A stretch of DNA of 64,000 bases, taken from Octopus bimaculoides (Eukaryota). This document shows, one piece after another, positions 1 through 64,000 of this stretch. The stretch lies in NCBI RefSeq assembly GCF_001194135.2, contig NC_068989.1:21833526-21897525 (forward strand), in the 5' to 3' direction. The translations under genes and the position numbers were made by a program. Within the stretch, counting starts at the first letter, position 1; each line of letters begins with the position of its first letter. Under the pieces are notes generated by a model. The model did not search any database. It was given only the letters and a program-made list of their open reading frames with translations, and was not told where the DNA came from.

Positions 1-1389
1 AATTGACTATATTTTCCTTCGCAATTTGTGGCCTTGTGCCAATTTTAAAAATAGTTATTCAATTATCTCGTTTTCTATTTCTTAGAATGATTTTCCGGAG
101 AAGGAAATCGTCTGTAGGCTAAAAATGAAGATATAGATCAAGTTATTTAGCCCTAGGCAGCCCTGATTCAGCAGATCTCTGATCAAAAAGTTTTCAATTG
201 TAACTAGACTATCAGTTTTTATCTATGTATAGTGTACTCCAGACTACACTACCTAATACGTCCTTCCCATTTCTACTTCAGTAGCATGTGGTTTGCGGAA
301 CATTCAGCTACTGTTTCTAACTAAATAAGCAACCAAATTGATTTAATTTTGATCAAATAAAAAGATTTATATTTTCCTGGTCTAGTAGAAGGGTCTGTAC
401 TGGTATCTTTCACTGGCCCCCTAAGACCAGCAACATGCATTGATAATATTCCTCTTAAATGGTTGCAAATAGATGACTACAAATAAAATACATTCTGGGA
501 AGGAAGGTAGAGAGAGACCTTAATGGGGAATGAGGATTTAAATGATACAGATAATGAAAGAAAGAGAAGCAAATTGGGAGTGCATAAGNNNNNNNNNNNN
601 NNNNNNNNNNNNNNNNNNNNNNNNNNNNNNNNNNNNNNNNNNNNNNNNNNNNNNNNNNNNNNNNNNNNNNNNNNNNNNNNNNNNNNNNNNNNNNNNNNNN
701 NNNNNNNNNNNNNNNNNNNNNNNNNNNNNNNNNNNNNNNNNNNNNNNNNNNNNNNNNNNNNNNNNNNNNNNNNNNNNNNNNNNNNNNNNNNNNNNNNNNN
801 NNNNNNNNNNNNNNNNNNNNNNNNNNNNNNNNNNNNNNNNNNNNNNNNNNNNNNNNNNNNNNNNNNNNNNNNNNNNNNNNNNNNNNNNNNNNNNNNNNNN
901 NNNNNNNNNNNNNNNNNNNNNNNNNNNNNNNNNNNNNNNNNNNNNNNNNNNNNNNNNNNNNNNNNNNNNNNNNNNNNNNNNNNNNNNNNNNNNNNNNNNN
1001 NNNNNNNNNNNNNNNNNNNNNNNNNNNNNNNNNNNNNNNNNNNNNNNNNNNNNNNNNNNNNNNNNNNNNNNNNNNNNNNNNNNNNNNNNNNNNNNNNNNN
1101 NNNNNNNNNNNNNNNNNNNNNNNNNNNNNNNNNNNNNNNNNNNNNNNNNNNNNNNNNNNNNNNNNNNNNNNNNNNNNNNNNNNNNNNNNNNNNNNNNNNN
1201 NNNNNNNNNNNNNNNNNNNNNNNNNNNNNNNNNNNNNNNNNNNNNNNNNNNNNNNNNNNNNNNNNNNNNNNNNNNNNNNNNNNNNNNNNNNNNNNNNNNN
1301 NNNNNNNNNNNNNNNNNNNNNNNNNNNNNNNNNNNNNNNNNNNNNNNNNNNNNNNNNNNNNNNNNNNNNNNNNNNNNNNNNNNNNNNNN

Positions 1390-1423
<34 letters not shown>

Positions 1424-1900
1424 ACACAATGGGCCTCTTTCAGTTTCTGTCTACCAAATCCATTCACAAAGCTTTGGTTAGCCCGAGGCTATAGAAGACA
1501 CTTGCCCAAAGTGCCACGTAGTGGGACTGAACCTGGAACCATGTGGTTGGGAAGCAAGTTTCTTGCCACACAACCACGTGTGTGCCTATATCATTGATTG
1601 GCAATACCACATTGGAAGATATGAAATTTCTGTTCATGGAGCCAGTGCTGGTTTGGCGTAATGTATGTAGGATGCATATTGGTTGCTGCCATCACCTCTC
1701 ATATGTTGGAAGCTAGCAGAGTCATGGAGGTTGCCTTTCTTGAGAACAAGACACGCTCTATCCTGTTTCCGAAAGAGCTTAGTACAATTGATGAAGATTA
1801 TGAAGAGAAGGAGGCTTAATAACAGAAGGAATATTGAAACTGATGTATTTCTAATGTGAATGTAATATTGTGGTGTTTAGCTTTAAGTCAAAATTGATCA
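1..1900 (+). repeat. Segmental duplication block 1, copy A (paralogue of about 33470-35250)
   Basis: 1-588 aligns colinearly with about 33470-34058 (roughly 80%). About 1620-1680 matches 34500-34565 and about 1755-1890 matches 35120-35250. Confidence 0.85.
589..1389. other. Assembly gap (others: 7931-8051, 18590-18599, 31892-32147, 38642-39056, 39556-40476)
   Basis: Runs of N. Confidence 1.
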
Positions 1901-3582
1901 AATAGACCTAAGACCATCTTTTTTATTTTTCATTTTATTTTTAGATAGCCTATCTATATTATTAGGAAGCAGCAGTAAAAGGTGACTTCAAGAAGCTGAA
2001 CCTTATGAAAGCAGTAACAAAGGACAGCACAAGTAGCAAGATGCTATGCAGAAAAATGCCCTTCCAACCCATGCAAACATGGAAAAATGTATGTAAAATA
2101 ATATCTAGGACTATATTATCACCTGCATCCTTACTAAAGGAGTGTTTAAATTTACTAAGTACCAGAAGTTCACAGCATAAAAAGTTTCAGCTATTACAAA
2201 ATATGTGCAGTGATTGAAGCAATATATGAAAGGATGCAAAGAATAGAGAATTCAGGATACATAAAGTGGGTTTAGACAGAGGACCAGCTTGTTATAGTAG
2301 TAATAGAAGGCAGAGACAAAGAGGAAAGTGGGTGAGATTATGGTTCAAGTACATGAGGAGAATTTGCTAAATCAGCCAAATAGCCTTCATTTTTGAGCAA
2401 TGCTACCAAGGGCATTCACATATGTAGTAGTAGTATTGTTCAAGATTTCTGAGCAGTAGTCTTTCAATCATAAACATTGGGGACTTATTGAGTTAGGTGC
2501 CATTATTACACTGTAGGCTGAATATTTGAAAGCCAATCTTTTCTGAACTTTATTCTATTCATTCCAACTGCTTTATTTTTAACTTTTGAGTGTAAATGAT
2601 CTTCATCTGCTAAAAGTAGCTGGCCCAAATAAAATTCCAGCCTTGTATTTAAAAAAAAAAAAATAGGAGGCCTCAATTCTAATGCAGTTATTCAATTATT
2701 TGTCTCAAGGAAGTGTTTCTTAAGTGCATGGATGAAGTCTATAGTTTGCTGTTTTCAAAAATTCTAGCAACAGTTTTTTTCCATCTCAACATAGGTCAAT
2801 TATGGGAGTATTAAAGTTAGTCTTAATAATTCATTATTTTTATCTTACAGCATGATAATTATAAAATTATGTTAAATTCAGTTGAATATCAGTGTCAAAG
2901 TGTTTTGCTTTTTGAAAGTCAGGATGTATTGCACAAGTAAAAATGATGGTGGGACAGTGATCTAAATAAATCTAGCTGCTTGCAAGTGATTTTACACAAG
3001 GAGACAACAAACAGGTCTCCAAACCATCAAAGATGAAATAAAAATGAATGAACATCACCATTACACATGGATCTTAAGATTAATTCTTGTGATTAGTAAA
3101 ACCGTTGCTACACTCCATGTCAATCATAATCAGGCTAATGTTCAAAGTCATTCTAGTTCGATCATATAGGCATAACATATCTAAGATTAGATTATGTTAT
3201 GTAGCCATGCTCTTTTCAAGATAGCTGCGTGTAATTTGAGAGAGGTTTATTGAATGGGACAACTGAAAACAGGATCTGAGAGTAGTTCCTTGCCAACAGC
3301 ATGTAATCATAGCTCAGTCACTACTCCTATGAATTGGGTAAAAGCTTAAACAAAAGACACCAGATTTTTTACTAATAGAGGACTACCATGATACCAGCAA
3401 CACAGGCATTAAAAATGGGTTTCTCTTCAGCTCTGATAGTTTAGCAACTGTTTTCTCTGTGCTACTTATAATAAGGATCACTGCTTAAGGTTAGAGCATA
3501 TCACTGCCCTATACAATAAGTTATGAATTAGACTGCTAAAATGCTTTAGAGTAGCTTCTTTAGTTTCTTTGTTTACATAACC

Positions 3583-3780
3583 CAGCATTTCTCAACTGGC
3601 ATTCCCTGGAATCCTAGGGTTCCGCAAAAGGTTTCTAGGGGATCCCCAAGAAAGAGTGAGATAAGTTAATGATAATTTCATGATCATAATATTACTATAC
3701 ATGCACAACATGTTATAGGCTATTGTAATATAGACATCATCCTATCTAACCTATTATGTTATCAAAAAAATATAACCACC

Positions 3781-3815
<35 letters not shown>

Positions 3816-3985
3816 TATACATATGTATGTATGTATGTATATATGATATTTACCATGTGAACTACGATGAAAAAAATATGAGAAAGATATGGTATATAAT
3901 TTTTTTTTTTTTTTTTGTGCAGGGGTTCCTTAAAACATGTAATTTATTTTAAGGGTTATGCAAGGGTAAAAAGGTTAAGAAACTG
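3583..3985. mobile_element. hAT (Charlie-like) MITE
   Basis: Ends CAGCATTTCTCAAC...GGTTAAGAAACTG, flanked by a perfect 8-bp TSD ACATAACC (3575-3582 and 3986-3993). Confidence 0.75.
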
Positions 3986-6900
3986 ACATAACCTATGGGT
4001 GCTATATGTGTGTGCCACATATGTCGTAAAGAACAGTTTACATAATAGTTAATACCAAGATTCTTTAAGGAGGTAGGGTATGATGAGAGATTTAAGTGCT
4101 AATCTTAGCATGTCAAATTACTTTATAGAAACATCCTTCAACACTTGAAAGGCTCTCTCATTGGTCCCTTTTAAATGTTTATGACGTTGTTTGTAATAGA
4201 AAAGTTGCCAAATTATACAAAACCTGATAGATTAGCTGTACTCCTTATTAATGGGCATATTTTCTTTGTTTTTGTCAAATATTCTAAATTAAGCCTTCAG
4301 TGAGATTTACGCATGTGGTGCTTTAGAAATAGCATTGATATATTTGTATGTTGCACTTATAATTTAGATATTACATACAAGAAATAGGAATATCTATGTC
4401 ATGTATGATATACAATAGAGATATAGCAGGTGGAGTGGGATTACTCCCCAGGTGCAGGGGCAGTGCATAATTTTCCTCTGGTTTACCATGACTGTTAAGT
4501 AAAGCATCAAAAGAATCTCTGCTCTCAGATGCTGAGGTCTCTTAGTATGTAATTGGTATTGAGTGATTTTCTCTAAAATTGCTTGAAGTTTAGGTGTAAC
4601 TACATTTGCTTACAACAGCTAAGCTGTCCTACAGCTATTTTGTAGCTTATGTATCCTCGGTTGCAAACAGACTCGTGTGGTGTTTTGAGTGATGTGAAAG
4701 GCCATAATGGTTGGAATGCTATTACAAAAACAAACAAACAAAAAAAAAACAATCTAGGAAAGTTTTATTGTAAATTATATATATTTGACTGTATGTGGTC
4801 TTCAAGGAATGCTTGAAATAACTTTGTAATAAGTGGAAAGTGGAGAAAACAGCCCAATGTTGTTCTATTGATTCAATATTAAAAAAAAAGATAACAGTTA
4901 AAACTAAATGAGATGAGTTACAAAGTAACATAGTTTGTATATGGAAAGAAGTGTAAACTATGTGAGATGAGTGTTTAGCCCACGGAGAGCTTTGATAAGT
5001 ATGGCAGTTAAGCAATAAACAGAAATTTTTTGCTTTATCATGCCAAGGTCCCAGCTGTGCATTCCAGGATGTAGTCTGACAGTTTGGACATACTGTATTC
5101 AGACCATGATCCACTAATTCCGTCTTCTTGCAGACTTTGGTGGTGATCCCAAGAGAAATGTGGGGATGGTGGACTTGGTCAAAACATGACAGTTGCTCTT
5201 CTTTTGCATTTATTTACCAGTGTATGCAAACCAACATGTTTTTGAGAATTAGAAAAGTTATTTGATGCAACTGCCATCTGTATGTTAAGAGGAGCGGGTG
5301 TATCTTTATCAGGACCGAGTGGGAAAGATAGTATTTTGCAGACGTGTTGCGAGTGACCATGCAAAAATGAGAGGTGTTGTCAGGGATGGAATTTGATGTG
5401 ACAAAAGAACAAAAAAAAAAAAAAAAAAAAAAAAAAAGGCCCATTCATGTCCAGGTGATTACTTTGCATATTTTTGTTTCATTTTTATACATGGATTAAG
5501 CATATGGTTTGTGTGCAATCTGTGATGACACAAAATGAAGTTGGTCTTTGCAGTTTGTTATGGAGATATTAAGGTCTCAGGCAAGACTGGTAAAACTGAT
5601 GATAAATCAAATGTACACTCGTGTCTTTCTCTTATTCAAATACAGAGCTTGCAATTGCTTTTAGTGTGCATAATAAGCCTTTCACTTCTTTAACTATGAT
5701 TCTATGTGCTGGGGATGATAAGGTACAGTGTGTAATTTGTAGTGACTATATTTTACATATGCAGTATTGTTATGCAGTTGAGTGTAAGAATTGTTTATAT
5801 TTGGTGTTTCTGGTAAGAATTTGGTGTGTGCATTCAGATTAATTTATCAAATGTAATGCTCATTTATCTTGAAGCTACAAAATACTACTAGCTTCAAGAT
5901 TTTGAGGATGTAATTGTTTATTTTTAGAATGACATTGTGAGAGGCTGGATCTGGCCAGTTTCAACATGAAACCTGTAGAATATTTGGGCTGGATATGGCT
6001 AAAGGGTTAAAGTTGGTCTGGACACCAGATTTCTAAGTAACTGATGTATGGTCAGAGTGGTTATGGGTCTTTGTCTGGAGAATTACAGGATAAAGTAGCT
6101 AAAATGTAATGTGTATGAGACTGAATGTATGCTTTGTGGAACTGAATAGACACAAATTTATAAGACAAATTCTTGTGGTTCTAAATTCAGGAAATCACAG
6201 ATTCTCAACAGCACAACTACAAGTTTGTGAGTGTTTTAGTTTTAAGGGCAAGTGTGTATTTGCCTTATTTTCAAAAGGAGCATCTGCTTAAACCAGTTCG
6301 TGTACATATTACACCTGTCCCATTTCATGCCATATTTCTATACTTTTTGTATAGTAAAGTTTTATATTGATGCCTCAAACTGAAGGACATTCAACTGCCC
6401 ATGTGTTTTGTCCAGGAAATGAAAAAAAAAAATATGTAAAACTGAATTTGATTTGAATTAATTCTGTCAATGACTATTCAGTTTTCCACTATACATTTTT
6501 TTAAAAATTGAATATTATTTATTTCCTGGAGAGCAGAGAGGTGTCTTACTGACAAACTATTGTTCCCAATCAGATCGATGGTAAGGTTACATTTGATTAG
6601 TAATATCTTGATTTCTGTTCTTATTGGTCTTCTTCATTCTTTCTTGTCCAATACACACACAAAAAAAAAAAGAAAAAACGCACAGACACTGATCAGGTAG
6701 GTAAGGCTTAATGTGTTCATTTAATTTTTGTGCAATATCAAAAGATGCTTTTACAGAATGGCAAAACAGAAAAAAAAAATTAATGGAATTGGTAGGGGGA
6801 GGGGTAACGAGCAATCCCTTACAATACTGTTCAACTGTTATTTTTAGCAGCAGTCATGTGCTAGCTCTGTCGGTCAGTTGCTTTTACAGTCAAAGAGTAA

Positions 6901-8251
6901 AATATATCTCGTCTTAAAACAAGATGTGAAAAAAATAATTGAAAAACAAATTATTTTCCAGATTCGCTTATTTCCATATGAATAGTGAAAAATTCAGAGT
7001 TCGATAGTAGTGATGGATTTACAAAAAGGTGAAAATTTGGTATTTTGAAGAAAACTATATTTACAGAATGGTAATTTCAGATGTATTACAAACATGACAG
7101 TTTAAAAAAAAATAATGAAAAAGAAAAAAAAAGTAGGGTTGGAGGATTAAAAATGTTAAAAGAAAAATAGCAATTATTTTTCTAGAAAGATATTTAAGAA
7201 ACTCGAATACCAAAGAACGACTATTATGGTTAAACCGAGCACTTTGTTCGGTTTAATAGTAATAGTTATTCTGAACTAATCTGAAACTTGGCTGACTATA
7301 ACAATTTCAAGCTTCCAAGGTTAGGGATTTTCGGAGGTACGTTTCCTTGCAATGTAAAAAAAAAAAAAAGAAGTGCTGAAATAATCATTATTTCGCCACA
7401 TCTTGTATGGGCGAACGAGCAAACTAAATTATATATTTATAACTACTTATGGTCAGCGATTTTGAGGGAAAAGAAAAACTAACACGATGTATGTGGGACT
7501 TGAACGAAAAGACGGTAGATATCAAACTACACAAATGGTCATGTATGTGCCATAAAGGGATAGAGAGATGAGATACAGTAATAGTCATTTTTTTTTCTCC
7601 AAAGGCACGTATAGCGATGTAAGTGAACCTGTACACAAGCGAAAGTGGACAGTAGACATGGGTTAGCTAAAACAGAAATAATAGGCTATGTCGGCAACAG
7701 TTGGTTTCGTTCTAAAATGGTTTATTAAGATTCATTTATGGGGTGCATGCAAAGCAGTCAGGGAATTTCCAGAAAACAACGACGATGCCAATGCTGAAGG
7801 GAAAGGAAACCTTTTAAACGACCAAACAACAAATCTTATATCTTTTCTATCTCGTCCCACCAACTTTTTACGGCAAAATTATAAAAGCAACATTTCACAT
7901 ATCTTCCATAGTAAATACAGAGATAAATACNNNNNNNNNNNNNNNNNNNNNNNNNNNNNNNNNNNNNNNNNNNNNNNNNNNNNNNNNNNNNNNNNNNNNN
8001 NNNNNNNNNNNNNNNNNNNNNNNNNNNNNNNNNNNNNNNNNNNNNNNNNNNCGAGGATACTCGGACAGTGTTTGGTGTGAAATATAAAATGAAAGTCGTG
8101 TGAGAGAGAAAACATGGTAAATGAAAAGCGAAAGGAGAGGGTAAATAGTGCATTTTTATAGACAACACGGTTACATTTAATAGTCTTGAGTGAGTTTATG
8201 TTGGCAGAACTGAATAGGTATAGGCAGAACAAGAAACAACATTAAACATAC

Positions 8252-8308
8252 CTTGTATTTGTCAAAACCGGCAAGAATAGACGGTGTGAGACCGACTATA
8301 TCAGCCAT
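8252..8308 (-). CDS. SELENOI: First coding exon of ethanolaminephosphotransferase 1 (SELENOI/EPT1 family), copy A
   Basis: Minus strand reads caagATGGCTGATATAGTC...GACAAATACAAG|gtatgt = MADIVGLTPSILAGFDKYK plus a phase-0 GT donor. From memory, this matches the human SELENOI N-terminus MAGYEYVSPEQLAGFDKYK (LAGFDKYK identical, same 19-codon length). Downstream exons not found in the window. Confidence 0.85.
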
Positions 8309-8410
8309 CTTGATAGAGCAGACAATATTGTAAATGCGAGCGTTTGATCGGTAATATATGCTCTATTGACCAATCAGAGATGCCGTTGCAAAAGACTGTT
8401 GGGATTTATG
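8309..8410 (-). promoter_or_regulatory. Proximal promoter/5'UTR of SELENOI copy A
   Basis: CCAAT box (tgaCCAATcag, 8370-8374) about 60 bp upstream of the ATG, in a locally CpG-retaining region, conserved in copy B. Confidence 0.6.
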
Positions 8411-8734
8411 CAATGACGGATAGAGAGGCAGTGAATGGGATGGACGATATGAAGACATAGAGGGGGAAGAGAAGGAAGCAGAGAGAGAGATTAAAAAAAG
8501 AGATAGAGAGAAAACGAACGGGAGAATAGAAACAAAGCATGAAAGACAGACAGGGGGGGAGAGAAGTGAAGCAGAGAGACAGAGAGAGAGGGACTACGTA
8601 TATGAAGAAATAGAAGAAAAAGAAATAAAAAGTGTGAGACAGGTATTTAGTCAATGAAACGAGGGAAAGAACGAGATACAGCGGAAGTAAACAAAAACGT
8701 ACAATGAAGGGGTGTGTGTGTTTATACGCGCAAA

Positions 8735-10036
8735 CAATTAGGACCAATATAAAGATCCTCACCAGTTAACGAAAACAAAAAATAAACCCCAGCCTGCTGG
8801 GTGTTAACAACTGTGTAGAAAACGAATATGAAAAAAAAAATTGCACAAACGAACCTAGGGGTGGGGAGATCACAAGATCTTCAGATTCTCCATAGCCGAA
8901 AACATGGGATTCCGTAAAAAAAAAAATAAAAAAAAAATCAATATATATCCATTTTTCTGAAAGTTAGGGAAAAATCGGAGGAGGTTTCTGATTTGGCGGG
9001 CGCCACTTTTTATTTAAAATTTTCTCAATAACACTAAAGGTGCACATTTTATAGGGGGAATCGCATGACCGTGATATGTAGAATACATTATCGAAAGCGA
9101 AAATCGCCAAAATGAAAAAATAAAAAAGTTACAGCGGTTTTCCCAGTGTCTAAACCCAATGTGCATCACACTAAGAGTAAAAGATGTTTTGTATGACACA
9201 TTCTACCAGTGTACCAAGTTTGAAAATGTTTCGATAAGAAACGTTAAGAAAACAAGTAGCGCCCGCCAAATCAGAAAGATCCGCATCTGATTCTGAAAAA
9301 AAATTTGTTTGTAAAAAAAATTCAATTTTTCAACAAACAAAAAAAAAATGTCCCAACCCCCTCCCAATTCTACGGCCTTGGCCTTCGAGCAGGCTACCCA
9401 CATGCTAGAAATAACAGCCAAATCTCACAAAACTGCGATAACATAATGAAAGAAATATGTAATCAATCTACTCACCTTTCTGCAAAAATTTCTTTCAGAG
9501 TAATTTCCCGCAGTAATATGACAAAGTAATTCATGTGAAATTAAAGTGTTTATTTTTTATATTTTTTTGTTTTGTTTTGAAAGTTACAAAAAATATGAGT
9601 ACAGAAATAACAGCAAGCTCTTTTGAAAAAAGAAAAGTAAAAATAGCAAAGAAATACTGTGACAAAGTGAAATTAAAGAGAATCATTTGACCAGCGCAAA
9701 ACATCGTGTGTTTGTGGAACTGAAAATGGCCTTGCTCATTTGAGATTTGGCTGTTATTTCTAGCATGTGGATAGCCTGCTTGAAGGCCAAGGTCGTAGAA
9801 TTGGGAGGGGAGGTTGTTGCGTTTATTTTATTTATTTATTTTTTAATATATATCCATTTTCCTGAAAGTTATGAGGGGGAATTGGGTCTTGTGAATTTTC
9901 CGAAAGTCCTCTCCCCACCCCCAGAGTCGTTTGCGCAAATTGATTTTTTTTTTTTTTTTTTTTTTTTCATATTTGTTTTCTACACAGCAGGTTTTGTTTT
10001 CGTTAACGGATGAGGATCTTTATATTGACCACAATT
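8735..10036. mobile_element. Foldback/MITE-like element with about 145-bp terminal inverted repeats and nested internal inverted repeats
   Basis: 8735-8880 is the gapped reverse complement of 9890-10036 (caatataaagatcctca...gttaacgaaaacaaaa...ggggtggggag). Internal inverted pairs at 9345-9425/9740-9815 and 8985-9005/9258-9280. Confidence 0.65.
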
Positions 10037-11929
10037 AGTGTTCGATAAAACAGATGTGTAACGAAATACTTGACACACCAATAATTTAATGTCCGATTTC
10101 ATTGTAAAAAAAATATTAAATATGCAAATTTTAGTTTACTCAAATCTGTAATATACGTGGGTTGATAAGCAATGCATTGGTGGATAGTTACAGGTGGTAC
10201 ACTGCTGCAGCAGGAAACTCCTAAGAATCGAAACGAATTTACAGCTGTTAGCCTTATCCCAACACCGACTTTTTTTTTCGGTCTGAACAAATATTGTGCA
10301 GACGAATTGTTTATAATCGTCCTAACATTACCAGTTGGCTAAAAAGGAAAAAAATCCATCCTCATCAGCATCATCAAAGAAATTCCAGAAGCCTGGAAAA
10401 TAGTTACATGAAAGATATTGAGAACGATTCCAGCTTATAAAATATATTCCAATAGCTACTATCACTGTAGCAATAATAATTATTATTCCAGTGAGGCATG
10501 AGGTTTTTTTTGGGGGGGGGCGTATAATTTACGAAAAAAAAAGAAAATCTGTTAGAATCATCAAAAGGTTTCATTTCATTTGAAGTTCATGAGAAAAAAA
10601 AATTTCTCAAATGAAAAAAAGTAGCGTGTACGGTTTATATCAATGAGTTTGTATTTCTCACAAAACCTATGGAAGATGGAAAAACAGAAACCAAAAACCA
10701 TTATTTTCTGTAAATCTTTCTGCATTGCATTTTATAGTCATTGAAATTTAAAGTTGTGATTATCTCCCTTGTCATTTTTAACAAGAATTAGTCATTTGGA
10801 AAATTACTATTCTCATCACAATTTTAAAATATCTCACCTTACAACATCAAGTATATTAGCAACAACTAAACTATTAAATCTATTTTACAGTTTCTTCAGC
10901 TACTAGACAAAACAATAGAATTTAAAAACAAGCAATAAAAAGGTGTATGGACATGACAGAATATATAGACTTCACACAATGAGAGTGCATGCGGCAAGGC
11001 AGTTATCATTCCATCTTTATTCAAATGGTATATCGATAGAAACATTATCTAATGGGTTAGCTTTTTTTTTTTTTCATTAAATATGTGAAGAGGGATTTGG
11101 TTGTTGTTTCTAATAGGTTGCACTCTGACATAGTGACTCCTCCACAAGGGTCATTGTGTTTACCATTATGTTCAGCATGAAAATGAGACAGTGAGAGCTG
11201 TGATGGAAATATGTAACACTAGTACAGGGCCTCAATTTTAGTGGGTAGGAGAAGACAATTTAACTGAATCAATATTTGCCTGGTTCTCCCTTTTATTATC
11301 CAGCAGAAAGATGCATATTAGAGGTGACTTCAGCAGAATTCGAATAAAGAAATATATCCAAATAACAAAAGGCATTCTATTCACTTGTCTAAGGATTCTG
11401 TTAATCCAGTTCCTCTTGACGAAAGAAAAATGCCAAAAGAGAAACTGCGAGAAAGAGTAATGCATTGTCTTAAGCAAGAAAAGAACAGAGGCTTCCTTAA
11501 ATATCAAAACTCTTCAAGATATGTGAAGTGTGATGCAAGTTGGAAAGAAAAAAAAAAACCTTAGAAAACAAGAAAAGTCAAAGTTTATAAGGAATGGTTG
11601 ACTGACAGAGCTCCCTTCCCTCGCCAAGAGGAAAAGGTCAGAAGTGGGAGCTGAGAGGTAAAGAATGGCAATTGGATAAAGAGAGTATAGTACAATCCAG
11701 TAAAAGCCAGTTTTAAATGTGTGTGTGCATTTAGTTATAATAAAAACTATTTTACATTAATCTGATGGGTTACTCTATACTTTTGTAAAGTACAAATTTA
11801 TATTCATAAATGAGAATGTTGTTGGCAGTGATTTTGAAGTTTCAACCAGTTAAGCCATGATCAGACTGTGATGTATTAGAGTTAGTCTTATATATTTTTG
11901 CTCCCATTTTTATACATAAATATATACAC

Positions 11930-12610
11930 ACCTATATCAGCCCCACTTTAGCATATATCTCAAACAGAATTGAACAAACAGCAAACAAACTCTACCTCCA
12001 CGAAACAGGAAGGTTAAAATCCCTATATACTAATCAAATTGCTTATAGAACAATGTTAAAGAGAAACATAAACATACAACCTTTACTCAAATATTTTTGT
12101 GAACATAAAGGCACAAAAGAAACAACTTTCAATACTAACGAAGTCATGACATGCCTGATTAATCACCCCAACCTTACAAATGAAAACAAGAAATATCCTA
12201 AATATCAACATGATTAGCCTAAATTTACCACCTACATACTTTTGAAAAATAAGTTGACACACCCAATTCCTAAGGGCTTAAATACTGGACTTTGTACCTT
12301 TGGCCCTTACATTGTCAAAACAAATTATTAAATCCACCAAAATCAATAAAAAATACTGTCATACCTCATGCTTACCTAACAAAAGAGAAACTACATACGT
12401 GTTTACAAAGTTCAACGTGCATTGATAAATTCTAAACAATAACCCCAAATTTAATCAAAATGTTTCCAAAACACCTTTCCATAATAAACCATGAAAACTT
12501 AATTACCACCGCACTCAACATAGACTATATAAAGGCAAAACTAACTCTAATGCATTGCAGTGTGATGATGATTTAGCTGGCCGAAACTTCAGAGTCACTC
12601 TTAACATTCT
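11930..12610 (+). mobile_element. Possible decayed Penelope-like retroelement 3' end
   Basis: A/C-rich degenerate coding-like tract ending in gatgatgatttagctggccgaaac, resembling Penelope-like termini. No intact motif. Confidence 0.3.
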
Positions 12611-13499
12611 TGTTTAAGAATAAGTTTCTGATCTTTGCCTTGAGGAAATGTATAACATAATTACTTCTAAATTGATATTATTGAATTGTAAAAGTAATTT
12701 TACAATGAAATGTTCTCATAAATATAGAACATTTAAATATTTCAATACTAAATAACCCATCAATTATGATTGCTTTTCCTACAAACTGATAGGCATAATT
12801 TTTCTAAAACATTTCTTAGCATATTTAATTGATAGAAAACTAATTGTCATGACATAGGATTTCTATGTTCCTATTCATTCATTACATACTGACGTCATCA
12901 AAAGTTAAATATTAAACTGGATTTTCTTAAAATATTATATTTCTTCTTCACATTTATTTTTGCATGCATTCATTTATTAGAGATATTTTCTAAGTTCACT
13001 TTTAATTTAAAGTATTTTGAATTGCTTTGATAATCTGTGTTTGCATATATTTTCAGATGCATTAATTTGACTGGTATAAAATACCAGTCAAATTAACATA
13101 ACTTTTTCTGTATCTAAATATGTTGACACAATAGAAATGATAGTTGGTAATGTATGGTGCAATCATCAATTAAAGATGTGATTTTCTCCTTTCTTATTTT
13201 TGTTGTCTTATACTCTGAATTTCTTGAAATGATATTTGGATTTACTTTGCCATACATGAAGAATTATCTTGAATGTTTATTCTATTTGCATTTATTGTTA
13301 TCTGATTGTTGGATATAGTTAACCAAATTCATTTAACACCTCATGCTTTATAGATATCTGCCTGGATTTATTAATCCCTTTTACTTCTTGATATCTATAT
13401 GAGAGCTGATCACACGGTAAAGCCACTTGGTACAGATTGACCTTGTATTCTGCTGTGCATGTGCACTAAGTTTTAATGTTCTAGCTCACTTCCACTGTT

Positions 13500-14160
13500 T
13501 ACAACAGTGCTTCAAAGGAACATGTGTAGTGTGTGATCATGACACTGACCATGACAGAGAAAATTGAGCAGAGAATCTGCATCAAATTTTGCCAAAAGTT
13601 TGGCAATACCTGCTCAGAGTCCAATGCAAAGTTTTCAAAAGGTTTTCATCGTTCTCAACACAATCAAGATCTTGTGCAACTGAAACCTCGAGTGTCTTTT
13701 TGGTCAGCTGAAAACAGTTTTGACACATATCTCATACCCAAATCTTCAGTGATAATGGACTGAACTGAACCGTAACTAATCTGCACATCCTCTGATAACT
13801 CACAGCTGCATGCACATTTGCAATGTTTTTCTCAGTTCTGCTGGTTGCAGGTCTCCCAGAACGTTCATCGATATCAACATTTTTTCAGCCATCTACGAAA
13901 CGTCTGAACCACTCGTACACTTGTGTGCAGCTCATACACTTCTCTTCATACACTTTCTGCAACTTTGTGTAGGCCTCTGAGCAGGTACTGCCATGACAAC
14001 TTTCTCTGTCATGTTCAATGCAACAATCACATACTACACACCTTCCTTCCAAGCAGTGTTGTAAGAAGCAGCAGTGAGCTAAAATATCAAAACTTAGTGC
14101 ACATGCACAGCAGAGTTCAAGGTCAATTTGTGCCGAGCAGCTTTACTCTGCATTCTTTAG
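13500..14160 (+). mobile_element. Mariner-derived non-autonomous remnant
   Basis: MTEKIEQRICIKFCQKFGNTCSES (13533 onward) resembles a mariner transposase N-terminus. 13800-14110 is related sequence in the opposite orientation. Confidence 0.65.
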
Positions 14161-14246
14161 CTTCGTTACTATGGCAACAGTCCGGACACTTATTGATCAG
14201 CAAGCGCGCACATGTGTGTGTGTGTGTGTTTGTGTGTGCGTGCGCG

Positions 14247-14282
<36 letters not shown>

Positions 14283-14873
14283 CCCCAGAGGGGATTAACA
14301 CACATTACTGATAGCATATATAATAATACTACAGTTGGATCCAGAGAAAAGATATCTAATGATGGCATGACAGTACTAATGATGGTTCTTTCATATGTAA
14401 TTACATTGCTACAGATCCTGGAAGATATAGTCAATTGTAATATTTAATATATGATTGTTACTTGATCAAACATGAAAAGATGAAAGGCAAAAGGCCATTA
14501 TGTAACTTAGAGGGAGAGGACAGAGTACACAGTACTCAACCAGTAACTTTGTCTTATAAACACAGATGAGATTGAAGCAAAGATCATAAATGGTCATAAC
14601 TAAATTAGCACATGACCAATTTTGCCAATCCACTGCCCTTCCTTCATTCATTTTTACATCAGTTTTTCTGATAGTATGGGTTAGACAAATATGTTGCTGA
14701 GGCATTGTTATACAAATAGATACTCTTCCTGACACTAATTTTCAGTTGGTTTGTATCCCACATGGCTTAAGAAGTACAAAGCAAAGGAACAGTTTATTGA
14801 CAGAGGTACCAACAACAATGCCATCCAATTATGATTTTCATAAAAGAAAGCACAGATATAAAACACAAGCACA

Positions 14874-14926
<53 letters not shown>

Positions 14927-15302
14927 GACTTCTTTTTAATTTCTATCTGCCAAATTCACCCAGGGCTTTGGCTGACCCATGGCTACAGTTGAATATACAT
15001 GCCTCATGTGCCATACAGTTGGACTCAACCTGAAACCGCATGGTTGAGAAATGATACAACCATACCTGTAACTATTCATTTATGTTAACAAAGACAAGAA
15101 CTGAAGATAGACATTACGAAACAACTGAACAATAGTATTATAAATTCAGTGAAGCTTTTTTTTAGCAGGTATACATATACACAAACATACATACTCAGTA
15201 ATAACCTGAAGTCAAAACGCAAAGTTTTGAAACTAAAAGCTACTCCTTACCAGTTTTAAAACTGGTAAGGAATAGCTTTAGGCATCTCACAAGATAACCA
15301 AT

Positions 15303-15519
15303 ATTCTTTTCTACTCTACGCATAAGGCCCGAAATTTTTGGGGAGGGGGGCCAGTCGATTACATCAACCCCAGTATGCAACTGGTACTTAATTTATCAAC
15401 CCCGAAAAGATGAAAGGTAAAGTCAACCTCAGCGGAATTTGAACTCAGAACATAAAAACAGATGAAATACTGCTAAGCATTTCGCCCGGCATGCTAACGC
15501 TTCTGCCAGCTAACCACCT
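15303..15519 (-). mobile_element. SINE family B copy with heavy CpG decay
   Basis: Matches the copies at 48.3-49.3, 52.9-53.5 and 55.0-55.6 kb (core GCCTTTCATCCTTTCGGGGTCGATAAATTAAGTACCAG), but with many CG to CA/TG changes. Confidence 0.85.
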
Positions 15520-15719
15520 TACAAGATAACCAACATTAAAACATTGACTCGAATCAACAGTCAATATAAATAGACAATATTATGCTATTTCCATTATAGT
15601 ATAATATTTTATAGCACACTACAATATTATACTATTTCTATTCAGACAGTAACGTGAATAGTTAAGTTAGTGTTAACATAGTTAATGTAGCTGAAAAGCA
15701 AAAATCCAGTTAAAAGTAC

Positions 15720-16200
15720 AGATATGGGTTGAAAAGTTCATAGAGTGACTCTGAAGGTAGAGCTATGGAATCTTGCATGCATTCATTTCAGCTCTCTTAT
15801 ATATAACTGCATTGCTTCTTTCCAGGTAAACTGACACCTGACTGTTCAAAGAAGGCTTTAAAAGTAACTAGTAGCGACTTGAAAATGGACAAAATATGGC
15901 ATCATAATGTTATCAAAATATGGCATCATAGTGTTATCAAGTACCAGCAGAAAAAGAGTTTGGCCCCCAAGGACATTCATGCTGACATGCTTGCTACATT
16001 AGAGGATGACACGCCATCTTTATCAACAGTGCAAAAGTGGGTAGCTGAATTTAGGAGGTGAAGGCAGAGTTTTACAGATGATCCAAGATCTGGACGACCT
16101 GCAGCTTCCACCACCGAGGAAAACAATGAATGTGTTCACCTCATATTTGATGAAGAAATACAGGAGGCATGGTTCAGTTTTGATAGACTTTCTCAGCAAA
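15720..16200 (+). mobile_element. Mariner transposase 5' remnant (HTH region)
   Basis: MDKIWHHSVIKY...KDIHADMLATLEDDTPSLSTVQKWVAEFRR followed by DDPRSGRP; contains stops and a 25-bp tandem duplication. Confidence 0.75.
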
Positions 16201-16948
16201 GCAGAGAAAGTCTAACAAGTCTTATAATATTGGACATAAGTAATTGTGAAAAATTAGCTGATTTAAGAAAATTATCATTGATGTTAGTCACTGAAGGAGT
16301 AATATGAATAATCCTATTAGGTAGGGTAGATAAGAGTGTAAATCAGGAAGCCTAATCAAGCAATGATCAACCTGAGACACTATGTTCAAGAATGGTGTGA
16401 TCTTTTTTTTATGCAAGTCAGTTTATCGTGACTTTTGAACTCTAAACAATGAACATGATTAAAAAAAAATCTCTAAAGCTTCCCCTTTTGTAAGATATTT
16501 TTGCTCATTAGACTTTTCATTAGTAAGTTATGAATTAGTCAAGTGTATTCAGGAGTACATGAACACACATATGTGGGTGATATACAGACACATATGAGTC
16601 ATTAACGGGTTTTAAAATAATTATATATAACATGTGATGTGCAATCTTTCACAATCATCAAATTTTTTTTTTATTTTTAGATGATTTAAAACTGTTGAAT
16701 GGTGCACAGAAACATCTTCGAAGTTAAATGAACAATATCCAGTTCATAATTTCTTAGTTTTGAAACTACATCACACATTTTACACCGTATATACGTTATA
16801 TCAATTCTCAGTCTGTAACATGAATCAGCTAATTAGGTAAAATTAAATATTTGCACAGTCAGTACCTTGGGAAGTACCCTCTACTGTAGCCCTGGGCCAA
16901 CCAAAGCCTTATGAGTAGATTTAGTAGACAGAAACCTACAGCAGCTCA

Positions 16949-16986
<38 letters not shown>

Positions 16987-18679
16987 TAGTGTTCAGTGAA
17001 GGAAAGACGACAAAAAAAGTTATCCATTTCGTGTGTTTAATGAATATAGTATAAATTTTTATTAGCTACTAATAGTTTCGTGTGATGAAAACAACACAGA
17101 CAGCATTTTATAACACATCTGGTGCCTTCATGCAATTTCAGGCAGTGCTCACATGGTGTGTGTGTGTGTGTGTGTGTGCGCGCGCACGCATGTGTGTGCA
17201 TATGTCTTTCTACTGCTTGACAACCGATGTTGGTCTGTTTACATCCTTGTAACTTAGCAGTTCAGCAAAAGAACTCGACAGAATAAGTAACAGACTTAAA
17301 AAAGGGTGAGTACTAGTTGCAATTTGTTTGACTAAAGCCCTTCAAGTGCTGTCCCAACATGACTGCAGCACAATGTCTCAAACAAGTAAAAGAGAACTGA
17401 TAAACAGTTGGATGCAATATCTTACTGTCAGGCATTTTGAAAGTCTTCATGGTTTATTAAATAATAATAGCTGCCAAACTAACTGTTGATACTTTCATGT
17501 TTGAAATAAGTGTTATGTGATAGAGTAGACAACAGCTTCCTGTATCATCAAGTTTGTTTATTGCAATTACTCTTATGCTGCTAATGAAAAAATACAAAGC
17601 AATAGATCTGAAGACAATATATCAGTAATACTTATCACTAAATGCTCAGTTAGTTGATAGGCAGCAAGTCAACTGCACAGAGAGCAAAACTATTTTGTTT
17701 CAAACTAAGGACCCACATACAGTTCACTATAGCATTTCAAAGACTGCGCATACATTTGGTCATAACAAAAAATATACTGAGCTCAATTATAATAAAATAA
17801 ACTAAGAGATATCAGAAATATTATTGGAATATGAATTCCAACCAAAAAGTAGAAATATTCCCCTTAATAACATTTGTATTACTAAAAACACCATATTTGT
17901 ATTGAGGCTGGTTTTATTCATCTTAGAGATTGTGTGTCAGAAAAACTGACACACAATTAGTTGACATCAGTATCACTATCCTTTATATATGTTTCTCTAT
18001 TCAAGTTAGCACATCTGCCTGGAAGGCTGTATTTCAACTTGGAATAATGAAAAACAAGAGCTTCATTTTGGTTTGCCAGTTGAGGGGATCAAGCCATACG
18101 CTTGGCCACAAAAGACTTCAGTGTTGATTATGAAATTAGCAAAAATGATTTATGATTTAAAGATGTTGTTTATACAAACATCTTCCAAATTACTTCCTAG
18201 TTGGGCTCAAAGTTGAATCAATCAGTATTTAACCTAGATGAAAAGATCCTTACTCCACATAATATAGAAAAAGATTTTAAATTAATAATAGTCTAACAAC
18301 AAACCCTATAGAATATCTTAAAATCTCTGTTTTGCTATGTAAGTCTCAAGAATTAATATAAATTAAAAAATAAGATTGAAGATAAAAATCAATAACTGAG
18401 GAATTATTTAGGAATTATTTGGAAATTAGTTTTGAAAATATGTTTTGAAGCTGCCTTATTGAAGAAATATCTGACGGCAGGTCCTAAATATTATCATCTG
18501 CCATTTTTCACACAGAACCATATGAAATGAGATATAGTTGTAATATATCAAAATCTAAAGAATGAAGTTGTTTTAATTCATCAGATGTANNNNNNNNNNA
18601 CACACACACACACACACACACGCACACACACGCACACACGCACGCACACGCACACACACACACACACACACACCGTTTA

Positions 18680-19590
18680 TCTTTTACTTGTTTCAGTCAT
18701 TAGACTGTAGGCCTTTGAAGAATTTTAGTCAAATGAGCTAACCCCAGTACTTATTCTATCAATCTCTTTTGCCAAACTGCTAAGTTACAGGGATGTAAAC
18801 ACAAAAAAAATACCAAATGTCAAACAGTAGTGAGGGGATAGACACAAACACATGCAGACACACACACACACACACACGATGGGCTTCTTTTAGTTTCTGT
18901 CTACAAAATCCACTCACAAGGCTTTGGTCAGCCCAAGGTACCATGCAGTAGTGGTATGAACCCACAACCATGCAACTGGGAAGCAAATTTCATACCACAC
19001 AGCCACTCCTGCGCCTATATACACACACCCACAAATATTCTCACCTACATCTTTTCACTTGTCTCGGTCATTTGACTGCAGCCATGCTGGAGCACTACCT
19101 TGAAGGGTTTCAGTCAAACAGATCGACCCCAGGGCTTATTTTTTAAGCTTTGTTCTCCTGGTCTTCTTTGCCAAACCACAAAGTTACGGTGATGTAAACA
19201 CACTAACACCAGTTGTCAAGCAGTAATGCAAGGACAAACAGACACAAAGACACACACACATGTGTATGTGTGTGCGTGTGTATGTGTGTGTGTGTATGTA
19301 AAAGGCTTCTTTCAGTTTCTGTCTACAAAATCCACTCACAAGGCTTTAGTAGAAGACACTTGCCCAAGATGCCATGCAGTGGAACTGAACCCAGAACCCT
19401 GTGGTTAAGAAGCAGGCTTCTTACCACACAGGCTTCTTTCAATTTCCATCTACAAAATCCACTCACAAGGCCTTGGTCAGCCCAAAGCTATAGTAGAAGA
19501 CACTTGCCCAAAGTGCCATGCTGTAGTGGTATGAACCCGCAACCATGTGGTTGGGAAGCAAATTACTTACCACAGAGCTACTCTTGCACC
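18680..19590. mobile_element. Cluster of SINE family C/D fragments (other copies about 1430-1585, 32630-32787, 36782-36960, 37346-37500, 59722-60090, 61215-61625)
   Basis: Repeated aaatccactcacaaggctttggtcagcc...gacacttgcccaag and tcagtcatttgactgcggccatgctggagcacc motifs, with microsatellite linkers. Confidence 0.8.
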
Positions 19591-20096
19591 TATACACACA
19601 CACACACACACACCTATATATATAAAACACACACACATATCTGCACACATACCAACATAGAAAGAAAGCACATTAAATAATTATGATGATGATAATGATG
19701 ACACACACACACACACACACACACACGCACGGGAGGAAAGAATGCTATTAGCTATGGCAAGATGGCACAAATTTCTTTCCTTAAAATAAAAAAAAAATTT
19801 TTTAAAAAACATTACAAAAGTTTCTATTGAATGTCTCCTATCCCTCTAGTATTTAATAACATAAAAAGTCAGATTCATTTTTTTTTTTTTATTCAGTACT
19901 ACTAGAATAGAAAGAAAATTTAAGAAAAAAACGCATTGTCATTACAGTAAAGTTAAGAATATTAGTCACATAATTCAAGTATCACTCATAAAATACCCAA
20001 AACAATAAGTAAAAGTAGGAAAATAGAATATGTATGTTGTAAACTTCAGAAGTAAGTGTGGAGTATTCACCATACAAATATAAATCTGAGATTTAA

Positions 20097-20316
20097 CCCT
20101 TTAGCATTCAGGTTTCTTTGTCGAGCGTATTGCTTTTTTATTCACATTGTTTTGTACTAACCATGCATCATCTTGTAGCTTCAAGATTTTGATCGTGTGT
20201 TTGTATATTTTTAGAATAACCTTGTAGGGTAGGTGTGCCAGGTTGCATTTAGTCAGTTTTAACATAAAACAGGTAGAATATTTGGGCCAGGTATGGCTGG
20301 ATTAAATGCTAAAGAG
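20097..20316. mobile_element. piggyBac-type MITE (other copies 21959-22127 and fragment about 5826-6005)
   Basis: TTAA|CCCTTTAGCATT...AATGCTAAAGAG|TTAA; three related copies in the window. Confidence 0.7.
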
Positions 20317-21429
20317 TTAACAAGCAAAAGGTGTTTTGGGGGACTGTCTCTGGAAAGTAAAGGATAGGCTTCCCTTTTTTACAATTAAAGCTGGAATGTA
20401 CAAATGTATAAATTTCCAGTTATAAAGCTGGTCAACTAATGTAACAGTTATTTCCAATGAAAATATAACTTTTAATAATGAAATTTTGTTAATTTGTCAT
20501 ACAATTATTTAATCTGAACACAAATTTTGTCTAATGTAAAATTTTTAGTAACCTTTAATTCCTGTCTAGATTCTACTTTAACTATAGTTAAAAAAAGGGG
20601 AAGTGGTTAGTCTTAAATAATTTCAGCCATACACCAAATCTTGAACAAGCAAACGATGAAACCTCTACGTGATTTTTCAATCTGCTTTAAATACCAGCCA
20701 AATCAAGGGTTTTAAAACACACACACATATTGGCTGATGTGGTTATAAATTAGGATAGTCATGGATGGAATGTCTTTCATCAAGGTGAGCTCAATCAGGG
20801 CTAGTACTAATCAAAATCTCCTCATGGTGCACACACCAACTTCAAAATTATAAGCTGAATGTCAACTTTAGCAGTCCAGGATGGTCTCCCCTAATGACAC
20901 AGGACCACAAATACTGTGAAGGGTAGAATACACTGCTTAACAGGTACTTCATTTTATCGACCCTGGAAAGACAAAGGGGAAAAAGCCAACCCCAGAAGGA
21001 TTTGAACTAAGACTATAAAGAGTCATTCATAACTGACGCCAGGAATTTTGTTTGCCAAACTAGTATTTCTGCTACTATGAGGCCTTTCTCTGACTAAATA
21101 TCAAAAATAATGCTATATTGCATGGGCAAGAATAAAACCTTGTTTATTTACTACTAACAGAATACAAAGGTGACATGAATGAACTAACAACCATCTAGAT
21201 CAGTTGTGCAGAATATCTGAAATACCAGGAGTTTATTGTAAATACATATAAACCTGGGGTGGTATATCTACACTGAAAAAAATAATGAATCTTGAATTAT
21301 ATAAGATTCAGTGCACTGACATGGCCACAGCCTTAGGGCTGAAACATATAAAAGAATAAAAATTGTAATGTAGATGTCTTGCAAACAACTCTCACATGCA
21401 AGTGCTACCAGTCAAGAACTCTGCATACT

Positions 21430-21900
21430 GGAAGCCAGCATGTGTATGGGGTCATCGGGAGAGAATGCGTGCCGTTTCGGGGCCTACCTCTCGATAGCAT
21501 TAATGCGCACCAGCCCCTATCACTGATATGAGGCCCCGCTTGCTAGATCAACTGGTTATTAAAAACAAAGCTCAATATTTCTCTAGCCATCGCTCATCGT
21601 CTATTTTTAACCAAATCCAGTGGCTAGCCTTCTCCACTGTAGTTTGGACATCGGTCACGGTGGTATTTACTTTACGATGAGTTAGGCCTAACGATAACAA
21701 CAGTCGTCTCACACTGTGTCCAACAAACCCTCTACATCCAACTTCGATTGGAAAATTCTCCACTTTCCAGCTTGCGTCTTCACATTCCTCTAGGTTTACA
21801 TAACGGTCAATCTTTCGAGCCCAAGCGGCGTCCATATTATCTTCATGAGGAACCGTTAACTCGACTAGATTTACAACTTACCTTCTTTCACACTACATTA
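21430..21900 (-). mobile_element. 3' end of an RLE-type non-LTR retrotransposon (Hero-like)
   Basis: ELTVPHEDN-MDAAWARKIDRY...WKVENFPIEVGCRGFVG...TTVEKASHWIWLK, a restriction-like endonuclease C-terminus, followed by 3'UTR. Confidence 0.7.
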
Positions 21901-24900
21901 AAATGTCCGGTTTTTCCGTAACTGGGATGGGAAAGAATGTTTTGGTATTAAGACTTAACCCTTCAATATTCAGATTACTTGTCAAATGTAATACTTATCT
22001 ATTCATATTGTTTGGAATTAATTATGCATTATTTCATAGATATTGTAAGGTAGGCCAGATCTGGCCAGTTTGAACATAACACAGGTAGAATATTTAGGCC
22101 GATTATAGCCAGTTTAAAGGTAAAGGATTAAATACTGTTGTTTCCTTATAGATTTTTTTGAGAATATCAGTGGAAACAGTCGCAATGTGAATGAAACTTT
22201 GCCCACGTGCACCGGCTTTCACCCCCACCCATGTCTAACTAAACACCTGAGGTATGTTATTTGTCCTGACATGCAAAGGGGTTCTCTATACAATGTAACT
22301 AACCATTAATTATACCACATATCCTAAAATGCAAAATGTACCCCGTTTCTGGCTTAACTGGTCACATGAAGCATACCATGTATCCTACATGCAAGAGGCT
22401 CCCTCTACCCTGATCTAACTGACTGCATGAGATATACCATGTGTTCTAACAAGTGAAACAAATGTAAAGTAGAAATGTAAATATATATAACACTGAACAT
22501 CACACTTGCAATTAATCCCAAACTAATCACCCTACTGAAACAATATAGCAACAACCAGCAATAAGCCTCTTAATTACTAATGCTTTGCTGACATACAAAA
22601 GGCTCACATCACTTGGGGAAAACTAGACACATTTATAGTTAAGCATGGTAATAGAATGTTTATAAAGATTAGCTCAATTGATCTGGGGTTTCATCGTTGT
22701 AACTATTGTAGCTGGTTCTATCAAATAATCTAGACTGGGGTGAAATACTGAAGGTTGACATGGCTGACTCGAGGTCAAACAACATGAGGTAATGGTCATA
22801 GAGATATGATCAGACTTTCAAAACATGAACACCCACAACTTACTTCCTCTCATTATGATCCAGGACTATTATAACCAACGTGTAATGTCCCTTTTTTAAG
22901 ATGGTGAAATGTGATTTGTTGCAGGTCACCAACTACATAGAGGATCCCTTATAAGCTTGATTATTTCACATGTTCCAATTTAGTTTAATGATGTAGTGCA
23001 ATTTCATTTCATACAGTGCAGGATTTTGACTGGTTTCTACTTTGGTTTCATAGCTCAGTCAAGAGAATGGCCACCAACCTTTTGCATGAACTCAGAAGCT
23101 GGGTAGGGGACATCAAGATAAACTCAGACTGAGAACTCGGGTCGAGTGTTTGAAACAGAATTAGTACTCCACGAAAAGGAACTCAAGGAAAGCAGGGCAG
23201 ATGGAAGGTTTAAACCAAATGATGGATTAGGATTTGTTCTGACTGAACATATTTTGAGAAAAAAAAAAAAATATACCACAGCACACTAATATGAATGGCA
23301 AAAATGAAGATATAAATTTTTATTATGTTGAGGGGGCTTTGGGAAAGTAATACATTTCCCTAACAATGTAACAAGATATAGCAATTTGTTAAACGAATCT
23401 ACTAATTATGCTACAGATAGGGAACTGTGGTGAAAATGGATTAATAAGTTTGGATACACAACATTTCTTTCAGACTACTCCTTATGGAAAGAGAATGTGA
23501 TGAAACAAAATATCTTGATAGTTACATTGTACCCCCCAATACAATGCAAATATTATGACAGTGTGCAGTGAGTTTGCACATGAAACTGAAGCATGCGCTA
23601 AACATGACCTGCATCTAAAAATAATCAGGAAGTTACATAACACTATAAACATTATTTAATAGCACATGCTTTTTACACCTCTGAGCCTAATCATTCTATT
23701 CTGCATATTTAGAAATATCACATTGAGGCACAGAAACAGAAAACACGAAACAAAATAGAAAAAAAAAGAAAGAAATTATGTGGTATATCATTACATGCTG
23801 ATGACAGTTGCTGTCACACCTGAAAATCTTATTAAGCTGGTGAAGGTATGTGCAGGCAAGATGCATGCTAAAGAAGTTTGCTTCACACCCATGTTGTTCC
23901 AGGTTCAATCACACTGCACAGCAACATGAGCAAGTGTCTTCTTCTGTAGACCAGGGCTGACTTATGCCCTTTGTGAGTGAAGTTAGTAGACAGAGACTGT
24001 GAAGAAGCCCATCATTTACATGTGTGTGCATCTGAGTGTATGCATGTGTGTGCATCTGAGTGTATGCATGTGTGTGAGCATGTTCAAGCATGCATGCATA
24101 CATGTTGATACGTGTCACACAGGACTAAATAAATCGTCTGATTGAGTGGGAGAATAGTAGAGAGGGAGACAGCTTTATGCAGTATCAAGAAGATAAAGTA
24201 TGAAAGATGGGGAAGGAACAGGTTTCTTGCCATAGAGGAAATATCTAGTTCCCTCACACAATATATGGTGGGTGGACAAGAATAATCAGGGTGGAAAGAG
24301 AGAAAAAGATGATCCTGGTGAGGTATCACAGCATATCCTCAAGATACAAGAAGGGAAATGGAAGAGTGTGAAGAGAAAGGACTGAGAAAGTTAAATGGGT
24401 AGAGGATGCGAGAGAGTGTAGAAGGAGAGTGGGAGATGGTTAGAGATGGGGTAGGGGTAAATGTAACAAATGGAAAGTAAAGGTGGAGGGGTAGTCAATG
24501 ATTAATATGAATTGGAGAGAAGGTGATAAGATTGAAGGATGGATATCATTAAAGTGCTTTTAATTAGCATTTGATAAAAGCCAGAATATAAAGAATATTA
24601 CTCGATTTTTGCCTCTAAAATGTTGTAAAAATTTGATGAATAGTAATAGATTGACCACAACTAATATTCCAGCTATTATTATCTCATACACATATGTTCG
24701 TCACTGGAACACTGTGAGCAGTTGGGGTGGTATTGCTTTGCTTACATAGATTTTTTTTTATATTACTAGTGGTGAGAGTAAGCAGAGCGATAACAGGTAA
24801 ATTTTGCAGGACTTTATGAGGTTTAAAATATTGCTCATGTTGATATTTATAGAGAAAAGTGGTGTAGATATGTTTAATGTTTGGTTTAGTATGAGACACA

Positions 24901-26730
24901 GAAAGACTGACAAGTGGAAGAATCAGGTTGGTTTTAGGTAATGGGACAGTGAGGGCGTGATGCTCGTAGTAGCAGTAGTTATGGCGCTTTGGAGTATGCA
25001 GTGTTAGTAGTGATGGACAGTGATGGTATGGAGCTTATAGTAGTAGAGCCTACAACAGCAGCAGCAACGGTGGAGTATTGGTATGGTGCTGTGGTAAAAG
25101 CAGTAATGGGATATAGCTTAAAGCAGCAGTCATGGACAGTGAAGTTATGGGGCTGCAATAGTAGCAGTGATGACAGCAGTGGTACGAAGCTAAGAGTGGT
25201 AGCAGTAGCGATGGATAATGCTGGTATGGAGTTGCAGCAGTAGGGGAAACAGTGAGGTGATTAAGGTGCTGCTACCAAATTCCAACCCTGTAGTAGACAC
25301 GAAAGTGGTGCTTTATATGCAGTATATTACTCTTGTCCATGAAGGCAGGAACTAAGCATTACTCTGCTCATGAAAGTGGGTAGGGGGTAGCAATAAATTC
25401 AGTTTTTGTTGGGGTTTTTTTTATACCTTTTTTAAACTCTTAATTACCATGCAAATACATAAATTTCCATAGATACCAAATTTATGACAACATATTTCCA
25501 CTCATTCTTTCCTTGCATGAGTTTTGGATAAAATCAAAGAACAAAGTAATATTATATCTTCTGCCATTCATGAAGATTCTGTACTAGTCTATCGTCAAAA
25601 TTAAATTGATTGAAACTGATATGATAATCAATGTTTTATATATATATATATATATACATACACATACATATATATAAGCAGAGACAGGTGTTGTCTGCCT
25701 TCAGAGAGAGAAGCTTTTCCCACGTAATACAGGTGCAGTCTATTTTAAAAATACATATTACCAAAGACAGCTGCATTCTATTTGTCATTTACTTGGTCAT
25801 GTCCCCATATACAGGTACCATCTACCTGAGAAATGTATGTCCTAGAGATAGGTCCCATCTACATCATTTACATGGAAACTAATCATCATTATTGACCAAC
25901 TGATGTGCTGCTGTTGTTTAAAACCAACACAGAATTGCTCAACCACACAACTTAGTCCCTAATGTAGATCAGACATATGTAATTTTATAGATTTGCTGTA
26001 GTTTTGCTTGTTTTTTGGGGGGGTTTTCTTCAGTGATTTACAATGCTGATTCAATTAATTGAACCACTTTTTATTCAATGTAAGATAATTTAAATTCTTC
26101 ACACACAGAAACCAGCTTCTTTGGCATGAATATATGGCAAAATAGATGTTGGATCATCAAAGAAGCCTACAATGATTACTCCACCTGTTAGAAATAAGAG
26201 CAAAATATTACTCAAATCACACCCTATTGTCTTAAAAAAGGAAGAAGACATTGGATAATGTCTTTTTATAGCTTAGAGAAAAGCAGAGAATTTATGGCTT
26301 GTGGAGTAAACTGGGGAAAGAAACTAAGACCCCTGTGATACTACATTAGAAAGAGTCATCACATAAAGAGTTATTCTAAGATTTAGTTCAAATGGTCACT
26401 ACAGAGTGAACTTTGTATAAAGCAACAAACAGTCAAGTGATGGTGTCAAAACCCAGAAGACAGATAGAGTTTCCCATTTGATATCTGTTATATGTAGTCC
26501 TACACACATCATTACGAAATAAGACAAGATGATCAAGGCTGAGTACCTTTAATCATAGGTCTGCTCAATCAGGACTAACTTGGGATTAAATACCAACAGC
26601 TTTATGTTACAACTAATACAAAATTATATCAAACGAGTTGGTTACAATAGAAAATATATTAGTATGAGAAAACATTAAAAAACACACACACAAATATAAT
26701 TCATGAAATACAGATGTGTATAATATTTAT

Positions 26731-27111
26731 GTGGAGGCGCAATGGCCCAGTGGTTAGGGCAGCGGACTCGCGGTCATAGGATCGCGGTTTCGATTCTCAA
26801 ACCGGACGTTGTGAGTGTTTATTGAGCGAAAACACCTAAACACGAGGCTCTAGCAAGGGATGGTGACGAACCCTGCTGTACTCTTTCACCACAACTTTCT
26901 CTCACTCTTACTTCCTGTTTCTGTTGTGCCTGTAATTCAAAGGGCCAGCCTTGTCACACTCTGTGTCACACTGAATCTCCCCCCGAGAACTACATTAAGG
27001 GTACACGTGTCTGTGGATTGCTCAGCCACTTGCACGTTAATTTCACGAGCAGGCTGTTCCGTTGATCGAATCAACTGGAACCCTTGTCGTCGTAACCGAC
27101 GGAGTGCCAAC
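26731..27111 (+). mobile_element. tRNA-derived SINE, family A, full length
   Basis: Head GTGGAGGCGCAATGGCCCAGTGGTTAGGG with Pol III A/B-box-like motifs; 11-bp TSD ATAATATTTAT. Confidence 0.85.
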
Positions 27112-28225
27112 TGACTAATAATATTTATAATGTGAATACAAACATGGAATGGCAGTAAACTGCAATATTTTGTCTCAAAAAAAAACCTATCAAAGAGACA
27201 TGTGTAAAAACAAGGATTCACTCAGAAAGCCAGTATATCTCCAGGCATACGTTTTGAGCTGATTCGGTCATCATATCAAGATACTGAGTTGCTCTAAGAC
27301 TAGCTTCAAATAGTCACAAAAGAGTGTCCTCTGGAAATTCTGAGCTAAGCTGAAAATGCTTGTTCTGATATAAGAATTAATAAATAATACATTTAATGAG
27401 TTGTGTAAAAGCTAATATTTTCACTGGAAACAGGTGTTACATTAAAATACCAGTGTATATAACAATGTGTGTATAAGTGTGGGATGATGTTTAGTTATAA
27501 TATTTTATTTCAGAGAAACATCTCACAAAGACATAAATGATAGAAACTTTACTGTAGAGAGACTGCTTGGCATTCAAGTCATTACATTTTTTATAGCACA
27601 TTAAAACTTAACAAAACTATGAAATGCCACAACACACACACACACACACACACATATATGTAATTATATTTCTATCACACTCCTATTCATCTTGGCTCTT
27701 CTGTTCTCTTTTATTCGATTCATTAGCTAGGTCGCTGAGTGAATAAATGCAGGAGAGTAGTGAGGACTCTAATGCGGTACAAGGCAATTCCCAAGGGGGT
27801 GGTGCCACTATGATTTCATCTAGGATACTTTGCAAAATAGTTAGGAAATGAGATATGGGGTGCTAGACAAGATCCTTTAGTCTTGTCAAGAACATGGTAA
27901 TCCTTTCTAGTACTGGTGCCATAGTAAAATGCACCCAGTTCACTGCAAAGTGTGGGATTGAGAGGACTGTTTAGTCTTGTTGAAGACATGACAAGATGCT
28001 AATGCTAGTGCTATAATAAAATGCACTCAGTACACTCTGTGAAGTGGTTGGTGTAAGGTAGGATAACCAGTCATAGAAACCAAGTCAGATATAAAGAGAT
28101 ATGGTCCTTCACTCCATTTAACCCAACTCCATATAGAAAGTGAATGGAAAACAATGGCAATAATATATTTTATGCCGCCTTTAACTCAATGTTTTCAAGT
28201 TGACATTAGTTACAAGGGTCTGTCA

Positions 28226-28530
28226 TCGTATCGTCGTCGTTTAACGTCCGCTTTCCATGCTAGCATGGGTTGGACGATTTGACTGAGGACTGGTGAAACC
28301 AGATGGCTACACCAGGCTCCAATCTGATTTGGAAGAGTTTCTACAGTTGGATGCCCTTCCTAATGCCAACCACTCCGAGATGTAGTGGGTGCTTTTACGT
28401 GCCACCGGCACGAAGGCCAGTCAGGCAATACTGGCAACGGCCACGCTCAAAATGGTGTATTTTCCGTGCCACCTGCACAGGAGCCAGTTCGGTTGCACTG
28501 GCAACGATCTCGCTCGAATGTCTTTACGGA
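28226..28530 (+). mobile_element. Repeat family E, RTE-associated SINE/LINE tail (other copies about 33050-33310, 36243-36540)
   Basis: Shared gtttaacgtccgctttccatgct...ggatgcccttcctaa(c/t)gccaaccac segments in three copies. Confidence 0.7.
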
Positions 28531-31500
28531 ATATAATTCTAATTCCTTTAACAATCCAATTGAAAATGGTATCTAGCAAATTGTTAGTCATCAACTTCAC
28601 CTTCTATACTCTTTTACATATGACATTCATAATAAGTATTACATACCAGGATACAGCTACATTCTCAAAAAATACTCAACCAGACTTCCACTGAATCTAC
28701 AGTCACTACACAAAGCATTTACTGAATGCAAGCATAATAATAATCTCAGATTAATTTGCTATGTAGCATCTAATTTACATTCTTAAAATAAAGTCATTAG
28801 AAATTTACAAAGCATTTTATCTAAACTAATTACAGCAATGTGAAATGAAAAACGAGAATTAATGAAATTATGATAGAACTCGTTGGGATTCATCCACAAA
28901 GAATGGATTTATAATTAGTCATAGTTTAGCCTTAAGTCAGACTGGATCCAGCAGATCCATGATCAAAGGTATTCCATCAAGGGGCTACATTATCCAAAAT
29001 GTTCTTCCATGAAGCTTGAAAGGTGTCAGTGAAGATTTGGTTGCAATTTCTAACAAGACAAGCACCTTGGTAGAAGCTCCCTCATTCGCTATTTTCTACA
29101 TTGTTTCTAACGTAGACAAAAGACCTAAAAACTTAAGGCAAAAGGTCAGTCCTTTAAATTGAACCCATTAAATTGAATATTTGACTGGAACTCTATTTTA
29201 TCGATTCCTGATGGATGAAAGGCAAAGTTGACTGTGACAGGATTTGAACTCAAAACGTAAAGATCTACAAAAATTACAGCAAGACATTTTGTCTGATGCC
29301 CTAACATTCTTGCTCTTAATGAACTCTAGCCTCTTATTTTTCATTAGCTTGGCTTCATCAGCAGTTTTTTCTTTTATTAGATTTCGAAAGTTGTAAGTCA
29401 TGACAACAAGAGAAGCTGACACAGGGAGCTTAGATAGGAAATTAGCATTATTGTTACAATAACTATGATTGTTTTTCTGAGTTTTAAATCAAGATAACAT
29501 CAATACAAGAATTGAGCTCATCACATTTTTGAGAGCATTACTTTAAATCTGTGAATTTGCCATTTGCTATGCTTATAGTGTTTGTATGTGAGAGAAGGTT
29601 AGACATATGGTAATATATGGTTGAGAGGAAAGGGGAAATGAGAGAGAGAAGACAGGAGGATAATTCAGTGGTGACAAGAGACATTGACAAGGAGGGAAAA
29701 AGATGAGGATAAAAGAGGGAGAGGGATACGCTCAGAGAATGTGAGAAGGGAAATAAGTAGAAGGAAAGAAGAGAGAGAGATAGCAGAGAAAAGACAGAAA
29801 TGACAGGGTGAAAAAGAGATGAAAATAAAATATGGAAAACAGATAATGGTAGGGAAACAAGGCTGAAAACATCATAGAAAAATGGGAGTGGCAGTGGTAG
29901 GAGTGATAGTCCATTAACCCAAGATTATAGAGTTAAAATTCAACCAATGAAAATTGGTAATACCAGAATATTAGGTGAACTCTAAAAGGTGTTATATTCT
30001 GTCTTTTGGCAAAAACATTTTTGTTCCAAATTAAGAGAAAGTATTTATTTAGTCGGTCAGGAGTTGAAGTTTCAAGCAGATTGACCACACAAGACTTGAT
30101 AGCAGAACAATAGCTCAACAGCAGTATGAAGGTCCAGACTGTATAACTGATGAACAGCCAGCTAGATAGCTATTTTAGGTGCTAATACTACCAAGATCAA
30201 CTTCCAGATCAATAAGAGGAAATATATGCAGCATATTGGAACAGGTGATGAACAACCAGAGTAATTGATGCCATGAGTCATAATGAAACATTTACTCAAT
30301 TACCTCCATGTTAAAAGGAGATACTCATACAATAATATCTACGACAAACCTAAAAGAACTGCAATTTAGCTGTTCAACTTGCTGGAAATAGCAGCTAAAG
30401 CTCCCTAAAAAAAATACACTATCATTCATAAAAGTAGAATACATTGGATAACACTTTTCTAGATATACAAAAAGACAGGACAGTAACAGATGGAATTATC
30501 ATAGATTTATTGACCAGCACTTGGGATAAAATGGCAAGGCATCACTGTCCCTGTTACTTAGCTAACCCCTGCTTAAGCAGATCAAATGGTGTTAAAATGT
30601 TTGCTATTCATATTTATTTGATTCTAACGAAAAGGTGTAACATTATAGATTATTAGGATATTAGGTGTTGAGTGGAGTGAGAATTTCTCTCCCATCACTG
30701 GTACAATGTCCATAAATAAGCACAGCATTTGACTCTCAATGGACTAGTCTATCTGAAAGCAGGACAATTATAGCTCACTACCATTAGCAGCAAGGGCACT
30801 GTATTTATAGAGCTGAATTAACAGTTACCTTTAGATTTAAATAATAGAACAGTCAATCACTGCAGTTTTCTCACTGAAAATACTGTAAATGAAGCAGATA
30901 GAGAATCAGTATGTGTTATATACAAGTTGGTGAATATTTTAAACAATAGATACGATGGGGGGTTCATAAGCAATTAAATACTTTACAAATAGTTATTTCA
31001 TCAACCACTGAGAAAAACTACAATAGTAAAATGTCTCCTGGGGCTAAATTACAGCAACATTCATCCTAAACCAGGACTGCCATGTTATGTTGGCAAAAAT
31101 CTTTACTCCAAAGTACTGTTGCTGAATATCTCTTGTGAGATTTTTAAAAATAGTAATTTTCTAATGTTTACAATATGGTGAAAATAAGTCCATAACTCAT
31201 TTGGTAACAGTGGTCGTACTAAAGTATTCGTTTAAATAAATTGTATCTATAGAAAAATTGGCTTGATGGTTCCCATCTTTCTCCAAGAAGTTAGGGGAAC
31301 ATGTGGTTTAAACCAAACAAGTTAACAAAATACAGCATCTCCACTGCTTACATAGCACTGTATGAACTAATGTTACCTATTTATTAAATAATATGAGTGA
31401 GTGCTGAAAAGCTCCTAGCTTTTAGGGTATCATGAAAAGTATGGTTGGCACCCAGCATTCTAAGTTCTTTTAGAGGGTTTAGGAAAACTGAAGGACCACT

Positions 31501-33469
31501 GTAATAAGTGTGTGAATCTGAAAGGGGAATATGTTGAATAAAATCATAATTAACCGATCCTCCTGTATTTTTTAATACCCAAAGACAGGAACTTTTCATC
31601 ACCTCCTCGTACATAAAGCTTTTGTTCAGTCTAACATACAATATGTCAACACTTTTTTTTCATGAAGCAATTATTCTATAAACTCAGTCAATTATTAAGT
31701 ATCTATAATATGGATTCTCTAGAAAACTAACAATCTTTAATTTGTTTCATTTTGACTGCAGCCATGCTGGAGCACCGCCTTAATTAACTGAAGGGATTTG
31801 TGGCTTGTCTGCCTTCCTACTTATTAAGACTTTGGTTTTTGCTAGGTTGACTATAAGGACCTTCGATTCTAATCCTTGCTTCCACAACTGANNNNNNNNN
31901 NNNNNNNNNNNNNNNNNNNNNNNNNNNNNNNNNNNNNNNNNNNNNNNNNNNNNNNNNNNNNNNNNNNNNNNNNNNNNNNNNNNNNNNNNNNNNNNNNNNN
32001 NNNNNNNNNNNNNNNNNNNNNNNNNNNNNNNNNNNNNNNNNNNNNNNNNNNNNNNNNNNNNNNNNNNNNNNNNNNNNNNNNNNNNNNNNNNNNNNNNNNN
32101 NNNNNNNNNNNNNNNNNNNNNNNNNNNNNNNNNNNNNNNNNNNNNNNCAATGAAAACTAACCATTCCGAAGATTAATCGTAGACGCGTTTCTGGATTATG
32201 AGTGATAAATACTCAATTTCCTTCATCGATACGATATTCCAGTAGTAAATTCGACTATGCTAGCAAACTGTGCATGCATGAACGAGTAACATTCTACATC
32301 GACACAGATCTGAAAGCATAACCGAATCTACCTTGGCCAGCCAGCCCACTATCCTTCCTTCAAGAAATTACCATGTGTGTGACAAGCAATACCGCAGAGA
32401 ATCTGCGTTTACTAACAGGGAGTGAATAATTATTACAAATTAAAAGGGTAAAGGATTATCAATTTATTAATAAATCAACAATTAATAATTTTCACCAAGC
32501 CCTTCGGTATGTAAGCACCATTATCGGTGGAGAACTTATTTAAAAGTTCAAATATTTTTATAAACATAATTAAGGGACCAGCAAATATTTGCTTCACCAC
32601 ACACACATATATATATATATATATAAAAGACAGACTTCTCTCTTTAGTTTCCGTCTATCAAATCTACTCACAAGGCTTTGGTCAGCCGAGGCTATAATAG
32701 AAGGCACTTGCCCAACGTGATATGCAGTGGTACTGAACCTGGGACCATGTGGTTGGGAAGCAAACTTCTTACCACACAGCCACACCTGTTGTTTATGTTT
32801 ATGAATCAATGAATTGCAACCATCACTGCCTGTACAAAGGAGATGTAATTATGTTACAACTATCAAAGAACATCAAAAAAAAAAAAAAAAAAAAAAGACT
32901 GGAGGATGCTTCAGAAGAGATAAACAGAAAAATTAAAATGAGTTAATTAAATCTGATGATTAATGTAATCCAATAAGGTGACAAAAAATAGAATCTGTAA
33001 ACTACCAGGGAAAATTAGTTTTACTGTTTATTCGCATCCTTTTACATTCATCGTCATAATTTAACATCCAGGTTCCTTGCAGGTATAGGCTGGATGGTTA
33101 GGTAGGACCCGGCAAGAGCAAGGACTGCATTGTACTCCAGTATCTTCTTTGGTATCATTTCTATGGTCGGATGCCCTTCCTAATGTCAACCACTATATAG
33201 TGGATACTGTGGTGCTTTTTTTATTACCCAATAGCACCAGTGGGGTTACTGTGTAACTTACAAGACTATAAACCACAAGGCAGGTCCTTATACAAAGAGA
33301 TGAGGGGTTAAAGCTTAAGAGAAGAGGGCAGAGCAGGTTTTTTGTTGTAGAGGAGGGGGGGCTACTCAGATTTAGACAAGAGAGAGACAATAATTAGTTG
33401 GAGCTGCAAAGAGATGAAACCTTCACCAGTAAACTTTTCCTTGCAAGACGTACATAAAATGAGATATAT

Positions 33470-35250
33470 TTGATTATATTCTCCTCTATAATTTGTGGTC
33501 ATGTGCCAATTTCAAAATAGATATTCAAAAATATCCCACTTTTCTGTTTGCTAGAATGATTTTTCCAAAAAAGGAACTGGTAGCTGTATGCTGAAAAAGA
33601 AGATATTGATTGAGTTATTTAGCCCTAGGTAGCCCCGATTCAGTAGATCTCTGATCAATTGTAACTAGACTATCAGTTTTTATGTTTTTATCTATGTATA
33701 GTGTACCAGAGATTACATTAACCAATATGTCCTTTATTTCAGTAGCATGTGGTTTGAGGAACATTCAGCTACTGTTTCTAACAAAATAAGTGACTACATT
33801 GACTTGATTTTGATCAAATAAAAAAGATTTCTATCAGCCCAGTCTAGTAGAAGGGTTCTGTACCCATATCTTTCACTGGCCCCCTAAGACCAGTAATACA
33901 CATTGTTAATATTCCTCTTAAATGGTTGCAAATAGATGACTGCAAATAAAATGTGCAGGAAGGAGTTCTGGGGAGGTAGTTAGAGAGACCTTAATGGGGA
34001 GTGAGGATTTAAATGATACAGATAGTGAAAGAGAGAGAAGCAAATTGAGAGTGCATAAGTGAGACCAGTTGTCCAGCTCTCAAAATCAGAGACCACAGTA
34101 ACATTGGCAAAGGCAGCATGTCAAATAGGCCAGTCAGTCAAATGGCCTTTCTTTGAATGCAGTCTAAGATATCCAGGAGTGTGTGTGTGTGTAGCATCTG
34201 CAGACCTAGTTACAGGAATAGTGCTCCATTTCAAAAGTTGAGCTTTGTAGACGATTAATATCTGAAATATTTTCTGGTGCTGAAGTTTTGTAATGCCGTG
34301 TTTGTTATGTCAAGGATATGTGTTCATCAGAAGAGGTCCTCACTGATGGTGAGATCTAGCATTCATAGCAAATTTGAGGTTTCTAGTTGCATGCTGCTTG
34401 TATTTGGGGTGGTGGGGAATAAATTTTTATCAATGTGTGTAGTGATTTTTATATTTGTATTGTCGAAGGAGATAGGATTGGCAAGACCTCAATGAAAGAT
34501 ATTTATGAATTCTCTGTTTATGAAGCCAGTGCAGGTTTGGTATGGGGGAGTGTATGATGCATGTTGATAATGCTTAAAATTAGGTTAGGGAGAAATGAAA
34601 GGTGCTATCATCAGTGTAAAAGTGGGCATTGTTAGAAGTGACAGAAAATAGATTGCTAGCATATAGGAGAAAATGTGTGAAGGACAAAATTGAACCCTGA
34701 GGTCACATCAAAGTTGACAGAATACAGGCCAGAGAGAGCTCAACATATGCCATAATAGTTGATCTGACAGAGAGTCAGCAACACAAGAGACAGGAGATAG
34801 AACAGTTTTGCTAGCAGATTTGCATGCTAGACAGGTTTAAAAGTTTTAATACTGTTGAAGGTAACAATACTACTTTCCCTAAATTTATTAAGTGTGGAAC
34901 TCTACAGGTAACATATGAGAGTAGGACACTGGAACATTTGATGTTGCAAAAGATATACTGGTGGTCATTAAAAAGGAAATGAGATTCAATGTATTCAATG
35001 TAATGAAGGGAGTTATTCTTAATGGCTGTTACAATCCCCTTTGAAATGTAGGAAGTAAATGTGATAGGACAGTAGTTAGAAGGGTCCAGGATGTTTTCCT
35101 TTTAGGAAATGGGACTCACTGCATCTTGTTTTCAAAAAGATTACTATAACTGGTGAAGATTATGAAGAGCTTAATAATAGATGGAATAACCAAACTAATA
35201 TAATATATTCAAAGCAAATGTAATGTAGTGGTTTTTGCTTCAAATCAGAC
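33470..35250 (+). repeat. Segmental duplication block 1, copy B
   Basis: Colinear match to 1-1900, sharing the same decayed LINE and its flanks. Confidence 0.85.
33850..35150 (-). pseudogene. Decayed LINE reverse transcriptase (jockey/CR1-L2 group)
   Basis: Minus-strand motifs DPSNYCPITFTSYISK, IKTFKPV*HANLLAKL, PQGSILSFTHFLLY and YTDDSTFH, with stops and frameshifts. Partial paralogous copy at 380-588 and 1620-1680. Confidence 0.75.
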
Positions 35251-36984
35251 ACTTGAGCAAGAAAGAAGCAAAAAAAAATGAGGTATAAAAAGCGCCCACA
35301 CATAAAATTTTATATGCAAAAGTGTCGCTAAAGATCTGAAGCTAACAAAAAGGGAAAACAAATGGAGAAATGGTCAGAGACATCAAATATCACCAGTTTC
35401 AAATAAGACTACCCTTTTCCCATGTAAAAATGCAAGTAAATATCAATGTACATGCATAGACACATGTTACCAAATGACCACTGACTTCCAAGTTCATCCA
35501 ATCTTTGACAGGTTTTAAAAATTACTGAATTCCCCAAAGCAGAGTTGGTGGGATTGCTGGTTTAGTCACCAACAACTTGGTCACAAGAAACTTGAAATAT
35601 ACATCAGGTCATTGACATTACATAAGTTAAAAGTAATTAGTAAGTTAATGGTAAGACCTAATATAGATGAAGCACTAGCAAACGAATGCTTCATGTTTGA
35701 ACTAAAAATATTTTTAAGATTGTAACAACAACAAATTTAGATAAGTTACAATACCCAGTGTCATGTTTTATTGTTCTTGATTCAACTTGAATTAAGGTCA
35801 ATAAAATAGGCATCAATGACAGCAAAGACTGAACATGTTATTGATATATATACACTCCCATTGTAGACTAATTTACAAGTATATCAGCTTGAAAACACTG
35901 GTTCTTATCCAATCAGCAAAGTTAAGCAATGCATCACTGCTATGATCAATGCACTTGAATAATCAATTGGGAAACATTAACTGTCTTATATATCTTTAGT
36001 TTTCTAACAACAGTTGAGCTCACCTGGTTAAGAATTCTCAATCAAGACATCCCAAATTTGTTTCTACTTGCCCAAGATGCAGAACATAGCTTCAGGTTGA
36101 ACCCAAGCATTGTGAGTTAAATAGGTGAGACAGAAAATGTTTGGAAGCCTACTGGTTTGACTGTCCCTTATAATTCAATGGACCAGCCTTGTCATACAAA
36201 CACATTGACTCTCCTTGATAATTAGGTTAGAAGTGCATATCATCATCATTGTTTAACACCCATTGTCCATGTTGGTATGGGTTGGACAGTTTAACCAGGG
36301 CTGGTAAGCTGAGGGGCTGCAACAGACTCCAGTCTGATTTGGAATGGTTTCTACAGCTGGATGCTCTTCCTAACGCCAACCACTCCAAGAGAGTAATGGG
36401 TGCTTTTTCATGCCACCGGCACGGGTGCCAGTTGCATGACACCAGTATCTGCCACATCTACGATTTCACTTGGCTTGATGGGTCTTCTTCACAAGCACAG
36501 CATATTGCCAAAGGTCTCCATCATTTGTCATTGCCTCCATGTGTAAGTGGATATTAAGGACAAAAAGGATTTTGACACAAAATTACAAGCTGAATATTTA
36601 AGTGTTTATTTATATCTGTTTATGGCCCTTATCTTAACCTAAAGTTGTAGATAAATGTGAAACTCCTATGAAAAACAGGTTCTCAAATATGAAAATTGTA
36701 ATTAACCACCAACTCTTACCTAAGTTTAACAACAAAAATTTAGGGACTAGATTTTATTAACACAACGAATTATTCTTTTATTCTTTTACTTGTTTCAGTC
36801 ATTTGACTGTGGCCATGCCGGAGCCCCAACTTCAGTTGAACAAATCAACCCCAGGACTTATTCTTTGTAAGCCTAGCGCTTATTCTAACAGCGTGTAAAC
36901 ACACCAACGCCAGTTGTCAAGTGATGGGCAGACAGACAGACAGACACAAAGATACACACACACACACGTGTGTGTGTGTGTGAA

Positions 36985-37300
36985 GGTGCGTAGCTTAGTG
37001 GTTAGGGCTATTCGGCTCACGATTGGAAGGTCGTGCGTTCGATGCCAGGCGACGCGTTGTGTCCTTGGACAAGACACTTAATTTCACGTTGCTCCAGTCC
37101 ACACAGCTGGCAAAAATGAGTAAAATCTGTATTTCAAAGGGCCAGTCTTGTCACACTGTGTCACGCTGAATCTCCCCGAGAACTACGTTATGGGTAAACG
37201 TGTCTGTAGAGTGCTCAGTCACTTACAAGTTAATTTCACGAGCAAACTGTTCCGTTGATCGTATCAGTCGGGACCCTCGTCGTCGTAATGGACGCACTGC
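36985..37300 (+). mobile_element. tRNA-derived SINE sharing the family A 3' half with a different head
   Basis: tRNA-like head (tagcttagtggttaggg...gttcgatgcc) joined to the gccagtcttgtcacactgtgtcacgctgaatctccccgag tail of family A. Confidence 0.7.
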
Positions 37301-37304
37301 TCCT

Positions 37305-37347
<43 letters not shown>

Positions 37348-39056
37348 GACCGCTCTTCTTTCAGTTTCCGTCAACCAAATCCACTCATAAGGATTTGGTC
37401 GGCCCTAGGCTACAGTAGAAGACACTTGACCAGGTTGCCACGCACTGGGACTGAACCTGGAACCATGTGGTTGGATAGCAAGTTTCTTACCACACAGTCA
37501 CATTATATCAGCTTTCCTTTGAGATCGTTAACCTTTCGTTCAATCTTCTCAGGGGAAAGGGACACTGTAAGTGAACCCCTTCTCCGAGCCAAACGTATCA
37601 TGGACAGAGAGAAAAGAATGCCCCCCCCCACCCAATACTTAACAGGTACTTTATCGAACTTGGAAGAATGAAACGCAAGGTGACCTAACCGGGATTTAAA
37701 CTCCAAGCGCAGCGAATGGATATCGTGAGGCAATTCTTGTTGACACTCCTCCAACACCTCGGCCTATCCGCCACCTTATTCATTTTCTCTTGCCATTCAT
37801 AATCATTTTCTCTTCCTTTCGAAGTATTCATTTCAATTATACTGTACCGCTCCGAGAGATCTCTTTCTCGATCGTTGTTTGTGTAGCCTAGGTTCAGTTA
37901 CGATGGAGCAAGCTTAGAGAGATGGTAGGGTGAAATAGGAAGGAAATTTGTCTATCTGTAACAGTTTCAACGACCAGGTTAAGGAATCATTCGTATGTTC
38001 GTTTCCTTGGAATGTAAAAAGGGGCTAAAAGAGTCCAACTAGGTTATGAAATTACCTCTATTTTATTGTAACTTGTATGGTTGAACGAGAGAACTAAATG
38101 GTGCATTATTACAATATGGTTAGCGATTCTGAACATAGGTATCAAACTACAAGAAACAAAGTATATAGCTCGGTGCTCTCTTGCGCCTGACACCCATCTG
38201 ACGGTCAGGTATGTGTTATAAAGGGACAGAGAGATGAGATCTAGAAATAGTCACGTTTTCTTTTTCAAAACAATGCATGTATAGCAATGTAAGTGAATCG
38301 ATACTCAAAGAAGCGAAAGTGGACAGCAGATAAGGGTTAGCTAAAACAGAAATAATAGGCTATGTCGGCAACAGTTGGTTTCGTTCTAAAATGGTTTATT
38401 AAGATTCATTTATGGGGTGCATGCAAAGCAGTCAGGGAATTTCCAGAAAACAACGACGATGCCAATGCTGAAGGGAAAGGAAACCTTTTAAACGACCAAA
38501 CAACAAATCTTATATCTTTTCTATCTCGTCCCACCAACTTTTTACGGCAAAATTATAAAAGCAACATTTCACATATCTTCCATAGTAAATACAGAGATAA
38601 ATACATTCACGAGAAAATAAAGGAAAAATGCTTGGTCGTTANNNNNNNNNNNNNNNNNNNNNNNNNNNNNNNNNNNNNNNNNNNNNNNNNNNNNNNNNNN
38701 NNNNNNNNNNNNNNNNNNNNNNNNNNNNNNNNNNNNNNNNNNNNNNNNNNNNNNNNNNNNNNNNNNNNNNNNNNNNNNNNNNNNNNNNNNNNNNNNNNNN
38801 NNNNNNNNNNNNNNNNNNNNNNNNNNNNNNNNNNNNNNNNNNNNNNNNNNNNNNNNNNNNNNNNNNNNNNNNNNNNNNNNNNNNNNNNNNNNNNNNNNNN
38901 NNNNNNNNNNNNNNNNNNNNNNNNNNNNNNNNNNNNNNNNNNNNNNNNNNNNNNNNNNNNNNNNNNNNNNNNNNNNNNNNNNNNNNNNNNNNNNNNNNNN
39001 NNNNNNNNNNNNNNNNNNNNNNNNNNNNNNNNNNNNNNNNNNNNNNNNNNNNNNNN

Positions 39057-39068
39057 TATATCAGCCAT
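39057..39068 (-). CDS. SELENOI: Start of SELENOI/EPT1 first exon, copy B (MADI..., remainder in gap 38642-39056)
   Basis: 39057-39142 is identical to 8297-8382, including ATGGCTGATATA and the upstream promoter. Intron sequence left of the gap (38334-38604) is identical to 7660-7930. Confidence 0.7.
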
Positions 39069-39170
39069 CTTGATAGAGCAGACAATATTGTAAATGCGAG
39101 CGTTTGATCGGTAATATATGCTCTATTGACCAATCAGAGATGTCGTTGCAAAAGACTGTTGGAATTTATG
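39069..39170 (-). promoter_or_regulatory. Proximal promoter/5'UTR of SELENOI copy B
   Basis: Near-identical to 8309-8410; CCAAT at 39130-39134. Confidence 0.6.
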
Positions 39171-39350
39171 TAAAGATGGAGAGAGAAATATAGAGATGGA
39201 AGAGAGAGAGAGAAAGAGAGAGTAAGTGAGAGAGTAGTAGTAGCAGAGGAAAAGACTAAAGAAAAACGTGACACAAACACGCGCACATACATATTTTATA
39301 TATATAGTCAGCAGAAGTTATAGTGACTGAAGGATTGTGTGGTACTACTA

Positions 39351-39555
39351 AAGCAGCACGGTCCCGAACGCGCAGCCGCGCGTCCGCGCCAGCCAGTCGT
39401 GAGTGGTCGATCCCAACCCCAACCCTAACCCTAAACACGTATTCATTTGCACACGCGGGTTAGGGTTAGGGTTAGGGATAGGGTTAGGGACAGGGTTAGG
39501 GTTAGGGTTAGAGACAGGGTCAGGGCTAGGATCGACCACTCACGACTAGCTAGTG
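39351..39555. repeat. Inverted-repeat element with telomere-like (CCCTAA)n-spacer-(TTAGGG)n core; right end runs into a gap
   Basis: Perfect 19-bp inverted repeat 39395-39413 / 39529-39547 enclosing CCCTAA-like units (39412-39434), a 22-bp spacer and about 12 TTAGGG-like units (39457-39530). Confidence 0.85.
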
Positions 39556-40529
39556 NNNNNNNNNNNNNNNNNNNNNNNNNNNNNNNNNNNNNNNNNNNNN
39601 NNNNNNNNNNNNNNNNNNNNNNNNNNNNNNNNNNNNNNNNNNNNNNNNNNNNNNNNNNNNNNNNNNNNNNNNNNNNNNNNNNNNNNNNNNNNNNNNNNNN
39701 NNNNNNNNNNNNNNNNNNNNNNNNNNNNNNNNNNNNNNNNNNNNNNNNNNNNNNNNNNNNNNNNNNNNNNNNNNNNNNNNNNNNNNNNNNNNNNNNNNNN
39801 NNNNNNNNNNNNNNNNNNNNNNNNNNNNNNNNNNNNNNNNNNNNNNNNNNNNNNNNNNNNNNNNNNNNNNNNNNNNNNNNNNNNNNNNNNNNNNNNNNNN
39901 NNNNNNNNNNNNNNNNNNNNNNNNNNNNNNNNNNNNNNNNNNNNNNNNNNNNNNNNNNNNNNNNNNNNNNNNNNNNNNNNNNNNNNNNNNNNNNNNNNNN
40001 NNNNNNNNNNNNNNNNNNNNNNNNNNNNNNNNNNNNNNNNNNNNNNNNNNNNNNNNNNNNNNNNNNNNNNNNNNNNNNNNNNNNNNNNNNNNNNNNNNNN
40101 NNNNNNNNNNNNNNNNNNNNNNNNNNNNNNNNNNNNNNNNNNNNNNNNNNNNNNNNNNNNNNNNNNNNNNNNNNNNNNNNNNNNNNNNNNNNNNNNNNNN
40201 NNNNNNNNNNNNNNNNNNNNNNNNNNNNNNNNNNNNNNNNNNNNNNNNNNNNNNNNNNNNNNNNNNNNNNNNNNNNNNNNNNNNNNNNNNNNNNNNNNNN
40301 NNNNNNNNNNNNNNNNNNNNNNNNNNNNNNNNNNNNNNNNNNNNNNNNNNNNNNNNNNNNNNNNNNNNNNNNNNNNNNNNNNNNNNNNNNNNNNNNNNNN
40401 NNNNNNNNNNNNNNNNNNNNNNNNNNNNNNNNNNNNNNNNNNNNNNNNNNNNNNNNNNNNNNNNNNNNNNNNNNNNGAGTTAAAGCTATTTATAACAAAC
40501 TATGAGCTCCCGAAGGCTTCAGAATTTTA

Positions 40530-40635
40530 CTCTATCACGTGACCTTATTAGGGGCCGTGATTGGTCAGTTTGCGTTCTGGCGGGAAAGGTTCGAAGAAGT
40601 TGCCGATTCGAATAATGATCAGTCACGTGATGACA
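40530..40635. promoter_or_regulatory. Promoter-like motif cluster
   Basis: TCACGTGAC (40535-40543), ATTGG (40560-40564), GGCGGGAAA E2F-like site (40579-40587) and GTCACGTGA (40622-40630) within about 100 bp of CpG-rich sequence. Confidence 0.4.
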
Positions 40636-42745
40636 AGGTTAATGGGTTCTCTACTACGCTCGCATTTATTTATATTTAAATGAGAAGGTTGTATGTAATG
40701 GCGATAGTAGTTTGTATCTAATGACGGGAGGTAGTTTCACTACACATTGATTTGCCCGGGTGCCTATAATGTTACCAGGATGGCTATGTCTCCAGGTAAA
40801 TGCCTTCAGGAAAATCTTGGATGAGGAAGGATCTAGAGGGTCTGTTCTGAATGTAGCGAGCTGGCAGAATCGTTAGCATGCAGCGCAAAATGCTTGGCGG
40901 CATTTCGTCGGTCTTTATATTCTGAGTTCAAATTCCGCAAAGGTAGACTTTGCCTTTCATCTTTTCGAAGTCGATAAAATTAATACCAGTAGAACATGGG
41001 AGTGAATGTAATCGACTTACTCCTCCTCAGAAATTGCTGGCCAAATTTTGAAACTAATTTACCTGAAATACAATACAATGTCTCAGAGCCAGTGATGGAG
41101 TCAGTACATAGTCGATCGGCGTGCTTGAAATAACAGCCAAATCTGTATAAGAAATGGGATGGTTGTGATCGGAAAGTCTTTCATAATTTGTCTGCTCTAT
41201 CAGAGTTGACTTGGTGTTAAGAAAACACAACAACGAATTACTTACATTGGATTTTAACTGATGGTATATGAGCAAGTAAGGAGCTCCATTCACATTGGCT
41301 GAGCAGCTGAAGAAAATATATGAAGAAGTATAAGTAATGAATGATTGTGATGACGATGATGATAATGATGACGATGATAATGATGATGACGATGGTGGTG
41401 GTGGTGGTGATGATGATGATGATGATCTTCATCATCATCATCATCATCGTCGTCATCATCATTGTTCAGTCCTGCTGACACAGGAGGACCTACAACTATC
41501 ATTCTCTAACCTACAGGCTTATACTTAATGCCATCCTATCAACTGTTGCCGTTTTTGGAAATCTCGCCCATATTTCAGTAAATTCACTGTAAATTTCTGT
41601 AAAGGACAGTACCTTTCTCTCCATTCTCACTTTTTCTCCTACCACCACCACTCCACACACACATAAAACTTGAAAAAGTCGTCGAGTGCCCCGTAACAAA
41701 AGATAAGCTTCAGCTTCTCGAACCTCTCAACATCCTCCACCACACTACCTCTTTCATTATGGCTATGAGAGGAAAACTGTTTTTCTTGCATGATGGAAGA
41801 AGGGTGGGTTGGCAGTTCTCACGATGGACTTGGCCGATAGCTGGATCCCTTCCAGGCGCTATTGCAGTTGTTCGTCATAAAGTTCACACGTCAACAATTC
41901 CCGGACACTGAAATAGTGAGTGCAAAAACAGTTTTGTCACTCAGAGTGCATATCTGAAAAGCCTATCTGACGGTATTTCCGGGCTGTAGAGTTTATCCCA
42001 AATCAATAGCACTCCTCGGTAGAACAGCCAGGCCAAGGATTTCTGAAATTTATCTAAAGTAGACCCCAACTTGAAAGTTTTTTCAGAACAGGTCAGTCAG
42101 GCCGTCCTCATTGAGACCCAGAGTTTCCCCGAGATTGTTGCCGCTCTCCCTTGCTATTAGACTTTTATGCATTGCTAATGTGAAATTTCCACCGGTCCGA
42201 CTTCAAAGAGGACAGTAAGCGTTTGATGACTCTTAGATGCCAAGCAACCGTTTTTTTTTTTTAATCCAAGACTGCAACTCCGTCAAAGAGATGAGCTCCG
42301 GAAAGATATGGCCTTCATATGGAAACTACACCAGTCCGCCAATCAAGAATTTCTGCAGGTAGCCTTAGCTCGTGTCTGCACATAAACAGCCGTAGCATAC
42401 CGAGCCATCCTAATAGAAGACGCTAGCGACAGAAGGTCCACGCGTTCCTTACACGAAAAGGTGTAAAGGATGCGTTCCAGATTAGAGCATATACCCCAAT
42501 CTGATTAAGCGGAAACTGGAGGAAGACTCAACGGTCAAATGATAAATTATGACTGAGTTGCTGTAAGCGACCGCCATTTCTACACAACCTTTCGCGAATG
42601 GCTTACTTTCAGCCCATGCTTTGGTAAGGCTAGCAAGCCACTTTGATTGTAACCGTCCAAGTACCGATGCATATGGACGTCAAGGTCGAATCAGATCCCG
42701 AGAAGTTTAACTAGTTCCACAGCGATGTCCGATAACGTGGGCCTA

Positions 42746-44163
42746 CCGTATTTGCCGCACCCGTGTATAAACCGCATCCCCGATTTTCGGTCCCCGACGG
42801 GGAAGAAATGTGGGGGAAACCGGGAAATAACTGGGGCTAATGAAAAAGGAGAAATGCAGGATGAATACAAAATTCAGTTTCATGATGATTTCATACTTAA
42901 CAAACAATTCCCACTGCTATCATTAATATTCATAATCATTAAGGGAAAGGATAAAGTCCAGGTTTTAAATGCAAGAGATAAGAGAACGTCTTTTTATTAT
43001 GTGTGTTTATATGATTTATTCATATTGTAATCTTTATATTCTTTCTTGACAATGTGTGGTCCTAAAAAGGACCGACCCTAATGGGTAGAGAGTTCATTCA
43101 AAGCCCAAGAACCCTTCGTCGTCAGACGACTTGTTGAAGACCTCGTAGAGTTGATCGTCTGCATATGCCAGTTCATCCTCGTTATCGCTGGAAGAGTCGA
43201 GAGAGATGGCGTCGTCTTCCCACAAGATGTCATCTTCTGTGTCGTCGAGCGCGTTGGATATGCAGCACTTCAGGAAAGCCCGCTTGATGATGTCTTCTGG
43301 AATCTCCTCCCAGACCTTCAGGATCCACTCGCAGATCGTCCCCAAGTCGACTTTCTTCGTGTACCCCGTCTTTGTAATTCCCTTTGGTGTATTAGCCATC
43401 CAATCCTCCCAGCGGTGCTTGAGACGGTCCTTAAACGGCTTGTTGATTGCAACATCAAAAGGTTGAAGAAGGGATGTCATTCCTCCGGGGATCATTACCA
43501 CGTCGATGTTCAGACGACGTATCATCGCCTTGGTTTTTTCTGACTTGGGACATCTGAATGCGTCCAGGATCAGGAGACTCCTTCTCTGATGCAGTCCACT
43601 GATGCACCTCCCCCACACTACACGAAACTAGTCCTCGATGAGTGCCTGGTCCATCCAACCTTTCGCTTGGGCTCGAACGATGACCCTTCCGGAAGCTTGG
43701 CGTTTCTGGGTAGTGTCTTCCTCTTGAAGACAACGTACGGTGACAGCTTTCCTCCGTCAGCCGTGCAAACCAGCATCACCGTAAAACAATCATTCTCGTG
43801 ACCTGTCGTGACGATTTCCCCTGTCTTCTCCCCGTTCTCAGCAACAGTTGTCGCCATCGGAAGATCGAACGTGTGGGGAGTTTGGTTTGCGTTGCCGATG
43901 CGGCTCAGAGAGTACTGATGTTATAAGAGCGTATGACGAACAAAATGGAGATGACACTGAAATAAGAATATTTAAACAGCTGTTTTACTAGCTTTAACGG
44001 CAAAAATTGTCAGGGGAGCTAGTACGACGTGAATCTTGGATAATTACATGAAATAATGTCCGGGTTTTAGACTGACTTTTCCTTCTACCCGTGTATAAAC
44101 CGCACTCACCTTTTCCTGGATTTTTCGTCAGAAAAAGTGCGGTTAATACACCGGCAAATACGG
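42746..44163 (-). mobile_element. pogo-superfamily (Passer/POGK-like) DNA transposon, internally deleted
   Basis: TA|CCGTATTTGCCG...CGGCAAATACGG|TA termini (TA at 42744-42745 and 44164-44165). Confidence 0.9.
43094..43917 (-). pseudogene. pogo DDE_1 transposase catalytic region (frameshifted, N-terminal HTH missing)
   Basis: IGNANQTP, TTGHENDCFTVMLVCTADGGKLSPYVVFKRK, LLILDAFRC and IPGGMTSLLQPFDVAINKPFK, with an acidic tail. Confidence 0.9.
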
Positions 44164-45529
44164 TACTTCTCTTGAGTGTCAAACTGAAATCCTACAGGCA
44201 TTTTCGGAATTATCAGTCCTCCAGCAACCGTCTCATAGTCTTGTAGTGTCGATAACTTTTACGGTGATATCGTCCGACACAGATCTCTCGAATCCCATCT
44301 CAAAATGGAGACATCTTAATAGTTTTAGCTTCCGCAATAATAACTCGAGAACCAGGATGTACAGAAGATGTGAAAGAGAACATCATCTGCAGACTGAGTG
44401 TGAAATATGAAACCGTTCCGATAGCTGGCCGTTCATTCTGATCACTGAACAGATGCTGCTGTGCATTACTGCAATCCAGCTACTGAAAACGAATACGAAA
44501 CCGTCTGCTTTCAGAACGGTTGCCTATCACCAATGGTCGACCCCATTGAAGGCTTTCGACTCATCCAAATTGATCGTACTTCAACCATAGCCAGTTTTAT
44601 TTCCAACACTTTCAATTATATATCGCATAAGGTAGCGGTTGTCGCGGAATGGTCTATTGAGGATAACAGAGGTTTGCGCTTCCAAGACCAAATCACCATC
44701 GATAAGCGCCAACATTTTTGCTAATACCGTGGCCAAAATTTCAAACTCTCCATTTATTGGTGTTACTAACTGGAAATTATCCCTAACATTTTCCTTATTG
44801 GCGTAATTTCTCCCCAGCTCACAGAACAGGCAATTCTCCAGATCTGCTACCACTTGAGATATATGTCAACCACGAGGTCACCAAATAAGTGTAACATATA
44901 ATCATAAATCTGGTATGCAGACTATTCAATTCGGTTGTGATGCCTTTTCAAATTGCCTGGTCTAGCATGCTTATTAGCTACTCTTCCACTCTATTTCTGT
45001 CTATCTCTAGCTCTTTACTAAACGCCAACAATTTTGATCTAATTTCCTTCTTTAAGGCGCCTCACCACCGTTTATGATAGTCCCAGTCAACTGTTGTTTG
45101 ACTAGCCCGTTAATCTGATCCATGTAATCTTTGTGAACTGGAAGAGATGTGTTCCACTTATAACAGTTAGGTTCCTATGAATCAACCGTGCATATCACAA
45201 ATTTGTGGAATGTAAGTCGACCAGTATAAATTATGGCCTCCCAACAGTTTCCCTGACGAACACTCTAAGTACGAGCAAGATGACCCATAATGGTTGCTCC
45301 ATGTTCAAACGGGCGCTTTTGAGAAATTTAGTCAGTACCTATCAGACAGTTGGAAATGTCCGAGTAGGTTTCCATTTTTTTTTTTTTTACCGCATCGTAC
45401 ATTTAAAATACAATTCCAATCCTCCTACTTGTCTTAAAGCATTAAATGTTCCCAAGAAAGTGAAGTATTCTTTGAAAGGCTTTTTGATGGCCTGTTTTTG
45501 TCAACTCTTTTCCTGAAATTTCTAGCAAC

Positions 45530-46225
45530 CTCCCGAGAAATTATACGTGAGCGCCTTGTCTATGTCCACTGATGTTTTTATTAAAATTTTGTCTTTGGGT
45601 GTTTGGAGAATAAATTCCTCAGATTCTTCCCTTTTATTGCTTTGTATTGCCATGATATATAGTCCATCAACTCACTGTTGTTTTTGCTTATTTATAACAA
45701 TAATGTTATAAATAATAACTTCCCAGGGGCCATGCTGTAAGAGCACCGTTTTCTGTAGTCTTTGAATCAGCTTTCTCCTTTCTGGTTTTGAGAAGCCTAA
45801 TTTCTCAAGATTGATATTTAGGCAGTGCATTATATATCCCAGTGTCCCAATAATTACAGGTATAAATATGAACTTGTAATCTGGATAGAGTAACTGTAAA
45901 TTTCTCAATAGTTCAGCGTAGGTATTTTCTTTTTCTCTGTTCTTTAACTTTATGTTAACATCCGTTGGGCAGCTGATTTCCACAACTGTACACAGTTTCT
46001 CTTCTCTATCCCAAATCATATTGTCAGGCTATTGCGTTTATATTTTATTGAGGTTTTCACTAGGACATTCCATCAGTACTCCTTTTTATTTTGAATGGCT
46101 ATGACTTCCACCATACTGTGGGTTCTTATTTCTTTGTGCTTGGGGGTTATCCTTTCGACGGATCTCGTTATACAGTGTCCTAGCTGCAACATGTCTCGTT
46201 GGTAGATAATACCGTGATATGTATG
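45530..46225 (-). mobile_element. 3' end of an RLE-type non-LTR retrotransposon (R4/NeSL-like)
   Basis: RHVAARTLYNEI...IWDREEKLCTVVEISCPTDVNI...KENTYAELLRNLQLLYPDYKFIFIPVIIGTLG. Confidence 0.75.
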
Positions 46226-46230
46226 TATGT

Positions 46231-46600
46231 GTGGAGGCGCAATAGCCCAGTGATTAGAGCAGCGGACTCGCGGTCATAGTATCGCAGTTTCGATTCCCAG
46301 ACCGGGCGTCGTGAGTGTTTATTGAGCGAAAACACCTAAAGCTCCACAAGGCTCCGGCAGGGGATGGTGGCGAACCCTGCTGTACTCTTTCACCACAACT
46401 TTCTCTCACTCTTACTTCCTGTTTCTGTTGTACCTGTAATTCAAAGGGTCAGCCTTGTCACACTGTGTCACGCTGAATATCCCCGAGAACTACGTTAAGG
46501 GTACACGTGTCTGTGGATTGCTCAGCCACTTGCACGTTAATTTCACGAGCAGGCTGTTCCGTTGATCGGATCGACTGGAACCCTCACGGAGTGCCAACAA
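46231..46600 (+). mobile_element. tRNA-derived SINE, family A
   Basis: Near-identical to 26731-27111; interrupts the RLE element; (ATGT)n on both sides. Confidence 0.85.
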
Positions 46601-48259
46601 AATGTATGTATGTATGTATGTATGTATGTATGTATGCATGCACGTATGTATTCATACAAGTGAAAATATGTAATATAACTGTGTGTACAATTGTACGTAT
46701 ACATGTGAGCATAAATTTATGCACACGTTTCAAGGTATGGTAATACAAGCAGGAAAATTATTCAAAGCATGAGTATATATATATATATATATTATTTATT
46801 TAATCGGCAGAAGTTAGTGTGTGTGGCTTTTGAACCACTTTGTAACTCCTGTTGATTAAATAAAAAAAATACATACGTACACATGGATTTGTCAACACAT
46901 GAATATGCTTAAGTGTGTATGGATATCTATGCATGCATGTCTATGTGCGTATCTTTGTGTATATATAGGTGTTCTTTTGTGCGATTATGTATATTCATAT
47001 ATGTATGTGTTCTTTATTTAGTCGACGAAAGTATTATATTATTTTATGAATAGTCGAGTAAGTAATGGGCCACGATCGTAGAGGCATGTGTGTAACTGAT
47101 TTAATCAAATTTCATAGTATCTTACTGGAATTTATTTATTCAATATCGACGCATAAGGTGCAACAGAGAAAATTTCGACTATGAAATTTGAATATTACTT
47201 GGTAAGAAGAAGTAACTCTTAATGTTAGAGTTATTTCCCTTGGTCCATTATTTCAGCAGATGTCATAAGCCTGTAGTTACATCTATCTATTATTAAATTG
47301 CTGGTTAAATGATGCGTGTACTTTTTGTGTCAGTGATTCGTAATATTATTTCTATATATTTATCGTCCTAAAATGAGAGGATTTTCTCTCCACTTTATAA
47401 AATCAAGAAATTTTAAATTTTAATTGCGACTCAGCATGTTACAGCAGATTTCTTTTCATTCGAAATCGGATTCCCGACCTTAAGATCGTCAGCTGAATAC
47501 CTTAACCACTAAGCCACGCATCTTCAACTAGAGTGATCTAAATTAATTAGAGCTCCACCAAAGGGAAGCTTTTAACCTATACTTTCAACGATGTATCGCA
47601 CGAGCTGGATGATGTCCTAGATGAAAGCATCGGAATCGGATGGATCTGTGCAGAAATGATAGCATTCACGATCAAAGCGCCAGAATTTATATTAGTACCT
47701 TGACCAAACGTTTTAATGCAAAGTTATGAGTTTTTGAAATTATCGATGATGTCCCATTTGTTTGCGTCCTTCTTCAGCAGCGTTGCCTGGCTCACACAAT
47801 CAAGAATTCTCTCGCTGGCGCATCTGAGCTCATACCACAAGGAATTTTCTGTTTCACACAACTAGGAATGCTCGCTTGTTGGACAACCCAGCCAAACTCG
47901 GCGAGTTGCTCCTCGTCCAACAAATTAGTATCTCACACATCTCAGCTACTATTATCGGCTTTTCGCACATCACGCAGTTCAGGGAGAGCCACCACGGCTT
48001 GCCGTCAAAACAAGCCTTAAGGTCCACTGTCACCGGTTTGTCGCTACCGATTTTTTTTTCTTTTGTTTTACTTCTAACTAGTGACCATTCAATTTGTGAT
48101 CCTGTTTTAACTACAGAAGCTTTACAGAAAAAGGAAAAAAAAAAATCATATTTCACTAATTAGTTTACGCTGTTGTCAGCTGATAAAATTTAAAGTATGT
48201 TCTTCAATGCAATTTTTTTAGTTCATGTAGTGGAAGAAACATGTGGTATTCATTTTAAA

Positions 48260-49250
48260 TATTCTTTTCTACTCTAGGCACAAGGCCCGAAATTTTGGGG
48301 AAGGGGCCAGTCGATTAGACCGACCTCCAGTACGCAACTGGTACTTAATTTATCGACCGCGAAAAGATGAAAGGCAAAGTCGACCTCGGTGGAATTTGAA
48401 CTCAAAACGTAAAGACAGATGAAATACCGCTAAGCATTTCGCCCGGCGTGCTAACGTTTCTTTTCTACTCTAGGCATAAAGCTCGAAATTTTAGGGAGGG
48501 GACCAGTCGATTAGATCGACTCCAGACACAACTGGTACTTAATTTATCGACCCCGAAAAGATGAAAGGCAAAGTCGACCTTGGTGGAATTTGAACGCAGA
48601 AGACTGACGAAATACCAGTAAGCATTATCGCTCGGCATTCTAACGTTTCTGCCGGCTCACCGCCTTTTAATTTGAAATATTAGGAGAAATTTTACTTTGT
48701 GATTTCCAAGACAAGGGAGGTAACTGTTAGTATATGTGTTTCACGATGGTAAATTATGACATTACACAGGGCGCAACCATTACTCTGCGTATTAGGTACG
48801 TCGTACATCATAAACTCGTGACGTCACACTTTGTGTGCACTTCTAAACGTAAAGTCACTTCCATTACATCCCATCTCTCTTCCTTGCAAACATTGCAAGA
48901 GATATTATTGTAGTCAATATACACACAAAGCAAGGCGGCGAGCTGGCAGAAACGTTAGCACGCCGGTCGACGTAATCGACTTAATCCCTTTGTCTGTCCT
49001 TGTTTGTCTCCTCTATGTTTAGTCCCTTGTGGGCAATAAAGAAATCAGAATCGTTAGCACGCCGGGGGAAATGCTTAGCGGTATTTCGTCTGCCGTTACG
49101 TTCTGAGTTCAAATTCCGCCGAGGTCGACTTTGCCTTTCATCCTTTCGGGGTCGATAAATTAAGTACCAGTGGCTTACTGTGGTCGATCTAATCGACTGG
49201 CGCCCCTCCCCCAAAATTTCGGGCCTTGTGCCTAGAGTAGAAAAGAATAT
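48260..49250. mobile_element. SINE family B cluster (two minus-strand copies 48260-48667, two plus-strand copies 48934-49250) around the Gypsy 3' LTR
   Basis: Repeated head AGGCGGCGAGCTGGCAGAAACGTTAGCACGCC and family B core. Confidence 0.85.
48748..48868 (-). repeat. Gypsy 3' LTR
   Basis: About 83% match (about 20 mismatches in 121 bp by eye) to the reconstructed 5' LTR; preceded on the minus strand by the PPT GGAAGAGAGATGGGA (48869-48883). Confidence 0.85.
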
Positions 49251-49566
49251 ACACACGAAGTTTAAGTTATGACAATATTTGGAACTTATATTATCAACTT
49301 CAAATAAACCCAGTTTTATATCCATTATCATTTCGATAAAGCAGCTTTCTTCAGAGTCCATGAATATATCTTTTTCAAATTTAACTGTCCATAAATGGTT
49401 TTTTTTTCTCTTTTTTCATTAAGAAAATAATCTTTTTAACTTCTTCAAACGTGGAAAGAATAATGAAATATGCTTTCTAGCAATTAACACAGTTCAACTT
49501 GTTAACTTGAAATTCAACATTTAACACAGTTTATGAATCCCTCTTTTCTTGGAGCACTTCTCGAAT

Positions 49567-52500
49567 TCAACAGTTCTTGATATCAATCCCAATGTTGGTT
49601 TTTCTTCCGGATCTTGTAGATTGATTACAGATAGTGTTCGTTGTCTCAGACTCATTTGTATCACAGCTCATAGTTTCTTCACATTCTCCATTTGGCTGAA
49701 CTGTTGGATTCTCAGCAGCTGTCCGCAGATGACGGCGATTTCGTCGATACTGTTTTGCATCTAACGTCGTTATGTTGTAGGATCTTGGTGCGTCATCAAC
49801 TGATTTGACAACTCCAGGCTTCCATGACTGTTTTTCTTGAATCCTGACATGCTGTCCAGGAATCAAGGGAGGTAACTCTCTACTACCTCTGTCGTAGTAG
49901 CACTTTTGCTTGTCTTGACGTGCTTTCAGCTGATCATGTAGCCATTTCTGGCTCTGAGCATGCACTTTGTCACTCTGAAATGAGCATCATGATTTCTCTT
50001 CAATATTTCTGTATTTAGTGTTGTAGGAACTACAACTTTGTCAGCTTTGAAGATGAGGTCATCAACAATAGTCAGTTCATCTTGAATATTCCAGCAGTCT
50101 CTCGCACTTGCTGGAACATCATTTCTGTTTTCTGGCCATCCGCACAGAATCACTGATTTCAGATGTTGCAGTCGTGGGTCATTTGCTGTGGCAATCCTGA
50201 ATTCGCTCAGCTTTCCTGAGGTCATTGGTAGTTGTGATATTAGGTCCACATCACACTCGGTTTCATCAAACCAATCATTGCTTGCTTGAAGATATGTCCT
50301 GCTCAAGGCATCTGCAACAATCAGTACTTTGCCGGGTCTGTAGGTAACTTGAAGATAATACTTCTGTAGACTCAGCCACATTCTCTGCAACCTCTGAGGA
50401 GCTCTACTCAAAGGTTTCTGAAACATGATTTCAAGGGGCTTTGTTTTCCCGTAGATGTACTGATGAAACTTCTCACATCCTACCATCTCTTTCTCAATCT
50501 GCGCTTACTACTTTTGCGCACTTGTCAGTGATCTCGGAACGAACACTACAAGCTTGTCAGCTTGCATCAACACTGCTCCTAGCCCTTCAGAGCTTGCTTC
50601 CACTGATAACGTTACCGGCTTTGTAACATCAAAGTACTGTAGTACTGGAGTCTCTGTCACTCTTTGTTTCAAATTCTTGAAACACGTTTGCTGCCTTTCT
50701 TCCCAGTGCCATGCAATGTCCTTCGGCAATATAACTCTCGTAGAGCTGCGGTTTCACTGAAGAGATTTGGCATGAACTATCTCAGATACTGTATCATACC
50801 GAGGAATCTCATCAGATCTGTTTTATTTTCAGGCTCCGACATTTCTTGGATAGCTGTCACCTTTTCAGGATCTGGCTTCAGTCCCTTGTTAATGAGAAGA
50901 TGCCCTACATATGCGACCTCCGTCATTCTCAGCTTGCGTTTCTTTGCATTCAATTTCAGGCCACTTAACTGCATTCTGTTCAGAGCGACATGCAGTCTTT
51001 CATCGTGTTGCTTGACTTCTGTACAAAATGTCATCAACAATACATTCTGTGCCTGATAAACCTTCTAGGATCTGTGACATAGTTCTCTGAAATACCTCCG
51101 GCGCCGACTTCACTCCGAAAGGTAGCCGGGTGAATCGGTATTTACCGAACGGGGTATTGAAGGTACACAACTTGGAACTGCTTTCATCAAGTTGCATCTG
51201 CCAAAATACAGACTCTGCGTCAAGAACGATGAACAGCTTGGCACCTGGCATTCGTGACATACTTTCCTCAGCAGTTCTCATGGGATAATGTTCTCTTTTT
51301 ATGGCACGATTAAGATCTTTTGAGTTTATGCAGATCCTAACCTTGTTTGGTTTCACTACTGTCACCATGTTATTAACCAAGTTTGTGGGTTGAATCTCTT
51401 TGACGACAACTTCAAGCTTGGTCATTCGATCAAGTTCTGCTTGCACCTTGTCCACCAAAGCAGCAGGCACTTTTCTCGGCGGGTGTACTACGGGTGTACT
51501 ACGGGTGTGATTTTGTCCACTATTTCTATGTGGTGTTCTCCCGGCATGTATCTGAGTCCTTGAAACAGTTCTGGATATTCTCCCAGTATGTCTGTATTCA
51601 CTTTCTGAATGTTGTGAACTCGCTGTACCGACTTCAATTTTTCACAGGCTTTTCTTTCCAGTATACTTGGACGGTTTTCTTCCATAACCAGGAATAGTAT
51701 TTCATTCGAAGTGCCACAGATTTCACTTGATATTGATAGTTCTATCTGTTCAAGCTCGAATCGCTTTTCTTTGAAGAATGACATAAGTTTCACTTTTTAT
51801 TTTTCACAGTTCCTTATTCTTCAAATTCAAACTGTCGGACATTGATTTGGAAATGATATTGCATTGTGCACCCGTATCCAGTTTGACTTGCACTGGTTTC
51901 TTGTTGATTAATAAAGTCTCATACCAGTCTTCGTCGTCTTTATCGGTGTTCATCTGTCCAATGAATAATTCTTGAATTTTTTCAATTTCTTCAGAATTGT
52001 CAACAGTGTGAACATTTTTGCGTTTTCTTTCTCTAATGTCTTATCTCTCGTGCCTATATGGTATTCTAGTTTTACGCATGCTGGCATAATGCTGTTTACC
52101 ACTGCATTTGTCACAAACTTTTCCTGCAGTAGGACACTTGCCTTTAGCATGTTTGTAACCACACTGTCTACACTGAGGGTAGTCTTTTGTTCTACCTTTA
52201 AGGTCATACTTTCTTTTTGGACCCCTACTGGCATTCGTGGCATCGGTTTCTGTAGATAATGGTTGACTGTTCATCATTAAGAACTTTCAATTGCTGTGTA
52301 CTGATTTCTGAAGCTCTACACATCTGTACAGTTTTTTTTCCAAATCAAGATCATGTTCTCTTGATAATTGCACTCTGAGGCAATCACTAAGAATTCCAAA
52401 GACAATTCTATCTTTAATGAGCCCATCATTCAGTGTCCCAAACTCACAAGTTCTAGATTTATTCTTTAAATTTGGTGCATACTGATCAGTTGTCTCACCT

Positions 52501-52826
52501 GGTTTCTGAGTTCGTGTGAAAAATCTATGTCTCTCAATCGTCAGATTTTTCTTAGGTTCACAAAATTCCTGAAACCTTTGCTTCACTTTATTGTAATTCT
52601 TGCTATCTGCTTCCTCACTCCTCTTAAAAGAGTTTTACACTTGAACTGCAGCTTCTCCCGCCACGTGTAGTAGAGCAGCCCACTTCACACTCTGTGATTT
52701 AGCTGCGATTCCGCTAGCCGTAAGGTAAAGTTCAAACATTTGTAGCCACCGTTTCCATTTCTCGGCTATGTTGCCTTCAAGATTAAGCTCATTCGGGCGA
52801 TTATCTAATCCCTCTTCTGACACCAT
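49567..52826 (-). pseudogene. Gypsy gag-pol remnant
   Basis: ORF fragments 52635-52826, 52287-52586, 52041-52277, 51488-51793, 51000-51470, 50777-51040, 50508-50729, 49926-50486 and 49567-49965 form one frameshifted polyprotein. Confidence 0.9.
52807..52825 (-). other. Primer-binding site complementary to the tRNA-Leu 3' end
   Basis: TGGTGTCAGAAGAGGGATT immediately after the LTR CA; complementary, with one mismatch, to the tRNA-Leu(CAA/CAG) 3' end as I recall it. Confidence 0.75.
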
Positions 52827-53177
52827 GTAAATTAGGACATGACACAGAGCGCAGCCAATACTATGCTGGCAGAAACGTTAGCACGCCGGACGAAATGCCT
52901 AACGGTATTTCGTCTGCCGTTACGTTCTGACTTCAAATTCCGCCGAGGTCGACTTTGCCTTTCATCCTTTCGGTGTCGATTAAATAAGTACCAGTTAATC
53001 ATTCGAGTCGATGTAATCGACTTAATCCCCTTATCTGTCCTTGTTTGTCCCCTCTATGTTTAGCCCCCTGTGGACAATAAAGAAATAAATACTATGCGTA
53101 TTTGCTGCATCATGCATCACAAACTCATGACGTCATACTTTGTGTGCATATCTTAACGTAAAGTCACTTTCATTACA
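52826..53177 (-). repeat. Gypsy 5' LTR split by a SINE
   Basis: 52826-52866 plus about 53097-53177 reconstruct a TG...CA LTR directly before the PBS. Confidence 0.85.
52866..53090 (+). mobile_element. SINE family B inserted in the Gypsy 5' LTR
   Basis: Flanked by 10-bp TSD AATACTATGC; a second partial copy at 53334-53500. Confidence 0.85.
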
Positions 53178-53588
53178 ACGTTGCATACGGGAAGCTGTCA
53201 AGGATTGATGACGTCAGCGAGTCTCTGATAAATATATTAAGAACTGTGATTGACTGTACTTTCAATTTCTTCAATCATCTTTATATACTTTCACATCTAT
53301 TGATTTCTCTTTCTCTTAGAAGTAGTTATAACTTACGTTCTGAGTTCAAATTCCGCCGAGGTCGACTTTGCCTTTCATCCTTTCGGGGTCGATAAAATAA
53401 GTACCAGTTACGCACTGGAGTCGATGTAATCGACTTAATCCCCTTGTCTGTCCTTGTTTGTCCCCTCTATGTTTAGCCCCTTGTGGGCAATAAAGAAATA
53501 ATAATTATTATTATTATTGTGTGTGTGTGTGCGTGTATGTGTGTGTGTGTGTGTATGTGTGTGTGTGTGTATGTGTGTGTGTGTGTAT

Positions 53589-53635
<47 letters not shown>

Positions 53636-54609
53636 TGTGTGTGTTTGTGCACGCGCGCATGTCTACCGATATAATATGCTATGTATGTATGTATGTATGT
53701 ATGCATATATGTTTGTATACATGTATGTATGTATATGCTGATCGTTTTTTCTGTTATAACTCGATTTTCATAGATAACAGAAACGGTAGGGTAGTAACCC
53801 GACTATGATAAAGCGGTTTCAGGTTACTTTGTTCCACAAAGGAATGCAAAACATGAAGTTTTTCTTTACTTGACCGGGACTATTGAAAAAAACAAGCGTA
53901 AAGGTAGGTGTTAGTGCTTATCACCGAGACTCTAACCTGACGTTAATTCAATCCACAATGTTATAAAGGAAGAAATGAGGGTGACAAGTTGGCAGATTCA
54001 ACTTAGCGGCATTTCTTCCTGTTTTATGTTCTGAGATCAAATTCCTTTTGATGTCGATAAAATAAATACGATTTGAGCACTGTCCTCCCAAACATCTCAG
54101 GCCTTGTGGTTATAGTGGTAAGTTATATAGAATAGAAATCAATCTATAAACTAATCAAGAGCTAAATTCATGTGTTCACTCTGAAAACTCAAGAGAAAGT
54201 CGTTCAGTATCTGGGCCACCAAATACGTATACGACCTACTCCAACATATAACTTCAATCCATATAGATTTCTCTTTAGTCGGATTGTTCCTCTCAGATTA
54301 TGGTTTTCTATAACATGCATTTTTCAGCTCTATTGTTACTCGTTATTGTAGTTCGGTTATATATCCGTCAGCCAACACTTATGCGTAACTGACCTATTTG
54401 ATATTTCTCCTTACTACATACACTGTTGTTTAAATGACGGCACCCTTCCCACCCTTCACTCTTTGTTAACAGTGTTCACTGAAGCGTCCTCAAGGCGCAG
54501 CCAAGATACTTTAAGCTAGTCATGCAGAACTTCCATGAAATCAAGCACCAAATATATTCACTCGGACATGACAACATAATCTATAATCATTACTCAGTAC
54601 CATAGAAAC

Positions 54610-54776
54610 CAGCAGCGGAGCTAGGAGGGGTGGTAAGCATTGGGCGGTTCGCTCCTAGCGGCGCTTTTACAGGGAAGGCCTGGGTTACCTTTTGGCTCTG
54701 GTGTATACATCTGGATAAGGTGTAGAGAAGCAAGCTTAAGGGCTGCCCCGGATGGCACACACTAACTACACCAATG
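54610..54776. mobile_element. Small hAT-type MITE
   Basis: Degenerate 15-bp TIRs CAGCAGCGGAGCTAG / CTAACTACACCAATG; 8-bp TSD ATAGAAAC/ATAGAAAG. Confidence 0.6.
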
Positions 54777-54984
54777 ATAGAAAGAAACAGTTTTGCACTA
54801 CGGTCTCCATATTCATGATTATCACACAGTCAAATCCTTCCTTGTAGTCATTACAAATGTTAGGTTCGACAATCTCTGGCAGTCACTAATAGGGAACAAG
54901 TGTAACATTACAAATACTGATTCAGAGAGATGAGATTTCATTTTAAGAACTAGAAATACTTCAACTTTGAAGTACTCCGCACTG

Positions 54985-55648
54985 AAATATTGGTTTCAAA
55001 TTATGGCACAAGGCCAACAATTTTGGGGGAGGGGTTAAATCGATTACATCGATCCCAGTGCTCAACTGGTACTTATTTTATTGATCCTGAAAGGATGAAG
55101 GGCAAAGTCGACCTTGGCGGAATTTGAACTCAGAGCGTAAAGAGAGACGAAATGCCGCTAAGCATTTTGCTCGGTGTGCTAACGATTCTGCCAGCTTGCT
55201 GTCTTTATTAGCCTTAATATTGGTTTCAAATTTTGGCACAAGGCTGGTAGTTTCGAGAGAGGGATTAAATCGATTAAATCGACCCCAGTGCCCAACTGGT
55301 ACTTATTTTATCGATCCCGAATGAGATTAATGGCAAGTCGACCTCAGCGGAATTTGAATTCCGAACGTAAAGACACGAAATACCGCTAATCATTTCGCCC
55401 GGTGTGCTAACGATTCTTATTTCTTTATTGCTCACAAGGGGCTAAACATAGAAGGGACAAACAAGGACAGACAAAGGGATTAACTCGATTACATTGACCC
55501 CAGTGCGTAACTGGTACTTAATTTATCGACCCCGAAAGGACGAAAGGCAAAGTCGACCTCGGTGGAATTTGAACTGAGAACGGAGCGACGGGCAAAATAC
55601 CGCTAAGCATTTCGTCCAGCGTGCTAACGATTCTGCCAGCTCGCCGTC
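54985..55648 (-). mobile_element. Three head-to-tail SINE family B copies
   Basis: The core (cccagtg...actggtact...gaaaggcaaagtcgacct...gaatttgaa) occurs three times in the same orientation. Confidence 0.85.
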
Positions 55649-55649
55649 T

Positions 55650-55657
55650 TACTACTA

Positions 55658-55722
<65 letters not shown>

Positions 55723-55724
55723 GG

Positions 55725-55783
<59 letters not shown>

Positions 55784-55820
55784 GTGATGATGGTGATGAT
55801 GATGATGATGGTGATGATGG

Positions 55821-55861
<41 letters not shown>
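55650..55861. repeat. Compound microsatellite (ACT)n(GCT)n(GAT/GGT)n
   Basis: Direct reading of the sequence. Confidence 0.95.
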
Positions 55862-55863
<2 letters not shown>

Positions 55864-56780
55864 ATCCGTCTCCATCAGCTGACTAATACCCACGTATAGG
55901 CGGCGAACTGGCCGAATTGCTGGAGTGTAGAATAGATTGCCTTATGGCAGGTGTTCCAGTTCTCTGCGTTCTGAGTTCAAATCCCTCACGGGTCCTATTT
56001 GTCTTTCTTTCTTGGATAAAAAGTTTTGATTAATAAAATACCTGTCATTTACTAGAATTGATGCTTCTCTTCTTATCTGTGTCTCTCTACCTGGAAGAAA
56101 TCGATTATGACAAAAGTTAGATAGAGATGGGCTTCACTAGGCATTAAAATGTCCGAGATACACCGTGTGAAATGTGGGCGCTTCCACGTGTCTATCAGGA
56201 TTTGAAATAAAACATAAAGTAAACACTAACGAATACACTACAAGGATTCGGTCAGTTCGCCGCCTATTGATGAGTATTAATCAGCTGAATGAGACATCTT
56301 TTTAAATTTTATTATTATTAGTCAGCCAGAAATTACCTCTAACCCAGACCATCTGAGGTACACGACTATCTTCACCCTTACTGCATTCATCCATAGATTC
56401 TACACTTAACTCTTTCCCAGAGCTGAAGCTTTCAGCTCTGACCCATCAGATATATAACTAAAACGTATTCTATCCGTGACTACTCCGTCTGTTTTTGTTT
56501 TCCAGATATAGTGTATCTAGAATCACTTTATCAAATGTATTTTTTAAAGAAGGTATGGTGTGGTTTAAGGAAAAACTGGTTGCTATTTCTAGCAGGTCGA
56601 GTGAACACTTGCCTTTTGTGAATCGACCAACAGAAGTGCAAGCTAAACGTCTTTACTTATTTATAATCCATTTCATCGATTAGTAATTGACTTTAGAAAA
56701 ATCTCATCTACTACATGTGTAGTAAGTACAATCCGCTACTATAATTAACAGGAATTAATTAATGAATGTTTAATCAACTC

Positions 56781-57177
56781 GTGGAGGTGCAATGGCCCAG
56801 TGGTTTGGGCAGCGGACTCGCGGTCATAGGATCGCGGTTTCGATTCCCAGACCGGGCGTTGTGAGTGTTTATTGAGCGAAAACACCTAAAAGCTCCACGA
56901 GGCTCCGGCAGGGGATGGTGGCGAACCCTGCTGTACTCTTCCACCACAACTTTCTCTCACTCTATCTTCCTGTTTCTGTTGTGCCTGTAATTCAAAGGGC
57001 CAGCCTTGTCACACTGTGTCACGCTGAATATCCCCGAGAACTACGTTAAGGGTACACGTGTCTGTGGAATGTTCAGCCACTTGCACGTTAGTTTCACGAG
57101 CAGGCTGTTCCGTTGATCGGATCAACTGGAACACTCGACGTCGTAAGCGACAGAGTGCCAACAACAACAACAACAAC
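56781..57177 (+). mobile_element. tRNA-derived SINE, family A
   Basis: Same family; (CAA)n tail and TSD AATCAACTC. Confidence 0.85.
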
Positions 57178-57299
57178 AATCAACTCGTAGTTCTATATTG
57201 AAGTTTAACCTGTAAAACAGAGCCAAGACAGAACACGGATGCAGTGGCTTCATGGTAATACATTCTAACACAACGACGTACTACAGAAATGACCAAACC

Positions 57300-57600
57300 G
57301 ACGATTAAGTCGCTATGCTGTCACTCGATCTGGGATCATTGTTGATGATCTGGGTTTCAGTGACGAATTCCAACGTTTTGATGGCGACTGTTCGTCGATC
57401 ACGGGTTTTCTTCTTTGCTGTTGTCTCATAATCGAATCCTGAATCTTTCATCTCCTTTCTGACCGTTTGCACAATCCTTCTGTTGACGTTGAGGATGTCT
57501 GAAATCTTGTTTGTCCTTCCGGTGCGGATTCCAAGGAGGACTCCATGTCTCTTCCACAAATCTGTGTGTGTGTGTTAGAGGTGAGCGTCACAATTTTCCA
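57300..57600 (-). mobile_element. Tc1/mariner-superfamily transposase N-terminal remnant
   Basis: KRHGVLLGIRTGRTNKISDILNVNRRIVQTVRKE...NNDPRS, an HTH-like segment. Confidence 0.55.
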
Positions 57601-58087
57601 TATTCAATTATTCTGAAAAAAAAAGAAAAAGAAGCAAAAATGGCTTTTCTTTTTAAGAAGAAAAAGACGGGCAACGGAAGTAAAAAAAATATGCGTAAAA
57701 TTAGCAGTTGAAAATTACGAACGAATAACGTTTGTTCCTGTATCTTGATATCACATTGAAGAACACGGCCGAGGGTACACCTTGACTTGAAAAAGAGAAG
57801 TAAAATAAGTGGTTGTTGCGATTGATGTGCCTCTTGGCCTATGTTTGCTCGAGAAAGGTTGATAGAGGGTTTAGCAGCAACAACTGAACCGATACGCCGG
57901 AAGAGCTACCACAATACTATCCTATTTCTTAACTACCCCGAGCCAACGAACGAGGGGAATCACTATGGCTTTGCTGGAAATGACAGAAATAACTGCCAAA
58001 TCTCCCTCATACAATATTACATTGTCTTTAAAAAGGAAGGCTACATTGGATAATGTAGTTTCTTTTTATTAGTCCATTCGTCTAAAT

Positions 58088-58433
58088 CAGTGGTTCTCAA
58101 CCATTTTTTATTTATGGACGCCTTTGGTTATTATTTTATTCTGGCGAACCCCACAAACCATTTGATGTTTAAAAACCAGTTTTATTGATACTTCTTTCAA
58201 AATTCCTAGTTTGTTCATCATACATTAACTTGTGTAGTTTAAACTATCTAAAATGTTAGAGAAATAAACCTCGCAGTTTCTTGCAATAAATAGATCAAAA
58301 GCGAAGTTTTTCCATGGATTCTTATAATACCACCATAGATCTCCAATTGACTATTTTGTTTGCGTGAACTTCCGCCACATCCATTCTTATATGGACCTTC
58401 AGGGGTCATGTGGACCACTGTTGGGAACCATTG
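58088..58433. mobile_element. hAT (Charlie-like) MITE
   Basis: CAGTGGTTCTCAAC...GTTGGGAACCATTG; TSD GTCTAAAT/GTGTAAAT. Confidence 0.75.
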
Positions 58434-58484
58434 GTGTAAATGGAATACAAGTTGGTTTTTGCCTGGACGGCAACAGTAGCTACC

Positions 58485-59133
58485 GCTGAGACCCCCTTCG
58501 GTCATGACTGACCATGGGATTGCACCTAGAAAGTTACCCTCCTAGGCACAAGTCCGGGCAAGGTTGTTTATGAAAGACCAGCAGTCGCCCATGCATACCA
58601 GCCTCCCCTCTCCACGCCACCAGTGTTATCCAAGGGAAAGGCAAAGGCTGATACAGCTTGACACCTATGACGTCGCAATTCATTTCTACAGCTGAGTGAA
58701 CGGGAGCAACGTGAAACAAAGTGTCTTGCTCAAGCACACAACACGCAGCTCGGTTCGAGATTCGAACTCACAACCTCACGATCGTAAGCTCGACGCTCTA
58801 ACCACTGAGCCATGCGCCTTCACAGTAGCTACTCCAACTACTGACCACGGGATTGCACCTAGAAAGTTTCCGTTCGAGGCACAAGTCCGGGCAAGGTTGT
58901 TTATGGAAGACCAGCAGTCGTCCATGCATACCAGTCGGTATCCAAAGGAAAGCGAAGGCCGATACAGCTTGGCACCAGTGACGTCGCAACTCATTTCTAC
59001 AGCTGAGTTAACTGGAGCAACGTGAAATGAAGTGTCTTGCTCAAGAACACAACACACAGCCCGGTCCGGGAATCGAACTCACTACCACATGATTGTGAAC
59101 CTGATGCTCAAACTACTGAGATATGCGCCTTCA
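58485..59133 (-). mobile_element. Two tandem copies of tRNA-derived SINE family F
   Basis: 58485-58822 and 58840-59133 repeat; minus-strand head gtgaaggcgcatggctcagtggttagagcg...gttcgaatc. Confidence 0.85.
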
Positions 59134-60480
59134 CGGCTACTACAACAACAACATTAACATCATCATCGACCACTTCTCAGTTTTGCTTATAACCTAGAGA
59201 GCTTTGTCAATAGTTTCAACGGCATTCTGCTGAGGTGCCACGCCTTTATCTATTACTGTTTAGAAAAACTGAAACGCTACCCAACAGGACGTTGTTTATT
59301 AATCCATCAAATTTATCTCCTGGTGTCTATTACTAAATGTGCTTACGTGCGATTACAAGAAAATCTAGGTGGGGAGTGTGGTTGGCGTAGTCGCATAATA
59401 AACAATATAATTTTTTTCTTTTTCATGAATTAGCCTGAGGAAAAAGTGGAGTGGAGATGGCCTATTTCAGAGCTTCTGTGGCGGGTAGGAGAGTGACTGG
59501 CGGAAACTAAACTTACACGGAAGTTTTGTCCCAACAGAGTAGATTCAGCTTAAGCTGTGGTCCTCAGTAAGGCTCCATATGATCCTTGGGACCCATGTAA
59601 GTTGTTAAAACTTACGTACAATTAGTCGGTTTTACTTGTACAATGCACAAACATATTTAAACGATTTTCTTTATGTAATTCCTAATAATATTTATTAATA
59701 AAGATATCTTTATCTTTTAGCATTTACTTGTTTCTGTCATTAGACTGCGGCCATGCTGGGGCACCACCTTGAAGAATTTTCTGTCGAATGAATCGATCGC
59801 GGTATTTATTTTGTTTTTTAAAGCTTGGTACTTATTCTATCGGTATCTATTGCCGAACAGCTAAATTACGGGGATGTAAACATTCCAACACCGGTTGTCA
59901 AGCGGTGGTGAGGGATAAACACAGGCACAAACACACACACAGAAATACACACACACACACTCACACACTCACACAAAGATATATATAAGACGAGTTTCTT
60001 CCAGTTTCCGTCTAGCAAATCCACTCACAAGACTTTGGTCAGTCTGGGGCTATAGCAGAAGATGCTTGCCCAAGGTGCCATGCAATGGAACACACATACA
60101 TACATACATACATACATACATACATACATACGGTAGAAAGCTAATTCGAAGACTACAGATCCAATCCATCACTGGAACTGTAAAAATCTGTGAAACCTTC
60201 CAGAAATTTATCATTTAAATATATATGAGCATGTCTAGATATACAACTATATGCATGAGAAGACATACATAAGACAAAGCATACGAATCTGCACACATAC
60301 ATACATACATACATACATACATACATACATGCATACATACATACAAAAATACCTTGTTGTTGATGTTGAAAATCCAATGAAGGAGCCTTGGATCTTCGTT
60401 AGAAACCGGCTCTTTCTCTATTCGCAAGAAATCTTGAAATAAACTGAATAATGACATACATACATACATACATACATACA

Positions 60481-60810
60481 TGATGGCCGTCCACTCGTGA
60501 CCGAGGAAGACCATTGCTGACCTTCGGGAACATTGTGCGTTCTAGGACTAACTTATATTTTGCATTTTCGGCTCCGTTGGTGGCTAATGAGCCCTGCTCT
60601 TGACAAGCATACACGACTGCAAACATTGCAGACCAAGCTTTACCCATTCACTATACGAGCCGTGTGCTTTCGCGCAGCTCGCTTAAGTTCTTCATGCTGG
60701 ATATGTGCTCTCTCAAAAGTGTTGATCCCCTCCTTAACCTGCTTCCGCCATCTGTGGCGATGACAGGCGTTGTTCTCCCAGTCAGTGTCCTGTATATCAC
60801 AGGCCTTTAT
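60481..60810 (-). mobile_element. 5'-truncated RTE/BovB-like LINE 3' end
   Basis: CDIQDTDWENNACHRHRWRKQVKEGINTFE...CNVCSRVCLSRAGLISHQR C-terminal zinc-finger motif, with an (ATGT)n tail. Confidence 0.8.
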
Positions 60811-61792
60811 ATATACATACATACATACATACATACCTGCAGTATCTATGGAAATTCTGCGGTTATTTTGAAAACTATAAGATGGTCGGAATTTTATAGA
60901 GAATCGTATATGGTTTTTTTAAAATTATGTTTTGTTTGAAATAGCTCATTCTTTAAATTATGTAAAACTTCATATATGTAATACTGGATGTGTAGTTTCA
61001 AGAGACACCATCTCTGAAAGCTAGAGTCCTTCTCACCTCTTCTGATGTTATCTACTATTTCTCATTTGACGTCAAGAAGTAACTACGGAACGAAATTGAA
61101 GATATAATCTATCCATGATATTATTCTGTCAATGTACATCCATATTTTGGTACCATTGAGTGAAGCTTAGTAGCTGGCTTACCGAGCTGTGGATCTTTTT
61201 TTTTTAATCTTTTACCTCTTATTTGTTCCAGTCAATTGGCTGCAGCCATGCTGGGACAACACTTTGAATTCGTAGTCAAATAAATCGACCCGGGTACTTA
61301 TTTATTTTTATGTCTAGTATTTATTCTATCGGTATCTTTGGCCGAACCACTAAGTTACTCGAACGTAAACAAACCAGCATCGGTTGTCAAGCGGTAGTGG
61401 TGGATAAACAGATACAAAAACAAACACACGCACGCGCACGCACACACATACACAATGGGATTACACACACACATACGACGGGCTTCTTTCAGTTCCCATC
61501 TACCAAATCTACTCACAAGGCTTTGGTCAGCCTGAGGATATAGTAGAAGACAGTTGCCCAAGGTACCATGCAGTGGGATTGAACCCGAAAGCATATGATT
61601 GGAAAGCAAGCTTCTTACCACCCAGCTGCCAGTGATATAGGCGCAGACATGGCTTCCTAACCATGTGATACTTGGTTCGGTCTCATTGAACACCATCTTC
61701 TACTACTATAGTCTCGAGTTAATTAAGGCATTGAGTAAAATTTGATAGAGAGAAACAGTATGAAAGCCCATCACGCGCGCGTGCGTGCGTGC

Positions 61793-61862
<70 letters not shown>

Positions 61863-62427
61863 GTGTGCGTATTTGTGAGTATTTGTGCGCTTGTACGTTT
61901 AAGTTTATGCTGCCTAAAACTAGTGATGCTGTTGATGCACCGTAGCATAGCGGATCGACAAATACAATTGATAAAATAAGTACCAAAATTTAACGTAATA
62001 ACTCGACAAAACTCTTGAAAGCGGTGCCCCAGCTTGAGTACAATACACTTACCGGTAAAAGCCTAACTGGATAAAAATGTATAAATACCATACTTTAATT
62101 AACTAATTTATATTATTATGATTGTAATGATTACCTTAAGAATTTACATATATGTTTATACTTACACGTACACACACATTTTGTTACATCTTGATATTCT
62201 AACTTCACCTCCTGCCTCTTCATCTTTAAATATCCGAATCACTTTCGGTTCTTTTTCTTGCGTCTACTTTCTCGTTTCTTAAAATTCTCATGCTTTTCCT
62301 CTCTGTCCCTCTGTATCTTTCTTCACAATCAAAGTCAACGTGTATATATACATTACATACACACATAAATATTTACATACTAATCCTGTTATTTCACTTA
62401 CAAAGATACTGTTAGAAATACTTCAAA

Positions 62428-62840
62428 AACGCGGAGAAACTCAGCCTTTCACTCTTTAGAATCCCCTTTCATACTCTCTCTTATTTCTCTTCATACGTTT
62501 CACTTTCTCTCTCTATGTCTCTCTTACATTCCTTCTATATCTCTGTCTCTCTCTATCATTGGCAGTTTTCTTTCACATGCGCTACGCCGCAGCCTATCAG
62601 CAAATAGACTTCACTCTGCATATAAGTCAAAAACGTAGAGAAATTCGGCCTTTCATTTTTTAGAATTCCCTGTCGTACCCTGTCTTCTTATTTCTCTTTA
62701 TAAGTTTCTCTCTCTCTATGTCGCTTTCTCACTTTCCCTGCGTCTCGCTATCATTCGCAATTTAATTTTCTTTCACATGCATTACGCCGTAGCTCATCAG
62801 CAAATAGACTTCACTCTATTTGCATATAAGTCACAAAACA
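62428..62840 (+). repeat. Diverged tandem duplication, two units of about 205 bp
   Basis: tttctttcacatgc...acgccg...atcagcaaatagacttcactct...gcatataagtca occurs at about 62565-62630 and 62765-62832. Confidence 0.8.
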
Positions 62841-63192
62841 GCGGTTCACTTCGTTTCGAGATGATCCGAGCACATGATATTGATAAGGCACAATAATGGC
62901 GAAATATCGGTATCTGCCATTGTTTCACCTGGTCTGTGACATTCAGATGTTCTTTAACATTCGGCATCGTGTGGGAAGATTCCTTGGACGCTATCCCACA
63001 GCAAATTTGACGTATAAATAAAACACATGCACTATGTATGTGTGACCGATAATATGCATATATATACACACATATGTAGTTATCGTTAAAATATGTACAT
63101 ATATACATTTTATACAGTGCAAGTGTTACCTGATGTTGAACTCAATACGTTGGTTAGAGTGAATAGTTACATATATTTTAACAAAAGTCGAC

Positions 63193-63358
63193 AGGCGTAG
63201 GAGTGGCTGTGTGATAAGTAGCTTGCTTACGAACCACATGGTTCCGGGTTCAGTCCCACTGCGTGGCACCTTGGGCAAGTGTCTTCTACTATAGTCTCGG
63301 GCCAACCAAAGCCTTGTGAGTGGATTTGGTAGACGGAAACTGAAAGAAGCTCGTCGTA

Positions 63359-63403
<45 letters not shown>

Positions 63404-63640
63404 GTGTGTATATGTTTGTGTGTCTGTGTTTGTGTGTCTGTGTTTGTCCTCCCAATATCGCTTGACAACCGATGCTGGTGTGTTTAGGTACCCGTAACTT
63501 AGTGGTTCGGTAAAAGAGACCGATAGAATAAGTACTAGGTTTACAAAGAATAAACCCAGGGGTCGATTTGCTCGACTAAAGGCGGTGCTCCAGCATGGCC
63601 ACAGTCCAAATGACTGAAACAAGTAAAAGAGTAAAAGAAT
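63193..63640 (+). mobile_element. Composite SINE family C plus D, well preserved
   Basis: tRNA-like head GGCGTAGGAGTGGCTGTGTG, CACCTTGGGCAAGTG motif (CORE-like), microsatellite linker and (GTAAAAGA)n-like tail. Confidence 0.8.
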
Positions 63641-64000
63641 AAAAGAGAGAGTCTGTTCGGTGTGTGTAAGAGAGAGAGAGTGCGCGCGCGCGCGTGTATA
63701 AGAGAGAGAGAATGAAAGAAAAAGAGAGAAAGAAATAAAGTGGTAACGAAAGGTACACACATGCGCGCGCGCACGCACACACACAAAGTGGACCATGCTG
63801 ATATAAAGAATACAATATATGAAGATCAATTTGAGACTGAAATGCTATCGAACTGACATTTTTTCACCAAAGTTTCTCTTACTAAGTATCCATCTTTTCG
63901 TACTTCCACCTACGTCCTCGTATTATCAATTCATTTCAGTTTATATAAATGTAAACACACACAGATATATATACATATATGTATATATATATATATATAT

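What the first reader, a model, noticed from the sequence alone, without database searches (positions are those of the whole stretch)
7285..39170. SELENOI/EPT1 promoter and first exon duplicated 30.7 kb apart, with no downstream exons found between the copies
Seen: two minus-strand copies of promoter plus exon 1 (ATG at 8308 and 39068). In a by-eye scan of 1-38.6 kb I found no exon 2-like (YSxxDTxPLSxYVMHPFW) or DGKQARRT sequence. Known: LAGFDKYK followed by a phase-0 intron is the EPT1/SELENOI first exon. Inference: copy B may be an alternative first exon/promoter that splices across copy A to shared exons left of the window, or a 5'-only paralogue. The CpG-depleted character of 10.4-36.7 kb suggests the interval is transcribed rather than inert.
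Basis: partly seen in the sequence, partly recalled or inferred. Interest (0 to 1): 0.7.

Follow-up and report, generated by a model that had tools for sequence, protein, structure and literature searches.

The report
Duplicated EPT1 promoter and first exon
The start of a phospholipid-synthesis gene (core promoter, first exon and the beginning of the first intron) really is present twice about 31 kb apart. The two copies are kept letter-identical over about 0.73 kb, probably by gene conversion, and whether the upstream copy is used remains unproven, so this is an ordinary partial gene duplication.

Summary
Two minus-strand copies of an EPT1/SELENOI-like core promoter, first exon and intron start lie at about 7283-8499 (A) and 37943-39264 (B).

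- **Copy number.** In four resequenced individuals, one 719-742 bp contig covers both copies at about 1.5-2 times single-copy depth. All four flanks sit at about single-copy depth. The duplication is therefore real, not a haplotype artefact.
- **Gaps.** That contig shows the gaps really hold 117 nt (7931-8051) and 325 nt (38642-39056). B therefore has the same ATG, 19 codons and GT donor as A.
- **Identity.** It is 100% across about 733 bp, then drops sharply to about 65-80% in the intron and 40-50% upstream. This looks like a gene-conversion tract inside an older duplication.
- **RNA.** The donor at 8252 is used and joins an exon that begins YSAVDSSPIG and is not in the window. No other EPT1 exon is in the window.
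- **The interval.** It is CpG-depleted (about 0.3) from 11 to 37 kb. Low-depth unspliced RNA was seen in the parts sampled (20-26, 34-36 and 37.7-38.2 kb), and none at 41.6-45.3 kb upstream of B.

This fits B being an upstream alternative promoter whose exon splices over A. RNA strand and origin are unknown, and one library argues against B as the source. Interest is modest.

The parts
8252..8329 (-). Copy A first exon. The start site is near 8329, the ATG is at 8308-8306, and there are 19 codons (MADIVGLTPSILAGFDKYK) ending in phase 0 at 8252. The GT donor is at 8251-8250.
   Evidence: Sequence. RNA depth rises between about 8345 and 8314, and the high-depth X13 contig ends at 8329. The junction at 8252 is seen in X13, X19 and X27 with the loose end YSAVDSSPIG.
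8352..8374 (-). Core promoter motifs of copy A: an inverted CCAAT box (ATTGG, 8374-8370) and a TATA-like TATATTA (8358-8352), about 25-45 nt upstream of the start site. Identical letters are present in copy B at 39112-39134.
   Evidence: Read directly from the sequence. The function of these motifs is inferred from their position relative to the RNA 5' end.
7646..8382 (-). Copy A side of the identical tract, about 733 nt (285 + 117 in the gap + 331). It holds the core promoter, exon 1 and about 600 nt of intron 1.
   Evidence: Alignment A1 and identity profile. A single 742 bp contig at about twice single-copy depth, with no mismatches.
38320..39142 (-). Copy B side of the identical tract. It includes gap 38642-39056, whose true content is 325 nt. 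The ATG is at 39068-39066.
   Evidence: A contig of the same length and depth spans 38311-38641, then 325 letters, then 39057-39142 in X2, X8 and X9.
7283..7645 (-). Copy A intron 1 flank, homologous to B 37943-38319 at about 65-80% identity with indels.
37943..38319 (-). Copy B intron-like flank. It is B-specific and present at single-copy depth.
   Evidence: RNA contigs of depth about 2.4-2.5 in X19. Words held at 0.43-0.56 in the P8 runs but 0.00 in X13.
8383..8499 (-). Copy A proximal upstream region. It is homologous to B 39143-39264, with identity falling from 88% to about 40-50%. Site 8383 (B 39143) distinguishes A from B.
   Evidence: The branch point at 39143 (T/C) is seen in DNA contigs.
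39143..39264 (-). Copy B proximal upstream region (B-specific).
   Evidence: One RNA contig of depth 2.9 in X27 covers 39133-39283 exactly.
11001..37000 (.). CpG-depleted interval between the copies (observed/expected about 0.3). Low-depth unspliced RNA covers the parts sampled (20-26 kb and 34.1-36.1 kb).
   Evidence: CpG profile. RNA contigs at 20-26 kb and 34.1-36.1 kb. No EPT1 exons.
7001..11000 (.). CpG-undepleted island around copy A (observed/expected 0.72-0.97). It sits inside the depleted domain.
3..1901 (.). Blocks in A's intron 1 that are colinear with B-side blocks. 3-588 matches 33470-34059 (81%), 1596-1681 matches 34476-34566 (76%), and 1711-1901 matches 35074-35260 (68%). They may mark an older and larger duplicated unit.
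   Evidence: It was not tested whether these are low-copy transposon copies.

Best explanation
**Origin.** An old duplication, most simply tandem, copied the 5' end of an EPT1/SELENOI-like gene: the proximal promoter, exon 1 and part of the long intron 1. It left two same-strand modules about 30.7 kb apart. Most of the duplicated sequence has drifted to about 65-80% identity. A tract of about 733 bp holding the CCAAT and TATA-like core promoter, the start site, the 19-codon exon 1, the donor and about 600 nt of intron has since been made identical by interlocus gene conversion.

**Function.**
- Copy A is the demonstrably used first exon.
- Copy B keeps every sequence needed to start transcription and to splice.
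- Copy B most likely works as an upstream, weaker or tissue-restricted alternative promoter.
- Its exon 1 would splice across the 30 kb interval and across copy A, which has no acceptor site, to the shared exon 2 left of the window. The mRNA and protein would be indistinguishable from A's.

**Shown versus inferred.**
- Shown: two copies, the identical tract, use of the donor, absence of downstream exons in the window, CpG depletion of the interval, and RNA in the parts of it that were sampled.
- Inferred: gene conversion, the tandem origin, and B's activity.
For: - **Two real copies.** The core is at about twice the depth of its flanks and of the single-copy baseline in X2, X8 and X1 (about 1.5 times baseline in X9). 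In X25 its longer piece is about twice its B flanks.
- **Sharp identity edges.** Identity goes from 100% to about 0.7-0.8 at 7645/38320, and to 0.4-0.5 beyond 8426/39186.
- **Intact copy B.** Its gap holds 325 letters. They lie on a contig with the same length and depth as the one that matches A 8052-8382 with 0-1 mismatches.
- **Start site.** It lies near 8329, about 25 nt below the TATA-like box, all inside the tract.
- **Splicing.** The donor at 8252 joins exon 2, which begins YSAVDSSPIG.
- **CpG domain.** CpG observed/expected is about 0.3 from 11 to 37 kb and about 0.85 from 37 to 64 kb. The methylation-type domain therefore ends about 2 kb downstream of B's start site. Around A, depletion resumes about 1.3 kb downstream of the start site.
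- **Interval RNA in study P8 (X19, X32, X33).**
  - These runs hold 43-56% of B-flank words.
  - X19 has unspliced contigs of depth 2.4-8.3 at 34.1-36.1 kb and 37.7-38.2 kb.
  - All three have unspliced contigs of depth about 2-8 at 20-26 kb.
  - Depth is 0 over 41.6-45.3 kb upstream of B.
- **Precedent.** Duplicated first exons act as alternative start sites in Drosophila hydra (PMC1904467).
Against: - No read or contig can be assigned to B's exon, because the exon, the 5' UTR and 54 nt of promoter are identical to A's.
- Logan contigs carry no strand, and the X24 library looks unstranded (26 against 31 first mates). The interval RNA could therefore be plus-strand, for example divergent transcription from A's CpG island.
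- In X13 the A intron has depth 55 and holds 100% of its words. B's flank holds 0%.
- In X13 the interval depth falls from 9.4 at 20 kb to 2 at 26 kb, that is towards B. This is the opposite of the 5'-high slope expected for an intron transcribed from B.
- CpG depletion of the interval could have been inherited from the parental intron rather than maintained.
- Order and orientation across gaps 18590-18599 and 31892-32147 were not verified.
- Gene conversion does not require that B is functional.
Confidence: 0.45

Rival explanations
1. Copy B is an inert or nearly inert 5' gene fragment. It is a relic of a partial duplication that stays identical to A only because gene conversion keeps overwriting it. 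On this reading the interval's RNA and CpG depletion come from something else. Candidates are a plus-strand divergent or antisense transcript from A's CpG island, transposon-driven transcription, or depletion inherited from the parental intron.
For: - X13 shows a strong A intron signal (depth 55) but none of the B-flank words.
- The X13 interval depth declines towards B.
- An X13 contig at depth 9.3 runs through A's start site into 8300-8840, so some transcription crosses A's promoter independently of B's flank.
- B sits next to a transposon-rich, high-copy repeat region.
- Only about 54 nt of upstream promoter are conserved perfectly.
Against: - P8 runs do cover B's own flank and hold nothing over 41.6-45.3 kb upstream of it.
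- The CpG-depletion boundary lies within about 2 kb of B.
- B has lost none of its signals: ATG, donor, TATA-like box, CCAAT.
Confidence: 0.35
2. The scaffold arrangement is wrong. Both copies exist, but copy B or one of its flanks is misplaced, misoriented, or swapped with A's flank by short-read scaffolding across a 733 bp repeat. On this reading the figure of 30.7 kb upstream on the same strand is not real.
For: - The core is a collapsed repeat node with two entries and two exits, and the contigs cannot pair the flanks.
- B's upstream part is a 499 bp contig between two gaps.
- Gaps 18590-18599 and 31892-32147 were not tested, and no unique contig was seen to cross gap 39556-40476.
Against: - The CpG-depleted domain, and the RNA in its sampled parts, reach from A's side to B's left flank.
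- Colinear homology blocks between 1-1901 and 33470-35260 lie on the same 6.5 kb contig as B's intron flank.
- In X13, A-left and A-right are both present and B-left is absent (B-right was not seen). This agrees with the assembled pairing.
Confidence: 0.12
3. Copy B drives a different product. This could be a non-coding or chimeric transcript that uses B's exon 1 but ends or splices within the interval, or a truncated 19-residue reading frame. It would not be an EPT1 mRNA.
For: The sampled parts of the interval carry unspliced RNA. B has an intact promoter and donor.
Against: - Every contig that leaves the donor at 8252 continues into the same exon 2 sequence, with agreement 1.0 in X13, X19 and X27.
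- No spliced exon or high-depth unique contig was seen at 20-26 kb or 33.7-38.2 kb.
- There is no convincing coding ORF in the interval.
Confidence: 0.08

Closest known systems
Tandemly duplicated alternative first exons, each with its own promoter. One example is Drosophila hydra with nine exon 1 copies (PMC1904467). The UGT1A and clustered protocadherin variable first exons are further examples, from general knowledge.
   Same: Promoter and first-exon modules are repeated on the same strand upstream of shared downstream exons. A first exon has a donor but no acceptor, so an upstream module can splice over a downstream one.
   Different: Here there are only two modules, and their exons are identical. 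Using B would change regulation but not the protein. In hydra, use of several copies was shown by 5' RACE. Here use of B is not shown and cannot be shown from mature mRNA.
Interlocus (non-allelic) gene conversion between segmental duplicates (general knowledge)
   Same: A sharply bounded tract of complete identity (about 733 bp) sits inside paralogous sequence of about 65-80% identity. The copies are close together, on the same scaffold and in the same orientation.
   Different: Conversion is inferred from the identity profile alone. There are no population or outgroup data to date it or to exclude a young secondary duplication.
Partial (5'-only) gene duplicates or gene fragments created by segmental duplication (general knowledge)
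   Same: Copy B has a promoter and exon 1 but no exon 2 or later exons of its own in the 30 kb downstream.
   Different: B lies upstream of its intact parent and in the same orientation. It can therefore borrow the parent's exons, unlike a dispersed fragment.
EPT1/SELENOI, ethanolaminephosphotransferase 1 of the CDP-alcohol phosphotransferase family
   Same: The N-terminal peptide LAGFDKYKYSAVDSSPIG matches vertebrate fragments with LAGFDKYKYSAVDSNPLS. The exon 1 / exon 2 boundary after KYK is in phase 0. There is a weak match at the same position to the N-terminus of yeast cholinephosphotransferase (E = 0.82).
   Different: Only 29 residues are known here. The catalytic motif and the C-terminus, including any selenocysteine, lie outside the window.

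Membership tests
EPT1/SELENOI (CDP-alcohol phosphotransferase family) | Catalytic motif DG(x)2AR(x)8G(x)3D(x)3D in a multi-pass membrane protein | not testable with these tools
   There is no DGxxAR-type match in any frame of the window. The exons that would carry it lie left of the window, and the species' own protein was not retrieved.
EPT1/SELENOI (CDP-alcohol phosphotransferase family) | EPT1-type N-terminus (...LAGFDKYKYSAVD..P...) split after KYK by a phase-0 intron | tested here: met
   Exon 1 ends ...LAGFDKYK at 8252. RNA continues with YSAVDSSPIG. Vertebrate fragments retrieved carry LAGFDKYKYSAVDSNPLS. tblastn with a human sequence recalled from memory aligned exon 1 only weakly (E = 0.27).
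EPT1/SELENOI (CDP-alcohol phosphotransferase family) | Selenocysteine codon and SECIS element (needed for the name SELENOI) | not testable with these tools
   The 3' end of the gene is not in the window. Rfam found nothing in the window.
Alternative first-exon array | Two or more promoter and first-exon modules on the same strand upstream of shared exons | tested here: met
   Both modules are on the minus strand, with B upstream of A. Both are present at one copy each in several individuals. The order across two gaps was not verified.
Alternative first-exon array | Each module shown to start transcripts that splice to the shared exon | tested here: inconclusive
   This is shown for the pair as a whole, but the exons are identical. 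B-flank RNA is present in P8 runs and absent in X13. Strand is unknown.
Interlocus gene conversion tract | An identical tract with abrupt edges inside diverged paralogous flanks | tested here: met
   The identity profile is 1.00 across the tract, 0.65-0.82 in the intron beyond 7645, and 0.88 then 0.4-0.5 upstream. The single collapsed contig has no A/B bubbles in X2, X8, X9 and X1.
Interlocus gene conversion tract | Phylogenetic or population evidence that the paralogues are more alike within a species than between species | not tested
   No orthologous loci from related species were available.
Assembly artefact (uncollapsed haplotype) | Flanks at half the diploid depth and core at diploid depth | tested here: not met
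   Flanks are at about the single-copy baseline and the core is at about twice that.

The most novel reading that the evidence does not exclude
The two letter-identical promoter and first-exon modules form a working dual-promoter system for a housekeeping phospholipid-synthesis gene. The upstream module B would be the start of a germline-active transcription unit of more than 39 kb, which would explain why the methylation-type CpG depletion begins about 2 kb below B. A would be an internal unmethylated promoter. Recurrent gene conversion would keep both core promoters and exons identical, so that only the distal regulatory inputs differ.
Probability: 0.3. Interest if true: 0.45.

Novelty: new member of a known kind. 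Interest (0 to 1): 0.3.

Why it matters
- **Annotation.** The gene may have two start sites that give the same mRNA. Expression, CAGE or ATAC signal mapped to either copy is ambiguous over about 0.73 kb. The assembly has gaps exactly where the repeat collapses.
- **Evolution.** This is a clean small example of a partial 5' duplication with a sharply bounded gene-conversion tract. It could be used to study how alternative promoters arise by duplication.
- **Limits.** It does not reveal a new kind of system, and the protein made is unchanged whichever copy is used.

Tried and rejected
- **Splice acceptor or spliced leader at 8296.** RNA contigs end there, which suggested an acceptor. Rejected: the contigs simply end at a polymorphic site (8296 C>T, 10 of 31 X24 reads), and coverage tapers to a start site near 8329.
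- **Haplotig or collapsed-copy artefact.** Rejected by depth.
- **Hidden exon 2 or a paralogous gene body in the interval.**
  - tblastn with a human SELENOI sequence recalled from memory found only A's exon 1.
  - The 30 nt exon 2 start, with up to 3 mismatches, gave 0 hits.
  - Six-frame motif scans gave none.
  - Low-stringency tblastn gave noise only.
- **Retrieving the species' own EPT1 protein.** The aim was to fetch the rest of the gene or another assembly. A 41 aa probe, made of the window's 29 residues plus conserved residues, returned only three vertebrate fragments.
- **PDB sequence search with the N-terminus.** There was no hit for the 29 aa. A chimeric 42 aa probe gave a weak hit to yeast cholinephosphotransferase (E = 0.82).
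- **Rfam scan of the window.** Nothing found.
- **Uniform genomic-DNA contamination as the source of interval RNA in P8 runs.** Rejected, because those runs have zero depth over 41.6-45.3 kb.
- **Phasing the 8296 variant to A or B.** Not possible.

Full report
**What is in the sequence**

On the minus strand, copy A reads as follows:
- a CT-rich upstream region;
- an inverted CCAAT box (ATTGG, 8374-8370);
- a TATA-like TATATTA (8358-8352);
- the ATG at 8308;
- 19 codons (MADIVGLTPSILAGFDKYK) ending at 8252;
- a GTATGT donor.

Copy B has the same letters from 39186 down to 39057, with its ATG at 39068. It then runs into gap 38642-39056. Only 12 nt of B's coding sequence are assembled.

Self-BLAST and MAFFT give these homologies:
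- 7283-7930 with 37943-38604;
- 8297-8499 with 39057-39264.

A 40-column identity profile is 1.00 from 8382 down to 7646 (B 39142 to 38320). Beyond that it is 0.65-0.82 down to about 7520 and patchy (0.3-0.75) to 7283. Upstream of 8385 it is 0.88, then 0.4-0.5 beyond 8426.

**Gaps and copy number**

The window has six N-runs. I laid Logan contigs of the resequencing runs on both copies, on their flanks and on a control stretch. The results were as follows.

- One contig (742 bp in X2, X8, X9; 719 bp in X1) crosses gap 7931-8051 with 117 letters. It has no mismatch to A, except one variant at 8097 in X8.
- In X2, X8 and X9 a contig of the same length and depth crosses gap 38642-39056 with 325 letters. 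By register, 245 of those letters are A's 8052-8296. They include the rest of exon 1 and the donor.

| Run | Core depth | A flanks | B flanks | Baseline (long unique contigs, 20-26 kb) |
|---|---|---|---|---|
| X2 | 184 | 102, 116 | 74-87 | 82-105 |
| X9 | 30.7 | 15-19 | 15-19 | about 21 |
| X8 | 200 | 82-95 | 97-120 | about 105 |

In X25 the core was split, but its longer piece (160) was about twice its B flanks (58-84). Each flank is therefore single-copy diploid, and the core is present twice per haploid genome in several animals. This is neither a haplotig nor a collapsed or expanded artefact.

Caveats:
- The core is a repeat node, so contigs cannot pair the left and right flanks.
- Gaps 18590-18599 and 31892-32147 were not tested.
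- No unique contig was seen to cross gap 39556-40476.
- Order and orientation over 30 kb therefore rest on the original scaffolding.

**Gene identity and use of the exon**

- RNA contigs (X13, X19, X27) and raw reads (X24) stop at 8252. They continue with a sequence that translates to YSAVDSSPIG.
- Together with exon 1 this gives LAGFDKYKYSAVDSSPIG. Vertebrate fragments found with a short probe read LAGFDKYKYSAVDSNPLS.
- A chimeric probe aligned weakly to the same N-terminal position of yeast cholinephosphotransferase (E = 0.82).
- RNA coverage tapers between 8314 and 8345, and the high-depth X13 contig ends at 8329. That is about 25 nt below the TATA-like box.
- The start site, 5' UTR, coding exon, donor and 54 nt of core promoter all lie inside the identical tract. 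Mature mRNA, CAGE and 5' RACE therefore cannot tell A from B.
- A variant at 8296 (C>T, Val to Ile) is seen in 10 of 31 X24 reads. It could not be phased.

**No downstream exons**

None of the following found any further EPT1 exon in the 64 kb, on either side of copy A:
- tblastn with a human SELENOI sequence recalled from memory;
- the exon 2 start as a DNA pattern;
- six-frame motif scans;
- a permissive tblastn.

A's intron 1 is therefore longer than 8.2 kb, and B has no exon 2 of its own in the window.

**The interval**

CpG observed/expected per kb:

| Region | CpG observed/expected |
|---|---|
| 1-7 kb (A's intron 1) | 0-0.34 |
| 7-11 kb (island around A) | 0.72-0.97 |
| 11-37 kb | about 0.3 |
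| 37-64 kb | about 0.85 |

- The depleted domain ends about 2 kb downstream of B's predicted start site (about 39089). Around A, depletion resumes about 1.3 kb downstream of the start site.
- The region right of B is rich in transposon remains. These include a DDE_1 fragment at 43.1-43.6 kb and RVT_1 plus integrase remnants at 49.9-51.6 kb.

RNA evidence in and around the interval:
- At 20-26 kb all four RNA runs have unspliced low-depth contigs on unique sequence. Depths are 3-7.6 in X19, 4-8 in X32 and 2-4.4 in X33. X13 falls from 9.4 to 2 going rightwards.
- X19 also covers 34.1-36.1 kb (depth 3.5-8.3) and B's own flank at 37743-38184 (depth about 2.4-2.5).
- P8 runs hold 43-56% of B-flank words and 36-43% of A-intron words.
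- P8 runs have depth 0 across 41.6-45.3 kb upstream of B. Their interval signal is therefore not uniform DNA contamination.
- X13 holds 100% of A-intron words (depth 55) and 0% of B-flank words.

**Interpretation**

The simplest origin is an old duplication of the gene's 5' end.
- Colinear blocks suggest a unit larger than the 1.2 kb visible at first sight, possibly a tandem unit of about 30.7 kb made mostly of intron 1. The blocks are 3-588 / 33470-34059 (81%), 1596-1681 / 34476-34566 and 1711-1901 / 35074-35260.
- Their copy number was not checked, so they may be transposon copies.
- The sharply bounded 733 bp of identity inside paralogous sequence of about 65-80% identity is the signature of interlocus gene conversion.

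On function, B has everything it needs to fire and to splice. It also sits at the right-hand end of both the CpG-depleted domain and, in P8 libraries, the RNA-covered region. This favours B as an upstream alternative promoter whose exon 1 skips A, which has no acceptor, and joins the shared exon 2. Duplicated first exons doing exactly this are known, as in Drosophila hydra (PMC1904467).

Against this reading:
- there is no strand information;
- X13 lacks B-flank RNA, and its interval signal weakens towards B. That suits a plus-strand transcript from A's island, or starts within the interval, better than a B-driven intron;
- CpG depletion may have been inherited from the parental intron.

My probabilities:

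| Explanation | Probability |
|---|---|
| B is a used alternative promoter | about 0.45 |
| B is essentially inert | about 0.35 |
| The scaffold arrangement is wrong | about 0.12 |
| B drives a different product | about 0.08 |

**Verdict**

- This is an ordinary kind of event, a partial 5' gene duplication with gene conversion. It matters mainly for annotation and as a possible example of how an alternative promoter arises.

Noticed in passing
window 39368-39555: Just upstream of copy B, next to gap 39556-40476, lies an inverted repeat. Its arms (CACTAGCTAGTCGTGAGTGGTCGATCC ... GGATCGACCACTCACGACTGGCTGG) enclose telomere-like (CCCTAA)n / (TTAGGG)n runs. DNA k-mer depth there is 10^5-10^6, so it is a very high-copy element, and it may explain the assembly break.
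   Followed up: partly
window 8296: An RNA variant C>T (minus-strand GTC to ATC, Val5Ile in exon 1) is seen in 10 of 31 reads of run X24. It is absent from the DNA contigs of X1, X2, X8 and X9. RNA contigs of X19 and X27 end exactly there, and the reference contig of copy B also ends at the equivalent base (39057). It could be allelic or copy-specific.
   Followed up: partly
window 8300-8840: An X13 RNA contig of depth 9.3 runs from inside exon 1 through the start site into A-specific upstream sequence. Some transcription therefore reads through A's promoter, on an unknown strand. Its depth is similar to the X13 signal at 20-21 kb.
   Followed up: partly
window 39133-39283: One X27 RNA contig (151 nt, depth 2.9, no mismatches) covers B-specific upstream sequence. 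This could be read-through or divergent transcription at B's promoter.
   Followed up: no
window 8749-9300; 36248-37619; 25516-25712; 21379-22166: These are short high-copy repeats. DNA depth was 10^4-10^6 where measured, and RNA depth is from about 10^2 (21379-22166) up to 10^3-10^5 (36248-37619, measured for RNA only). Several contain the recurring ORF motif ...SRRHLPKVP.SGTEP.T.W..., which looks like an abundant SINE-like family.
   Followed up: no
window 43097-43627 (-), 49929-50504 (-) and 51003-51641 (-): These are decayed transposon genes: a DDE_1 transposase fragment (E = 7.8e-18), an RVT_1 reverse transcriptase (E = 7e-15) and a weak integrase zinc-domain hit. The CpG-undepleted 40-64 kb region looks intergenic and transposon-rich.
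   Followed up: partly
window 26731-27111, 46231-46588, 56781-57140: There are three copies, at 91-94% identity, of a repeat of about 360-380 bp. A related piece lies at 37127-37288.
   Followed up: no
window 55520-55940: A trinucleotide-type low-complexity tract gives long poly-Ser, poly-Asp and poly-Ile reading frames in different frames. It overlaps internally repeated sequence at 54986-55860.
   Followed up: no
window 37000 (boundary): CpG observed/expected changes abruptly from about 0.1-0.3 (33-37 kb) to about 0.9 (37-64 kb). GC content also rises from about 0.35 to about 0.41.
   Followed up: partly
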